Part shown: piece after piece, positions 1-64,000 of the stretch
Numbering within the stretch: position 1 is the first letter of the stretch
Layout: every line of letters begins with the position of its first letter
Assembly (NCBI GenBank): GCA_964187785.1
Contig: OZ076409.1
Span: forward strand, 72,046,001 to 72,110,000
DNA: 64,000 nucleotides
Origin: Amphiscolops sp. MND2022
Lineage: Eukaryota
Reading direction: 5' to 3'
Notes under the pieces: generated by a model
The model's input: the letters and a program-made list of their open reading frames with translations, nothing else
What the model was told of the DNA's origin: nothing
Databases searched by the model: none
Made by a program: the position numbers and the translations under genes

Positions 1-407
1 TGGACACTATATGATGTAATGGAGGTCGTGAGGAGAGCATTCGGAAATAACCGTTATGTTGACCCCAAAGTCCCCCTGGTACCGTTAACGACCGGAAATG
101 GCCAAATTTTGTGTCTATTGGGTACAAATGTTTGGTATTTTATGGATAAAAGTACCTGGAAGGTGTTTTAAAGGCCTCCAGAAGTGAACATAGTCATGAA
201 ACCTTGTGGGGGGTAACGGTATATAGCATCGGAAGTCCAAACCGTTGGTCACAGAATAGGTTTTTTGGTTTCAATATGTCTTTAGGCATAGTTTTGTGGG
301 TTGAATCGTCATAATATCAACTAATACGGACTTTTTTCGGAAATAAAATTTTTTCACATTAGTTTCAGGGACCTCCAATGCTTCAGTCAAAATAACCGTT
401 ACATTTT

Positions 408-451
408 GATAGCCTTTCAAGTTGACCTGGTGTCAACTTGGAAGGGCTATC
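408..451 (+). other. Internal bulged hairpin H1 (GATAGCC...CAAGTTG...CAACTTG...GGCTATC); representative of A, AL and BS copies
   Basis: 19-bp stem with one G-T pair, a single bulged base on the 3' arm and a 5-nt loop; conserved between otherwise dissimilar families. Confidence 0.8.
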
Positions 452-792
452 CTTCTAAAATCGTTAATCAACAGTGTTTTTGGGTAGGTATATGTTGCAT
501 TAGTACCAATTAGAGCTTCATCAACAGTTTGCCAACGGCAAAAACGATGTCGTGATAATTCCGTTATAAAAATATTAGTTAACAAATTGTTTTCAAAGTT
601 GATTTTTTCCATTAAAAATGTGTCCTAATGCCACCAAATTGAATAAAATAATAAATGGTATTGACTAAAACTAAATAACAATGAAAAAGAAGATCAACAT
701 TTTTATTAGGTCTCATTATGGAAGCAGAAACCTCACGTTTTAACTTAATTAACGTCAACGCCACATACTTTACATCAACGCCCACCGTCTGT

Positions 793-812
793 GGGCATGC
801 CGAGGCATGCCC
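793..812. promoter_or_regulatory. Conserved 20-bp palindrome GGGCATGCCGAGGCATGCCC (p53-family response-element-like); representative of 24 copies
   Basis: Present once per unit about 45-60 bp before CTAG; matches RRRCWWGYYY x2 with no spacer at 19 of 20 positions. Confidence 0.55.
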
Positions 813-869
813 TTCGACGACGTATACCAAACAACCTCCATATCTACACCCACCCGCGGTAGCAGCTAG

Positions 870-2861
870 GTGCGGGGGGGAAACCCCATCCCTTATCTTG
901 GAGGATTCGGGTAGGGTCCTGAATCCGAGTTCAGTGCCGCCAGCTCTCAGTAGAAATCTGGGCATTTTTTTGCGATCTCGTGATCTAACCATAGGATTTT
1001 AAAGTTGGAGCGGCCCCCACCAGATTTTCCAAAGTTATTCGCCCCCCACCGGGTTCCAGCGTGATTGAAATATTTTGACGGGGTACACGGGCGACCGTTA
1101 GGGGTCATTTTGGGGGTAAAATTTATAAAAGTTCGCATAACTTTTTTCCTGTTGGTTTAAAACTTTAGGACCCTGCTAAAAGTTTCTTGACCATGTTGCA
1201 GGGGCCCCGGAGGTCCAAACCAAATTTTTCTATCTTGAAGCTATCTCCAAGTACCCCCCCGCCCAAACCGTTATTTTTCCGGAAACGCCGGTTTTTGACC
1301 CGGAAGGAGTTGTCTGAGCGCGGGGTCGTTAGGTGATGTTTTGGGGACGGCTTTGAGACGAAGCGGGGGATATATAGTTTGCCGACCCCAGTTCACCCCC
1401 CGCACGGGAAATGACCGTTATATGAGCGGGAAAAATGCCCCCCTCCACGTTTTACCGCTATTTCCGGTGTGAAGGAGTGGGAGTAGCGCGTCGGGTGTTA
1501 TATAACAAAAGTAGGTTTAGACAAGGACCTATCGGAAACATGTAGTTTGGGACCCCCTGGTCCAACCTGTTAGCGGGAAATGGGGCTTCCGCCTCCTTTT
1601 TTTACTGCTAAAACCGTAAAATGGGCATTGAGGGGTAAATATCTCGTGAACGCGTGGAGCAATCGTGTCCATCACTACTACAAGGTTTCATACCCATGAT
1701 ATGGTGCCTTCAGGGGGGCAAACAGATTTCCGCTATCTATCACCGTTACCGACTTGGCCCCCCAGCCTAACCGCTATGTGACCGGAAATGTCACTTTTTG
1801 AGCCCAAAGGGTCGGTCCCAGCCGGGGAACGTTAGGTAACTTATTGTAGTACTCAATGAGACGAGTTGGGGCATATAGTTTCAGTCACCCCCCGTTACCC
1901 CTTGGGACCGGAAATGACCGTTATGTGGGTAAAATTGCCATTTTTGTCCTATTTGGAGGGCATTTAGATGCGGAAGGAGTGGTAATAGGTGCTTGGACAC
2001 TATATGATGTAAAAGAGGACGTGATGCGAGCATTCGAAATTAACCGTTATGTTGACCCCTAAGTCCCCCTGGTACCGTAAATGACCGGAAATGGTCTAAT
2101 TTTGTGTTTATTGGGTACAAATGTTTGGTATTTTATGAATTAAAGTACATGGAAGGTGTTTCAAAGGCCTCCAGAAGTGAACATCGTCATGAAACCTTGT
2201 GGGGGGTAACGGTATATAACACCGGAAGTCCAAACCGTTGGTCACAGAATAGGTTTTTTGGTTTCAAAATGTCTTTAGGCGTAGTTTTATGGGTTGAATC
2301 GTCATAAAATCAACTATTACGAACATTTTTCGGAAAAAAATTTTTTTCACATTAGTTTCAGAGACCTCCAATGCTTCAGTCAACATAACCGTTACATTTT
2401 GATAGCCTTTCAAGTTGGCCTGGCGTCAACTTGGAAGGGCTATCCTTCTAAAATCGTTAATCAAGAGTGTTTTTGGGTAGGTATATGTTGCATTAGTACC
2501 AATTAGAGCTTCATCAACAGTTTGCCAACGGCAAAAACGATGTCGTGATAATTCCGTTAAAAGAATATTAATTAACAAATTGTTTCCAAAGTTGATTTTT
2601 TCCATTCGAAGTGTGTCCTAATGCCACCAAATTGAATAAAATAATAAATGGTATTGACTAAAACTAAATAACATTGAAAAAGAAGCTCAACATTTTTAAT
2701 AGGTCTCATTATGGAAGCTGAAACCTCACGTTTTAACTTAATTAACGTCAACGCCACATACTTTACATCAACGCCCACCGTCTGTGGGCATGCCGAGGCA
2801 TGCCCTTCGACGACGTATACCAATTACATATATATCTACACCCACCCGCGGTAGCAGCTAG
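870..2861 (+). mobile_element. Unit 2, family A, 1992 bp non-coding module
   Basis: Bounded by GCTAGGTG junctions; left hairpin 903-926, H1 2401-2444, palindrome 2786-2805. Confidence 0.75.
903..926 (+). other. Left-end hairpin with TAGGGT loop; representative
   Basis: GGATTCGGG-TAGGGT-CCTGAATCC; equivalent hairpins with different stems follow each junction. Confidence 0.8.
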
Positions 2862-3679
2862 GTGGGCGGGGGTAATTCCCCAACTAAAAAATCGGCCGGC
2901 GGGTAGGGTCCTGCCGGCCGTCCAAAATCAAAAATATACTAGTAGAAAACGGCCGGTCAAACGAGCTATTTTTTTATTTAACCGTTAGAATTTGGGTTTA
3001 GATTGCATGCGGCCATGAAATGGCCATACGAATCGAAGTTCCTGCTGACGTTTTGCGATTGAAACACTTTATAAAAAGTTATGGCCAATTTGTCAGTCAC
3101 CTAGAAGGGCAAAATGAGGAAAATTTTAACAAAGTCGCTGATAACTCAAAATGTGTTATTTTTTGGACTTTGACTGTGAAACAAGCTTGGAACCTTCATT
3201 TCGTGGCTGTGGCATTGCACTGAACGCAAAAGATGTAAAGTTTTTACATTTTTTGAAAATTTGACATTTTTGAAATTTTTTTCACTACTATCAGTACCAT
3301 ATATGTCAAAAACACCTCAGAAAAAAATTTTTATTTGCTTTAACTTGGAAACCTTGGTATCCATGGTTTCTGTCGGAACCTACTCGCAACCAAACAACCA
3401 ACAGTTTGCATCCAATGTGAAAATAAAAAATTTTTCTGGGTCATAAGCGTTTCACAAGGATTTCTCAACTTAGTATTAATTTACAAAATGGTCATTTTGA
3501 ACACAATATTTTCATCGAGGCTTGTCGGCTATAGCCTTAATGTTCTAGAACGGTCCCACTGGCAACGTAGGAACCATTTATAGTAATAGAAAGTTTAAAA
3601 AATATATTTTCACCCTGTCTTCAGTCATTTTTCAGTCATTCGGAACTTAACTTAGAAAAATTTCGACCAAAATACCCAA

Positions 3680-5000
3680 TTTTTGACAGATCGAAAATTC
3701 AAATTCAACTTTTTAAGCAAAATTATTAACTCTGACGTAACCAGTGGGGCTCATGATACTCAAAAACACGATTGGGACTGGTACCAATGGCTCCAATATC
3801 ATATGAGCCGCGATAAGACGTTATTTTGAGCAATACGTCTCAATTGAGGGAAACATCTCGCAAGCCTGGGATCACAGTTAAAAGTGATTTCGTCAAAAAT
3901 TTACTCTTTTTCGTCAATCACTATGTACACAGAGTGCTTAGGGTGAGTTTCAGCACTATTATGCGGTTTTTGAAGGAATCGGTCTGCTCAAGGGGTGGTA
4001 TGAGACATTTTTTTTGCATGTAGTACTATATTTCTCAAAACTTTTAGCCCATTATCTCGAAAAGCTCACTTCGCAAATTACTTTCAGTTACTCTATTCGA
4101 AGCTTAGAATATATATGAACACTGTGGTTGATCAGAAACTCTTGACTATTTTGTTTTTGGAAAAAAACTGCCTTGCATGTGTTACATTAGTGGCAGGAAA
4201 AATACCAGTAGCTCCAAAAATCACAATTTTGGACGGACAGACCTGCAATGATGCAAAGCAAAAACGTTTCAACAACTTCTGGCGCCACTTTTTTTACCCA
4301 AGAGGTTCGAAATTACTATTAACAATGCTGACATTCGCTATAAATAAGATCGAGGTCAATTTACTAACACTTAGGTTATACATTTATATCTGAGAAACCA
4401 TTCTTTGTCAGGTCGCAATTTTAAATTTAGTTTGGGAAGCAATACTTTTCACTCTGAAGCAAACCGTTGGGCCCAAATTACTCAAAAACTACAAAAAGAC
4501 TGTCACCATATGCCCTAATAGCATATGAGATTCGACCGTATGTTTTTAACACAAAAACTCTCATCCGAAGTAAACATGTTGAAGGCCTTGAATCACCGTG
4601 AGAAATGATTTCATCAAAAAATATTCCTTTTTCGTCAATCTTTATTTACACAGAACACGTTGTGTCATTTTCAGCCGTGAAATGAGCTTCTACCGTAATA
4701 TGGGTTGCTCAAGGTGTTGTATAAGACAAAAACTTCCTCTTTTCTACTATCTTCTTCAAATATTTCAACCCTTTGTCACAAGAAGTTAATATTCAAAATC
4801 TCTTTGAAATGTTTCTTTAGGTTGGGGTGAAGTGTTAGAACAATAATTATGATCGAAGAATGATAGTATTGGTGTTTGGACCATGTCCGGATGAACAAAT
4901 TGCAAAATCATGAAAAATTTCTTACCATTTTTGGTCATTTTGTCAGTACTAAAAATGTTAGCTGAAAAAGAATTTTTTGATGGCACCATTGGATTCCTCT
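3680..5000 (+). repeat. Old diverged ~720-bp direct duplication inside BL units (bounds approximate)
   Basis: CTCTGACGTAACCAGTGGGGCTCATGATACTCAAAAAC near 3730 parallels CTCTGAAGCAAACCGTTGGGCCCAAATTACTCAAAAAC near 4452; TGCTCAAGG and other blocks also recur. Confidence 0.7.
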
Positions 5001-5095
5001 CAAAAAGTTAGCTATATGAACTGTGTAATAACCCCGTATCTTTTCAATTTAAATAATTTTAAAAAGCAAACTTTTTTGACTAAAATCCTAAAAAT

Positions 5096-6430
5096 CATAC
5101 CATTTCCTAAAAAATTTCAAATGCCCCCCATTTGACGTATAAGAATAGCACAGAAAACTATCACATACCGATCGACTCTACTTCCATTGTAGATTACCAG
5201 AATTTTGTTTAGAACAATTTTTGACGGATGCAAAAAAAAATTTAAACCCTCCAAAAAAGGGCCAAAATTACACGAAAAAATTGACCTTAAAATTTTAAAA
5301 TGTCGAAAAATCATCAAAACCACAGCTTCTTGGGGTTCTATCAACTCCACGTGGTCCACAGAGTATGTTAAAACAAGTTTTACCCGTATTTGTGCAATAT
5401 GTGAAAAAGCCGACTTTTTTGGGAATGAGAAACATACCATTTCCTAAAAAATTTCAAACGCACCCCATTTGACGTATAAGAATAGCACAGAAAACTATCA
5501 CATACCGATCGACTCTACTTCCATTGTAGGTTACCAGAATCTTGTTTAGAACAATTGTTGACGGATGCAAAAAAAAATTAAACCCTCCAAAAATGGGCCA
5601 AAATTACACGAAAAAATTGACCTTAAATTTTTAAAATGTCAAAAAATCATCAAAACCACAGCTTCTTGGGGTTCTATCAACTCCACGTGGTCCACAGAGT
5701 TTGCTAAAACAGGTTTTACCTGTTTCTGAGCTATATGTGAAAAAACCGACATTTTGGGGAAGAAAAACATACCATTTCCTAAAAAATTTCAAATGCACGC
5801 CATTTGCCGTATGAGAATAGCACAGAAAACTATCACATACCGATCAACTCTACTTCTATTGTAGATTATCAGATTTTTGTTTAGAACAAATTTTTATGGA
5901 TATAAAAAATTTTTAAACCCTCCAAAAATGAGCCAAAATAACACGAAAAAATGGACCCTAAATTTTTAAAATGTCAAAAAATTATCCAAACCACAGCTTC
6001 TTGGGGTTCTATCAGCTCCACGTGGTCCACAGAGTATGCTAAAACAGGTTTTGCCCGTTTTTGAGCAGTATATGAAAAAGCCGACATTTTTGGGGAAGAA
6101 AAACATACCATTTCCTAAATAATTTCAAATGCAGGCAATTTGCCGTATGAGAGTAGCACAGAAAACTATCACACACCGATCAACTCTACTTCTTTTGTAG
6201 ATTATCAGAATTATGTTTAGAGTAAAGTTTTATGGATATGAAAAATTTTTATACCCTCCAAAAATGGGCCAAAATGACACAAAAAAATTGACCTCAAATT
6301 TTTAAAATGTCAAAAAATTATCCAAACCACAGCGTCTTGGCGTTCTATCAACTCCAAATGACCTTCAGAGTATACCAAACCAGGTATTGCCAATCTTTTG
6401 AGCAATATTTAAAAACACCGACTATTTGGC
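5096..6430 (+). repeat. About 4 tandem copies of a ~336-bp repeat in unit 3 (end approximate)
   Basis: CATACCATTTCCTAA at 5096, 5433, 5768, 6104. Confidence 0.9.
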
Positions 6431-6657
6431 AAGAACACCATAATATGTTCCATATAAGAAGTGAATCATTCCACATATATACCCGGTCTAATATTTCCAA
6501 ATTAGCGATAACATTTATACATGATGGTTTTTGAAAGTGAGCTTCATAAGAGGTTGAGATGTAATAATACGTAAATGGACCCTAAGTTTCATTGAAATCT
6601 CAATGGAATACGTCCAATCAACTTCAATCCTAACTATTATATAACAAAAAACACTTG

Positions 6658-6698
6658 AGTACATTCCATCTCCCCATCGGGGGAGATGAGAATGTACT
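6658..6698 (+). other. Internal bulged hairpin H2 (AGTACATTCCATCTCCCC-ATCG-GGGGAGATGAGAATGTACT); representative of BL and D copies
   Basis: 9 bp + bulged A on the 3' arm + 9 bp + 4-nt loop; nearly invariant in diverged BL subtypes and in unit 15. Confidence 0.8.
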
Positions 6699-7623
6699 TT
6701 TCAAAAGCCAAAAACTTCGAATTTTAAATCTTTTGTAACATTGTATGTAACTGTTGAAACGATGAACGAATAAAAATGCTTCTAGTACCTTCATCAATTT
6801 TTGCTTCAGCTCCTATTTCTGCAGAACAAAACCAAAAGACACACTTACAGCAGTTAAGTTCGATTGTATAACTCAGTGAATAAAGGTATGACTGAGGAAG
6901 TTCACAAGTTGTTTCAAAAGTTTCCGGCCTTCCAAAATCATGAAACGTCCACACAACCAAGATAGCAAGTGAAAGAATGCTGAATGCACCTTATTAGATG
7001 AGATAAATAATGTGTGGAACTTGCCATTATCTCAAGATGACGTTGATTTATGATCTTTTAAGGATAGTTCGATATGTGACCACAATAGTGGAAAACCTAT
7101 TACTATTTGAAGAACACCGTGGAAAGCGTTCAGAAAGGACAGTATATTTGTTTCGAGCATGCATGCGTGTGTTCCTTTGGTGACGTTAGCTTAGTGTACA
7201 TGACGGAGGTATTCGAGAGAATATGATAGAGTTTACTCACAAGTCTTTGTTTTGTTAAACTTTCTATGCCGTTGAGTACATTCGTAAGGTACATCCATCC
7301 CCTTCTCTGGGAATGTACGTTTGCCAAATGACTGTCATCCAAAATTCGTAATCCGGACGAGTTTAACTACATAAACATGTGATGAGCGTTTTCAATTCAC
7401 AACCGAATAACATTTTTTTCTCGAAAATGATGATGGTTTTGATTTTGATGTCTTCTACTTTTATCATCATGCAAACGACCTTACCATGTCTCTCTTCTGT
7501 CGTCATTTGTACAACGCCACATACCGTTCCGACGCCCACCGTCTGTGGGCATGCCGAGGCATGCCCTTCGACGACGTATGCCAAATGAGCCATACCCGCA
7601 CTCTGGAGTGCGGTAGCGGCTAG

Positions 7624-9617
7624 GTGGGCGGTAGGTTTCCCGTAGTCAAAAAAAATTGCAGGCCGGGGTAGGGGCCCTGGCCGAGGCAAAATACCATAGA
7701 AAAGGTACCAAATTATGTGAGTTTAGAAAATTGAGCCATACAAATTCTCTGAAAATTGCTGTGTGTACCCTATCGCCCAATCTAAGAACTTTTTCCTGCT
7801 GACGTTTTGCTCTCCAAATGTTACTAATATGACTTTTTGAAAAATTTATCTCTGGTTTTTCATCAAAAATAGTGATTTTGGCAATTTTTGTGAAATATCT
7901 CTGATTGCATTAATTTTTGGACGTTGACTGTGAAACAAGGTCGGAACCATCATTTCGTGACCATGGCAATGCACTAAACACAAAAGATGTAGAGTTTTTA
8001 AATTTTTTGAAAATTTGACATTTTTGAATTTTTTTCACTACTATCAGTACCATATATGTCAAAATAACCTCAGAAAATTTTTTTTTATTTTATTTAATTT
8101 AGAATCCTTGCTATCCATGGTTTCTGTTAGTATCTACTCGCTGCCAGAGACTCAACAGTTAGCATCGAATCTGAAATTAAAAATTTTTTCGAGGTCATAG
8201 GTGTTTCACAAGGATTTCACAACATAGTCTTGTTTTACAAATAGGTCATTTACAACATCATATTTTCATCGAGGCATGTCGGATATAGTCTTATTGCTCA
8301 CGAACGGTCCTACTGGCAACGTAATAACCATTTATAGAAATATAAAGTTTTTAAAAAATCTTTTCACCCGTTCTTCAGACATTTTTCAGACATTCGGAAC
8401 TTAACTTAGAAAAATTTCGTCTCTAAAACCCATTTTTCGTCAGGTCGAAATTTGAAATTCAGCTTTTGAAGCACAAATATGCACTCTGACGTAACCAGTA
8501 GGGCCAATGATACTCAACAACACCATTGAGACTGGTATCAGTCGCTCCAAAAACATATGAGCCGTGATAAGACGTTTTTTTCAACAATACTGTTCAATTG
8601 ATGTAAACATTGCGGAAGCCTTGGATTACAGTGAAAGTTGATTTGAACAAAAATTTACTCTTTTTTGTCAATCACTATGTAGACAGAATGCGTAGGGTAA
8701 GTTTCAGCACTAATATGAAGATTTTGAAGGAATCGGGTTGCTCAAGGCGTGGTATGAGACACTTTTTTCTCATATACTAGTGTTTTTCAAAACCTTTTCG
8801 TTAAATATCTCGAAAAGCAAACATTAAAAAATACTTTCTGATATCTAATTTAATTCCTAGAATATAAATGAATCATGTGGTTGATCAGAAACTCTCTACT
8901 TTAATGTTTCCAGAAAAAAATCCCTTCCCATGTTTTATATCTGTAGCAGTAAAAAAAGTAGACGCTAAAAAATACGCTATTTTGCTAAGATTGAATTGCA
9001 ATTGTTTAGCTTTAAAACTCTTTTAATACTTCTAACGCCACCTTAAGGACTCAAGATGATTGAAAATGTCAATCACAATGCTGACATGTAGTCTTTCTAC
9101 GATCCTGGCTGGACAGATTTTGATTATTTTTCAAGTACCTGTTAACTGAATCTCGTGATAGCCTTCTAAGTTGACCTTCTGCGTCAACTTGAGAAGGCTA
9201 TCACTAAAATAAACTAAATTCTGATTTGTTTGTTTGTTCCTAACGTCTTTTGGTACGATCGTCTTACGGTTAGTTGGTTAAACCAGGTCGCTTATACTTC
9301 CACAATTTTCGACCACCGTCCGTGTATTCGGTTCACACGACTTTACATTTTCAGTCGTTTGTTTTCGATAACTTTCACAATGTACTGCCATTAGCGCAAA
9401 ATTCATACTAGTACTTGGTTGGTTGAAATACTTAAACAACTGTTTCCATAGTTATTCGCGGTGATGGTACAATCCGCGCGCCTACATACATACGGCGTCT
9501 TGTCACTACAACGCCACATAGGGAAACAACGCCCATAGTCCGTAGGCATGCCGAGGCATGCCTTTCGACGACGCGCGCCAAATCTATGCGCGCCCGCACT
9601 TGTGCGGTAGCTGCTAG
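7624..9617 (+). mobile_element. Unit 4, family BS (divergent), 1994 bp
   Basis: Bounded by GCTAGGTG; body homologous to the left part of BL; H1 at 9155-9204. Confidence 0.72.
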
Positions 9618-12415
9618 GTGGCGGGGGGCTGTCCCCAATAGAATATAGTGAGGTAGGGTAGGGTTCCCTACCGAACATTCAGTACTGAAAGACTCTTGTA
9701 GTATGAAAATTTTTCGATGTTTTGAGACCGATTTCGGATTCCACCCGTCAGAAGTTTATGATTTTTTGGCCCCCACCCAGATTTTGGGCACTGATCGCCC
9801 CCCACCAGGTTCCATACCCGTGGTTTCGTTGTGACGGGTACACGAGCGACCGTTAGGGGTCAATCAGGGGGTAAAATTTATAAAAGTGTGAATAACTTTT
9901 CCCCCCGTCGTTTTAGCAGGTCCGGTCACTAGTAAAGGTTTGTTGGGCATCATGCAGTGGGTACGGGGGGCCAAACAAAAATTTTCTATCATGCACCGTT
10001 ACGGACTTGGCCCCCCGCCCAAACCGCTATTTTACCGGAAATTGCACTTTTTGAACGGGAAGGAGTCGTCTGAGCGCGGAGTCGTTTGGTAATGTTTTGT
10101 AGAGCATCTGAAGACGTGGTGGGGGACATGTAGTTTGCCGACCCCAGTTTACCCCTCGGACGGGAAATGACCGTTATGTTAGTTTTAAAATTGCCCCCCG
10201 TCAACTTTAACCGCTATTTCTGGTGTGAAGGAGTCGGAACAGCGTGTCGGGTGCTATATATCAAAAGTAGCTTTAAACAAGGACCTATCAGAAACATGTG
10301 GTTTGGGACCCTTTGAACGGACCCGTTAGCCGGAAATAGGGTGACCGCCTCCTTTTTTTGGTGTTAAAACCGTAAAACGGGCATTAAAGTGAAATTATCT
10401 CGTGAACGCGTGGAGCAATCGTGTCCATCACTCCTACAAGGTTTCATACCCATGACATGGTGTCTTCAGGGGGGCAAACAGATCAGCGCTATCTATCACC
10501 GTTACGGACTTTGCCCCCCAGCCTAACCGCTATATTACCGGAAACTGCCCTTTTTGACCGGGAAGGAGTCGTCTGAGAGTGGAGTCGTTAAGTAATGTTT
10601 TGTAGAGCATCTAGAGACGTGTTGGGGGACATGTAGTTTGCCGACCCCTGTTTACCCCTCGGACGGGAAATGACCGTTATGTTAGTTTTAAAATTGCCCC
10701 CCGTCAACTTTAACCGCTATTTCTGGTGTGAAGGAGTCGGAATAGCGTGTCGGGTGCTACATATCAAAAGTAGCTTTAAACAAGGACCTATCAGAAACAT
10801 GTGGTTTGGGACCCTTGGAACGGACCCGTTAGCCGGAAATAGGGTGACCGCCCCCTTTTTCTGCGGTTAAAATTGTAAAACGGGCATTGAAGTGGAATTA
10901 TCTTGGAAACGCGTGGAGCTATAGTGTCCTTCACTACTACAAGGTTTCATACTCAAGATACGGTGCCTTCAGGGGGGAAAACAGATTACCGCTATATATC
11001 ACCGTTACGGACTTGGCCCCCCAGCCTAACCGCTATGTTACCGGAAATGTCATTTTTTGAGCCAAAAGGGTTAGTCCCAGCGTGGGAACGTCAGGTAACT
11101 TTATGTAGAACTCAATGAGACGAGTTGGAGGATATGGTTTCAGTCACCCCCCGTTGACCCGTTAGACCGGAAACGACCGTTATGTAGTGAAAAATGTAAT
11201 TTTTATACTTTTTGAAGGCCATTTAGGGCAGGAAGTATCGGTAATATGTCTTTGGACAGTATACAATGAAAGTTTTGGTGTGAAACAAGCAATCTGAAAT
11301 ATCCGTTATTATGATTCGGAAGTCACACTAACAGCGAAAATGACCGTTATGTAGTGAAAATTTTTTTCACATTTTTTTTGCTTTCGATAGGTCCTTCAAG
11401 CCAAGAAGTAGCTGTATTAGGTCTTTGGCCACTTTATGATGATTGTGGTGTTGTGAGATGACCGTACGAACTTGACCTTTATAATGCCCCTGAGTTGCTG
11501 CGGCACGAGAAATTTCAGAAAGTTTGTCTTTTCTGTGTTTTGTTGGAATAAACATTTAATTTCATTAAACCAATGTGCATTCAGGGTGTTTAGAAAGCTT
11601 CAAGAAAAGAATTTAATAGGAAACATGGCGGTGAGAAATAACAAATTGCCACGTAAATCCAACCCCCGTTGGGGAATAAATGTAATAAATTGTTTTGGAA
11701 GTGCCAATCGACGTGTATTTGCGGATCATAGCCACGGTATTGTCTATTCGTGTTTCTTTTTGAAGACTTTGAACATTTTCACTTTATCAGCTTGAGGTTT
11801 TAACTCTATATGCTTAATAACCGTTACAATATGATAGCCCTCAAGTTGACCTTGTGTCAACTTGAAAGGGCTATCCTTTCACAACTGCGCAGCAACAGTG
11901 TGATTGAGTGATTTAGTTATTATCCAAGGCCAATTTGAACTTCAACAAGATTTTAACCACAATATTTAAAACTATTCATATGATTCTTTCAAAAGGGTAA
12001 ATATTTAACTAATATTTGACAAAAAAACTCCAACCTTTAATTTGTGGACCGAATAGTAGGAAAACCATGTTTCTTAACGTTGTTGGATGAAATTCAAAAT
12101 GATGCTTTTAAAAGAATAACAATTCTTGACACTATATATTTTTTCTATTTTCCAATAAACTATTTTTCCAAAAGTCTATTTTTCCAATAAACATTGTTGA
12201 TTGATGCCCATTCATAGTGACTGGAAAGTTTTACCAACTGTGGTGTTTTTTTTTAATCAGAGGTGAAACCGCTCCCTACCGTCGCATAATGTAATTCAAG
12301 CCGACGCCCACATGCCAACATCAACGCCCACCGTCCGTAGGCATGCCGAGGCATGCCTTTCGACAACGTATGCCAAATCACGCCCCTGCGAGGTCACTAA
12401 AGCGGTAGCGGCTAG
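9618..12415 (+). mobile_element. Unit 5, family AL, 2798 bp
   Basis: Bounded by GCTAGGTG; A-related body with 503-bp internal repeats; H1 at 11833-11875; sister of unit 18. Confidence 0.72.
9995..11350 (+). repeat. 503-bp internal repeat, about 2.7 copies, in unit 5 (end approximate)
   Basis: ACCGTTACGGACTT at 9995, 10498, 11001. Confidence 0.85.
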
Positions 12416-14409
12416 GTGCGGGGGGGTAACCCCAACAAATATATTGGAGGATTCGGGTAGGGTCCTGAATCCGATTTTAACTCTAATAGCTATCGATAGG
12501 AAATCTTGCAAAAATTTCGGGATCTCGTGATCTAACCATAGGATTTTAAAGTTGGAGCGGCCCCCACCAGATTTTCCAAAGTTATTCGCCCCCCACCGGG
12601 TTCCATACCCCGGAAAATTTTTTTCTGGCCACACGGGCGACCGTTAGGGGGTCATTTTAGGGGTAAAATTCATATTGGGCCACATAACTTTTTTTCTGTT
12701 GATTTAAAACTTTGGAACCCTGCTAAAAGTTTCTTGACCGTGTTGCAGGGGCCCCGAAGGTCCAAACCAAATTTTTCTATCTTGAAGCTATCTCCAAGTA
12801 CCCCCCCGCTCAAACCGTTATTTTTCCGGAAACGCAGGTTTTTGACCCGGAAGGAGTCGTCTGAGCGCGGGGTCGTTAGGTGATGTATTGGGGACGGCCT
12901 TGAGACGAAGTGGGGGACAAGTAGTTTGCCAACCTCAATTTACCCCCCGGACGGGAAATGACCGTTACATGAGCGTGAAAAATGCCCCCCTCCACGTTTT
13001 ACCGCTATTTCCGGTGTGAAGGAGTGGGAGTAGCGCGTCGGGTGTTATATAACAAAAGTAGGTTTAGACAAGGACCTATCGAAAACATGTAGTTTGGGAC
13101 CCCCTGGACCAACCCGTTAGCGAGAAATGGGGCTTCCGCCTCCTTTTTTTACTGCTAAAACCGTAAAATGGGCATTGAGGGGTAAATATCTCGTGAACGC
13201 GTGGAGCAATCGTGTCCATCACTACTACAAGGTTTCATACCCATGATATGGTGCCTTCAGGGGGGCAAACAGATTTCCGCTATCTATCACCGTTACCGAC
13301 TTGGCCCCCCAGCCTAACCGCTATGTGACCGGAAATGTCACTTTTTGAGCCCAAAGGGTCGGTCCCAGACGGGGAACGTTAGGTAACTTATTGTAGTACT
13401 CAATGAGACGAGTTGGGGGATATAGTTTCAGTCACCCCCCGTTACCCCTTGGGACCGGAAATGACCGTTATGTGGGTAAATTTGCAATTTTTATACTTTT
13501 TCAAGTGTATTTAGGTGCGGAAGGAGTGGTAATAGGTGCTTGGACACTATATGAGGTAAGGGAGGACGTGAGGCGAGCATTCGGAAATAACCGTTATGTT
13601 GACCCTAAAGTCCCCCTGGTACCGTAAACGACCGGAAATGGTCAAATTTTGTGTTTTTAGGGTACAAATGATTAGAATTTTATAGAAAAAAGTACCTGGT
13701 CGGTGTTTCAACGGCTTGCAGTAGTGAACATAGTCATGAAACCTTGTGGGGGGTAACGGTATATAGCACCGGAAGTCCAAACCGTTGGAGACAGGATAGG
13801 TATTTTGGTTTTAAAATGCCTATAAGCGTACTTTTGTGGGTTGAATCGTTTCAATATCGACTAATTTGGATATTTTTTTGACATTGAAGGTTTTTTCAAT
13901 AGTTTCAGGGACCTCAAATGCTTCAATCAATATAACCGTTACCTTATGATAGCCTTTCAAGTTGGCCTGGTGTCAACTTGGAAGGGCTATCCTTCGAAAA
14001 TCGTAATTCAAGTGTGTTTTTGAGTACGTTTTTATTACTTTAATATCAATTAGAGCTCAATCATTAGTTTGCCAACGACAAAAACTATGACGTGATGATA
14101 CCGTTAGTAGAAGAATAGTTAACAATTTGTTGACAAAATTGATTTTTTGCATTTTAAATGTTTCCTAAATGCCAGGAAAACAATTTATCTAATGAATGGT
14201 ACTGATTGAACCCAAGTATCATTTGAAAAAAAGTTAAACATTGTTTTTTCGTTTCATTATGGAAGCTGAAACCTCACGTTTTAGGTCACTTAACGTCAAC
14301 GCCACATACTTTACATCAACGTCCGCCGTCTGTGGGCATGCCGAGGCATGCCCTTCGACGACGTATACCAATTACATATATATCTACACCCACCCGCGGT
14401 AGCAGCTAG
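12416..14409 (+). mobile_element. Unit 6, family A, 1994 bp
   Basis: Bounded by GCTAGGTG; homologous to unit 2. Confidence 0.75.
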
Positions 14410-16380
14410 GTGCGGGGGGGTAACCCCAACAAAAATTTTGGAGGATTCGGGTAGGGTCCTGAATCCGATTTCAACTCTAATAGCTATCGATAGGAAATCT
14501 TGCAAAAATTTCGGGATCTCGTGATCTAACCATAGGATTTTAAAGTTGGAGCGGCCCCCACCAGATTTTCCGAAAATTAGCGCCCCCCACCGGGTTCCAT
14601 ACCCCGGAAAATTTTTTTCTGGCCACACGGGCGACCGTTAGGGGGTCATTTTAGGGGTAAAATTCATATTGGGCCACATAACTTTTTTTCTGTTGATTTA
14701 AAACTTTGGAACCCTGCTAAAAGTTTCTTGACCGTGTTGCAAGGGCTCCGGAGGTCCAAACCAAATTTTTCTATCTTGAAGCTATCTCCAAGTACCCCCC
14801 CGCTCAAACCGTTATTTTTCCGGAAACGCAGGTTTTTGACCCGGAAGGAGTCGTCTGAGCGCGGGGTCGTTAGGTGATGTTTTGGGGACGGCCTTGAGAC
14901 GAAGTGGGGGACATGTAGTTTGCCAACCTCAGTTTACCCCCCGGACGAGAAATGACCGTTATATGAGCGGGAAAATTGCCCCCCTCCACGTTTAACCGCT
15001 ATTTCCGGTGTGAAGGAGTGGGAGTAGCGCGTCGGGTGCCATATATCAAAAGTAGGTTTAGACAAGGATCTATCGGAAACATGTGGTTTGGGACCCCCTG
15101 GACCAACCCGTTAGCAGGAAATGGGGCTTCCGTCCCGTTTTTTTACGGTTAAAAACGGAAAATGGGCATTGAGGGGTAAATATCTCGTGAACGCGTGGAG
15201 CTACGGTGTCCTTCACTACTACAAGGTTTCATACCCATGATATGGTGCCTTCAGGGGGGCAAACAGATTTCCGCTATCTATCACCGTTACGGACTTGGCC
15301 CCCCAGCCTAACCGCTAAGTGACCGGAAATGTCACTTTTTGAGCCCAAAGGGTCGGTCCCAGCCAGGGAACGTTAGGTAACTTATTGTAGTACTCATTGA
15401 GATGAGTTGGGGGACATAGTTTCAGTCACCCCCCGTTACCCCTTAAGACCGGAAATGACCGTTATGTGAGTAAATTTGCCGTTTTTGTCCTATTTGAAGG
15501 GCATTTAGATGCGGAAGGAGTGGTAATAGGTGCTTGGACACTATATGAGGTAAGGGAGGATATGAGGCGAGCATTCGGAAATAACCGTTATGTTGACCCC
15601 AAAGTCCCCCTGGTACCGTAAACGACCCGAAATGGTCAAATTTTGTGTCTATTGGGTACAAATGTTTGGTATTTTGTAGATAAAATTATCTATTAGGTGT
15701 TTCGACGGTCTGCAGTAGTGAACATAGTCATGAAACCTTGTGGGGGGTAACGGTATATAGCACCGGAAGTCCAAACCGTTGGAGACAGGATAGGTTTTTT
15801 GGTTTTAAAATGTCTTTCGGCGTACTTTTGTCGACTATTAAGGACTACTTTTAAAAATTAAAGTTTTTCCATATAGTTTTAGAGACTCCGAAACCTCAAC
15901 CAACATAACCGTTACCTCATGATAGCCTTTCAAGTTGGCCTGGTGTCAACTTGGAAGGGCTATCCTTCAAAAATCGTCAATCAAGTGTGTTTTTTGGTAT
16001 GTTTGTATCATTTTAGAATCAAATAGAGCTTCAAGAAAAGTTTGCCAACGACAAAAACTATGTCGTGATGATTCCGTTATTAGAATAATAGTTAGCAAAT
16101 TGTTGAGAAAATTGATTTTTTCCATATCAAATGTGTCCTAATTGCCAGGAATCCTATTTAACTAACAAATGGTATTGATTGGAATGTATGTAACAGAGTT
16201 ATGAAAGTTCAAATTGATTATTACGTTTCATTATGGAAGCTGAAACGTAATATTTTAGTTTAATTAACGTCAACGCCACACACTTTACATCAACGCCCAC
16301 CGTCTGTGGGCATGCCGAGGCATGCCCTTCGACGACGTATGGCAAATCCCTTCTAACGACGCCCGTACATCCCGGGCTAG
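14410..16380 (+). mobile_element. Unit 7, family A, 1971 bp
   Basis: Bounded by GCTAGGTG; homologous to unit 2. Confidence 0.75.
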
Positions 16381-18345
16381 GTGCGGGGGGGAAACCCCAT
16401 CCCTTTTCTTGGAGGATTCGGGTAGGGTCCTGAATCCGAGTTCAGTGCCGCCAGCTCTCAGTAGAAATCTGGGCATTTTTTTGCGATCTCGTGATCTAAC
16501 CATAGGATTTTAAAGTTGGAGCGGCCCCCACCAGATTTTCCAAAGTTATTCGCCCCCCACCGGGTTCCAGCGTGATTGAAATATTTTGTCGGGGTACACG
16601 GGCGACCGTTAGGGGTCATTTTGGGGGTAAAATTTATATCCGGTCGCATAACTTTTTTCCTGTTGGTTTAAAACTTTGGGACCCTGCTAAAAGTTTCTTG
16701 ACCTTGTTGCAGTGGCTCCGGAGGTCCAAACCAAATTTTTCTATCTTCAAGCTATCTCCAAGTACCCCCCCGCCCAAACCGTTATTTTTCCGGAAACGCA
16801 GGTTTTTGACCCGGAAGGAGTCGTCTGAGCGCGGGGTCGTTAGGTGATGTATTGGGGACGGCCTTGAGACGAAGCGGGGGACATGTAGTTTGCCGACCCC
16901 AGTTTACCCCCCGGACGGGAAATGACCGTTATTTGAGCGGGAAAAATGCCCCCCTCCACGTTTTACCGCTATTTCCGGTGTGAAGGAGTGGGAGTAGCGC
17001 GTCGGGTGCCATATATCAAAAGTAGGTTTAGACAAGGACCAACCGGAAACATGTGGTTTGGGACCCCCTGACCCAACCCGTTAGCCGTTATAAGAGTGAT
17101 CGCCTCCTTTTTTTACACTCAAAACCGGAAAACGGGTATTGAGGGGTAAATATCTCGTGAACGCGTGGAGCAATCGTGTCCATCACTACTACAAGGTTTC
17201 ATACCCATGATATGGTGCCTTCAGGGGGGCAAACAGATTACCGCTATCTATCACCGTTACGGACTTGGCCCCCCAGCCCAACCGCTATGTGACCGGAAAT
17301 GTCACTTTTTGAGCCCAAAGGGTCGGTCCCAGCCTGGGAACGTTAGGTAACTTATTGTAGTACTCATTGATACGAGTTGGGGGATATAGTTTCAGTCACC
17401 CCCCGTTACCCCTTAGGACCGGAAATGACCGTTATGTGAGTGAAATTGCAATTTTTATACTTTTTGAAAGGCATTTAGGTGCAGAAGGAGTGGTAATAGG
17501 TGCTTGGACACTATATAATGATAAGGAGGACGTGAGGCGAGCATTCGAAAAAAACCGTTATGTTGACCCCAAAGTCCCCCTGGTACCGTAAATGACCGGA
17601 AATGGTCAAATTTTGTGTTTAAAGGGTACAAATGTTTGGTGTTTTATGGATAACAGTACCTATTAGGTGTTTCGACGGTATACAGTTGTGAACATAGTCA
17701 TGAAACCTTGTGGGGGGTAACGGTATATAGCACCGGAAGTCCAAAACGTTGGAGACAGGATAAGTTTTTTGGTTTTAAAACGTCTTTCGGCCTACTTTTG
17801 TCGACTATTATGGTCTATTTTTGAAAAATAAAATTTTTCCATATAGTTTCAGAGACTCCGAAACCTCAACCAACATAACCGTTACCTTATGATAGCCTTT
17901 CAAGTTGGCCTGGTGTCAACTTGGAAGGGCTATCCTTCAAAAATCATTAATCAAGTGTGTTTTTGAGTATGTTTGTATTACTTTAGAATCAATTAGAGCT
18001 TCAAGAAAAGTTTGCCAACGACAAAAACTATGTCGTGATGATTCCGTTATTGTTAACAAAGTTTTAAAAACGTTGATTTTTTTCATTTCAAATGTGTCCT
18101 AAATGCCAGAAAACCTCTTTACCAAACAAATGGTATTGATTGAATTGTATATAACAGCTAATAAAAGTTCAAACTGAATATTACGTTTCATTTTGTAAGC
18201 TGAAACGTCATTTTATAGTTTCATTAACGTCAACGCCACATACTTTACATCAACGCCCACCGTCCGTAGGCATGCCGAGGCATGCCTTTCGACGACGTAT
18301 ACCAAATTCCTTTAACACAACACCCCCGAGCGCGTTAGCAGCTAG
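16381..18345 (+). mobile_element. Unit 8, family A, 1965 bp
   Basis: Bounded by GCTAGGTG; homologous to unit 2. Confidence 0.75.
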
Positions 18346-20320
18346 GTGCGGGGGGGTAACCCCAACAAAATTTTTGGAGGATTCGGGTAGGGTCCTGAAT
18401 CCGAGTTCAGTGCTGCCAGCTTTCGTTAAGAAAATTTGGATAGGATTCGGGATCTCGTGATCTAACCATAGGATTTTAAAGTTGGAGCGGCCCCCACCAG
18501 ATTTTCCGAAAATTAGCGCCCCCCACCGGGTTCCATACCCCGGAAAATTTTTTTCTGGCCACACGGGCGACCGTTAGGGGGTCATTTTAGGGGTAAAATT
18601 CATATTGGGCCACATAACTTTTTTTCTGTTGATTTAAAACTTTGGGACCCTGCTAAAAGTTTCTTGACCGTGTTGCAGGGGCCCCGGAGGTCCAAACCAA
18701 ATTTTTCTAGCTTGAAGCTATCTCCAAGTACCCCCCCGCCCAAAACGTTATTTTTCCGGAAACGCAGGTTTTTGACCCGGAAGGAGTCGTCTGAGCGCGG
18801 GGTCGTTAGGTGATGTTTTGGGGACGGCCTTGAGACGAAGTGGGGGACATGTAGTTTGCCGACCCCAGTTTACCCCCCGGACGGGAAATGACCGTTATAT
18901 GAGCGGGAAAAATGCCCCCTTCCACGTTTTACCCCTATTTCCGGTGTGAAGGAGTGGGAGTAGCGCGTCGGGTGCCATATATCAAAAGTAGGTTCAGACA
19001 AGGACCTATCGGAAACATGTAGTTTGGGACCCCCTGGACCAACCCGTTAGCGAGAAATGGGGCTTCCGGCCCGTTTTTTTACGGTTAAAAACGGAAAATG
19101 TGCATTGAGGGGTAAATATCTCGTGAACGCGTGGAGCTACGGTGTCCATCACTACTACAAAGTTTCATACCCATGATATGGTGCCTTCAGGGGGGCAAAC
19201 AGATTTCCGCTATCTATCACCGTTACGGACTTGGCCCCCCAGCCTAACCGCTATGTGACCGGAAATGTCACTTTTTGAGCCCAAAGGGTCGGTCTCAGCC
19301 AGGGAACGTTAGGTAACTTATTGTAGTACTCATTGAGACGAGTTGGGGGATACAGTTTCAGTCACCCCCCGTTACCCCTTGGGACCGGAAATGACCGTTA
19401 TGTGGGTAAATTTGCTTTTTTTGTACTTTTTGGAGGGCATTTAGGTGCGGAAGGAGTGGTAATAGGTGCTTGGACACTATATGATGATAGGGAGGACGTG
19501 AGGCGAGCTTTCGGAATTAACCGTTATGCTGACCCTAAAGTCCCCCTGGTACCGGAAGTGACCCGTAATGGTCAAATTTTGTGTTTAAAGGGTACAAATG
19601 TTTGGTGTTTTTTGGATAACAGTACCTATTAGGTGTTTCGACGGTCTGCAGTCGTGAACATAGTCATGAAACCTTGTGGGGGGTAACGGTATATAGCACC
19701 GGAAGTCCAAACCGTTGGAGACAGGATAAGTTTTTTGGTTTTAAAATGTCTTTCGGCCTACTTTTGTTGACTATTATGGACTATTTTTGAAAAATAAATT
19801 TTTTCCAAATAGTTTCAGAGACTCCGAAACCTCAACCAACATAACCGTTACCTTATGATAGCCTTTCAAGTTGGCCTGGTGTCAACTTGGAAGGGCTATC
19901 CTTCAAAAATCATTAATCAAGTGTGTTTTTGAGTATGTTTGTATTACTTTAGAATCAATTAGAGCTTCAGGAAAAGTTTGCCAACGATAAAAACTATGTC
20001 GTGATGATTCCGTTATTAGAATAATAGTTAACAAAAAATTGATAAAGTTGATTTTTTAAACTTTAAATGTGTTCTAAATGCCAGAAAACCTCTTTACCAA
20101 ACAAATGGAATTGATTGAATTGTATATAACAGCTAATAAAACTTCAAATTGAATATTAGGTTTCATTATGGAAGCTGAAATGTCATATTATAGTTTCAAT
20201 AATGTCAACGCCACATACTTTACATCAACGCCCACCGTCTGTGGGCATGCCGAGGCATGCCCTTCGACGACGTATACCAAATTCCTCCAACACAACACCC
20301 CCGAGCGCGGTAGCAGCTAG
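18346..20320 (+). mobile_element. Unit 9, family A, 1975 bp
   Basis: Bounded by GCTAGGTG; homologous to unit 2. Confidence 0.75.
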
Positions 20321-22309
20321 GTGGGCGGGGGTAATTCCCCAACAAAAAAATCGGCCGGCGGGTCGGGTCCTGCCGGCCGTCCAAAATCAAAATCCTCCTA
20401 GTAGAAAACGGCATGTCAAACGAGCTATTTTTTTATTTAACCATACGAATCTCACCATTTTTTGCATGCGGCCCTGAAATGGCCATACGAGACGAAGTTC
20501 CTGCTGACGTTTTGCAATGTAAATGTTTTATAAAAAGTTATGGCCGATTTGTCATTCACCTAGAAGGGTAAAATGAGGAAAATTTTAACAAAGTCGCTGA
20601 TAACTCAAAATGTGTTAATTTTTGGACTTTGACTGTGAAACAAGATTGGAACCTTCATTTCGTGGCTGGGGCATTGGACTGAACACAAAAGATGTAAAGT
20701 TTTTACGTTTTTTGAAAATTCGACATTTTTGAAATTTTTTTCACTACTATCAGTACCCCATATGTCAAAAACACCTCAGAAAAAAATTTTTATTTGCTTT
20801 AAATTGGAAACCTTGGTATCCATGGTTTCTGTCGGAACCTACTCGCAGCCAAACACCCAACAGTTTGCATCCAATGTGAAAATAAAAAATTTTTCGGGGT
20901 CATAAGCGTTTCACAAGGATTTCTCAACTTAGTATTAATTTACAAAATGGTCATTTTGAACATAATATTTTCATCGAGGCTTGTCGGCTATAGCCTTAAT
21001 GTTCTAGAACGGTCCCACTGGCAACGTAGCAACCATTTATAGTAATATAAAAGGTTAAAAAATTTTTTTCACCCGGTCTTCAGTCATTTTTCAGACATTC
21101 GGAACATAACTTAGAAAATTTTTGACCCAAATACCCATTTTTTGTCAGGTCGAAAATTAAAATTCAGCTATTAAAGCAAAATTATTTACTCTGACGTAAC
21201 CAGTGGGGCCCATGATACTCAAAAACACCATTGGCACTGGTACCAATGGCTCCATTAACATATGAGTCGCGATAAGACGTTATTTTGAGCAATACGTCTC
21301 AATTGAGGTAAAGATCTCGCAAGCCAGCGATCACTGTGAAATGTGATTTCATCAAAAATTTACTCATTTTTGTCAATAACTATGTGCACAGAGTGTGTAG
21401 GGTGCGTTTCAGCACTATAATGAGGTTTTTGAAGGCATCGGGTTGCTCAAGGGGTGGTATGAGACATTTTTTTCCTATATACTACTGTGTTTTCCAAAAC
21501 TTTTAGCCCATTATCAGGAAAAAATAATTTGACAAATTACTTTCAACTACTTTATTCAAAGGTTACAATATAGATGAACACTGTGGTTGATCAGAAACTT
21601 TCATCTCTTTCGTTTTCCGAAATAATTCCCTTCGAATGTGTTACATTTGTAGCCGGAAAAAAAACCGAAACTAAAAAATACGCGATTTTGCTGAGATAGA
21701 ACCGGGATAATTGTGTCTAAATACTCTTTAAATACTTCTAACGCGACCTTACGGACCCAAAAGGATTAAAAATGCCACTCACAATGCTGACATGTGCTCT
21801 TTCGACGATCCTGGCTGGACAAGTTTTGCAAATATTTCAAGTACCTGTTAACTGAATTTTGTGATAGCCTTTTAAGTTGGCCTTGTGTCAACTTGGGAAG
21901 GCTATCACATCAAAAAACTTTCAACAAAAAAACTTTTTGTTTATTGGATATTGCTGTCGATACCTTTTTTAGTGATTCTATACTACCGTTAGTATATTCC
22001 ATCAGGTCACCAGACGATTGTATTCAGTATTTGATAAAAATATATGAACTCGAAGTCTCTTTCATATGTTTTTTGTTCAAAAAAATTATCAAAAAAATTT
22101 ATATTATAAACAATTGAGTCTTTAACTTTTTTATTCCCCAATTTTCCAGTGTTATTAGGCTCATCAACTTCCTACTGCCACATCCAGACATTAGTACAAC
22201 GCCACAAAGTGTTGCGACGTCCACCGTCTGTGGGCATGCCGAGGCATGCCCTTCGACGACGTATGCCAAAAATAGCGCCCTCCGCGGTCACTACCGCGGT
22301 AGCAGCTAG
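20321..22309 (+). mobile_element. Unit 10, family BS, 1989 bp
   Basis: Bounded by GCTAGGTG; H1 at about 21860-21909. Confidence 0.75.
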
Positions 22310-24292
22310 GTGGGCGGGGGTAATTCCCCTTCAAAAAATTCGGCCGGCGGGTTGGGTCCTGCCGGACGTCAAATAGTGTGAAACATCCAGTAGGAAACGG
22401 CGACATAAATCAGCGATTTTAAAATTTAACCGTTAGAATTCGGACTTGGAGTGCATGCGGCCCCAAAATGCCCATACGAATCGAAGTTCCTGCTGACGTT
22501 AAGCGATAAAAACACTTTATAAAAAGTTATGGCCCATTTTACGTTCACTTAGAGAGGTAAAATGAGGAAAATTTTAACAAAGTTGCTGATAACTCAAAAT
22601 ACATTAATTTTTGGACTTTGACTGTGAAACAAGCTTGGAACCTTCATTTCGTGGCTGTGGCATTGCACTGAACACAAAAGATGTAAAGTTTTCACATTTT
22701 TTGAAAATTCGACATTTTTGATTTTTTTTTCACTACTATCAGTACACTATATGTCAAAAACACCTCTGAAAAAATTTTTATTTGCTCAAATTTAGAAACC
22801 TCGGTATCCATGGTTTCCGTCAGTACCTACTCGCTGCAAAACGCTCAACAGTTTGCATCCAATGTGAAAATAAAATTTTTTTGGAGGCCTTAGGTGTTTC
22901 ACAAGGATTTCTCAACTTAGTATCAATTTACAAATTGGTCATTTTGAACACATTATTTCCATCGAAGCTTGTCGGCTATAGCCTTAATGTTCTAGAACGG
23001 TCTCACTGGCAACGTAGGAACCATTTATAGTAATAGAAAGTTTTAAAAAAAATTTTTCACCCGGTCTTCAGTCATTTTTCAGTCATTCGGAACTTAACTT
23101 AGAAAAATTTCGACCAAAATACCCATTTTTTGTCAGGTCGAAAAATCAAATTCAGCTTTTTAAGCAAAATTATTAACTCTGACGTAACCCATGGGGCCCA
23201 TGATACTCAAAACAACGATTGACACTGGTATCAGTGGCTCCAATAACATTTGAGTCGCGATAAGACGTTACTTTGAGCAATACGTCTCAATTGAGGTAAA
23301 GATCTCGCAAGCCAGCGATCACTGTGAAATGTGATTTCATCAAAAATTTACTCATTTTTGTCAATCACTATGTGCACAGAATGCGTAGGGTGCGTTTCAG
23401 CACTATAATGAGGTTTTTGAATGCATCGAGTTGCTCAAGGGGTGGTATGAGACATTTTTGTCCCATATACTACTGTATTTTCCAATATTTTTAGCCCAAT
23501 ATCTGGAAATACAAACTAGACAAAATACTTTCAACTACTTTATTCAAAGGTTACAATATAGATGAACACTGTGGTTGATCAGAAACTTTCATCTCTTTCG
23601 TTTTCCGAAATATTTCCCTTCGCATGTGTTACATTTGTAGCAGAAAAAAAATTCGAAACTGAAAAATACGCTATTTTGCTAATATAGAATCGCAATGATT
23701 GTGTCTAAAAACTCTTTAAACACTTCTAACGCAACCTTACGCACCCAAAATGATCAAAACTGCTATTCACAATGGTGACATGTGCTCTTTCAACGATCCT
23801 GACTGAACAATTTTCGCAAATTATTCAAGTACCTGTTAACTGAATCTCGTGATAGCCTTTTCAGTTGGCCTTGTGTCAACTTGGGAAGGCTATCACATCA
23901 AAAAATTTTCAACAAAATTTTTTTTTGTTCATTGGAAATGACAGTCGATATATAATTTCGTGATTCTATACTACCGTTAGTACCTTCCATTAAGTCACCT
24001 GACGATTGCATTCAGTCTTTGATAAATACCTATGAACTCGAATTCATATTTATTAATTTTGTGCTAAAAATAAACATCAAAATTATCCAAATTATTCAAA
24101 ATTGAGTCTTTACCGTTTTTGTTTTTCTTTTTCTACTGTTATTAGGCCCATCAACTTCCTACAGCCACGCTCTCTGTCATTAGTACAACGCCACATAGTG
24201 TTGCGACGTGCACAGTCTGTGGGCATGCCGAGGCATGCCCTTCGACGACGTATGCCGAATACCGCGGGCCTACGCCCGCGCTCCCCGGCTAG
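22310..24292 (+). mobile_element. Unit 11, family BS, 1983 bp
   Basis: Bounded by GCTAGGTG; homologous to unit 10. Confidence 0.75.
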
Positions 24293-27200
24293 GTGGGCGG
24301 GGGTAATTCCCCAACTAAAAAATCGGCCGGCGGGTAGGGTCCTGCCGGCCGTCCAAAATCAAAATTATACTAGTAGAAAACGGCCGGTCAAACGAGCTAT
24401 TTTTTTATTTAACCGTTAGAATTTGGGTTTAGATTGCATGCGGCCATGAAATGGCCATACGAATCGAAGTTCCTGCTGACGATTTGCGATTGAAACACTT
24501 TATAAAAAGTTATGGCCAATTTGTCATTCACCTAGAAGGGCAAAATGAGGAAAATTTTAACAAAGTCGCTGATAACTCAAAATGTAATAATTTTTGGACT
24601 TTGACAGTGAAACAAGCTTGGAACTGTCATTTCGTGGCTGTGGCATTGCACTGAACACAAAAGATGTAAAGTTTTCACATTTTTTGAAAATTCGACATTT
24701 TTGAATTTTTTTCACTACTATCAGTACACTATATGTCAAAAACGCCTCTGAAAAAAATTTTTATTTGCTTAAAATTAGAAACCTTGGTATCCATGGTTTC
24801 CGTCAGTACCTAATCGCTGCCAAACGCTCAACAGTTTGCATCCAATGTGAAAATATAATTTTTTTCGAGGTCATAGGTGTTTCACAAGGATTTCTCAACT
24901 TAGTATCTATTTACAAATTGGTCATTTTGAACACATTATTTTCATCGAAGCGTGTCAGATACCACCCTAATGCTCACAAATGGGCCTACTGGCAACGTTG
25001 GAACCATTTTTAGTAATAGAAAGTATTAAAAAAATATTTTCACCCGGTCTTCAGTCATTTTTCAGACATTCGGTACTTAACTTAGAAAAATTTCGCATCA
25101 AAAACCCATATTTGGTAGGGTCGAAAATTGAAATTCAGTTTTTTATGCAAAATGATTAACTCTGACGTAACCAGTGGAGCCCATGATACTCAAAAACACG
25201 ATTGGGACTGGTATCAGTGGCTCCAATAACATATGAGCCGCGATAAGACGTTATTCAGAGCAAACGCTCTAAATCGAAGTAAACATCTCTGAAGCCTGGG
25301 ATCACAGTGAAATGTGATATCACCAAAAGTTTACTCTTTTTTGTCAATCACTATGTACACAGAGTGCGTAGGGTGAGTTTCAGGACTATAATGAGGTTTT
25401 TGAAGTAATCGCGCTGCTCAAGGGGTGGTATGAGACTATTCTTTCCCATATACTACTACATTTCCATAAATTTGCAGTCCATTGTCTTGGAAAGATAACT
25501 TCACAAAAACAATTTTTCTACTCTATTCAGTTATTAGAATAAAGTTGAACACTGTGGTTGATCAGAAATGCTCAATTCTTTTGGTTTTTAAAAAAATTCC
25601 TTCGCATTCGTTACATTTGTGGAAGGAAGGTTATCAGTAGCTCCAAAAAAAAAACGAAATTTAGCACGAACAGACATGCAACGATGCAAAGCAAAAACGT
25701 TTTTACAACTTCCGACGTCATTATTTTACCCAAGAAGTTCGAAAATATCATTCGCAATGCTGTCATTCGCTATATATACGATCGCGGTCAATTTACAAAC
25801 ATTTAGATTTCATTGTTCTGCTTGAAAACCAATTTTTGTCAGGTCGAAATTTTAAATTTTGCCTGGGTAGCAATACCCTTCACGCTGAAGTAAACAGTGG
25901 GGCCCAAGTTACTCAAAAACAAGAAAGAGACTGCTACAATATGTCCTAATAACATATGGACCACGATAGTACGTTTTTCACACAAAAAACTCTCATCCGA
26001 AGTAAATATGTTGAAAGCTTTTAATCACCGTGAGAAGTGATTTCATCAAAAAATAACTCTTTTTTGTCAATCACTGTTTACACAGAATTTGTAAAGTTAG
26101 TTTGAGTCATGAAATGAGGCTTTACCGTAATATGGGTTGCTCAAGGTGTTATATAAGACAAAAACTTCCTCTTTACTACTAGCTTCTTCAAATATTTCAA
26201 CCCTTTGTCACAATAAGTTAATATTCAAAATCTCTTTGAAATGTATCTTTATGTTGGGGTGAAGTCTAAGAACAATAACTATGATCGAAGAATGATAGTA
26301 CTGGTGTTTGAACCATGTCCGGATGAACAAATCACAAAATCATCAAAAAATTGTTCCCTTTTTTGGTTATTTTGGCAGTACTAAAAATGTTAGCTGATAA
26401 ATAATTTTTTCGATGGCACCATTGGATTCCTCTCAAAAAGTTGGTTATATGACCTGTGTAATAACCCCGTATCTTTTCAATTTAAATATATTTAAAAAGC
26501 CAACTATTTTGACCAAAATCCTAAAAATCATACCATTTCCTAAAAATTTTCAAATGCACCCCATTTGACGTATAAGATAAGCACAGAAAACTATCATATA
26601 CCGATCAACTCTACTCCCATTGTAGATTATTATAATTTTGTTTAGAATGAATTTTGATGGATATTAAAAAAATTTTGAACCCTCCAAAAATGGGCCAAAA
26701 TTACACGAAAAAATTGACCTTAAAATACCAAAATGTCAAAAAATCATCAAAACCACGGCTTCTTGGGGTTCTATTAACTCCGCGTGGTCCACAGAGTATG
26801 CTAAAACAGGATTTACCCGTTTTTGAGCAATATGTGAAAAAGCCGACATTTTTGGGAAAGAAAAACATACCATTTCCTAAAAAAATTCAAATGCACGTCA
26901 TTTGCCGTATTAGAATAGCACAGAAAACTATCACATACCAATCAACTCTACTTTCATTGCAGATGAACAGAATTTTGTTTAGAATAAATTTTACCGGATA
27001 ATAAAAAAAGTTGAATCCTTCAAAAATGGGCCAAAATTACACGAAAAAATGGACATTAAAAATTTAAAATGTCAAAAAATCATCAAAACAACAGCTTCTT
27101 GGGCTTCTATCAACTCCACGAGGTCCACAGAGTATGCTAAAACAGGTTTTACCCGTTTTTGAGCAATATCTGAAAAAGCCGACATTTTTGGGAAAGAAAA

Positions 27201-29054
27201 ACATACCATTTCCTAAAAAAATTCAAATGCACGCCATTTGCCGTATGAAAATAGCACAGAAAACTATCACATACCAATCAACTCTACTTTCATTGCAGAT
27301 GAACAGAATTTTGTTTAGAATAAATTTTACCGGATAATAAAAAAATTTGATTCCTTCTAAAATGGGCCAAAATTACACGAAAAAATGGACCTTAAAATTT
27401 TAAAATGTCAAAAAATCATCAAAACCACGGCTTCTTGTGGTTCTATCAACTCCACGTGGTCCACAGAGTATGCTTAACCCGGTTTTACCCATCTTTGAGC
27501 AAAATGTGAAAATACCGACATTTTTGGAAAAGAAAAACATGCCATTTTCTAATAAATTTCAAATGCACGCCATTTGCTGTATGAGAATAACACAGAAAGC
27601 TGTCACATACCGATCAACTCTACTTCCATTGTAGATTATCAGAAGTTTGTTTAGAATAAATTTTGATGGATAATAAAAAAAATTGAATCCATCAAAAATG
27701 GGCCAAAATTACACGAAAAAATTGACCTTAAAATATCAAAATGTCAAAAAATCATCAAAACCACAGTTTCTTGGCGTTCTATCAACTCCATATGATACCA
27801 AACCAGGTACTGCCAATCGTTTGAGTTATAATAAAAAAACGTCTTTTTTGGCAAGAATTCCATACCATAAATAATAATCATGTTCCATATAAGAAGCGAA
27901 TCATTTCAGATATATACCCTGTTCATTTTTTTAATATTACCGATTATTAATTTAATAGATGTTTTGAATGTGAGCTTCCTAAAAGGTTCAGGTGTGATGA
28001 TACGTAAATAGAACCTTAGTTTCATCGAAATCTCAATTGAATATGTCCAATCTTAACCATCAGATAACAAGAAACACTTAAGTACATTCCATCTCCCCAT
28101 CGGGGGAGATGAGAATGTACTTTCGAGAAGCCAAATACGTCCAACATTCAAACTTTTGTAACTTTGTATGTAACTCCTGAAACGAAGAAGGAATAAAATT
28201 GTTTCTGGTACATACATGAGTCTTTACTTCAGCTTCTATTTCTGCTGAACAAAACCATTCGACTCTTTTGCCGGAGTTAAGATCGATTGTATTACCCAGT
28301 GAACAAAGGCATGACTGAAAACGTTTACTAATTTGTTCATAATTTTCCGGCCTTCCGAAATGATGAAACGTCCACATAACTAAGATAGCAAGTGAATGAC
28401 TGCGAAATGCACCTTATTAGATGAGGTAAATAACGTGTAAAACTCTCCTTTATCCTAACATGAGGTTGAGTAATGATCATTTGAGAATAGTTTGATATGT
28501 GAATACAATAGTATAAAACCAGTACATTTTATATGAATAACGCCGTGGAAAGCGTTCAGAAAGGACAGTAGGCTTGTTTGGAACATGTATGTGTGGTGTC
28601 CCTTGGTGGCGTTCGCTTAGTGTATATGTCGAGGGGTATTCGAGTTGTTATGATAGAATTTACACACAAGTGTTTTGTTTTTTGGTTTTTTTAAAATGTC
28701 GTTAAGTACCTGCATTCTATCCCCTTCTCAGAGATGACGTGAAGTTACGTTTGCTAAATAAATGTCATCGAAAGATCACACTCCCGACGAAATTAACTAT
28801 CTTAACACGTGTTTAGAATTTTGAATAAACAACCGTATAAGATTTTTATATTTCATTGAGTTTGATGGAGTCTTTTGTTCTTCTCACTACTATTTCAACC
28901 AATACACATATCCGTTACCATATCACATGTCTTCATTAGTACAACGCCACATAGCGTTCCGACGCCCACAGTCTGTGGGCATGCCGAGGCATGCCCTTCG
29001 ACGACGTATGGCAAATGGAGCCATGCCCGCCGTCTTTACGGCGGTAGCGGCTAG
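24293..29054 (+). mobile_element. Unit 12, family BL (subtype 2), 4762 bp
   Basis: Bounded by GCTAGGTG; ~336-bp repeats, H2 at 28081-28121; near-identical to unit 20. Confidence 0.75.
26529..27860 (+). repeat. ~336-bp tandem repeat block in unit 12 (end approximate)
   Basis: Same repeat family as 5096-6430. Confidence 0.85.
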
Positions 29055-31032
29055 GTGGGCGGGGATTTCACCCCAAAAAAAACTAGAGCGGCGGGTAGGG
29101 TCCTGCCGCGAACTCCCAAAACAGCTAACGCTTATAAGAAAAAGCACACCCTCAACAGCCGATTTTAAAATCTAACCGTACGATTCTTCTCATTTTTTGC
29201 ATGCGGCCCTAATTTGCCCATACGAGACGAAGTTCCTGCTGACGTTAAGCCCTAAAAACATTATAAAAAAAGTTATGGCCAATTTTTGGTCCCCATTAGA
29301 TGTAAAAATGATGAAATTTTTCATAAAAGGGCAAATATCTCAAAATGCAATAATTTTTGGACATTGACTGTGAAACAAGCTTGGAACCTTCATTTCGTGG
29401 CTGTGGCATTGCACTGAACACAAAAGATGTAAAGTTTTTACATTTTTCGAAAATTTGACATTTTTGAAATTTTTTTCACTACTATCAGTACCATATATGT
29501 CAAAAACACCTCAGAAAAAAATTTTTATTTGCTTTAACTTGGAAACCTTGGTATCCATGGTTTCTGTCGGAACCTACTCGCAGCCAAACACCCAACAGTT
29601 TGCATCCAATGTTAAAATAAAAATTTTTTCTGGGTCATAAGCGTTTCACAAGGATTTCTCAACTTAGTATTAATTTACAAAATGGTCATTTTGAACACAA
29701 GATTTTCATCGAGGCTTGTCGGCTATAGCCTTAATGTTCTAGAACGGTCCCACTGGCAACGTAGGAACCATTTATAGTAATAGAAAGTTTTAAAAAATCT
29801 TTTCACCCGGTCTTCAGTCATTTTTCAGTCATTCGACACTTAACTTAGAAAAATTTCGTCTCAAAAACCCATTTTTCGTCAGGTCGAAATTTGAAATTCA
29901 GCTTTTGAAGCACAAATATGCACTCTGACGTAACCAGTGGGGCCAATGATACTCAACAACACCATTGAGACTGGTATCAGTGGCTCCAATAACATATGAG
30001 CCGCGATAAGACGTTATTTTTAACAAAACTGTTCATATGAAGTAAACATCTCGGAACCCTTGAATCACAGTGAATGTTGATTTGAACAAAAATTTATTCT
30101 TTTTTGTCAATCACTATGTACACAGAATGCGTACGGTGAGTTTCAGCACTACTATGAGGATTTTGAAGGAATCGGGTTGCTCAAGGCGTGGTATGAGACA
30201 CTTTTGTCTCATATACTACTGCATTTTTGAATAACTTTTCGCACAATATCTCACAAAGCAAACCTAAAAAATACTTTCCGATACTTAATTCACTTCTTAG
30301 AATATGATTGAACATTGTGGTTGATCAAAAACTCTCAACTCTTATGTTTTTCAATAAATATCCCTTCGCATGTGTCCCATTTGTATCATTAAAAAAACAT
30401 GAAGCTAAAAAAATACGCTATTTTGCTAAGATAGAATTACAAGTATTGTAACCAATATATCTTTAAATACTTCTAACGCCACCTTACGGACCCAAGATGA
30501 TTGGAAATACTGTTCACAAGGATCACATGTGCTCTTTCTGCGATCCAGGCTGCTCATTTTTTGCTTAGTTCACATGTAGCTGTTAACTGTATCTTGTGAT
30601 AGCCTTTTAAGTTGGCCTTGTGTCAACTTGTGAAGGCTATCACATCAAAAAACTATAAACAAAAGTACGTTTTGTTTACAGGGTATAGCTTTCGATAGTT
30701 ATTTTTGTGATTCTGTCCAACGTTGGTACCTTCCATGATGTCAGCTAATGATAGCATTCAGTCTTTGATAAAAACCTATGAACTCCAAGCACATTTAGAT
30801 ATTTTTTGCTATAAAAAGTCATCAAAAAGATCAAAATTATTTAATATAGAGTCTTTAACGTTTTTATTTTTCGTTTTTCTACTGTTGTTAGGCCCATGAA
30901 CATCTTACAGCCACGCTCTCTGTCATTAGTACAACGCCACATAGTGTTGCGACGTCCACCGTCCGTGGGCATGCCGAGGCATGCCCTTCGACGACGTATG
31001 CCAAATATACGCGTTAGCGCGGTAGCAGCTAG
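29055..31032 (+). mobile_element. Unit 13, family BS, 1978 bp
   Basis: Bounded by GCTAGGTG; homologous to units 4 and 10. Confidence 0.75.
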
Positions 31033-33003
31033 GTGCGGGGGGGTAACCCCAACAAATATATTGGAGGATTCGGGTAGGGTCCTGAATCCGATTTTAACTC
31101 TAATAGCTATCGATAGGAAATCTTGCAAAAATTTCGGGATCTCGTGATCTAACCATAGGATTTTAAAGTTGGAGCGGCCCCCACCAGATTTTCCGAAAAT
31201 TAGCGCCCCCCACCGGGTTCCAGCGTGATTGAAATATTTTGACGGGGTACACGGGCGACCGTTAGGGGTCATTTTGGGGGTAAAATTTATATCCGGTCGC
31301 ATAACTTTTTTTCTGTTGATTTAAAACTTTGGAACCCTGCTAAAAGTTTCTTGACCGTGTTGCAGGGGCCCCGAAGGTCCAAACCAAATTTTTCTATCTT
31401 GAAGCTATCTCCAAGTACCCCCCCGCTCAAACCGTTATTTTTCCGGAAACGCAGGTTTTTGACCCGGAAGGAGTCGTCTGAGCGCGGGGTCGTTCGGTGA
31501 TGTATTGGGGACGGCCTTGAGACGAAGTGGGGGACAAGTAGTTTGCCAACCTCAATTTACCCCCCGGACGGGAAATGACCGTTATATGAGCGTGAAAAAT
31601 GCCCCCCTCCACGTTTTACCGCTATTTCCGGTGTGAAGGAGTGGGAGTAGCGCGTCGGGTGTTATATAACAAAAGTAGGTTTAGACAAGGACCTATCGGA
31701 AACATGTAGTTTGGGACCCCCTGGACCAACCCGTTAGCGGGAAATGGGGCTTCCGCCTCCTTTTTTTAGTGCTAAAACCGTAAAATGGGCATTGAGGGGT
31801 AAATATCTCGTGAACGCGTGGAGCAATCGTGTCCATCACTACTACAAGGTTTCATACCCATGATATGGTGCCTTCAGGGGGGCAAACAGATTTCCGCTAT
31901 CTATCACCGTTACCGACTTGGCCCCCCAGCCTAACCGCTATGTGACCGGAAATGTCACTTTTTGAGCCCAAAGGGTCGGTCCCAGCCGGGGAACGTCAGG
32001 TAACTTATTGTAGTACTCAATGAGACGAGTTGGGGGATGTAGTTTCAGTCACCCCCCGTTACCCCTTGGGACCGGAAATGACCGTTATGTGGGTAAAATT
32101 GCAATTTTTATACTTTTTCAAGTGTATTTAGGTGCGGAAGGAGTGGTAATAGGTGCTTGGACACTATATGAGGTAAGGGAGGACGTGAGGCGAGCATTCG
32201 GAAATAACCGTTATGTTGACCCTAAAGTCCCCCTGGTACCGTAAACGACCGGAAATGGTCAAATTTTGTGTCTATTGGGTACAAATGTTTTGTATTTTGT
32301 AGATAAAAGTATCTATTAGGTGTTTCGACGGTCTACAGTAGTGAACATAGTCATGAAACCTTGTGGGGGGTAACGGTATATAGCACCGGAAGTCAAACCG
32401 TTGGAGACAGGATAGGTTTTTTGGTTTTAAAATGTCTTTCGGCGTAATTTTTTCGACTCTTGTGGACTATTTTTAAAAATTAAAGTTTTTCCATATAGTT
32501 TCAGAGACTCCGAAACCTCAACCAACATAACCGTTACCTTATGATAGCCTTTCAAGTTGGCCTGGTGTCAACTTGGAAGCGCTATCCTTCTGAAATCGTT
32601 AATCAAGAGTGTTTTTGGGTAGGTATATATTGCATTAGTACCAATTAGAGCTTCATCAACAGTGTATCAACGACAAAAACTATGCCGTCATGATTCCATT
32701 ATTAGAATCATAGTGAGCAAATTGTTGAAAAAAATGGTTTTTTCCATACAAAATGTGTCCTAAATGCCAGGAAACCTATTTACCTAACAAATGGTATTAA
32801 TTGGAATGTTTGTAACAGATTTATAAAAGTTCAAATTGAATATTACATTTCATTATGGAAGCTGAAACGTCATATTTTAGTTTAATTAACGTCAACGCCA
32901 CACACTTTACATCAACGCACACCGTCTGTGGGCATGCCGAGGCATGCCCTTCGACGACGTATGACAAATCCTTATCAAACGACGCCCGTACATCCCGGGC
33001 TAG
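31033..33003 (+). mobile_element. Unit 14, family A, 1971 bp
   Basis: Bounded by GCTAGGTG; homologous to units 6 and 7. Confidence 0.75.
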
Positions 33004-34279
33004 GTGGTCGTTAGCATGGGATTTTCTTTATGAGCGTAGTCCACTTTTTTTAGGCCGGGGTAGGGTCCCGGGCCGTTACCAATTTCTTACGGAGGAAAAA
33101 TGTGAAAATCTGCGAGTTTAAAAAATTGGCCCGTACGATTTGGCTGAAAATTGGCATACAGCATCGTCTTGGGAAACAAATGACTTTGTCCTAGTGTCAT
33201 TTTGCCCAGAAAATTCAAAAAGTTGGTCAAATTGAAAATTTTTTGTCCGTCCAAGGCAAAAATTTGACTTTTTCGCTTTTTTTGGCCAATTTTCTCAGAA
33301 TTGGTTGATTTTGGTGCAGTGAGTCATAAGAGGTTATAAGGTCTGCAAGTAGCCATCAATCGGCTTGCAAAATCAGATTTTGTCAAAAGTGTTTAGTTTT
33401 TTCAAAAATTCACACTTTTTTTTTATTTCAATGTTTTTTGATACACTTTATTGAATTTTTTCTAAGTTTCACTAAATTTTTTTAAAAATGTTTTAAAACA
33501 CTTTTTTTGCACGTTTTTGATGTTTTTCGCTCTCCCATACAGGTTTTCGCATACGGGGAAACTGAATCTGGCAACGAAATAACTTTATTCTGCAGTTCAA
33601 CTTTCGCCATTTTTAATTGTTGAAAAATCACTTATTTTCAACCTAACGAGTGAAAATATCAGATTTTAAAAACATAAAGTTGAGTTTAAGGAGACTTACA
33701 GGTGGAAACAAATGCTCAGAAACAAATAGATTTCTTGTATTAGCCAAAGAAAGCCTTTAAAATTCTTTTTACTTTCTTTAAATCAAAATTCAACTATTTT
33801 TAGGAAATTTGGCAGTGAAAAAAATTTATAATTTTTAAATAAAAAACTTGCTTTGTTGGTCATTTGCGTTTGTCATTATTATCTGTGTAATTCACCAACA
33901 CGTTTCAAGTATTTTGACCCAATTTGAAAATTTTTGATACTGCATAATCTATCCGAGAGAACGAAACAGTTGTGTACATTCCATCTCCCTCCTGGGGGAG
34001 ATGAGAATGTACTTGCCAAAGTCCAGGTACTACAGACCATATTTGTTTTTATGCGACGCCGTCTATACTAGTGCACATGAATACAAATTGTTTGTCTGAA
34101 TTTTACTTCTGACTTGACGTATGCTGTACGTTTGGTACTGACAATACCCATCATATACATAACAAGCGTCAACGCCACATACCCTTACCAACGCCCATAG
34201 TCCGTAGGCATGCCGAGGCATGCCTTTCGACGACGCGCGCCAAACACAAGCGCGCCCGCACTTTTGCGGTAGCGGCTAG
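33004..34279 (+). mobile_element. Unit 15, family D (single copy in window), 1276 bp
   Basis: Bounded by GCTAGGTG; unique AT-rich body but left hairpin 33053-33074, H2 33974-34012 and the standard right end are present. Confidence 0.7.
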
Positions 34280-36260
34280 GTGGGCGGGGGTAATTCCCCT
34301 TCAAAAAATTCGGCCGGCGGGTTGGGTCCTGCCGGACGTCAAATAGCAGAAAATACCTATTAGGAAACGGCGACACAAAACGGCGATTTTTAAATCTAAC
34401 CACAATTTTTTGGACTTGGAGTGCATGCGGCCCTGAAATGCCCATACGAATCGAAGTTCCTGCTGACGTTAAGCGATTGAAATAATATATAAAAAGTTAT
34501 GGCCCATTTTTGGGTCACCGAGAAGGGCAAAATGAGGAAAATTTTAACTAAGTCGCTGATAACTCAAAATGTGTTAATTTTTGGACATTGACTGTGAAAC
34601 AAGCTTGGAACCTTCATTTCGTGGCTGTGGCATTGCACTGAACACAAAAGATGTAAAGTTTTTACATTTTTTGAAAATTCGACATTTTTGAATTTTTTTT
34701 CACTAGTATCAGCACCCCATATGTCAAAAACGCCTCAGAAAAAAATTTTTATTTGCTTTAAATTGGAAACCTTGGTATCCATGGTTTCTGTCGGAACCTA
34801 CTCGCAGCCAAACACCCAACAGTTTGCATCCAATGTGAAAATAAAAATTTTTTATGGGTCATAAGCGTTTCACAAGGATTTCTCAACTTAGTATTAATTT
34901 ACAAAATGGTCATTTTGAACACAAAATTTTCATCGAGGCTTGTCGGCTATAGGCTTAATGTTCTAGAACGGTCCCACTGGCAACGTAGGAACCATTTATA
35001 GTAATTGAAAGTTATAAAAAAAATTTTTCACCCGTTCTTCAGTCATTTTTCAGACATTCCGAACTTAACTTAGAAAAATTTCGACCAAAATATCCATTTT
35101 TTGTCAGGTCGAAAAATCAAATTCAGATTTTTAAGCAAAATTATTAACTCTGACGTAACCCATGGGGCCCATGATACTCAAAACAACGATTGACACTGGT
35201 ATCAATGGCTCCAATAACATATGAGTCGCGATAAGACGTTATTTTGAGCAATACGTCTCAATTGAGGTAAACATCTCGCAAGCCTGGGATCACAGTGAAA
35301 TGTAAATTCATCAAAAATTTACTCATTTTTGTCAATCACTATGTGCACAGAGTGCGTAGGGTGAGTTCCAGCACTATAATGAGGTTTTTGAAGGCATCGG
35401 GTTGCTCAAGGGGTGGTATGAGACATTTTTTTCTATATACTACTGTATTTTCCAAAACCTTTAGCCCATTATCTGGAAAAACTAACTTGACAAAATACTT
35501 TCAATGATTTTATTCAAAGGCTACAATGTAGATGAACCCAGTGGTTGATCAGAAACTTTCATCTCTTTCGTTTTCCGAAATATTTCCCTTCGCATGTGTT
35601 ACATTTGTAGCAGAAAAAAAATCGAAACTGAAAAATACGCTATTTTGCTAATATAGAATCGCAATGATTGTGCCTAAAAACTCTTTAAACACTTCTAACG
35701 CGACCTTACGCACCCAAAATGATCAAAAATGCTATTCACAATGGTGACATGTGCTCTTTCAACGATCCTGACTGAACAATTTTCGCAAATTATTCAAGTA
35801 CCTGTTAACTGAATCTCGTGATAGCCTTTTAAGTTGGCCTTGTGTCAACTTGGGAAGGCTATCACATCAAAAAATTTTCAACAAAAATACTTTTTGTTTA
35901 TTGGAAATGACAGTCGATATATAATTTCGTGATACTATACTACCGTTAGTACCTCCATTAAGTCACCTGACGATTGCTTTCAGTCTTTGATAAATACCTA
36001 TGAACTCGAAGTCTTATTTATAAATTTTGTGCTAAAAATAAACATCAAAACTATCCAAATTATTTAAAATTGAGTCTTTACCGTTTTTGTTTTTCTTTTT
36101 CTACTGTTATTAGGCTCATCAACTTCCTACAGCCACGCTCTCTGTCATTAGTACAACGCCACATAGTGTTGCGACGTGCACGGTCTGTGGGCATGCCGAG
36201 GCATGCCCTTCGACGACGTATGCCGAATACCGCGGGCCTACGCCCGCGCTCCCCGGCTAG
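34280..36260 (+). mobile_element. Unit 16, family BS, 1981 bp
   Basis: Bounded by GCTAGGTG; homologous to unit 11. Confidence 0.75.
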
Positions 36261-38244
36261 GTGGGCGGGGGTAATTCCCCAACAAAAATTACGGCCGGCG
36301 GGTTGGGTCCTGCCGGACGTCAAATAGTGTGAAACATCCAGTAGGAAACGGCGACATAAATCAGCGATTTTAAAATTTAACCGTTAGAATTCGGACTTGG
36401 AGTGCATGCGGCCCCAAAATGCCCATACGAATCGAAGTTCCTGCTGACGTTAAGCGATAAAAACACTTTATAAAAAGTTATGGCCCATTTTACGTTCACT
36501 TAGAGAGGTAAAATGAGGAAAATTTTAACAAAGTTGCTGATAACTCAAAATACATTAATTTTTGGACTTTGACTGTGAAACAAGCTTGGAACCTTCATTT
36601 CGTGGCTGTGGCATTGCACTGAACACAAAAGATGTAAAGTTTTTACATTTTTTGAAAATTCGACATTTTTGAAATTTTTTTCACTACTATCAGTACCCCA
36701 TATGTCAAAAACGCCTCAGAAAATTTTTTTTATTTGCTTTAACTTGGAAACCTTGGTATCCATGGTTTTTGTCGGAACCTACTCGCAGCCAAACACCCAA
36801 CAGTTTGCATCCAATGTGAAAATAAATTTTTTTCGGGGTCATAAGCGTTTCACAAGGATTTCTCAACTTAGTATTAATTTACAAATTGGTCATTTTGAAC
36901 ACACTATTTTCATCGAGGCTTGTCGGCTATAGCCTTAATGTTCTAGAACGGTCCCACTGGCAACGTATGAACCATTTATAGTAATAGAAAGTTTTAAAAA
37001 AATATTTTCACCCGGTCTTCAGTCATTTTTCAGTCATTCGGAACTTAACTTAGAAAAATTTCGACCAAAATACCCATTTTTTGTCAGGTCGAAAATTCAA
37101 AATCAGATTTTTAAGCAAAATTATTAAGTCTGACGTAACCCATCGGGCCCATGATACTCAAAACAACGATTGACACTGGTATCAATGGCTCCAATAACAT
37201 ATGAGTCGCGATAAGACGTTATTTTGAGCAATACGTCTCAATTGAGGTAAACATCTCGCAAGCCAGCGATCACTGTAAAATGCGATTTCATCAAAAATTT
37301 ACCCATATTTGTCAATCACTATGTGCACAGAATGCGTAGGGTGCGTTTCAGCATTATAATGAGGTTTTTGAAGGCATCGAGTTGCTCAAGGGGTGGTATG
37401 AGACATTTTTGTCCCATATACTACTGTATTTTCCAAAATTTTTAGCCCAATATCTGGAAATACAAACTTGACAAAATACTTTCAACTACTTTACTCAAAG
37501 GTTACATTATAGATGAACACTGTGGTTGATCAGAAACTTTCATCTCTTTCGTTTTCCGAAATATTTCCCTTCGCATGTGTTATATTTGTAGCAGAAAAAA
37601 AATCGAAACTGAAAAATACGCTATTTTGGTAATATAGAATCGCAATGATTGTGCCTAAAAACTCTTTAAACACTTCTAACACAACTTTACGCACCCAAAA
37701 TGATCAAAAATGCTATTCACAATGGTGACATGTGCTCTTTCTACGATCCTGGCTGAACAAGGTTTGCATATTTTTCAAGTACCTGTCAGCTGAATCTTGT
37801 GATAGCCTTTTAAGTTGGCCTTGTGTCAACTTGGGAAGGCTATCACATCAAACAACCATCAACAAAAATAGTTTTTGTTTATTGGATATTACAGTCGATA
37901 CGTTTTTTCGTGATTCTATACTACCGTTAGTACATTCCATCAGGTCACCTTACGATTGCATTCACTCTTTGATAAAAACATATGAACTCAAAGTCACATT
38001 TATATACTTTTGGCCCAACAAAAGTATCAAAAACATCTAAAACATAAAAAATAAAGTCTTTAACATTTTTACGTTTCAAGTTTCTGCCGTTATTAAGCCA
38101 ATCAACTTCCTACAGCCACGCTCTCTGTCATACTGTACAACGCCACATAGTGTTGCGACGTGCACGGTCTGTGGGCATGCCGAGGCATGCCCTTCGACGA
38201 CGTATGCCGAATACCGCGGGCCTACGCCCGCGCTCCCCGGCTAG
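36261..38244 (+). mobile_element. Unit 17, family BS, 1984 bp
   Basis: Bounded by GCTAGGTG; homologous to unit 11. Confidence 0.75.
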
Positions 38245-41035
38245 GTGGCGGGGGGCTGTCCCCAATAGAATATAGTGAGGTAGGGTAGGGTTCCCTACCG
38301 AACATTCAGTACTGAAAGACTCTTGTAGTATGAAAATTTTTCGATGTTTTGAGACCGATTTCGGATTCCACCCGTCAGAAGTTTATGATTTTTTGGCCCC
38401 CACCCAGATTTTGGGCACTGATCGCCCCCCACCAGGTTCCATACCCGTGGTTTCGTTGTGACGGGTACACGAGTGACCGTTAGGGGTCAATCAGGGGGTA
38501 AAATTTATAAAAGTGTGAATAACTTTTCCCCCCGTCGTTTTAGCAGGTCCGGTCACTAGTAAAGGTTTGTTGGGCATCATGCAGTGGGTACGGGGGGCCA
38601 AACAAAAATTTTCTATCTTGCACCGTTACGGACTTGGCCCCCCGCCCAAACCGCTATTTTACCGGAAATTGCACTTTTTGACCGGGAAGGAGTCGTCTGA
38701 GCGCGGAGTCATTTGGTAATGTTTTGTAGAGCATCTGGAGACGTGGTGGGGGACATGTAGTTTGCCGACCCCAGTTTACCCCTCGGACGGGAAATGACCG
38801 TTATGTGAGTTTCAAAAATGCCCCCCTCCAATTTTCCCCGCAATTTCCGGTGTGAAGGAGTCGGAATAGCGTGTCGAGTGCTATATATCAAAAGTAGCTT
38901 TAAACAAGGACCTATCAGAAACATGTGGTTTGGGACCCTTTGAACGGACCCGTTAGCCGGAAATAGGGTGACCGCCTCCTTTTTTTGGTGGTAAAACCGT
39001 AAAACGGGCATTAAAGTGTAATTATCTCGTGAACGCGTGGAGCAATCGTGTCCATCACTCCTACAAGGTTTCATACCCATGACATGGTGCCTTCAGGGGG
39101 GCAAACAGATCAGCGCTATCTATCACCGTTACGGACTTTGCCCCCCAGCCTAACCGCTATATTACCGGAAATTGCCCTTTTTGACCAGGAAGGAGTCGTC
39201 TGAGAGTGGAGTCGTTAAGTAATGTTTTGTAGAGCATCTAGAGACGTGTTGGGGGACATGTAGTTTGCCGACCCCGGTTTACCCCTCGGACGGGAAATTA
39301 CCGTTATGTGAGTTTTAAAATTGACCCCCTTCAACTTTCTCCGTTATTTCCGATGTGAAGGAGTGAGGGTAGCGCGTCGGGTGTCATATATCAAAAGTAG
39401 GTTAAGACAAGGACCAACCGGGAACATGTTGTTTGGGACCCTCTGGCCCAACCCGTTAGCCGTTATAAGGGTGATCGCCTCCTTTTTTTACTGCTAAAAC
39501 CGGAAAACGGGCATTGAGGGGTAAATATCTCGTGAACGCGTGGAGCAATCGTGTCCATCACTACTACAAGGTTTCATACCCATGATACGGTGCCTTCAGG
39601 GGGGAAAACAGATTACCGCTATATATCACCGTTACGGACTTGGCCCCCCAGCCTAACCGCTATGTGACCGGAAATGTCATTTTTTGAGCCAAAAGGGTTG
39701 GTCCCAGCGTGGGAACGTCAGGTAACTTTATGTAGAACTCAATGAGACGAGTTGGGGGATATAGTTTCAGTCACCCCCCGTTGACCCGTTAGACCGGAAA
39801 CGACCGTTATGTAGTGAAAAATGTAATTTTTATACTTTTTGAAGGCCATTTAGGGCAGGAAGTATCGGTAATATGTCTTTGGACAGTATACAATGAAAGT
39901 TTTGGTGTGAAACAAGCAATCTGAAATAACCGTTATTATGATTCGGAAGTCACACTAACAGCGAAAATGACCGTTATGTAGTGAAAAATTTTTTTCACAT
40001 TTTTTTTGCTTTCGATAGGTCCTTCAAGCCAAGAAGTAGCTGTATTAGGTCTTTGGTCACTTTATGATGATTGTGGTGTTGTGAGATGACCGTACGAACT
40101 TGACCTTTATAATGCCCCTGAAGTTGCTGTGGCACGAGAAATTTCAGAAAGTTTGTCTTTTCTGTGTTTTGTTGGAATAAACATGTAATTTCATCAAACC
40201 AAAGTGCATTCAGGGTGTCAGAAAGCTTCAAGAAAAGAATTTGACAGGAAACATGAGGTGAGAAATAGGAAAATGCCACGGAAATCCAACCCGTTGGGAA
40301 GTAAAGATAATAAATTGGTTTGGAAGTGCCAATCGACGTGTAATTGCGGATCATAGCTACGATATTGTCTCTGTTGTTTCTTTTTGAAGACTTTGAACAT
40401 TTTCACTTTATCAGCTTGAAGTTTCGACTCCATTAACTCAATAACCGTTACAATATGATAGCCCTCAAGTTGACCTTGTGTCAACTTGAAAGGGCTATCC
40501 TTTCACAACTGCGCAGCGACAGTGTGATTGAGTGTTTTTGTTATTATCCATAGCCAATTTGAACTTCAACAAAAGTTTAACCATAGTTAAAAAATTTCAT
40601 ATGATTCTTTTAAAAGGATAAGTAAGAAACAAATGTTTGACAAAAAACTTTCAACCTTTAATTTGTGGACTGAATATCAGGAAAACCATGTCTCCTAACG
40701 TTGTTGGATGAAATTCAACATGATTCTTTTAATAGGATAACAAAGTTTGACAACATATTTTTTTATTTTCTTTCGTTGGTGCTCTACATTTTAGGAAAAC
40801 GAATTTTCCAACAAATATTGTTGGCTGATGCCTGTTCATAGTGGCTTGAAAATTTCACCAACTGTAATGCTTTTTATCAAAGGTGAAACCGCTCCTTACC
40901 GTCGCATAATGTAATTCAAGCCGACGCCCACATGCCAACATCAACGCCCACCGTCCGTAGGCATGCCGAGGCATGCCTTTCGACGACGTATGCCAAATCA
41001 CGCCCCTGCGAGGTCACTAAAGCGGTAGCGGCTAG
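38245..41035 (+). mobile_element. Unit 18, family AL, 2791 bp
   Basis: Bounded by GCTAGGTG; sister of unit 5. Confidence 0.72.
38622..39980 (+). repeat. 503-bp internal repeat, about 2.7 copies, in unit 18 (end approximate)
   Basis: ACCGTTACGGACTT at 38622, 39125, 39628. Confidence 0.85.
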
Positions 41036-44000
41036 GTGGGCGGGGGTAATTCCCCAACTAAAAAATCGGCCGGCGGGTAGGGTCCTGCCGGCCGTCCAAA
41101 ATCAAAAATATACTAGTAGAAAACGGCCGGTCAAACGAGCTATTTTTTTATTTAACCGTTAGAATTTGGGTTTAGATTGCATGCGGCCATGAAATGGCCA
41201 TACGAATCGAAGTTCCTGCTGACGTTTTGCGATTGAAACACTTTATAAAAAGTTATGGCCAATTTGTCAGTCACCTAGAAGGGCAAAATGAGGAAAATTT
41301 TAACAAAGTCGCTGATAACTCAAAATGTGTTATTTTTTGGACTTTGACTGTGAAACAAGCTTGGAACCTTCATTTCGTGGCTGTGGCATTGCACTGAACG
41401 CAAAAGATGTAAAGTTTTTACATTTTTTGAAAATTTGACATTTTTGAAATTTTTTTCACTACTATCAGTACCATATATGTCAAAAACACCTCAGAAAAAA
41501 AATTTTATTTGCTTTAACTTGGAAACCTTGGTATCCATGGTTTCTGTCGGAACCTACTCGCAACCAAACAACCAACAGTTTGCATCCAATGTGAAAATAA
41601 AAAATTTTTCTGGGTCATAAGCGTTTCACAAGGATTTCTCAACTTAGTATTAATTTACAAAATGGTCATTTTGAACACAATATTTTCATCGAGGCTTGTC
41701 GGCTATAGCCTTAATGTTCTAGAACGGTCCCACTGGCAACGTAGGAACCATTTATAGTAATAGAAAGTTTAAAAAATATATTATCACCCTGTCTTCAGTC
41801 ATTTTTCTGTCATTCGGAACTTAACTTAGAAAAATTTCGACCAAAATACCCATTTTTTGACAGATCGAAAATTCAAATTCAACTTTTTAAGCAAAATTAT
41901 TAACTCTGACGTAACCAGTGGGGCTCATGATACTCAAAAACACGATTGGGACTGGTACCAATGGCTCCAATATCATATGAGCCGCGATAAGACGTTATTT
42001 TGAGCAATACGTCTCAATTGAGGGAAACATCTCGCAAGCCTGGGATCACAGTTAAAAGTGATTTCGTCAAAAATTTACTCTTTTTCGTCAATCACTATTA
42101 ACACAGAGTGCGTAGGGTGAGTTTCAGCACTATAATGCGGTTTTTGAAGGAATCGGTCTGCTCAAGGGGTGGTATGAGACATTTTTTTTTGCATGTAGTA
42201 CTATATTTCTCAAAACTTTTAGCCCATTATCTCGAAAAGCTCACTTCGCAAATTACTTTCAGTTACTCTATTCGAAGCTTAGAATATATATGAACACTGT
42301 GGTTGATCAGAAACTCTTGACTATTTTGTTTTTGGAAAAAAACTGCCTTGCATGTGTTACATTAGTGGCAGGAAAAATACCAGTAGCTCCAAAAATCACA
42401 ATTTTGGACGGACAGACCTGCAATGATGCAAAGCAAAAACGTTTCAACAACTTCTGGCGCCACTTTTTTTACCCAAGAGGTTCGAAATTACTATTAACAA
42501 TGCTGACATTCGCTATAAATAAGATCGAGGTCAATTTACTAACACTTAGGTTATACATTTATATCTGAGAAACCATTCTTTGTCAGGTCGCAATTTTAAA
42601 TTTAGTTTGAGAAGCAATACTTTTCACTCTGAAGCAAACCGTTGGGCCCAAATTACTCAAAAACTACAAAATGACTGTCACCATATGCCCTAATAGCATA
42701 TGAGATTCGACCGTTCGTTTTTAACACAAAAACTCTCATCCGAAGTAAACATGTTGAAAGCCTTGAATCACCGTGAGAAATGATTTCATCAAAAAATATT
42801 CCTTTTTCGTCAATCTTTATCTACACAGAACACGTTGTGTCATTTTCAGCCGTGAAATGAGCTTCTACCGTAATATGGGTTGCTCAAGGTGTTGTATAAG
42901 ACAAAAACTTCCTCTTTTCTACTATCTTCTTCAAATATTTCAACCCTTTGTCACAAGAAGTTAATATTCAAAATCTCTTTGAAATGTTTCTTTAGGTTGG
43001 GGTGAAGTGTTAGAACAATAATTATGATCGAAGAATGATAGTATTGGTGTTTGGACCATGTCCGGATGAACAAATTGCAAAATCATGAAAAATTTCTTAC
43101 CATTTTTGGTCATTTTGTCAGTACTAAAAATGTTAGCTGAAAAAGAATTTTTTTGATGGCACCATTGGATTCCTCTCAAAAAGTTAGCTATATGAACTGT
43201 GTAATAACCCCGTATCTTTTCAATTTAAATAATTTTAAAAAGCAAACTTTTTTGACTAAAATCCTAAAAATCATACCATTTCCTAAAAAATTTCAAATGC
43301 CCCCCATTTGACGTATAAGAATAGCACAGAAAACTATCACATACCGATCGACTCTACTTCCATTGTAGATTACCAGAATTTTGTTTAGAACAATTTTTGA
43401 CGGATGCAAAAAAAATTTAAACCCTCCAAAAAAGGGCCAAAATTACACGAAAAAATTGACCTTAAAATTTTAAAATGTCGAAAAATCATCAAAACCACAG
43501 CTTCTTGGGGTTCTATCAACTCCACGTGGTCCACAGAGTATGTTAAAACAAGTTTTACCCGTATTTGAGCAATATGTGAAAAAGCCGACTTTTTTGGGAA
43601 TGAAAAACATACCATTTCCTAAAAAATTTCAAACGCACCCCATTTGACGTATAAGAATAGCACAGAAAACTATCACATACCGATCGACTCTACTTCCATT
43701 GTAGGTTACCAGAATCTTGTTTAGAACAATTGTTGACGGATGCAAAAAAAAATTAAACCCTCCAAAAATGGGCCAAAATTACACGAAAAAATTGACCTTA
43801 AATTTTTAAAATGTCAAAAAATCATCAAAACCACAGCTTCTTGGGGTTCTATCAACTCCACGTGGTCCACAGAGTATGCTAAAACAGGTTTTACCTGTTT
43901 CTGAGCTATATGTGAAAAAACCGACATTTTGGGGAAGAAAAACATACCATTTCCTAAAAAATTTCAAATGCACGCCATTTGCCGTATGAGAATAGCACAG

Positions 44001-45799
44001 AAAACTATCACATACCGATCAACTCTACTTCTATTGTAGATTATCAGATTTTTGTTTAGAACAAATTTTTATGGATATAAAAAATTTTTAAACCCTCCAA
44101 ATATGAGCCAAAATAACACGAAAAAATGGACCCTAAATTTTTAAAATGTCAAAAAATTATCCAAACCACAGCTTCTTGGGGTTCTATCAGCTCCACGTGG
44201 TCCACAGAGTATGCTAAAACAGGTTTTGCCCGTTTTTGAGCAGTATATGAAAAAGCCGACATTTTTGGGGAAGAAAAACATACCATTTCCTAAATAATTT
44301 CAAATGCAGGCAATTTGCCGTATGAGAGTAGCACAGAAAACTATCACACACCGATCAACTCTACTTCTTTTGTAGATTATCAGAATTATGTTTAGAGTAA
44401 AGTTTTATGGATATGAAAAATTTTTATACCCTCCAAAAATGGGCCAAAATGACACGAAAAAATTGACCTCAAATTTTTAAAATGTCAAAAAATTATCCAA
44501 ACCACAGCGTCTTGGCGTTCTATCAACTCCAAATGACCTTCAGAGTATACCAAACCAGGTATTGCCAATCTTTTGAGCAATATTTAAAAACACCGACTAT
44601 TTGGCAAGAACACCATAATATGTTCCATATAAGAAGTGAATCATTCCACATATATACCCGGTCTAATATTTCCAAATTAGCGATAACATTTATACATGAT
44701 GGTTTTTGAAAGTGAGCTTCATAAGAGGTTGAGATGTAATAATACGTAAATGGACCCTAAGTTTCATTGAAATCTCAATGGAATACGTCCAATCAACTTC
44801 AATCCTAACTATTATATAACAAAAAACACTTGAGTACATTCCATCTCCCCATCGGGGGAGATGAGAATGTACTTTTCAAAAGCCAAAAACTTCGAATTTT
44901 AAATCTTTTGTAACATTGTATGTAACTGTTGAAACGATGAACGAATAAAAATGCTTCTAGTACCTTCATCAATTTTTGCTTCAGCTCCTATTTCTGCAGA
45001 ACAAAACCAAAAGACACACTTACAGCAGTTAAGTTCGATTGTATAACTCAGTGAATAAAGGTATGACTGAGGAAGTTCACAAGTTGTTTCAAAAGTTTCC
45101 GGCCTTCCAAAATCATGAAACGTCCACACAAGCAAGATAGCAAGTGAAAGAATGCTGAATGCACCTTATTAGATGAGATAAATAATGTGTGGAACTTGCC
45201 ATTATCTCAAGATGACGTTGATTTTTGATCTTTTAAGGATAGTTCGATATGTGACCACAATAGTGGAAAACTTATTACTATTTGAAGAACACCGTGGAAA
45301 GCGTTCAGAAAGGACAGTATATTTGTTTCGAGCATGCATGCGTGTGTTCCTTTGGTGACGTTAGCTTAGTGTACATGACGGAGGTATTCGAGAGATTATG
45401 ATAGAGTTTACTCACAAGTCTTTGTTTTTTTAAACTTTCTATGCCGTTGAGTACATTCGTAAGGTACATCCATCCCCTTCTCTGGGAATGTACGTTTGCC
45501 AAATGACTGTCATCCAAAATTCGTAATCCGGACGAGTTTAACTACATAAACATGTGATGAGCGTTTTCAATTCACAACCGAATAACATTTTTTTTCTCGA
45601 AAATGATGATGGTTTTGATTTTGATGTCTTCTACTTTTATCATCATGCAAACGACCTTACCATGTCTCTCTTCTGTCGTCATTTGTACAACGCCACATAG
45701 CGTTCCGACGCCCACCGTCTGTGGGCATGCCGAGGCATGCCCTTCGACGACGTATGCCAAATGAGCCATACCCGCACTCTGGAGTGCGGTAGCGGCTAG
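41036..45799 (+). mobile_element. Unit 19, family BL (subtype 1), 4764 bp
   Basis: Bounded by GCTAGGTG; near-identical to unit 3 (same short ORF translations recur); H2 44833-44873. Confidence 0.75.
43272..44600 (+). repeat. ~336-bp tandem repeat block in unit 19 (end approximate)
   Basis: Same repeat family as 5096-6430. Confidence 0.85.
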
Positions 45800-48700
45800 G
45801 TGGGCGGGGGTAATTCCCCAACTAAAAATTCGGCCGGCGGGTCGGGTCCTGCCGGCCGTCCAAAATCAAAATCCTCCTAGTAGAAAACGGCCGGTCAAAC
45901 GAGCTATTTTTTTATTTAACCGTTAGAATTTGGGTTTAGATTGCATGCGGCCATGAAATGGCCATACGAATCGAAGTTCCTGCTGACGTTTTGCGATTGA
46001 AACACTTTATAAAAAGTTATGGCCAATTTGTCATTCACCTAGAAGGGCAAAATGAGGAAAATTTTAACAAAGTCGCTGATAACTCAAAATGTAATAATTT
46101 TTGGACTTTGACAGTGAAACAAGCTTGGAACTGTCATTTCGTGGCTGTGGCATTGCACTGAACACAAAAGATGTAAAGTTTTCACATTTTTTGAAAATTC
46201 GACATTTTTGAATTTTTTTTCACTACTATCAGTACACTATATGTCAAAAACGCCTCTGAAAAAAATTTTTATTTGCTTAAAAATAGAAACCTTGGTATCC
46301 ATGGTTTCCGTCAGTACCTACTCGCTGCCAAACGCTCAACAGTTTGCATCCAATGTGAAAATATAATTTTTTTCGAGGTCATAGGTGTTTCACAATGATT
46401 TCTCAACTTAGTATCTATTTACAAATTGGTCATTTTGAACACATTATTTTCATCGAAGCGTGTCAGATACCACCCTAATGCTCACAAATGGGCCTACTGG
46501 CAACGTTGGAACCATTTTTAGTAAAAGAAAGTATTAAAAAAATATTTTCACCCGGTCTTCAGTCATTTTTCAGACATTCGGTACTTAACTTAGAAAAATT
46601 TCGCATCAAAAACCCATATTTGGTAGGGTCGAAATTTGAAATTCAGTTTTTTATGCAAAATTATTAACTCTGACGTAACCAGTGGAGCCCATGATACTCA
46701 AAAACACGATTGGGACTGGTATCAGTGGCTCCAATAACATATGAGCCGCGATAAGACGTTATTCAGAGCAAACGCTCTAAATCGAAGTAAACATCTCTGA
46801 AGCCTGGGATCACAGTGAAATGTGATATCACCAAAAGTTTACTCTTTTTTGTCAATCACTATGTACACAGAGTGCGTAGGGTGAGTTTCAGGACTATAAT
46901 GAGGTTTTTGAAGTAATCGCCCTGCTCAAGGGGTGGTATGAGACTATTCTTTCCCATATACTACTACATTTCCATAAATTTGCAGTCCATTGTCTTGGAA
47001 AGATAACTTCACAAAAACAATTTTTCTACTCTATTCAGTTATTAGAATAAAGTTGAACACTGTGGTTGATCAGAAATGCTCAATTCTTTTGGTTTTTAAA
47101 AAAATTCCTTCGCATTCGTTACATTTGTGGAAGGAAGGTTATCAGTAGCTCCAAAAAAACGAAATTTAGCACGAACAGACATGCAACGATGCAAAGCAAA
47201 AACGTTTTTACAACTTCCGACGTCATTATTTTACCCAAGAAGTTCGAAAATATCATTCGCAATGCTGTCATTCGCTATATATACGATCGCGGTCAATTTA
47301 CAAACATTTAGATTTCATTGTTCTGCTTGAAAACCAATTTTTGTCAGGTCGAAATTTTAAATTTTGCCTGGGGAGCAATACCCTTCACGCTGAAGTAAAC
47401 AGTGGGGCCCAAGTTACTCAAAAACAAGAAAGAGACTGCTACAATATGTCCTAATAACATATGGACCACGATAGTACGTTTTTCACACAAAAAACTCTCA
47501 TCCGAAGTAAATATGTTGAAAGCTTTTAATCACCGTGAGAAGTGATTTCATCAAAAAATAACTCTTTTTTGTCAATCACTATTTACACAGAATTTGTAAA
47601 GTTAGTTTGAGTCATGAAATGAGGCTTTACCGTAATATGGGTTGCTCAAGGTGTTATATAAGACAAAAACTTCCTCTTTTCTACTAGCTTCTTCAAATAT
47701 TTCAACCCTTTGTCACATTAAGTTATTATTCAAAATCTCTTTGAAATGTATCTTTATGTTGGGGTGAAGTCTAAGAACAATAACTATGATCGAAGAATGC
47801 TAGTACTGGTGTTTGAACCATGTCCGGATGAACAAATCACAAAATCATCAAAAAAATGTTCCCTTTTTTGGTTATTTTGGCAGTACTAAAAATGTTAGCC
47901 GGTAAATAATTTTTTCGATGGCACCATTGGATTCCTCTCAAAAAGTTGGTTATATGACCTGTGTAATAACCCCGTATCTTTTCAATTTAAATATATTTAA
48001 AAAGCCAACTATTTTGACCAAAATCCTAAAAATCATACCATTTCCTAAAAATTTTCAAATGCACCCCATTTGACGTATAAGATAAGCACAGAAAACTATC
48101 ATATACCGATCAACTCTACTCCTATTGTAGATTATTAGAATTTTGTTTAGAATGAATTTTGATGAATATTAAAAAAATTTTGAACCCTCCAAAAATGGGC
48201 CAAAATTACACGAAAAAATTGACCTTAAAATACCAAAATGTCAAAAAATCATCAAAACCCAGGCTTCTTGGGGTTCTATCAACTCCGCGTGGTCCACAGA
48301 GTATGCTAAAACAGGTTTTACCCGTTTTTGAGCAATATGTGAAAAAGCCGACATTTTTGGGAAAGAAAAACATACCATTTCCTAAAAAAATTCAAATGCA
48401 CGTCATTTGCCGTATTAGAATAGCACAGAAAACTATCACATACCAATCAACTCTACTTTCATTGCAGATGAACAGAATTTTGTTTAGAATAAATTTTACC
48501 GGATAATAAAAAAATTTGAATCCTTCAAAAATGGGCCAAAAATACACGAAAAAATGGACCTTAAAAATTTAAAATGTCAAAAAATCATCAAAACAACAGC
48601 TTCTTGGGGTTCTATCAACTCCACGATGTCCACAGAGTATGCTAAAACAGGTTTTACCCGTTTTTGAGCAATATGTGAAAAAGCCGACATTTTTGGGAAA

Positions 48701-50559
48701 GAAAAACATACCATTTCCTAAAAAAATTCAAATGCACGCCATTTGCCGTATGAAAATAGCACAGAAAACTATCACATACCAATCAACTCTACTTTCATTG
48801 CAGATGAACAGAATTTTGTTTAGAATAAACTTTACCGGATAATAAAAAAATTTGATTCCTTCTAAAATGGACCAAAATTACACGAAAAAATGGACCTTAA
48901 AATTTTAAAATGTCAAAAAATCATCAAAACCACGGCTTCTTGGGGTTCTATCAACTCCACGTGGTCCACAGAGTATGCTTAACCCGGTTTTACCCATCTT
49001 TGAGCAAAATGTGAAAATACCGACATTTTTGGAAAAGAAAAACATGCCAATTTCTAATAATTTTCAAATGCACGCCATTTGCTGTATGAGAATAACACAG
49101 AAAGCTGTCACATACCGATCAACTCTACTTCCATTGTAGATTATCAGAAGTTTGTTTAGAATAAATTTTGAAGGATAATAAAAAAATTTGAATCCATCAA
49201 AAATGGGCCAAAATTACACGAAAAAATTGACCTTAAAATATCAAAATGTCAAAAAATCATCAAAACCACAATTTCTTGGCGTTCTATCAACTCCATATGA
49301 TATCAAACCAGGTACTGCCAATCGTTTGAGTTATAATAAAAAAACGTCTTTTTTGGCAAGAATTCCATACCATAAATAATAATCATGTTCCATATAAGAA
49401 GCGAATCATTTCAGATATATACCCTGTTCATTTTTTTAATATTACCGATTATTAATTTAATAGATGTTTTGAATGTGAGCTTCCTAAAAGGTTCAGGTGT
49501 GATGATACGTAAATAGAACCTTAGTTTCATCGAAATCTCAATTGAATATGTCCAATCTTAACCATCCGATAACAAGAAACTCTTAAGTACATTCCATCTC
49601 CCCATCGGGGGAGATGAGAATGTACTTTCGAGAAGCCAAATACGTCCAACATTCAAACTTTTGTAACTTTGTATGTAACTCCTGAAACGAAGAAGGATTA
49701 AAATTGTTTCTGGTACATACATGAGTCTTTACTTCAGCTTCTATTTCTGCTGAACAAAACCATTCGACTCTTTTGCCGGAGTTAAGATCGATTGTATTAC
49801 CCAGTGAACAAAGGCATGACTGAAAACGTTTACTACTTTGTTCATAATTTTCCGGCCTTCCGAAATGATGAAACGTCCACATAACTAAGATAGCAAGTGA
49901 ATGACTGCGAAATGCACCTTGTTAGATGAGGTAAATAACGTGTAAAACTCTCCTTTATCCTAACATGAGGTTGAGTAATGATCATTTGAGAATAGTTTGA
50001 TATGTGAATACAATAGTATAAAACAAGTACATTTTATATGAATAACGCCGTGGAAAGCGTTCAGAAAGGACAGTAGGCTTGTTTGGAACATGTATGTGTG
50101 GTGTCCCTTGGTGGCGTTCGCTTAGTGTATATGTCGAGGGGTATTCGAGTTGTTATGATAGAATTTACACACAAGTCTTTTGTTTTTTGGTTTTTTTAAA
50201 ATGTCGTTAAGTACCTGCATTCTATCCCCTTCTCAGAGATGACGTGAAGTTACGTTTGCTAAATAAATGTCATCGAAAGATCACACTCCCGACGAAATTA
50301 ACTATCTTAACACGTGTTTAGAATTTTAAATAAACAACCGTATAAGATTTTTATATTTCATTGAGTTTGATGAAGTCTTTTGTTCTTCTCACTACTATTT
50401 CAACCAATACACATAACCGTTACCATATCACATGTCTCCATTAGTACAACGCCACATAGCGTTCCGACGCCCACAGTCTGTGGGCATGCCGAGGCATGCC
50501 CTTCGACGACGTATGGCAAATGGAGCCATGCCCGCCGTCTTTACGGCGGTAGCGGCTAG
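45800..50559 (+). mobile_element. Unit 20, family BL (subtype 2), 4760 bp
   Basis: Bounded by GCTAGGTG; near-identical to unit 12; H2 49586-49626. Confidence 0.75.
48034..49350 (+). repeat. ~336-bp tandem repeat block in unit 20 (end approximate)
   Basis: Same repeat family as 5096-6430. Confidence 0.85.
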
Positions 50560-53500
50560 GTGGGCGGGGGTAATTCCCCAACTAAAAATTCGGCCGGCGG
50601 GTCGGGTCCTGCCGGCCGTCCAAAATCAAAATCCTACTAGTAGAAAACGGCATGTCAAACGAGCTATTTTTTTATTTAACCGTTAGAATTTGGGTTTAGA
50701 TTGCATGCGGCCATGAAATGGCCATACGAATTGAAGTTCCTGCTGACGTTTTGCGATTGAAACACTTTATAAAAAGTTATGGCCAATTTGTCAGTCACCT
50801 AGAAGGGCAAAATGAGGAAAATTTTAACAAAGTCGCTGATATCTCAAAATGTGTTAATTTTTGGACTTTGACTGTGAAACAAGCTTGGAACCTTCATTTC
50901 GTGGCTGTGGCATTGCACTGAACACAAAAGCTGTAAAGTTTTCACATTTTTTGAAAATTCGACATTTTTGAAATTTCTTTCACTACCATCAGTACCCCAT
51001 ATGTCAAAAACACCTCAGAAAAAAATTTTTATTTGCTTTAAATTGGAAACCTTGGTATCCATGGTTTCTGTCGGAACCTACTCGCAGCCAAACACCCAAC
51101 AGTTTGCATCCAATGTGAAATAAAAAATTTTTTCGAGGTCATAAGCGTTTCACAAGGTTTTCATGATTTAGTATTAAATTACATAGTGGTCATTTTAAAC
51201 ATAAAATTTTGGTCCAGGCATGTCGGATATAGTCTGAATGCTCACGAACGGTCCTACTGGCAACGTATGAACCATTTATAGTAATAAAAAGTATTAAAAA
51301 AATTTTTTCACCCGGTCTTCAGTCATTTTTCAGACATTCGGAACTTAACTTAGAAAATTTTCGAACCAAATACCCATTTTTTGTCAGGTCGAAAATTGAA
51401 ATTCAGCTAATAAAGCAAAATTTTTTACTCTGACGTAACCAGTGGGGTCCATGATACTCAAAAATACGATTGGGACTGGTACCAATGGCTCCTATATCAT
51501 ATGAGCCGCGATAAGATGTTATTTCGAGCAATACGTCTCAATTGAGGTAAACATCTCGCAAGCCTGGGATCACAGTGAATTGTAATTTTATCAAAATTTT
51601 ACTCATTTTTGTCAATCACTATGTGCACAGAGTGCGTAGGGGGAGTTGTAGCACTATAATGAGGTTTTTGAAGGCATCGGGTTGCTCAAGGGGTGGTATG
51701 AGACATTTTTTTCCTATATACTACTGTATTTTCCAAAACTTTTAGCCCATTATCTGCAAAAACTAACTTGACAAAATACTTTGAGTTACTCTACTCAAAG
51801 CTTAGAACATAGATGAACACTGTGGTTGATCAGAAACTATTTACTATTTTGTTTTTAGAAAAAACTGCCTTGCATGTGTTACACTAGTGGCAGGAAAAAT
51901 ACCAGTAGCTCCAAAAATCACAAATTTGGACGGACAGACTTGCAATGATGCAAAGCAAAAACGTTTCAACAACTTCTGACGCCACTTCTTTTACCCAAGA
52001 GGTTCGAAAACGCCATTAACAAGGCTGACATTCGCAATAAATAAGATCGAGGTCCATTTACTAACACTTAGGTTTCAAATTTGTTTCTGAGAAACCCATT
52101 TTTGTCAGGTCGCAATTTCAAATTTAATTTGGGAAGCAAAATTTTTCACTCTGAAGCAAACCGCTGGGCCCAAATTACTCAAAAACAACAAAAAGACTAT
52201 CACCATATGCTCTAATAACATATGAGATGCGACAGTATGCTTTTAACACAAAAACTCTCATCCGAAGTAAACATGTTGAAAGCCTTGAATCACCGTGAGA
52301 AGTGATTTCATCAAAAAATATTTCTTTTTCGTCAATCACTATATACACAAAACCCGTTGTGTTAGTTTCAGCCGTGAAATGAGGTTCTACCGTAATATGG
52401 GTTGCTCAAGGTGTTGTATAAGAGAAAATCGTCCTCTTTTCTACTAACTTCTTCAAATATTTCGACCCTTTGTCACACGAAGTTAAAATTCAAAATCTCT
52501 TTGAATTGTTTCTTTAGGTTGGGATGAAGTGGTAGAACAATAACTTTGATCCAAGAATGCTAGTATTGGTGTTTGGACCATGTTTGGATGAACAAATCGC
52601 AAAATCATGAAAAATTTGTTTCTTTTTTTGGTTATTTTGGCAGTACTAAAAATGTTAGCTGACAAATAATTTTTTCGATAGCACCATTGGATTCCGCTCA
52701 AAAAGTTGGTTATATGACATGTGTAATAACGCCGTATCTTTTCAATTTAAATATATTTAAAAAGCCAACTTTTTTGACCAAAATCCTAAAAATCATACCA
52801 TTTCCTAAAAAATTTCAAATGCACCCCATTTGACGTATAACAATAGCACAGAAAACTATCATATACCGATCAACTCTACTCTCATTGTGGATTATTAGCA
52901 TTTTGTTTTGAACGAATTTTGATGGATATTAAAAAATTTTGAACCCTCCAAATATGGGCCAAAATTACACGAAAAAATTGACCTTAAAATTTTAAAATGT
53001 CAAAAAATCATCAAAACTACAGCTTCTTGGGGTTCTATCAACTCCACGTGGTCCACAGAGTACGCTAAAACAGGTTTTACCCGTTTTTGAGCAATATGTG
53101 AAAAAGCCGACATTTTTGGGAAAGAAAAACATCCCATTTCCTAAAAAAATTCAATTGCACGCCATTTGCCGTATGAGAATAGCACGGAAAACTATCACAT
53201 ACCGATCAACTCTACTTTTATTGTAGATGATTAAAAATTAGTTTAAAACAAATTTTGACGGATATTAAAAAATTTTAAACCCTTAAAAAATGGGCCAAAA
53301 TTACACGAAAAAATTGACCTTAAAATTTTAAAATGTCACAAAATCATCAAAACCACAGCTTCTTGGGGTTCTATCAACTCCACGTGGTCCACAGAGTACG
53401 CTAAAACAGGTTTTACCCGTTTTTGAGCAATATGTGAAAAAGCCGACATTTTTGGGGAAGAAAAAATAGGCATTTCCTAAAAAAATCAAATGCACGCCAT

Positions 53501-55308
53501 TTGCCGTATAAGAATAGCACAGAAAACTATCATATACCGATCAACTCTACTCCCATTGTAGATAATTAGAATTTTATTTTGAATGATTTTTGATGGTTAT
53601 TAAAAAATTTTGAGCCCCCCAAAAGCGGGCCAAAATTACACGAAAAAATTGACCTTAAAATTTTAAAATGTCAAATAATCATCGAAACCAGAGCTTCTTG
53701 GGGTTCTATCCACTCCACATGGCCCACAGAGTATGCCAAACCAGGTTTTGCGCGTTTTTGAGCAATATTTGAGAAAGCCGAGTTTTTTGGGGAAGAAAAA
53801 CATAACATTTCCTAATAAAATTCAAATGCACGCCATTTGGCGTATGACAATAGCACAGAAAACTATCACATACTAATCAACTCTACTCTCTTTGTAGATC
53901 ACCAGAGTTTTGCTTAGAATAAATTTTGATGAATATTTGTAAATTTTAAACCCTCCTAATATGGGCCAAAATCACACGGAAAAATTGACCGTAAGGTATT
54001 AAAATGTCAGAAATTCATCAAAACCACAGCTTCTTGGGGTTCTATCATTTCTATATGACTTTCAGAGTATACCAAACAAGGTATTAACATTGGGCGATAA
54101 TTAAAAACACCAATTTTATTTTAGAAGAAAACCATAATAAGTTCAATATAAGAAGTGAATCATTCCATATATATACCCTGTCTTATATTTTAAATTAGCG
54201 ATAATATATATACTTGATGTTTTTTGAAAGTGAGCTTCATAAGTGGTTGAGATGTGATAATACGTAAATGGATTCCAAGTTTCATCGAAATGTCAATGGA
54301 ATACGTCCAATCAACTTCAATCTTAACAATTAGATAACAAAAAACCTAAGTACATTCCATCTCCCCATCGGGGAGATGAGAATGTACTTTTCAAAAACCA
54401 AAAACTTAGATGTTTTTTTTTGTAACACTTACTGTAACTGCTGAAATGATGAAAGAATAATTATGCTTCTAATAACTCCATGATTTTTTGCTTCAGCATT
54501 TTTTTTGCAGAACAAAACCATCAGACATATTTTTCGCAGTTAAGTTCGATCGTATTACCCAGTGAACAAAGGTATGGAAGGATGTTTACAAGTTGTTTCA
54601 AAACTTTCCCGCCTTCCAAAATAATGAAACGTCTACACAACCAAGATAGCAAATGAATGAATGCGGAATGCATCTTATTAGATAAGATAAATAACGTGTA
54701 GAACTTACCTTTATCTGAAGTTGACGTTGATTTATGATCTTTAGAGGATAGTTTGATTTTTGACCATAATAGTGGGAAACTAATTATTATATGAATGATG
54801 GCGTGGAAAGCGTTCAGAAATTGTAGTATTTTGGATTCGAGCATGTATGCGTGGGTTCCTTTGGTGGCGTTAGCTTAGTGTACATGATGGAAGTTTTCGA
54901 TCTGTTATGATTAATTTTACTCACGAGTCTTTGTTTTTCCTATTTTTTTGCCATTAAGTACATTCATTCTATCCCCTTTTCTGAGAATGTACGTTTGTCA
55001 AATGACTGTCATCCAAATTTTGCATTCCCGAAGAGTTTAAATACATAACACGTGTTTAGCGTTTCCAAATCACAACCGAGTAACATTCTATTTTTTTTTC
55101 TCAAAATTGATAATGGTTTTGATTTTGGTGTCTTCTACTTTCATCATCCATCATAACAACCACCTTACCATGTCTCTCGCTTGTCTTCATTTTACAACGC
55201 CACATAGTGTAGCGACGCCCACAGTCTGTGGGCATGCCGAGGCATGCCCTTCGACGACGTATGCCAAATTTAGCGTTAGCCCGCGGTCACTACCGCGGTA
55301 GCAGCTAG
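50560..55308 (+). mobile_element. Unit 21, family BL (subtype 3), 4749 bp
   Basis: Bounded by GCTAGGTG; same layout as units 3 and 12 but diverged; H2 54349-54388. Confidence 0.75.
52794..54120 (+). repeat. ~336-bp tandem repeat block in unit 21 (end approximate)
   Basis: Same repeat family as 5096-6430. Confidence 0.85.
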
Positions 55309-57292
55309 GTGGGCGGGGGTAATTCCCCAACAAAAATTACGGCCGGCGGGTTGGGTCCTGCCGGACGTCAAATAGCAAAGAATATCTAGTAGGAAACGGC
55401 GACACAGAATCGCGATTTTTAAATCTAACCACAATTTTTTGGACTTGGAGTGCATGCGGCCCTGAAATGCCCATACGAATCGAAGTTCCTGCTGACGTTA
55501 AGCGATTGAAATAATATATAAAAAGTTATGGCCCATTTTTCACTCACATAGAAGGGTAAAATGAGGAAATTTTTAACAAAGTCGTTGATAACTCAAAATG
55601 TGTTAATTTTTGGACATTGACTGTGAAACAAGCTTGGAACCTTCATTTCGTGGCTGTGGCATTGCACTGAACACAAAACATGTAAAGTTTTTACATTTTT
55701 TGAAAATTCGACATTTTTGAAATTTTTTTCACTACTATCAGTACCCCATATGTCAAAAACGCCTCAGAAAATAATTTTTATTTGCTTTAAATTGGAAACC
55801 TTGGTATCCATGGTTTCTGTCGGAACCTACTCGCAGCCAAACACCCAACAGTTTGCATCCAATGTGAAAATAAAAATTTTTTCGGGGTCATAAGCGTTTC
55901 ACAAGGATTTCTCAACTTAGTATTAATTTACAAAATGGTCATTTTGAACACAATATTTTCATCGAGGCTTGTCGGCTATAGCCTTAATGTTCTAGAACGG
56001 TCCCACTGGCAACGTAGGAACCATTTATAGTAATAGCAAGTTTTAAAAAAATATTTTCACCCGGTCTTCAGTCATTTTTCAGTCATTCGGAACTTAACTT
56101 AGAAAAATTTCGACCAAAATACCCATTTTTTGTCAGGTCGAAAAATCAAATTCACATTTTTAAGCAAAATTATTAACTCTGACGTAACCCATGGGGCCCA
56201 TAATACTCAAAACAACGATTGACACTGGTATCAATGGCTCCAATAACATATGAGTCGCGATAAGACGTTATTTTGAGCAATACGTCTCAATTGAGGTAAA
56301 GATCTCGCAAGCCAGCGATCACTGCGAAATGTGATTTCATCAAAAATTTACTCATTTTTGTCAATCACTATGTGCAGAGAATAAGTAGGGTGCGTTTCAG
56401 CACTATAATGAGGTTTTTGAAGGCATCGAGTTGCTCAAGGGGTGGTATGAGACATTTTTGTCCCATATACTACTGTATTTTCCAAAATTTTTAGCCCTAT
56501 ATCTGGAAATACAAACTTGACAAAAAACTTTCAAATACTTTATTCAAAGGTTACAATATAGATGAACACTGTGGTTGATCAGAAACTTTCATCTCTTTCG
56601 TTTTCCGAAATATTTCCCTTCGCATGTGTTACATTTGTAGCAGAAAAAAAATCGATACTGAAAAATACGCTATTTTGCTAATATAGAATCGCAATGATTG
56701 TGCCTAAAAACTATTTAAACACTTCTAACGCAACCTTACGCACCCAAAATGATGGAAAATGCTATTCACAATGGTGACATGTGCTCTTTCAACGATCCTG
56801 GTTGAACAATTTTCGCAAATTATTCAAGTACCTGTTAACAGAATCTCGTGATAGCCTTTTAAGTTGGCCTTGTGTCAACTTGGGAAGGCTATCACATCAA
56901 AAAATTTGCAACAAAAATACATTTTGTTTATTGGAAATGACAGTCGATGTATAATTTTGTGATTCTATACTACCGTTAGTACCTTCCATTAAGTCACCTG
57001 ACGATTGCATTCAGTCTTTGATAAATACCTATGAACTCGAAGTCATATTTATAAATTTTGTGCTAAAAATAAACATAAAAATTATCCAAATTATTTAAAA
57101 TTGAGTCTTTACCGTTTTTGTTTTTCTTTTTCTACTGTTATTAGGCCCATCAACTTCCTACAGCCACGCTCTCAGTCATACCGTACAACGCCACATAGTG
57201 TTGCGACGTGCACAGTCTGTGGGCATGCCGAGGCATGCCCTTCGACGACGTATGCCGAATACCGCGGGCCTACGCCCGCGCTCCCCGGCTAG
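55309..57292 (+). mobile_element. Unit 22, family BS, 1984 bp
   Basis: Bounded by GCTAGGTG; homologous to units 11 and 16. Confidence 0.75.
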
Positions 57293-59285
57293 GTGGGCGG
57301 GGGTAATTCCCCAACAAAAAAATCGGCCGGCGGGTCGGGTCCTGCCGGCCGTCCAAAATCAAAATCCTCCTAGTAGAAAACGGCATGTCAAACGAGCTAT
57401 TTTTTTATTTAACCATACGAATTTCACCATTTTTTGCATGCGGCCCTGAAATGGCCATACGAGACGAAGTTCCTGCTGACGTTTTGCGATGTAAATGTTT
57501 TATAAAAAGTTATGGCCGATTTGTCATTCACCTAGAAGGGTAAAATGAGGAAAATTTTAACAAAGTCGCTGATAACTCAAAATGTGTTAATTTTTGGACT
57601 TTGACTGTGAAACAAGCTTGGAACATTCATTTCGTGGCTGTGGCATTGCATTGAACACAAAAGATGTAAGGTTTTTACATTTTTTGAAAATTCGACATTT
57701 TTGAAAATTTTTTCACTACTATCAGTACCCCATATGTCAAAAACACCTCAGAAAAAAATTTTTATTTGCTTTAAATTGAAAACCTTGGTAGCCATGGTTT
57801 CTGTCGGAACATACTCGCTGCCAAACACCCAACAGTTTGCATCCAGTGTGAATTTAAAAATTTTTTCGAGGTCTTAGGTGTTTCACAAGGATTTCTCAAC
57901 TTAGTATCAAATTACAAATTGGTCATTTTGAACACATTATTTTCATCGAAGCGTGTCAGATACCGCCCTAATGCTCACGAACGGGCCTACTGGCAACGTT
58001 GGAACAATTTATCGTAATAGAAAGTTTTAAAAAAAATTTTTCGCCCGGTCTTCAGTCATTTTTCACACATTCGGAACTTAACTTAGAAAAATTTCAACCG
58101 AAAAACCCATTTTTTGTCAGGTCGAAAATTCAAAGTCAGCTTTTTAAGCAAAATTATCAACTCTGACGTAACCAGTGGGGCCCATGATACTCAATACAAC
58201 GATTGGGGTTGGTACCAATGGCTCCAATAACATATGAGTCGCGATAAGACGTTATTTTGAGCAATATGTCTCAATTGAGTTAAAGATCTCGCCAACCAGT
58301 GATCACTGTGAAATGTAAATTCATTAAAAATTTACTCATTTTCGTCAATCACCATGTGCACAGAGTGCGTAGGGTGAGTTCCAGCACTATAATGAGGTTT
58401 TTGAAGGCATCGGGTTGCTCAAGGGGTGGTATGAGACATTTTTTTCCTATATACTACTGTATTTTCCAAAAGTTTTAGCCCATTATCTGGAAAAACTAAC
58501 TTGACAAAATACTTTCAACAACTTTACTCAAAGGTTACAATGTAGATGAACCCAGTGGTTGATCAAAAATTTTCATCTCTTTCGGTTTCCGAAATAATTC
58601 CCTTCGAATGTGTTACATTTGTAGCAGGAAAAAAAACCGAAACTAAAAAATTCGCGATTTTGCTGAGATAGAATCGCAATGGTTGCCCCTAAAATCTCTT
58701 TAAATACTTCTAACGCGACCTTATGGACCCAAAATGATTGAAAATGCCATTCACAATGCTGACATGTGCTCTTTCGACGATCCTGGCTAGACAAGTTTTG
58801 CATATTTTTCAAGTACCTGTTAACTGAATTTTGTGATAGCCTTTTAAGTTGGCCTTGTGTCAACTTGGGAAGGCTATCACATCAAAAAACTTTCATCAAA
58901 AATACTTTTTGTTTATACAATAATGTAGTCGATAGTTATTTTCGTGATTTTACACTACCGTTAGTACCTTCCGCCAGGTCAGCTGACGATTGCATGCTGT
59001 CTTTGATAAAAACGTATGAACACCAAGAAAATTTTGTTGTATTTTTGTTGAAGAAAAGTATTAATAAATAATAAAAATATAATTCTAACCTTAAACAACT
59101 ATAAATTTGCTTAACCGTTATTAGTCCTACCACCTATCATCAGCCTATGCCATGGCCCGGTGATTAGTAGTACAACGCCACATAAAGTAGCGACGCCCAC
59201 AGTCTGTGGGCATGCCGAGGCATGCCCTTCGACGACGTATGGCAATTTTAGCGTAGCCCGCGGTCACTACCGCGGTAGCAGCTAG
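57293..59285 (+). mobile_element. Unit 23, family BS, 1993 bp
   Basis: Bounded by GCTAGGTG; homologous to unit 10. Confidence 0.75.
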
Positions 59286-62200
59286 GTGGGCGGGGGTAAT
59301 TCCCCAACTAAAAAATCGGCCGTCGGGTAGGGTCCTGCCGGCCGTCCAAAATCAAAAATATACTAGTAGAAAACGGCCGGTCAAACGAGCTATTTTTTTA
59401 TTTAACCGTTAGAATTTGGGTTTAGATTGCATGCGGCCATGAAATGGCCATACGAATCGAAGTTCCTGCTGACGTTTTGCGATTGAAACACTTTATAAAA
59501 AGTTATGGCCAATTTGTCAGTCACCTAGAAGGGCAAAATGAGGAAAATTTTAACAAAGTCGCTGATAACTCAAAATGTGTTATTTTTTGGACTTTGACTG
59601 TGAAACAAGCTTGGAACCTTCATTTCGTGGCTGTGGCATTGCACTGAACGCAAAAGATGTAAAGTTTTTACATTTTTTGAAAATTTGACATTTTTGAAAT
59701 TTTTTTCACTACTATCAGTACCATATATGTCAAAAACACCTCAGAAAAAAAATTTTATTTGCTTTAACTTGGAAACCTTGGTATCCATGGTTTCTGTCGG
59801 AACCTACTCGCAACCAAACAACCAACAGTTTGCATCCAATGTGAAAATAAAAAATTTTTCTGGGTCATAAGCGTTTCACAAGGATTTCTCAACTTAGTAT
59901 TAATTTACAAAATGGTCATTTTGAACACAATATTTTCATCGAGGCTTGTCGGCTATAGCCTTAATGTTCTAGAACGGTCCCACTGGCAACGTAGGAACAA
60001 TTTATAGTAATAGAAAGTTTAAAAAATATATTATCACCCTGTCTTCAGCCATTTTTCTGTCATTCGGAACTTAACTTAGAAAAATTTCGACCAAAATACC
60101 CATTTTTTGACAGATCGAAAATTCAAATTCAACTTTTTAAGCAAAATTATTAACTCTGACGTAACCAGTGGGGCTCATGATACTCAAAAACACGATTGGG
60201 ACTGGTACCAATGGCTCCAATATCATATGAGCCGCGATAAGACGTTATTTTGAGCAATACGTCTCAATTGAGGGAAACATCTCGCAAGCCTGGGATCACA
60301 GTTAAAAGTGATTTCGTCAAAAATTTACTCTTTTTCGTCAATCACTATGTACACAGAGTGCGTAGGGTGAGTTTCAGCACTATAATGCGGTTTTTGAAGG
60401 AATCGGTCTGCTCAAGGGGTGGTATGAGACATTTTTTTTGCATGTAGTACTTTATTTCTCAAAACTTTTAGCCCATTATCTCGAAAAGCTCACTTCGCAA
60501 ATTACTTTCAGTTACTCTATTCGAAGCTTAGAATATATATGAACACTGTGGTTGATCAGAAACTCTTGACTATTTTGTTTTTGGAAAAAAACTGCCTTGC
60601 ATGTGTTACATTAGTGGCAGGAAAAATACCAGTAGCTCCAAAAATCACAATTTTGGACGGACAGACCTGCAATGATGCAAAGCAAAAACGTTTCAACAAC
60701 TTCTGGCGCCACTTTTTTTACCCAAGAGGTTCGAAATTACTATTAACAATGCTGACATTCGCTATAAATAAGATCGAGGTCAATTTACTAACACTTAGGT
60801 TATACATTTATATCTGAGAAACCATTCTTTGTCAGGTCGCAATTTTAAATTTAGTTTGGGAAGCAATACTTTTCACTCTGAAGCAAACCGTTGGGCCCAA
60901 ATTACTCAAAAACTACAAAAAGACTGTCACCATATGCCCTAATAGCATATGAGATTCGACCGTTCGTTTTTAACACAAAAACTCTCATCCGAAGTAAACA
61001 TGTTGAAAGCCTTGAATCACCGTGAGAAATGATTTCATCAAAATATATTCCTTTTTCGTCAATCTTTATCTACACAGAACACGTTGTGTCATTTTCAGCC
61101 GTGAAATGAGCTTCTACCGTAATATGGGTTGCTCAAGGTGTTGTATAAGACAAAAACTTCCTCTTTTCTACTATCTTCTTCAAATATTTCAACCCTTTGT
61201 CACAAGAAGTTAAAATTCAAAATCTCTTTGAAATGTTTCTTTAGGTTGGGGTGAAGTGTTAGAACAATAATTATGATCGAAGAATGATAGTATTGGTGTT
61301 TGGACCATGTCCGGATGAACAAATTGCAAAATCATGAAAAATTTCTTACCATTTTTGGTCATTTTGTCAGTACTAAAAATGTTAGCTGAAAAAGAATTTT
61401 TTTGATGGCACCATTGGATTCCTCTCAAAAAGTTAGCTATATGAACTGTGTAATAACCCCGTATCTTTTCAATTTAAATAATTTTAAAAAGCAAACTTTT
61501 TTGACTAAAATCCTAAAAATCATACCATTTCCTAAAAAATTTCAAATGCCCCCCATTTGACGTATAAGAATAGCACAGAAAACTATCACATACTGATCGA
61601 CTCTACTTCCATTGTAGATTACCAGAATTTTGTTTAGAACAATTTTTGACGGATGCAAAAAAAATTTAAACCCTCCAAAAAAGGGCCAAAATTACACGAA
61701 AAAATTGACCTTAAAATTTTAAAATGTCGAAAAATCATCAAAACCACAGCTTCTTGGGGTTCTATCAACTCCACGTGGTCCACAGAGTATGTTAAAACAA
61801 GTTTTACCCGTATTTGAGCAATATGTGAAAAAGCCGACTTTTTTGGGAATGAAAAACATACCATTTCCTAAAAAATTTCAAACGCACCCCATTTGACGTA
61901 TAAGAATAGCACAGAAAACTATCACATACCGATCGACTCTACTTCCATTGTAGGTTACCAGAATCTTGTTTAGAACAATTGTTGACGGATGCAAAAAAAA
62001 ATTAAACCCTCCAAAAATGGGCCAAAATTACACGAAAAAATTGACCTTAAATTTTTAAAATGTCAAAAAATCATCAAAACCACAGCTTCTTGGGGTTCTA
62101 TCAACTCCACGTGGTCCACAGAGTATGCTAAAACAGGTTTTACCTGTTTCTGAGCTATATGTGAAAAAACCGACATTTTGGGGAAGAAAAACATACCATT

Positions 62201-64000
62201 TCCTAAAAAATTTCAAATGCACGCCATTTGCCGTATGAGAATAGCACAGAAAACTATCACATACCGATCAACTCTACTTCTATTGTAGATTATCAGATTT
62301 TTGTTTAGAACAAATTTTTATGGATATAAAAAATTTTTAAACCCTCCAAAAATGAGCCAAAATAACACGAAAAAATGGACCCTAAATTTTTAAAATGTCA
62401 AAAAATTATCCAAACCACAGCTTCTTGGGGTTCTATCAGCTCCACGTGGTCCACAGAGTATGCTAAAACAGGTTTTGCCCGTTTTTGAGCAGTATATGAA
62501 AAAGCCGACATTTTTGGGGAAGAAAAACATACCATTTCCTAAATAATTTCAAATGCAGGCAATTTGCCGTATGAGAGTAGCACAGAAAACTATCACACAC
62601 CGATCAACTCTACTTCTTTTGTAGATTATCAGAATTATGTTTAGAGTAAAGTTTTATGGATATGAAAAATTTTTATACCCTCCAAAAATGGGCCAAAATG
62701 ACACGAAAAAATTGACCTCAAATTTTTAAAATGTCAAAAAATTATCCAAACCACAGCGTCTTGGCGTTCTATCAACTCCAAATGACCTTCAGAGTATACC
62801 AAACCAGGTATTGCCAATCTTTTGAGCAATATTTAAAAACACCGACTATTTGGCAAGAACCCCATAATATGTTCCATAAAAGAAGTGAATCATTCCACAT
62901 ATATACCCGGTCTAATATTTCCAAATTAGCGATAACATTTATACATGATGGTTTTTGAAAGTGAGCTTCATAAGAGGTTGAGATGTAATAATACGTAAAT
63001 GGACCCTAAGTTTCATTGAAATCTCAATGGAATACGTCCAATCAACTTCAATCCTAACTATTATATAACAAAAAACACTTGAGTACATTCCATCTCCCCA
63101 TCGGGGGAGATGAGAATGTACTTTTCAAAAGCCAAAAACTTCGAATTTTAAATCTTTTGTAACATTGTATGTAACTGTTGAAACGATGAACGAATAAAAA
63201 TGCTTCTAGTACCTTCATCAATTTTTGCTTCAGCTCCTATTTCTGCAGAACAAAACCAAAAGACACACTTACAGCAGTTAAGTTCGATTGTATAACTCAG
63301 TGAATAAAGGTATGACTGAGGAAGTTCACAAGTTGTTTCAAAAGTTTCCGGCCTTCCAAAATCATGAAACGTCCACACAACCAAGATAGCAAGTGAAAGA
63401 ATGCTGAATGCACCTTATTAGATGAGATAAATAATGTGTGGAACTTGCCATTATCTCAAGATGACGTTGATTTATGATCTTTTAAGGATAGTTCGATATG
63501 TGACCACAATAGTGGAAAACTTATTACTATTTGAAGAACACCGTGGAAAGCGTTCAGAAAGGACAGTATATTTGTTTCGAGCATGCATGCGTGTGTTCCT
63601 TTGGTGACGTTAGCTTAGTGTACATGACGGAGGTATTCGAGAGATTATGATAGAGTTTACTCACAAGTCTTTGTTTTTTTAAACTTTCTATGCCGTTGAG
63701 TACATTCGTAAGGTACATCCATCCCCTTCTCTGGGAATGTACGTTTGCCAAATGACTGTCATCCAAAATTCGTAATCCGGACGAGTTTAACTACATAAAC
63801 ATGTGATGAGCGTTTTCAATTCACAACCGAATAACATTTTTTTTCTCGAAAATGATGATGGTTTTGATTTTGATGTCTTCTACTTTTATCATCATGCAAA
63901 CGACCTTACCATGTCTCTCTTCTGTCGTGATTTGTACAACGCCACATAGCGTTCCGACGCCCACCGTCTGTGGGCATGCCGAGGCATGCCCTTCGACGAC
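59286..64000 (+). mobile_element. Unit 24, family BL (subtype 1), truncated by the window end
   Basis: Near-identical to unit 3; H2 63082-63122; palindrome 63972-63991; junction expected about 50 bp past the window. Confidence 0.75.
61521..62850 (+). repeat. ~336-bp tandem repeat block in unit 24 (end approximate)
   Basis: Same repeat family as 5096-6430. Confidence 0.85.

Follow-up and report, generated by a model that had tools for sequence, protein, structure and literature searches.

Described systems for comparison

Polarised head-to-tail arrays in which autonomous and non-autonomous families are mixed are familiar from Drosophila telomeres: HeT-A, TART and TAHRE are retrotransposons, added at chromosome ends and often truncated. 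The array analysed here differs in being built of full-length DNA elements that meet at internal, sequence-defined junctions, and its units are to be set beside Helitrons and their kin. How Helitrons choose and join their targets is poorly understood because the known ones use only a dinucleotide. HLE1 (Helraiser, 7LCC) offers the same fusion of Y2-HUH Rep with PIF1, the same Rep fold, many non-autonomous partners, a 3' CTRR end that follows a hairpin (45-75 nt upstream in the families of the window) and no target duplication; it differs at its 5' end (TC, in place of GTG here), in its target (A^T, in place of CTNG^DT; the caret marks the point of insertion or joining), in its separate branch of the tree, and from the stacking of mixed families at junctions seen here. 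HLE2 (Helitron2/Helentron) shares the RepHel and the long ORF; the present proteins lack DUF6570 (78 of 78), the insertions are not at T^T (or C), and the branch is again separate. One GIY-YIG-bearing HLE2 family described with HELIANO, HelenSM92, has terminal inverted repeats and TT sites (PMC11417382).

The third Helitron clade, in Paramecium, likewise lies outside HLE1 and HLE2 and has an absolute orientation bias (PMC13085455); its elements have the right end CCAA and are inserted in C4A2 repeats, so that, on our own reading of the published description, their target also resembles their last four bases. Unlike the elements here, which end in CTRG and are not flanked by telomeric repeats, they target those repeats, which lie between copies, rather than a junction of sister elements. 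The Paramecium ORFs comprise 3,052-3,592 aa, the main text of PMC13085455 does not mention GIY, and the Hel01 ORF stops, by eye, about 85 codons past helicase motif VI. (A technical note: this clade is compared by its published description and is outside our trees.)

The IS91 family shares Y2-HUH chemistry, absence of target duplication and subterminal palindromes, and its target tetranucleotides (CTTG, GTTC, GTCC and CTCG) resemble the terminal cleavage site; circles and read-through are known (PMC13181058). CTTG, CTCG and GTCC are among the target words found here. IS91 elements are prokaryotic and lack the helicase (PMC10288648) that is here fused as PIF1; mixed-family arrays are not mentioned in the available portion of PMC13181058. 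Replitrons are also eukaryotic HUH transposons with oriented, target-specific insertion, but with a Y1 Rep, no helicase, and terminal direct repeats (PMC10288648).

Architecture of the array

The window is the entire stretch analysed, 64 kb of chromosome C1 (OZ076409.1:72,046,001-72,110,000). It is a slice of a multi-megabase, one-directional stack of many unrelated families of mobile elements: the stretches sampled cover about 70.45-76.5 Mb of C1, and we infer continuity over several megabases, because our reading covered about 0.35 Mb out of 6 Mb. Splitting after CTAG yields 22 complete units of 1,276-4,764 bp and two partial ones, all on the plus strand:

1..64000, plus: slice of a polarised head-to-tail array of probable non-autonomous Helitron-like elements, extending beyond both edges
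870..2861, plus: complete A unit, GTG...CTAG, 1,992 bp
1-869 (partial), 12416-14409, 14410-16380, 16381-18345, 18346-20320, 31033-33003, plus: further A units
2862..7623, plus: BL1 unit, 4,762 bp
5091..6442, plus: minisatellite in BL1, 336-bp period, about 4 copies
41036-45799, 59286-64000 (partial), plus: BL1 copies, 99-100% identical, with different neighbours
24293-29054, 45800-50559, plus: BL2 units
50560-55308, plus: BL3 unit
7624..9617, plus: BS-like unit of a separate family, about 80% identical to other B units over 1.3 kb
9618..12415, plus: AL unit, 2,798 bp; a segment of about 750 bp is duplicated within it
38245-41035, plus: second AL copy
20321..22309, plus: BS unit
22310-24292, 29055-31032, 34280-36260, 36261-38244, 55309-57292, 57293-59285, plus: further BS units
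33004..34279, plus: D unit, 1,276 bp; elsewhere in the array its 1.3-kb size class is the prevailing one

The 336-bp minisatellite recurs in every BL unit (also at 26524-27790, 43267-44617, 48029-49295, 52789-54047 and 61516-62859), and divergence within families is 1-25%. Coding capacity is absent from the window, which has no ORF above 159 aa; Rfam at gathering thresholds gives zero matches there, and hence no known ribozyme or RNA family. The order and classes of units agree with those listed in the sequence-only reading, except that 7624-9617 is set apart as a more distant family. That reading found the order aperiodic, and autocorrelation of the classes detects no higher-order periodicity. 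It also found no inversions: units of the window have no minus-strand similarity to one another, while the array at large contains one inverted unit (C1:72.446 Mb). Near-identical units do keep different company, as had been noticed: BL1 comes after A at 2862, after AL at 41036 and after BS at 59286, and the right end CGCCCGCGCTCCCCGGCTAG precedes BL, BS, AL and BS at 24292, 36260, 38244 and 57292. The same architecture is found in 8 tracts on two chromosomes; two-unit and small multi-unit arrays also occur, and many of the non-array ends examined belong to solo insertions.

Junctions and subterminal hairpins

At each junction the 3' end of an element abuts the 5' end of its successor, the boundary being fixed by empty sites.

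2857..2864, plus: GCTAG^GTG, one of the 23 junctions of the window, with the cut falling between 2861 and 2862
2894..2919, plus: left subterminal hairpin, loop KAGGG(T/C), mostly 39-45 nt from the 5' end
2786..2815, plus: right subterminal hairpin, GGGCATGCC-GA-GGCATGCCC plus TTCGACGACG, about 45-75 nt before CTAG

In the window the junction is always GCTAGGTG (23 on the plus strand, 0 on the minus), as first described; the general form is the looser CTRG^GTG, with GCTAG at 84, TCTAG at 55, CCTAG at 13 and NCTGG at 16 of 168 junctions in the 8 tracts. The 3' end is CTAG or CTGG in all 168, a core that is itself part of the rule by which they were detected; 3 additional junctions deviate from it, and one array junction sits on an N gap of the assembly. 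The stem of the left hairpin varies in sequence from family to family with its pairing kept, and the structure is a candidate origin or transposase-binding site. The right hairpin, whose 20-mer has 19 exact copies in the window and which is also present in several autonomous elements, would be a candidate terminator. In B-type units a 7-nt match links the 5' end to a subterminal site ahead of the 3' hairpin, a candidate counterpart, seen in these units only, of the short asymmetric terminal inverted repeats of HLE2.

Target choice

What do these elements insert into when they are not inserted next to one another? Three empty-site comparisons show no target-site duplication and give the element the form 5'-GTG...CTRG-3'. 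The empty paralogous sites read CTAG^AT (3 copies), CTTG^AT (2 copies) and CTTG^GT (11 of the 12 loci fetched): insertion is immediately 3' of CTNG and ahead of (G/A/T)T, which makes CTNG^DT the target outside arrays. The dinucleotide context is G^A, G^G, G^T or C^T. The left flank of the first unit in non-array DNA is CTNG in 8 of 9 cases (CTAG 3, CTTG 4, CTCG 1; the ninth is GTCC), a count that leaves out L073, an ambiguous old copy, and L005 and L086, whose upstream DNA resembles another unit; five left ends chosen for having no preceding G do not follow CTNG. Where a right end is not part of a junction, T is the second base downstream in 28 of the 30 loci read, and in 32 of 34 cases that start with G. 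On sequence, CTNG^DT is a mimic of the elements' own 3' end. Solo insertions retain the element's CTAG even at CTTG or CTCG targets, as single-strand transfer would give. Flanks comprise sister elements, a tRNA-like repeat, a retroelement-like ORF and other DNA.

Genome-wide, GTG directly follows 2,003 of 2,086 copies of one right end, a proportion (96%) that survival and later amplification will also have shaped, besides the choice of insertion site. In non-autonomous families the transposed strand is poor in CTNG-DT (57 vs 119); the depletion is weaker in autonomous elements and, ranking 41/256, is no outlier among control patterns.

Autonomous partners

Autonomous elements of 12-17 kb lie in the same arrays, with the same junctions, and encode a Y2-HUH Rep/PIF1 helicase of 2,200-2,850 aa, usually with a C-terminal GIY-YIG nuclease. 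One 2,377-aa ORF with Helitron_like_N, PIF1 and GIY-YIG is flanked by GTG and CTAG ends (Pfam E 3.4e-10 for Helitron_like_N and 1.6e-11 for PIF1), and the HUH and YxxxY motifs are present. All 36 transposase matches at C1:70.56-76.46 Mb are on the plus strand, 28 of them within reading frames that stay open for 2,200 aa or more. The sole Foldseek match of the Rep model under E 0.001 is Helraiser 7LCC (E 1.9e-5); phmmer with the Rep region against PDB sequences gives zero matches, 7LCC included, so that this kinship is visible only by fold. Of the two kinds of enzyme guessed at from the sequence, an HUH Rep/helicase is the one found between the same end motifs.

A second ORF is conserved in autonomous elements. 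Seven scans return no Pfam family for it (one of the six reference copies was one base out of frame); the ESM Atlas gives matches to OB-fold families with scores under 0.9, and a low-confidence model (pLDDT 43) yields weak RPA/OB matches (best E 0.033, Z up to 4.0). An OB-fold single-strand DNA binder is predicted as a lead only. Searches for an autonomous element with the same body as the units of the window found matches limited to the ends and one 130-bp patch. A 2,207-aa transposase family shares its last 14 nt with tails in the window, yet is without GIY-YIG.

Growth of the arrays

We consider that the transposase takes the resident end-to-end junction as its preferred target, that the arrays grow unit by unit, and that the units of the window are non-autonomous members of a deeply divergent, Helitron-like rolling-circle lineage; to these together we assign a probability of about 0.8. 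The enzyme is an HUH Rep-helicase and not an integron recombinase. The course of events would be as follows, its nicking, circle and joining steps borrowed from Helraiser and IS91 chemistry. The transposase would nick the top strand after CTRG and peel off one unit, which would be closed as a circle with the junction CTRG^GTG and joined into a target cut after CTNG. Since the target word is the element's own 3' end, each insertion would provide a further target, oriented like the first; since a resident junction has both subterminal hairpins and equals the circle junction, it would be by far the preferred site. A rare insertion into ordinary DNA would seed an array, which would then gain single units at internal junctions and come to mix dozens of families. 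Transposase families seem to prefer junctions with their own end types, which would produce regional clustering; occasional two-unit moves, read-through and recombination would be overlaid. Such unit-by-unit addition of self-targeting elements, already proposed from the sequence, fits the sharing of neighbours, the concordance of ends with bodies, the empty sites and the genome-wide end counts.

Neighbours bear on an improbable alternative: that the transposase reads only the short CTNG^DT, rolling-circle concatemers and read-through being shuffled by unequal crossing-over or gene conversion and solo copies purged. Helitron tandem arrays are, after all, already known (PMC5876387, PMC12001565, PMC5148889). 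Adjacency, which had been suggested for a test of randomness, departs from it in an excess of same-family neighbours (58/168 vs 35 in shuffles). Two 2-unit blocks recur, the longest held in common; one 78-nt read-through is visible; tails are swapped in 7 of 43 near-identical pairs, and one autonomous element appears mosaic, so recombination does act. Heads and tails of unrelated neighbours are also more similar than chance, and local amplification or recombination could be another source of this likeness and of the same-family excess. (As candidate targeting cues, head and tail both correlate between neighbours and are inseparable.) But concatemers should make neighbours identical, and just 1 adjacent pair among 168 reaches 97% identity (1.8 in shuffles, hence no excess); crossing-over should preserve neighbours, and among the 52 pairs with identity of 97% or more for which the units on both sides are known, 48 have no neighbour in common and none has both, which argues against block duplication as well. 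Full-length homology is absent in 114 of 168 adjacent pairs, and the 168 junctions are of 124 distinct types. Near-identical pairs with unrelated next neighbours have identical tails in 34 of 43 cases and identical heads in 34 of 42. Finally, 256 internal plus-strand CTWG^DT sites, in 176 units with 168 junctions, contain no nested insertion.

Less probable still is that strand transfer between the circle junctions of different families builds mixed multimers outside the chromosome, which then integrate as blocks; recognition would remain junction-specific, but the array would not grow in place by single units. Circle and array junctions should be the same in sequence, Helraiser circles are reusable donors (PMC5876387), and the small arrays of two or more units are what such integration might leave. 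Replicating multimers should, however, generate repeated multi-unit blocks, and all but 2 of the 62 shared runs consist of one unit; among the non-array ends examined, moreover, genuine solo insertions are frequent.

An integron-like tyrosine or serine recombinase inserting circular cassettes would account for precise, polarised, spacer-free junctions with a short common core, but elements with these ends encode HUH Rep/helicase, Pfam scans of four ORFs of one autonomous element and of six second ORFs detect no recombinase family, and CTAG is kept at CTTG and CTCG targets; we give it very little credence, and the integron likeness first drawn is an analogy only. That the shuffled order is an assembly artefact is equally hard to credit: the order is known from the assembly rather than from raw reads and one junction is on an N gap, yet units diverge by 1-25% within families in a non-repeating order, 8 tracts spread over two chromosomes are built alike, paralogous empty sites exist for solo copies, and the boundary is seen again in metagenome contigs of independent origin.

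Implications

A defined junction as target makes target capture, termination and the role of GIY-YIG testable with oligonucleotides. One can think of junction stacking as a way for repeat domains of megabase size to arise without satellite amplification and without nested insertion, or as a transposon guild that spares genes by stacking upon itself. A deep Helitron branch with IS91-matching target words bears on the proposed prokaryotic origin (PMC8788227) and, if the reading is true, provides a mechanistic link between IS91 and Helitrons. Annotation by TC...CTRR/AT rules would overlook these elements. Ordered gene stacking could make use of a transposase whose target site regenerates itself and whose insertions bring no duplication: such an enzyme would be a site-specific, scarless, iterable single-strand integrase with a cargo of 1-17 kb.

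Phylogenetic position and relatives

The transposases form a branch apart from HLE1 with SH-aLRT 100 in concatenated, Rep-only, helicase-only and mixture-model trees, and the sampled HLE2 form their own (98-99); references came from one seed search that took in part of the HELIANO subgroups and unclassified clusters. The DUF6570 region scores above 15 bits in 96 of 106 HLE2 references and in 0 of 78 clade proteins; 19 proteins scanned give no AP endonuclease match. Profile scores to HLE2 are slightly above those to HLE1. Membership in HLE2, suggested by ESM Atlas matches of the Rep region to HLE2-type clusters (0.90-0.91), is upheld neither by the trees nor by DUF6570.

Neither self-junction-targeting Helitrons nor a RepHel-GIY-YIG clade is described in the literature searched (which excludes Repbase, Dfam, the HELIANO supplements and most subscription papers). 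It seems rather probable that an undescribed, widespread and major Helitron-like clade, equipped with a Rep-PIF1-GIY-YIG protein and an OB-fold partner, has retained the rule known from IS91, by which the target matches the element's own 3' end, has refined it until the whole junction is recognised, and so builds expanding safe harbours of its own making; those harbours would be the megabase, one-directional, multi-family cassette arrays of a eukaryotic chromosome. An IMG/VR scan gave 368 pattern matches and 0 confirmed relatives. Metagenomic relatives of the transposases are many: one distant element has two different left flanks, which end in CTGG and CTAG ahead of GT and so show the CTRG^GT boundary again, and another carries the left hairpin loop.

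Units, junctions and ends

Cutting the window after CTAG yields units of 1.3, 2.0, 2.8 and 4.8 kb and returns the same unit classes, order and exchanged neighbours that the sequence-only reading had listed. By exact count, GCTAGGTG occurs 23 times on the plus strand and never on the minus strand; the window holds no Rfam match and no ORF longer than 159 aa. Besides the end motifs and one short patch in the interior, what different classes have in common is mainly a ~60-110 bp subterminal stretch near the right end. (BL units also contain a 336-bp minisatellite, at window positions 5091-6442 and in five other BL units; part of the BS units resembles it more weakly.)

Genome-wide, 2,003 copies of the right end GCGGTAGCNGCTAG (96%) have GTG directly after them; the next bases are GT and another base in 32 copies, G and another base in 2, A in 37, T in 12 and C in none. 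Thirty of the 49 A/T cases were read (AT 21, TT 7, other 2); three pairs among them have common flanks and two are possibly chance matches. Where a first unit stands in non-array DNA, its left flank is CTAG (3), CTTG (4), CTCG (1) or GTCC (1), the exceptions to this target word being five left ends chosen for having no G before them. Empty paralogues of three insertions are uninterrupted at the site; the element is therefore GTG...CTRG, inserted with no target duplication. The left part of the element has a hairpin with the loop KAGGG(T/C), in most cases 39-45 nt from the end: each of its three inner pairs is intact in 62-63 of 63 distinct stems, its outer stem is variable, and the exact motif is missing from 6 of 98 distinct heads. 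At L074, L162 and L164 a solo unit lies within a tRNA-like repeat that has motifs resembling A and B boxes and of which empty copies exist at other places.

Among 28 metagenomic loci examined, L139 and L142 carry one element (99.8% identity over 9.5 kb) behind two different left flanks, ending in CTGG and CTAG, with GT following. The left hairpin is present at L151 and L152.

Extent of the arrays and their autonomous partners

The 1.07-Gb host genome contains 4,148 exact matches to a 19-mer from the right end; most of the first 100 listed are in single-strand clusters. The window's array extends beyond it on both sides. The principal places are (contigs C1-C3 of assembly G000):

C1:70,454,838 (first unit) to 76.485 Mb (units still present): giant array, which includes the window (C1:72,046,001-72,110,000) and of which ~0.35 Mb was read; presumably continuous between the sampled stretches
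C1:24.0 Mb: array with a gap filled by a 13.7-kb element, whose junctions are those of the units
C1:23.975-23.980 Mb (L005:5300-9767): plus and minus arrays facing head-on across a 200-N gap
C2:102.0-103.9 Mb and C3:2.4-3.8 Mb, both orientations: further large clusters of autonomous copies, the C2 array reaching the contig end

Of the two enzyme types that the sequence-only reading had advised looking for between the end motifs, the HUH Rep/helicase is present: the 13.7-kb element encodes a 2,377-aa ORF with Helitron_like_N, PIF1 and C-terminal GIY-YIG domains (Pfam). A 190-aa piece of this transposase gave 150 scored matches among 294 candidates; 36 of the 150, ~30-90% identical to it, lie within C1:70.56-76.46 Mb, all on the plus strand, and for 28 the open frame is 2,200 aa or longer. 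One 200-kb stretch has five transposase ORFs amid ~100 short units. The HUH and YxxxY motifs are kept, and the predicted Rep structure (pLDDT 75) has Helraiser (7LCC) as its sole Foldseek match with E <0.001. ORF2 (330-440 aa), the second ORF, is conserved; a weak OB-fold likeness is a lead only. Its homologues occur at six of the 28 metagenomic loci. (At L151, L152, L157 and L145 ORF2 is on the strand opposite the transposase.)

No autonomous element sharing the bodies of window units was found. Autonomous elements at C1:71.02, C1:73.74 and C2:103.75 Mb resemble the window units in the right-end hairpin (86-98% over 50-86 nt), and the units' terminal GCGGTAGCAGCTAG is also the end of a 2,207-aa element at C1:70.56 Mb. 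In the family of the latter (L118-L119, C1:70.557-70.564 Mb) the ORF stops just past helicase motif VI and is without GIY-YIG, yet several copies have frames of equal length.

How the order arose

Units delimited in eight tracts number 176, in 43 families defined at 75% identity, and form 168 neighbouring pairs. These adjacencies are independent: 114 of 168 pairs are without full-length homology, and only one reaches 97% identity (1.8 expected). Near-identical units whose neighbours on both sides are known form 52 pairs, of which 48 have neither neighbour in common and none has both; the longest run shared between places is two units, seen twice. Up to the junction, the tail goes with its own body in 36 of 43 near-identical pairs and the head in 40 of 42.

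Is the order then random? In part: near-identical neighbours are no more frequent than chance and no periodicity was found, but neighbours of one family are commoner than in shuffles (58, against 35), and heads and tails of unrelated neighbours are more alike than in shuffles (0/300). Both findings fit a family-specific junction preference, but also local amplification.

Could a short target word suffice? From base composition, the genome is estimated to contain the CTWG-DT hexamer millions of times, so abundantly that the word alone cannot give 96% junction use without extreme selection; at 256 internal plus-strand CTWG-DT sites no nested unit was found. The independent adjacencies and the 96% of right ends followed by GTG support the earlier proposal of self-targeting addition of single units at junctions. 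The phenomenon is real, and we put the probability that arrays grow unit by unit, targeted to junctions, at roughly 0.8.

Secondary processes show in seven swapped tails among near-identical pairs, a mosaic autonomous element, read-through and an inverted unit. At L012 (minus strand, C1 ~38.073 Mb), a CTAG end is followed by a 78-nt stretch of other DNA, itself terminating in CTTG, before the next GTG head; this is probably a 3' read-through that stopped at a target-like word, comparable to one-ended transposition of IS91. The absence of inversions claimed for the window holds there and fails elsewhere in the giant array, where an inverted unit (L089, C1:72.445-72.448 Mb) is joined to a truncated head of opposite orientation. 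At C4:77.228 Mb (L092) a unit head has its first 50 nt tandemly duplicated at a junction.

Proposed mechanism

The boundaries, the target word, the lack of duplication, the independence of adjacencies and the class of enzyme are shown by the data above. The steps that follow are suggested by Helraiser, in which the plus-strand nick is made at the left end and precisely joined circles act as donors (as described in PMC5876387). The transposase would nick after CTRG and peel the unit off, which would become a circle; a circle strand would then be transferred into a target cut after CTNG. A resident junction would be chemically a circle junction, with both hairpins, and for that reason would be bound and cut best. 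Speculatively, the GIY-YIG domain, missing in some families, may nick or resolve a branched intermediate.

Lineage and precedents

The working mode is like that of Helitrons and the target rule is that of IS91, which is described as targeting CTTG, GTTC, GTCC and CTCG and itself ending in CTCG (PMC13181058). By the definitions available in PMC11417382, these elements have neither the 5' end, nor the target, nor the clade placement of HLE1 (canonical Helitrons) or HLE2 (Helitron2/Helentron).

A homologue search with the transposase gave 644 representatives at E <=0.001; 14 of 19 full-length ones scanned have GIY-YIG. Against HLE1 and HLE2 references from this genome and two homologue searches, the new group's profiles score lower than HLE1 and HLE2 do against each other (medians 16-47 versus 50-60 bits for Rep, 50-100 versus 113-141 bits for the helicase). 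The DUF6570 region occurs in 0 of 78 new-group proteins and 96 of 106 HLE2. The three groups come apart (SH-aLRT 98-100) in trees built from 58 and 31 chosen rows, also for single domains and under a mixture model; these trees are unrooted, their groups were collected by seed similarity, the tool flagged a meeting of long branches, and the rows include neither HELIANO's unclassified clusters nor the Paramecium clade. These Helitron-type elements are probably a new clade with unusual self-targeting behaviour, some members of which may already be catalogued.

The nearest precedent is a third clade in Paramecium, oriented, telomere-targeted and with CCAA ends, which targets host repeats; the main text of its description has no mention of GIY-YIG (PMC13085455). 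Helitron arrays are reported as same-family tandems or internal minisatellites (PMC12001565, PMC11934779, PMC5148889) or interleaved with centromeric repeats (PMC13404089); no mixed, junction-precise array was found in the literature searched, which left out Repbase, Dfam and HELIANO's supplements. The host genome also holds a long-ORF HLE1 (L132) and DUF6570-bearing HLE2 (L128-L131, L133), so that three Helitron lineages coexist in it.

Follow-up and report, generated by a model that had tools for sequence, protein, structure and literature searches.

The locus raises the question of what an internal hairpin does for a mobile unit when each unit of a tandem array carries one intact copy. The window (the whole stretch analyzed, 64,000 nt of Amphiscolops sp. 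MND2022, GCA_964187785.1, contig OZ076409.1, positions 72,046,001 to 72,110,000, forward strand) is divided by 23 CTAG^GTG junctions into 22 complete and two cut units, and none of its ORFs exceeds 159 aa. An earlier description made from the letters alone (the sequence-only reading) had proposed two hairpins, H1 and H2, as an obligatory signal read by its structure. The features are as follows:

408..451, +: H1, internal hairpin of the first (cut) A unit
793..812, +: J, subterminal palindrome that every window unit has about 60 bp ahead of its right end
866..872, +: junction CTAG^GTG, cut between 869 and 870; right end, left end and target site at once
870..2861, +: A-type non-autonomous element, 1992 bp, with its own H1 at 2401-2444
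903..926, +: left-end hairpin of the A unit; stem family-specific, core GGGKAGGG..CC shared
12416-14409, 14410-16380, 16381-18345, 18346-20320, 31033-33003, +: further A units
2862..7623, +: BL-type non-autonomous element, 4762 bp
5091..6442, +: tandem repeat inside BL, period 336 bp, 4 copies
6658..6698, +: H2, intact internal hairpin of BL; other copies at 28081, 44833, 49586, 54349, 63082
7274..7318, +: second H2 in BL, decayed, at the same position as the H2 of 1.28-kb units
24293-29054, 41036-45799, 45800-50559, 50560-55308, 59286 to window end, +: further BL units
7624..9617, +: BS-type element variant, 1994 bp, with H1 at 9157-9202 (7-nt loop)
20321-22309, 22310-24292, 29055-31032, 34280-36260, 36261-38244, 55309-57292, 57293-59285, +: further BS units
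9618..12415, +: AL-type element, 2798 bp, H1 with 2-nt bulge at 11833-11875
38245-41035, +: second AL unit
33004..34279, +: 1.28-kb element, probably the D unit of the sequence-only reading, with H2 at 33973-34013

Folding agreed with the two structures first drawn: H1 at 408-451 has 10 bp (including one G·T pair), a single bulge on the 3' arm, 9 bp and a 5-nt loop, and H2 at 6658-6698 has 9 bp, a bulge, 9 bp and a 4-nt loop. Folding was stable in 6/6 folds (z-scores of -5.5 to -9.0; 0/200 shuffles equal). As had been claimed, exactly one intact hairpin was found in each window unit (24/24; H1 in 17, H2 in 7), lying 250 to 930 bp inside the element, and in both 2-kb families H1 ends 391 to 420 bp from the right end. 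The statement that no unit has both hairpins stands for intact copies and falls for decayed ones, a second, decayed H2 being present in 14/14 BL copies. The description of the hairpins as isostructural with a single bulge did not survive, with a 2-nt bulge in the AL units (11833, 40457) and a slippery bulge register in H1; that H1 and H2 are unrelated in sequence is unproven, as their 5' arms align at a borderline p = 0.048 against shuffles. BS and BL do have a common left part (1473 bp, 87.5% identity). A and BS are homologous over the right-hand 470 bp and share length and H1 position, with no detectable homology in the middle 1.2 kb. J is missing from a J-less subgroup outside the window, and the left-end hairpin at 903-926 is likely the transposase-binding origin.

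The units are non-autonomous Helitron-like elements of the form 5'-GTG…CTRG-3', all starting with GTG and ending in CTAG or CTGG behind a short variable hairpin (judged by eye), and both ends are held in common with autonomous copies. Insertion is into CTDG^DT without target-site duplication, the latter from one solo copy in a repeat compared with 360 empty sites. In non-element DNA, CTDG ends 10 of 11 left flanks. The base after CTAG is A or T in 30/30 flanks (the set examined for the not-G pattern), with T at +2 in 28/30, and 20 further right ends are followed by GT and then a non-G base; a boundary at CTAGG^TG is ruled out by these edge flanks. Right ends were followed by GTG in 1419 cases versus 35 + 20 others (a count that leaves out ends followed by G and a base other than T), and another element directly adjoins ∼96% of counted right ends. 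Each right end recreates the target CTDG^DT, and different families therefore pile up head-to-tail, in mixed arrays that cover ∼6 Mb. Array junctions are indistinguishable from circle junctions. Near-identical copies have different neighbors on both sides in 155/162 pairs, which rules out concatemers or segmental duplication as the way the arrays grew, and neighbors are rarely alike (≥99% in 3/392), so that unequal crossing-over cannot be the main engine; each unit was inserted independently at junctions.

A helper with a HUH Rep is present in the genome. Intact helper elements (12 to 27 kb) lie in the same arrays and carry a HUH Rep–Pif1–GIY-YIG gene and an RPA-like gene. The RepHel proteins, of 2.1 to 2.6 thousand aa, have Pfam domains Helitron_like_N, PIF1 and a weak GIY-YIG (PF14214 and PF05970 above cut-off) and the motifs HYH/HIH and YxxxY; there are 115 matches, many with open frames over 2100 aa. 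The GIY-YIG RepHel family comprises 355 clusters at E < 1e-30, and no RepHel relative was present among 55 IMG/VR pattern matches. The product of the second gene has an RPA/OB-like fold (pLDDT 85; best Foldseek E 5.6e-6), which rules it out as a capsid. The proposal of two hairpin classes served by two helpers is not supported: there are at least five types, short units also carrying H3, H4 and H5, and intact H1 or H2 copies belonging to the helper itself are absent from all 29 distinct helpers. The left 1.5 kb of AL is 92% identical to a 20-kb helper, helpers from each of the two deep branches of the Rep tree have contributed left ends to H2 units, and the left end of the 2180-aa helper leads both BS (H1) and BL (H2) units. 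All H1 units with an assignable left end match the 2180/2207-aa branch, and a partial link between hairpin type and helper branch thus remains for H1. Helpers mostly have long hairpins of their own (23 in 471 kb versus 1 in 215 kb shuffled), seen in 20/29 units, with six added by a weaker search and three without a clear hairpin. Many of these lie 11 to 103 nt downstream of a stop codon, and in two helper groups the hairpin is upstream of the RPA-like gene. The bare mini-hairpin motif showed no strand enrichment in helpers (104 versus 113). Two helper lineages that have the left part of an H2 unit break within the loop of H2 or immediately ahead of it, and no chimeric lineage has an intact H2 upstream of the gene. 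The 1.28-kb units retain the conserved 450-770 block of the helpers and a splice-donor-like motif ∼190 nt before H2.

Among short units genome-wide, exactly one of H1, H2 or H3 was found in 399/406 and other hairpins in four more. A near-obligatory, structure-read cis signal, as had been suggested, is therefore upheld, with a single intact long internal hairpin in 403/406 units and pairing preserved via wobble and some compensatory changes. Hairpin type also tracks size class, with one fixed type within each main narrow class, and a single type spans elements of 1.28 to 4.76 kb. Within 12 narrow size bins (CV under 1%; drawn post hoc, after data inspection, two of them holding one unit each) fall 398/406 short units, and lengths across the 38 subfamilies of the 1.28-kb class have an SD of 13 bp versus 18.5 expected (permutation P = 0.0012, kinship ignored). 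A nucleosome-multiple ladder of unit sizes was rejected (best period 182.7 bp, P = 0.25). Across the 38 subfamilies, whose median identity is 62%, no conserved block is longer than H2.

Extrahelical bases in single-stranded DNA hairpins are required at the recombining ends of attC and IS608, and the sequence-only reading had taken the bulge as a recognition determinant on that analogy. This is unsupported because bulgeless copies are numerous and recent (22/109 classified H1 and 19/272 H2 units) and make up whole classes, and the bulge is thus neither conserved nor obligatory. The majority form is a 3'-arm bulge, which in H2 follows 7 to 8 pairs in 49/60 distinct sequences; 12 H1 units have a bulge on each arm. 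G·T pairs on the plus versus minus strand number 38:0 (H1) and 30:6 (H2), and covarying pairs 3/17 (H1), 2/17 (H2) and 5/14 (H3), the pair counts of H2 being lowered by ∼5 misplaced bulgeless rows in its alignment; searches were made with nhmmer profiles. The arm sequences are conserved, and sequence is therefore read as well as shape. GCGNAGC is kept in 17/17 H3 units (N being A, C or G). H4, H5 and several helper hairpins also have GNA loops; H1 and H2 have none and are likened to H3 by their position and by mutual exclusion. Two-arm patterns for H1 and H2 had 0 matches in IMG/VR, and 7/7 16-mer matches lacked a hairpin; one outside contig has H2, J and a similar junction.

Most likely, the hairpin is a second-strand priming site. 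We give a probability of roughly 0.5 to the full reading, in which Helitron-like units insert precisely at CTDG^DT, almost always at the end of another element, and H1 and H2 are two of several interchangeable hairpins that likely fold on the displaced strand and would mark where second-strand synthesis is primed. Both the strand bias of the G·T pairs and the repeated occurrence of GNA mini-loops suggest that the displaced single strand is where the signal is read. By analogy with Helraiser and IS91, RepHel would nick at CTDG^G, displacing the plus strand, and would cut after CTRG, the ends being joined to a circle whose junction would again resemble the target. The circle would be coated by the RPA-like protein, and the ∼40-nt hairpin may stay uncoated and be read by its shape by a general factor, such as host primase or its loader, much as single-strand origins are read on rolling-circle plasmids and in phage G4. 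Shape-reading by a general factor would make one copy enough, leave sequence free to differ between lineages and render a match to the helper unnecessary; the decay of the second H2 in every BL copy examined (14/14) also speaks for the priming reading. According to PMC13037366, GCGNAGC forms a DNA mini-hairpin of unusual stability, the related GCGAAAGC is much weaker as RNA, and a related mini-hairpin lies at the priming site of phage G4; the account of Helraiser in PMC5876387 gives its circles in cells as double-stranded. Against priming, H1 and H2 lack a GNA loop, covariation is thin, narrow size classes are left unexplained, helpers without a clear hairpin exist and the mini-hairpin motif is not strand-enriched.

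The G·T bias is equally compatible with RNA, the G·U-compatible changes lying on the sense strand, and helper hairpins soon after stop codons are as expected of an RNA signal. Hairpins acting in 3'-end processing or termination of transcripts from a left-end promoter, and so stopping read-through of the array, are somewhat unlikely. Retention by the 1.28-kb units of the 450-770 block (putatively a promoter) and splice-donor-like motif would fit, as would the breaks at H2 in H2-derived helper lineages, of which none keeps an intact H2 upstream of its gene, and the survival of the upstream H2 copy in BL. But a non-autonomous DNA element is under selection on its DNA, the hairpin precedes the RPA-like gene in two helper groups and Rfam yielded 0 matches at gathering scores. 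Stems of 18 to 21 bp and short loops do not reach the length of a canonical pre-miRNA, and H1 and H2 as small RNAs against helpers were rejected on longest common words of 11 to 13 nt, one fused H2 excepted. GCGNAGC loops are, in addition, DNA-favored according to PMC13037366. Quite unlikely is a bulge-dependent site of two specificities, with a separate helper transposase or GIY-YIG nuclease for each: the majority bulge form, the single helper branch of assignable H1 left ends and the chimeric breaks at H2 speak for it, and against it stand the frequent bulgeless copies and classes, the at least five types, the helpers without H1 or H2, the origin of H2 units from both deep branches and the ends of one helper in both BS and BL.

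The narrow size bins, with a single type per main class, speak for packaging, in which short circles would be satellites that borrow ssDNA-virus capsids and have their lengths fixed thereby. We regard this as doubtful. In its favor are the reduced length variance of the 1.28-kb class, the equal length and H1 position of A and BS despite their unrelated middle 1.2 kb, and endogenous circovirus-like copies with a period of 2183 to 2189 bp, one H2 class averaging 2188 bp, although this 2.19-kb agreement may be due to chance (∼1 in 10 by rough count). However, the elements encode no capsid, the endogenous virus loci lack H1 to H3, the nonanucleotide stem-loop that is clear in those viruses is not conserved in any units, the IMG/VR searches returned neither two-arm matches nor hairpins, and one type covers 1.28 to 4.76 kb, with comparable hairpins in 12- to 27-kb helpers. 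Parvovirus NS1 had no match in the genome, nor did the control. The composite in which short elements are hyperparasites, using a self-targeting IS91-like Helitron clade for replication and integration and H1/H2/H3 for packaging in borrowed ssDNA-virus capsids, is similarly doubtful. It is most improbable that the hairpins are passengers of common descent or of conversion between arms in arrays that grow like satellite DNA. The homologous right-hand 470 bp of A and BS and the descent of the 1.28-kb families from one ancestor would agree with this, but H2 stands out as the longest conserved block, of two copies one is preserved and the redundant one decays, and neighbors are rarely alike.

Second-strand priming remains our preferred reading. 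Our literature searches turned up no account of such ends, target or arrays. The elements represent a eukaryotic rolling-circle transposon with an IS91-like short target that inserts at its own junctions, and by self-targeting, mixed arrays of several megabases can form directly, with no need for unequal crossing-over. Natural variants of the conserved, swappable internal hairpin make the question of second-strand synthesis on Helitron circles testable, and a site-preferring single-strand transposase may be a useful tool. If packaging were true, Helitron circles would be carried between cells or hosts.

Among known systems, attC and IS608 have imperfect single-strand hairpins, strand bias and mobile arrays in common with these units, but their hairpins are at the recombining ends, whereas H1 and H2 lie well inside and can dispense with the bulge. 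The target of IS91 is CTTG/GTTC, resembling its ter end. As far as PMC5714925, PMC10288648 and PMC5876387 describe it, IS91 shares Y2 HUH rolling-circle transposition and orientation-specific insertion beside a tetranucleotide without duplication, but is bacterial and small, with no helicase and no megabase mixed arrays, whereas the proteins here are far larger and include Pif1. Helraiser and HLE1, as portrayed in PMC11417382 and PMC5876387, likewise have a Y2 HUH Rep fused to Pif1, a separate RPA-like gene, a 3' end of CTRR type preceded by a short hairpin, no duplication and non-autonomous partners sharing ends; HLE1 differs in its 5' TC and A^T target (here GTG and CTDG^DT), and the C-terminal GIY-YIG, mostly element-abutting right ends, internal hairpin and fixed short-unit sizes set the present elements apart. 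A profile of the Rep region had no match to Helraiser at E up to 10, and the helicase match was weak. HLE2/Helitron2/Helentron elements resemble ours, on the accounts in PMC11417382 and PMC5148889, in an extra nuclease domain on RepHel, OTU in some copies, hairpins at both ends and internal tandem repeats in non-autonomous copies, with GIY-YIG capture reported for one moss HLE2 family; their target is T^T, whereas the array elements use CTDG^DT and GTG/CTRG ends, and neither DUF6570 nor an AP-endonuclease was present in 2/2 own RepHel proteins or 18/18 relatives scanned. Among the listed element ends, no asymmetric terminal inverted repeats were noticed. Telomere-targeted Paramecium Helitrons, as described in PMC13085455, form a third clade of RepHel and likewise choose their targets and insert in one orientation, but into ciliate telomeric repeats rather than, as here in an animal, into their own junctions. 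Single-strand origins (pT181 sso, G4 hairpin I, RSF1010 ssiA) belong to bacteria and phages, whereas the role here is inferred and H1 and H2 have no mini-loop; as presented in PMC5714925 and PMC13037366, they offer the likeness of a hairpin on an SSB-coated circle, with mini-hairpin loops, whose reader is a priming enzyme rather than Rep.

The window is a non-coding chain of units in one orientation, in which 23 CTAG^GTG junctions (^ marks the cut or insertion point) delimit 24 units, 22 of them complete and 2 cut, with lengths of 1276, 1965-1994, 2791-2798 and 4749-4764 bp. The claim that every unit holds exactly one of two internal bulged hairpins was borne out, as one intact copy is present in every one of these 24 (17 H1, e.g., 408-451; 7 H2, e.g., 6658-6698), and the geometry described for both quoted copies was correct. 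All six folds had z-scores of -5.5 to -9.0 and were equalled by 0 of 200 shuffles. The single bulge is not constant within the window, since AL units show a 2-nt bulge. The first BL unit holds an additional, degenerate copy:

7274-7318, decayed second H2 in the first BL unit, besides its intact copy

Across all 14 BL copies the home-position H2 has decayed, in several ways, and the upstream copy is intact; one hairpin is thus enough. A and AL units (e.g., 870-2861) contain YAACKG motifs, which we take to be Myb-like sites, at a density of ~6 per kb, against 1-3 per kb in the other classes.

Genome-wide, 399 of 406 units shorter than 5.6 kb carry exactly one of H1, H2 or a further hairpin, H3. 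Three carry two, probably as fused pairs in which a junction went unnoticed, and four lack H1-H3 and have other long hairpins, H4 and H5, so that the sequence-only reading was wrong in recognizing two classes only. Its proposed check of hairpin type against size class gave one type per main class.

Hairpin type by size class of unit
1.05 kb class: H3, 17/18 units
1.28 kb class: H2, 234/234 units
1.39 kb class: H1, 35/35 units
2.0 kb class: H1, 67/67 units
2.18 kb class: H2, 10/10 units
2.38 kb class: H2, 9/9 units
2.79 kb class: H1, 6/6 units
4.76 kb class: H2, 14/14 units
3.1 kb bin: mixed, three H4 units and one H1 unit

Nor is the bulge obligatory, being absent from 22/109 H1 and 19/272 H2 units (one further H1 unit was unclassified). 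Wobble pairs, plus versus minus strand, numbered 38:0 in H1 (26 distinct sequences) and 30:6 in H2 (60 distinct), and pairs changed on both sides numbered 3/17, 2/17 and 5/14 in H1, H2 and H3. In alignments of 22/25 H1, 26/66 H2 and 11/11 H3 variants, covariation scores were matched by 4, 0 and 0 of 500 shuffles, respectively, a control that ignores kinship. The hairpins are real and selected, and belong to a larger and stranger system than was first seen. A marine metagenome contig, 71-86% alike to the units, carries H2, the shared subterminal palindrome J (~60 bp before the right end in the units) and a CGAG^GTG junction, which makes it probable that the system reaches beyond this assembly; its H2-J layout (L174:813-900) is that of the units, and its junction suggests that target specificity may differ in another lineage.

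The host genome spans 1.07 Gb, and the array containing the window (C1:72,046,001-72,110,000) runs from near 70.455 Mb to near 76.487 Mb on C1 (OZ076409.1; ~0.7 Mb of the array sequence was inspected), with further, smaller arrays elsewhere. Past the terminal CTAG the flank is variable: at 30 of the 35 ends examined that are not followed by G, the next base is A (24) or T (6), followed by T in 28 of those 30, and 20 more right ends have GT and then a base other than G. Upstream extension of 20 edge loci reached the left end in flanking DNA at 9 (one truncated and dropped), and left flanks end in CTAG, CTGG or CTTG in 10/11 cases (8 extended edges plus 3 further ones). A solo 1978-bp copy splits a tRNA-like repeat precisely at CTAG^AT, and 360 empty copies of that repeat (≤2 mismatches) are present. 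Taken together, these flanks and empty sites establish an element with ends GTG…CTRG that inserts at CTDG^DT without duplication. The tRNA-like repeat, often in ~257-bp tandems, has received insertions more than once (L111, L131-L133).

One common right end is followed by GTG in 1419 copies, against 55 counted otherwise (flanks of G and then a non-T base lie outside this count). In a catalogue of 423 units, near-identical pairs (≥98.5%) had both neighbors different in 155 of the 162 cases for which all neighbors were known, and shared both neighbors in none; 52 further pairs with an unknown neighbor were left out. Identity of ≥99% was reached by only 3/392 adjacent pairs, and units therefore insert singly at junctions. 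The short target occurs too often to account for this preference by itself, so that end structures or an end-bound protein likely contribute to target choice there. A J-less subgroup (L054, L042, L057 and others; 1.03-1.07 kb, some 1.28 kb, and 2377-aa helpers, the helpers being long autonomous units named by protein length) uses the same arrays and junctions; J is therefore dispensable for some elements. Inverted arrangements (L002-L003, C1:23.977-23.982 Mb; L093; L037-L039) comprise an inverted unit pair, a junction at which the sequence folds back, and a pair of 2254-aa helpers that point toward each other. LTR-retrotransposon-like gag/pol frames lie within or beside arrays (L029, L014), one of them downstream of a 2136-aa helper.

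The helpers lie in the same arrays and encode a protein of 2.1-2.6 thousand aa that matches Helitron_like_N, PIF1 and, at its C terminus, GIY-YIG (the last below its cut-off in both own proteins scanned); a Rep query found 115 genomic matches, many within long open frames. Most helpers examined have a second gene downstream (20 matching frames) with a predicted RPA-like fold (pLDDT 84.6; Foldseek E 5.6e-6, TM-scores low). A left end of up to ~770 bp and short right ends are common to helpers and short units at 83-99% identity, which identifies the short units, on sequence grounds, as non-autonomous partners of the helpers. No unit among the 29 distinct ones >9 kb carries its own intact H1-H3; one holds a decayed H1-like copy, another terminates with a fused fragment of a 2.38-kb unit, and two retain just the 5′ arm of H2. 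By strict criteria, 20/29 have a different long hairpin (23 hairpins over 471 kb, the fused H2 included; block-shuffled sequence of 12 units gave 1 over 215 kb), and relaxed criteria bring in 6 of the remaining 9. One helper hairpin is kept with compensatory changes, judged by eye, across three helper groups. The idea that two helpers serve two hairpin classes is not supported: H2 units take left ends from both deep Rep-tree branches, and BS (H1) and BL (H2) alike begin with the left end of the 2180-aa helper. In helpers C1_2367 (L230/L055), C7_2370 (L226/L043) and C1_2369 (L229/L059) the left ~970 bp derive from a unit of the H2 type, with the switch point within the H2 loop or immediately ahead of it; doubled or exchanged left ends occur in several helpers. 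Additional 219-275-aa ORFs without a Pfam match (L004:7359-8027, L022:1173-1829, L041:602-1426) are, by eye, presumably SGNH-hydrolase-like, and some helpers have an N-terminal OTU-like domain.

The elements are almost certainly rolling-circle and Helitron-like. Plus-strand cleavage and double-stranded circles are described for Helraiser in PMC5876387; by analogy with it and with IS91 (PMC5714925), the left junction would be nicked, the plus strand displaced and cut after CTRG to form a circle, a second strand made on that circle, and the product inserted at CTDG^DT.

The loops bear on the form in which the hairpins act. GCGNAGC is kept in 17/17 H3 units, with N as A (7), C (8) or G (2), and GNA loops with a closing base pair also turn up in H4, H5 and helper hairpins. 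PMC13037366 describes GNA alone as forming an extra-stable DNA mini-hairpin of the GCGNAGC type, reports the RNA counterpart of the related GCGAAAGC to be far weaker, and places a motif of this kind at the priming site of G4. This favors single-stranded DNA as the acting form of H3 and, by equivalence of position, of H1 and H2, although the GNA motif is absent from H1 and H2 and the bare motif has no strand bias in helpers (104 versus 113). We put the probability of a single-stranded DNA signal at about 0.65, and give priming or loading as its job even odds overall. Action in RNA, which we consider unlikely, would be compatible with the G·U pairs and with the many helper hairpins that come after a stop codon.

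A slighter chance still attaches to a capsid packaging signal, which the fixed unit sizes keep in play. As many as 398/406 short units fall into 12 bins with a CV of <1% (bins drawn after the fact); 38 subfamilies of the 1.28-kb class, with a median identity of 62%, have a length SD of 13 bp versus 18.5 for independent segments (P = 0.0012); and A and BS have unrelated middles and equal length. Against packaging, the circovirus-like endogenous copies of this genome (2.18-2.19 kb period, 2183-2189 bp) lack H1-H3. A nucleosome ladder for unit sizes was unsupported (P = 0.25). The circovirus-like tandem copies have Rep, Circo_capsid and a nonanucleotide stem-loop (L213-L216; C13:56.294-56.299 Mb, C6:3.571-3.575 Mb), two of the copies on C6 being identical over 1554 bp. 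At C8:35.178-35.197 Mb (L210-L212), ~20 units of ~870 bp lie in tandem, each bearing part of a CRESS Rep plus an origin stem-loop, and resemble an array of defective circles; L217 is a related single copy.

In its mode of action the system resembles a Helitron, and it belongs to the rolling-circle order. HLE1 (canonical Helitrons, such as Helraiser) has a TC start and an A^T target, neither of which is seen here, and HLE2 (Helitron2/Helentron) is marked by a T^T target, DUF6570 and an AP-endonuclease; these elements have another target, and neither domain appears in the two own proteins and 18 relatives scanned. The Rep profile hit 355 clusters at E<1e-30 and gave no match to Helraiser; of the 18 long relatives scanned, 16 have GIY-YIG. 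Earlier papers report Helitrons in tandem or inserted into each other and one moss HLE2 family that captured GIY-YIG, and the accessible parts of this literature do not describe the present system (PMC11417382, PMC13085455, PMC12001565, PMC5876387, PMC10288648, PMC4683698, PMC5148889, PMC5714925, PMC13037366, 10.64898/2026.09.17.752431); the HELIANO extra clusters, HelenSM92 and Repbase may hold relatives. It appears to be a new form within a known order, with ends and a target that differ from those of HLE1 and HLE2.

Follow-up and report, generated by a model that had tools for sequence, protein, structure and literature searches.

We describe a head-to-tail array of gene-less units, each of which carries, at a fixed place near its end, one copy of a 20-mer that matches the binding site of p53-family proteins nearly perfectly. 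Judged from its sequence, the 20-mer may be a p53/p63/p73-type tetramer site that is built into a subterminal element also read by the transposition machinery, and that is kept by selection because the elements need it; we regard this reading as evenly balanced between right and wrong.

A mixed array of ORF-less units

The window (the whole stretch of 64 kb analysed here, positions 1..64000 of the plus strand) consists throughout of a single head-to-tail array. Cutting at the junction core GCTAGGTG delimits 22 complete and 2 partial units, and neither an array flank nor a coding region was seen within the 64 kb. The units lack ORFs and are 1.3-4.8 kb long. Their interiors are of three unrelated kinds (A/C, B and D) that have only the ends and some short palindromes in common, and the 24 units, partial ones included, fall into families A (7 units), B-short (8), B-long (6), C (2) and D (1). 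Type copies and other features are collected in Table 1. Between copies the interiors differ by 5-20%, while the inner 18-mer of the 20-mer motif is unchanged.

The order of families along the array is near random, with same-family neighbours in 9/23 cases (P=0.06). Several copies that are 98-99% identical have different neighbours: those at 2862-7623, 41036-45799 and 59286-64000, and likewise the pair at 24293-29054 and 45800-50559. In all of these near-identical copies, identity breaks within the 8-nt junction core. The occurrence of near-identical copies between different neighbours points to recent unit-length mobility within the array, and from this anatomy we therefore take the units to be non-autonomous mobile modules, precisely joined at a short core.

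Matching sequence was found in two further sources. Metagenome contig L001 (1172 bp) spans a junction, with the end of a further family on one side of it and the beginning of a second unit on the other. From sequencing run X1, 25 contigs matched positions 880-5080, covering 24 of 30 bins and mostly less than 90% alike; a loose end at 2846 among them corresponds to a different right-end type. These contigs showed no solitary-insertion flank and no motif variant among the 6 of 15 loose ends viewed.

Table 1. Positions of array features in the window, with type copies and occurrence
Feature	Position	Strand	Occurrence and remarks
Family A complete unit, ~2.0 kb	870..2861	+	6 complete and 1 partial copy
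Family B-long complete unit, ~4.76 kb	2862..7623	+	5 complete and 1 partial copy; tandem array at 5091-6442
Family B-short complete unit, ~2.0 kb	7624..9617	+	8 copies; first 1.2-1.5 kb common with B-long
Family C complete unit, ~2.8 kb	9618..12415	+	2 copies; interior related to A
Family D unit, 1276 bp	33004..34279	+	single unit; interior unrelated to A, B and C except for ends and P2
Junction core GCTAGGTG	865..872	+	23 copies on plus strand, 0 on minus; unit identity switches inside
Left-end hairpin	903..926	+	conserved GGGT.GGG core, covarying stem; structure-only control
Internal bulged palindrome P1	408..451		once in each unit of families A, B-short and C; 17/24 units
Internal bulged palindrome P2	6659..6697		once in each B-long and D unit; 7/24 units; also L001:567-605
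336-bp tandem array, 3.8-4 copies	5091-6442, 26524-27790, 43267-44617, 48029-49295, 52789-54047, 61516-62859		every B-long unit
Upstream CAACGCC box, 7-mer	756..762	+	common to 22/22 complete units
Conserved subterminal block, ~55 bp	776..830		positions -17 to +38 around the 20-mer
p53-family-like 20-mer, G..C form	793..812		reference copy
20-mer, G..C form, other copies	starts 2786, 7547, 14334, 16308, 20243, 22232, 24221, 28977, 30967, 32930, 36189, 38173, 45723, 50482, 55230, 57221, 59208, 63972
20-mer, A..T variant	9544..9563		also starts 12339, 18268, 34206, 40959 (copies 4, 5, 8, 15 and 18 with the first); L001:812-831
GC-rich terminal hairpin, variable, example	7596..7613	+	resembles Helitron 3' terminator

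Internal features of the units

Every unit contains exactly one of two bulged palindromes, P1 or P2, which are mutually unrelated, 39-47 nt long and placed 190-860 bp before the 20-mer. Each is common to families whose flanks diverge at once, and mostly it bears an extra base on its 3' arm. An origin, a resolution site or a small-RNA hairpin would all be guesses at their role.

The A/C interiors (870-2861 and 9618-12415) are composed of old degenerate repeats, spaced at ~150-175 bp, that preferentially retain the words ACCGTTA and CCGGAAR, which we take to be MYB-like and ETS-like respectively; B and D interiors are without them. One family A unit has 8 ETS-like words against 0.9 expected and 12 MYB-like words against 3.0, and across internal repeats that are 62-70% identical such words were kept in 8/11 cases compared to 107/832 for all 6-mers, as counted in four alignments, two of them homologous. 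ETS is not known outside animals. The CpG observed/expected ratio is 0.97, without excess CpG decay, and together with the ETS-like words it gives weak hints of an invertebrate host.

The most invariant long motif

The 20-mer is made of two GGCATGCC palindromes at a 10-bp period, and can be written equally as a 9-bp inverted repeat around a central GA. It occurs once per unit, in 19 copies of a G..C form and 5 of an A..T form (named for the outermost bases). The preliminary description had placed it in all 24 units, and its assignments hold, both for the G..C copies that it listed (793, 2786, 7547 and 63972) and for all five of the A..T variant. A scan for two copies of RRRCWWGYYY with at most 2 mismatches gave 27 matches in the window, where shuffled sequence leads one to expect 1.58. 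Of these matches 24 are copies of the 20-mer, each with the same single mismatch, a G at position 10. These 24 copies are one homologous element, so that their number shows conservation and not 24 independent matches.

That this is the most invariant long motif of the array, as had been claimed, is borne out by shared words: those of at least 9 nt that are common to 22/22 complete units all lie inside the inner 18-mer (the 8-nt junction word is cut by the way that units are defined, and hence is not countable). It had also been placed next to the junction, and near it certainly is, but the motif starts 66-79 bp upstream of the point where unit identity switches, which leaves 46-59 bp between motif and switch.

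To follow variation we used 21 distinct haplotypes, drawn from 23 window copies and L001, with the copy cut by the window end excluded. The inner 18-mer is invariant over all 21, on a right-end tree with a total length of 2.5 substitutions per site. Only positions 1 and 20 vary; both are changed in 6/6 variant haplotypes, and one-sided forms are absent (0/21). By parsimony this outer pair changed at least 3 times on the tree, one of the changes being at 18268, and the double change itself may have had a single origin. At the sister right ends 18268 and 20243, the outer pair and position -3 differ together, with A..T linked to C at -3, which suggests short-tract gene conversion between families at 18268. 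The joint change of both outer bases had earlier been offered as keeping symmetry and consensus alike. Both sides do always change, but this is not independent support for p53: it is neutral in that respect, and fits pairing or conversion equally well or better.

Quality of the p53 match

Affinities were predicted with a measured matrix for human p53 (Table 2 of PMC2275157). Predicted logKd is -7.45 for the G..C form (19 copies) and -7.35 for the A..T form (5 copies), where the same matrix gives -7.61 for its optimum, -7.46 for p53R2 and -7.11 for p21, and where the next best 20-mer within the 64-kb window reaches -6.54. In all 24 copies the half-sites have C4 and G7 intact, CATG cores, no spacer and 19/20 consensus positions. 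The match had been called near-perfect on its consensus, and the matrix scores uphold this beyond what a consensus count can show. A separate, weak p53-like match (predicted logKd -6.53) is present in three copies of one 336-bp tandem unit.

The chance of such a score was obtained by exact enumeration over GC contents of 0.38-0.75. A random 20-mer would reach it with a chance of 2e-10 to 1e-8. Given a 9-bp hairpin around a 2-nt centre the chance rises to 5e-6 to 5e-5, and given a pair of identical 8-bp palindromes with a 10-bp period to 7e-4 to 5e-3, all figures being uncorrected for the comparison of several conserved palindromes with many known motifs.

Specificity of the p53 family is conserved across animals (PMC2807882, PMC5031199). 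When held against the relaxed strings in Table 1 of PMC2807882, both forms of the 20-mer have 0 mismatches to those of zebrafish p53, mouse p53 and dNp63a, 1 mismatch to those of human and frog, and 2 per half-site to that of Drosophila p53. The variable positions 1 and 20 rank among those that p53 reads least; other low-cost positions (2, 9-12 and 19) are invariant too, including the non-consensus G10 and the central GA.

The conserved block and its folding

Conservation extends over a subterminal block of ~55 bp around the 20-mer, with invariant flanks GTC.GT and TTCGAC and repeated C(A/G)ACG boxes. The block allows an extended imperfect hairpin to form, more readily on the minus strand, where flank pairing with G-T wobbles is 82% compatible, versus 20-51% when slid and 54% on the plus strand. 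RNAalifold places the outer stem in another register. In the outer part of the block, one-sided changes between G-U and Watson-Crick pairing occur at 7/12 pairs when the minus strand is read, a figure lowered by an assumed structure that took in one mostly unpaired position (columns 6-51), and one-sided changes are weakened as evidence of pairing by the A-C positions, at which any transition makes a pair. In the stem of the 20-mer 8/9 pairs never vary (16 distinct of 19 rows).

The hairpin at the left ends of the units served for comparison. In a sample of 10 of the 23 window left ends, picked as distinct, plus L001, double changes were found in 5/9 pairs, with 87% of positions paired versus 30-59% when slid. 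This hairpin lies ~45-55 nt from the switch point, is mostly preceded by a mini-hairpin of a G-run and a C-run, and looks like a site of the nick or bind type. Unlike this covarying hairpin the 20-mer stem is frozen, which argues that its sequence is read, and not its pairing alone. On the other hand, positions neutral for p53 are invariant along with the flanks, and to explain these one must invoke either strong homogenisation or a second constraint.

The p53 interpretation of the preliminary description thus survives in part. A hairpin-only null makes the score improbable and the stem does not vary, but p53 accounts for only part of the conservation, the central GA and the flanks of the ~55-bp block being invariant though p53-neutral. 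The alternative raised there, a site for the element's own enzyme, is probably also true in part. The two readings, p53 site and hairpin, can coexist, and p53 has been described to bind preferentially to sites that form cruciforms (PMC5343910).

Junctions and unit ends

If the junction core is cut after its CTAG, 22/22 complete units end in CTAG and start with GTG. The junction of L001 is GCGAGGTG, with CGAG at the corresponding end, which weakens CTAG as an absolute terminus. A perfect GC-rich hairpin lies 10-12 nt before the unit end in 13/22 complete units; in 3 it is found elsewhere, and 6 have none. The longest terminal or subterminal inverted repeats are 5-8 nt when exact and 7-11 nt with one mismatch, versus 7-13 nt in interior controls, and for want of terminal inverted repeats above control a cut-and-paste DDE transposon or MITE was rejected. 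A core of 5-8 nt is common to both sides of each junction; the flanks of the array being unseen, a direct repeat and a target site would look alike here.

Searches for genes, RNAs and partners

No reading frame in the window exceeds 159 codons, and 45 chosen stop-to-stop frames, 36 taken from a list of 49 together with 9 others, gave 0 Pfam matches above cut-off. Five matches below it were treated as noise, the best noted being in a minus frame at 39998-40402, within family C (22.9 bits, for a cut-off of 25). No Rfam family came near its gathering score in positions 1-13000 and 29000-36400 (20.4 of the 64 kb) or in L001, and a search of the sequence for tRNAs found none. A hammerhead ribozyme was discarded as a candidate: beside the 20-mer there is no CUGANGA...GAAA core with stems I-III, nor is there an Rfam match in the stretches scanned. 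A look-alike of the hammerhead core in B interiors, ~750 bp from the left end on the minus strand in 12/14 B units, was likewise put aside, being without flanking stems by eye.

Patterns for the block, the 18-mer, P2 and P1 had 0 matches in viral contigs, and element patterns had 0 in prokaryote genomes and plasmids; in metagenomes the element pattern had 1 match, L001. Another 35 loci that matched a left-end pattern were dismissed as chance, all of them being without the 20-mer and without similarity to the units. No autonomous partner (RepHel, Rep or tyrosine recombinase) was found in the window or in the viral, prokaryote, plasmid or metagenome collections.

Comparison with known elements

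Sites for p53 are known in L1, Alu, ERV LTRs and zebrafish EnSpm-N6_DR (PMC3485254, PMC5031199), and when borne by transposable elements they can drive host genes (PMC3485254). EnSpm-N6_DR resembles the units described here in being non-autonomous and in having a full two-half-site p53 element in every copy (PMC3485254). It differs in that its sites occur in a single family, the related EnSpm-N families being without them, and that they exceed the remainder of the element little in conservation (93% versus 90%; PMC3485254). In the array units, the site is the most invariant sequence, has a fixed subterminal place, and is common to unrelated interiors.

Helitrons of the HLE1 (Helraiser) class share with our units the absence of terminal inverted repeats, left and right ends that differ from each other, head-to-tail junctions, internal tandem repeats and, in 13/22 units, a GC-rich hairpin 10-12 nt before a terminal CTAG, where HLE1 has CTRR (PMC5876387, PMC11417382). 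The array units nevertheless start with GTG and not with TC (22/22), their junctions show no A/T target, L001 has CGAG, and HLE1 arrays, as these sources present them, repeat one element where the present array mixes families (PMC5876387, PMC11417382). HLE2 or Helentron elements (HINE, DINE-1) likewise lack ORFs and have a palindrome at the 3' end and tandem repeats in the centre, whereas the 12-16 bp terminal or subterminal inverted repeats described for them (PMC4067079) do not occur above control in our units, nor is there a TT target or a terminal T-run, the junction being GCTAGGTG in 23/23. By these features, read at internal junctions with the true flanks unseen, the units belong to neither HLE1 nor HLE2, despite their Helitron-like 3' end.

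IS91, IS200-IS605 and Replitrons insert in a specific orientation at a short target, and have subterminal hairpins and a short core common to both ends (PMC10288648), all in likeness to the array, in which however no Rep gene and no fuzzy ends were seen. Replitrons have been reported from plants, algae and protists (PMC10288648), a host range that would not fit a p53-bearing host. Our literature search brought up no element with such ends, and Repbase or Dfam may still contain one. Crypton circles and the attC cassette arrays of integrons combine mixed cassettes, a short invariant core and bulged palindromes. Differences from them are that no recombinase was seen, that the core begins with GTG and not GTT, and that the cassettes are ORF-less and 1.3-4.8 kb long; by analogy, this tyrosine-recombinase likeness may serve as a lead only.

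Discussion

From end anatomy, on which the assignment to the HUH group rests, we favour an enzyme of the HUH/rolling-circle type whose target is the element's own junction; a tyrosine recombinase would be the other candidate. Such a transposase, acting in trans, would cut and join at the GC(T)AGGTG core, with its machinery reading the 55-bp block and the hairpins. The target being restored at every junction, unit-length circles could then form and insert anew into other junctions. The p53 family might enter at a further, most speculative step. In invertebrates p53 is described as mainly germline and activated by breaks (PMC5031199). Double-strand breaks in the germline would activate host p53/p63, which, bound ~50 bp inside the junction, would open or mark that junction as donor and target and so couple mobilisation and array growth to break signalling. 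The elements would then form a self-targeting group, so far undescribed, with an obligatory p53-family site, at whose junctions germline-break-activated p53/p63 licenses or tethers the transposase, while elements stack into mixed arrays. We offer this full scheme tentatively, and think it doubtful as a whole.

As the main rival, the block would be recognised by nothing but a protein of the element itself, be it as a single-stranded DNA hairpin or as a dimer-of-dimers site, the p53 match then being coincidental. HUH enzymes do recognise subterminal hairpins (PMC10288648, PMC5876387), further conserved hairpins exist in every unit, and an extended minus-strand stem with G-T wobbles is possible; conservation over ~55 bp that includes invariant non-p53 flanks and centre, and an outer pair always altered on both sides, would be natural outcomes. 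We nevertheless place this explanation on the unlikely side, if well short of negligible, for a hairpin would attain such a score with a chance of 5e-6 to 5e-5 and a double palindrome with one of at most 5e-3, self-palindromic arms are unnecessary for a hairpin, the outer stem is not unique (the RNAalifold register), and the double change affects one pair only. If the protein were itself of p53 type and encoded by the autonomous element, as a captured DNA-binding domain or a convergent tetramer, with host p53 a bystander or competitor, a single complex would account for the invariance of the flanks as well as for a core that is optimal for p53, and Helitron-like elements are able to capture domains (PMC11417382). 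The collections searched yielded no autonomous partner from which such a protein might come. An element-encoded p53-type protein is not known, and a literature search gave no precedent for one; we hold this variant to be quite improbable.

Two other explanations do without a p53-guided mobility. The array may be a sink or enhancer bank for p53 at the level of the host, or its uniformity may be satellite-like homogenisation by gene conversion, with no role in mobility. There are, after all, 24 near-optimal predicted sites in 64 kb, sites borne by transposable elements are able to drive host genes (PMC3485254), and the copy at 18268 has A..T and C at -3 though its nearest right-end relative is G..C, as a conversion tract would leave. 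Against both speak one site per unit at a fixed place in the ends, across unrelated interiors and in L001, interiors that have diverged by 5-20% when the 18-mer has not, and units shuffled as precise modules, and a sink has no use for invariant flanks; we judge this to be improbable. A structured RNA, such as a ribozyme or a protein-binding hairpin on the minus-strand transcript of a retro-type element, seems very improbable indeed. The one-sided G-U/Watson-Crick changes at 7/12 outer pairs of the minus strand are what it would predict, but transitions at A-C positions always pair and so make these changes weak evidence; moreover, P1 favours the plus strand in most variants, no Rfam family came near cut-off (20.4 of 64 kb and L001), no complete hammerhead was present, and unit boundaries are precise, without poly-A or truncation.

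To return to a p53-family site kept by the elements, p53 sites in transposons may be accidents later used by the host, brakes imposed by it, or features selected by the element. When one site varies less than anything else in several gene-less families with unrelated interiors, and always lies at the same distance range from the end, this is how a feature that the element requires would be expected to look. In comparison with known p53 sites in transposable elements, the present one differs in that no other sequence of these several families is as invariant, in its fixed position, and in a type of array that belongs to neither Helitron class. A mixed, precisely joined array with GTG starts fits neither of those classes, and it may depend on a transposase of a kind not yet described. 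If the reading is true, p53, the guardian of the genome, would be used as a cofactor of transposition, and such arrays would be dense banks of near-optimal p53 sites.
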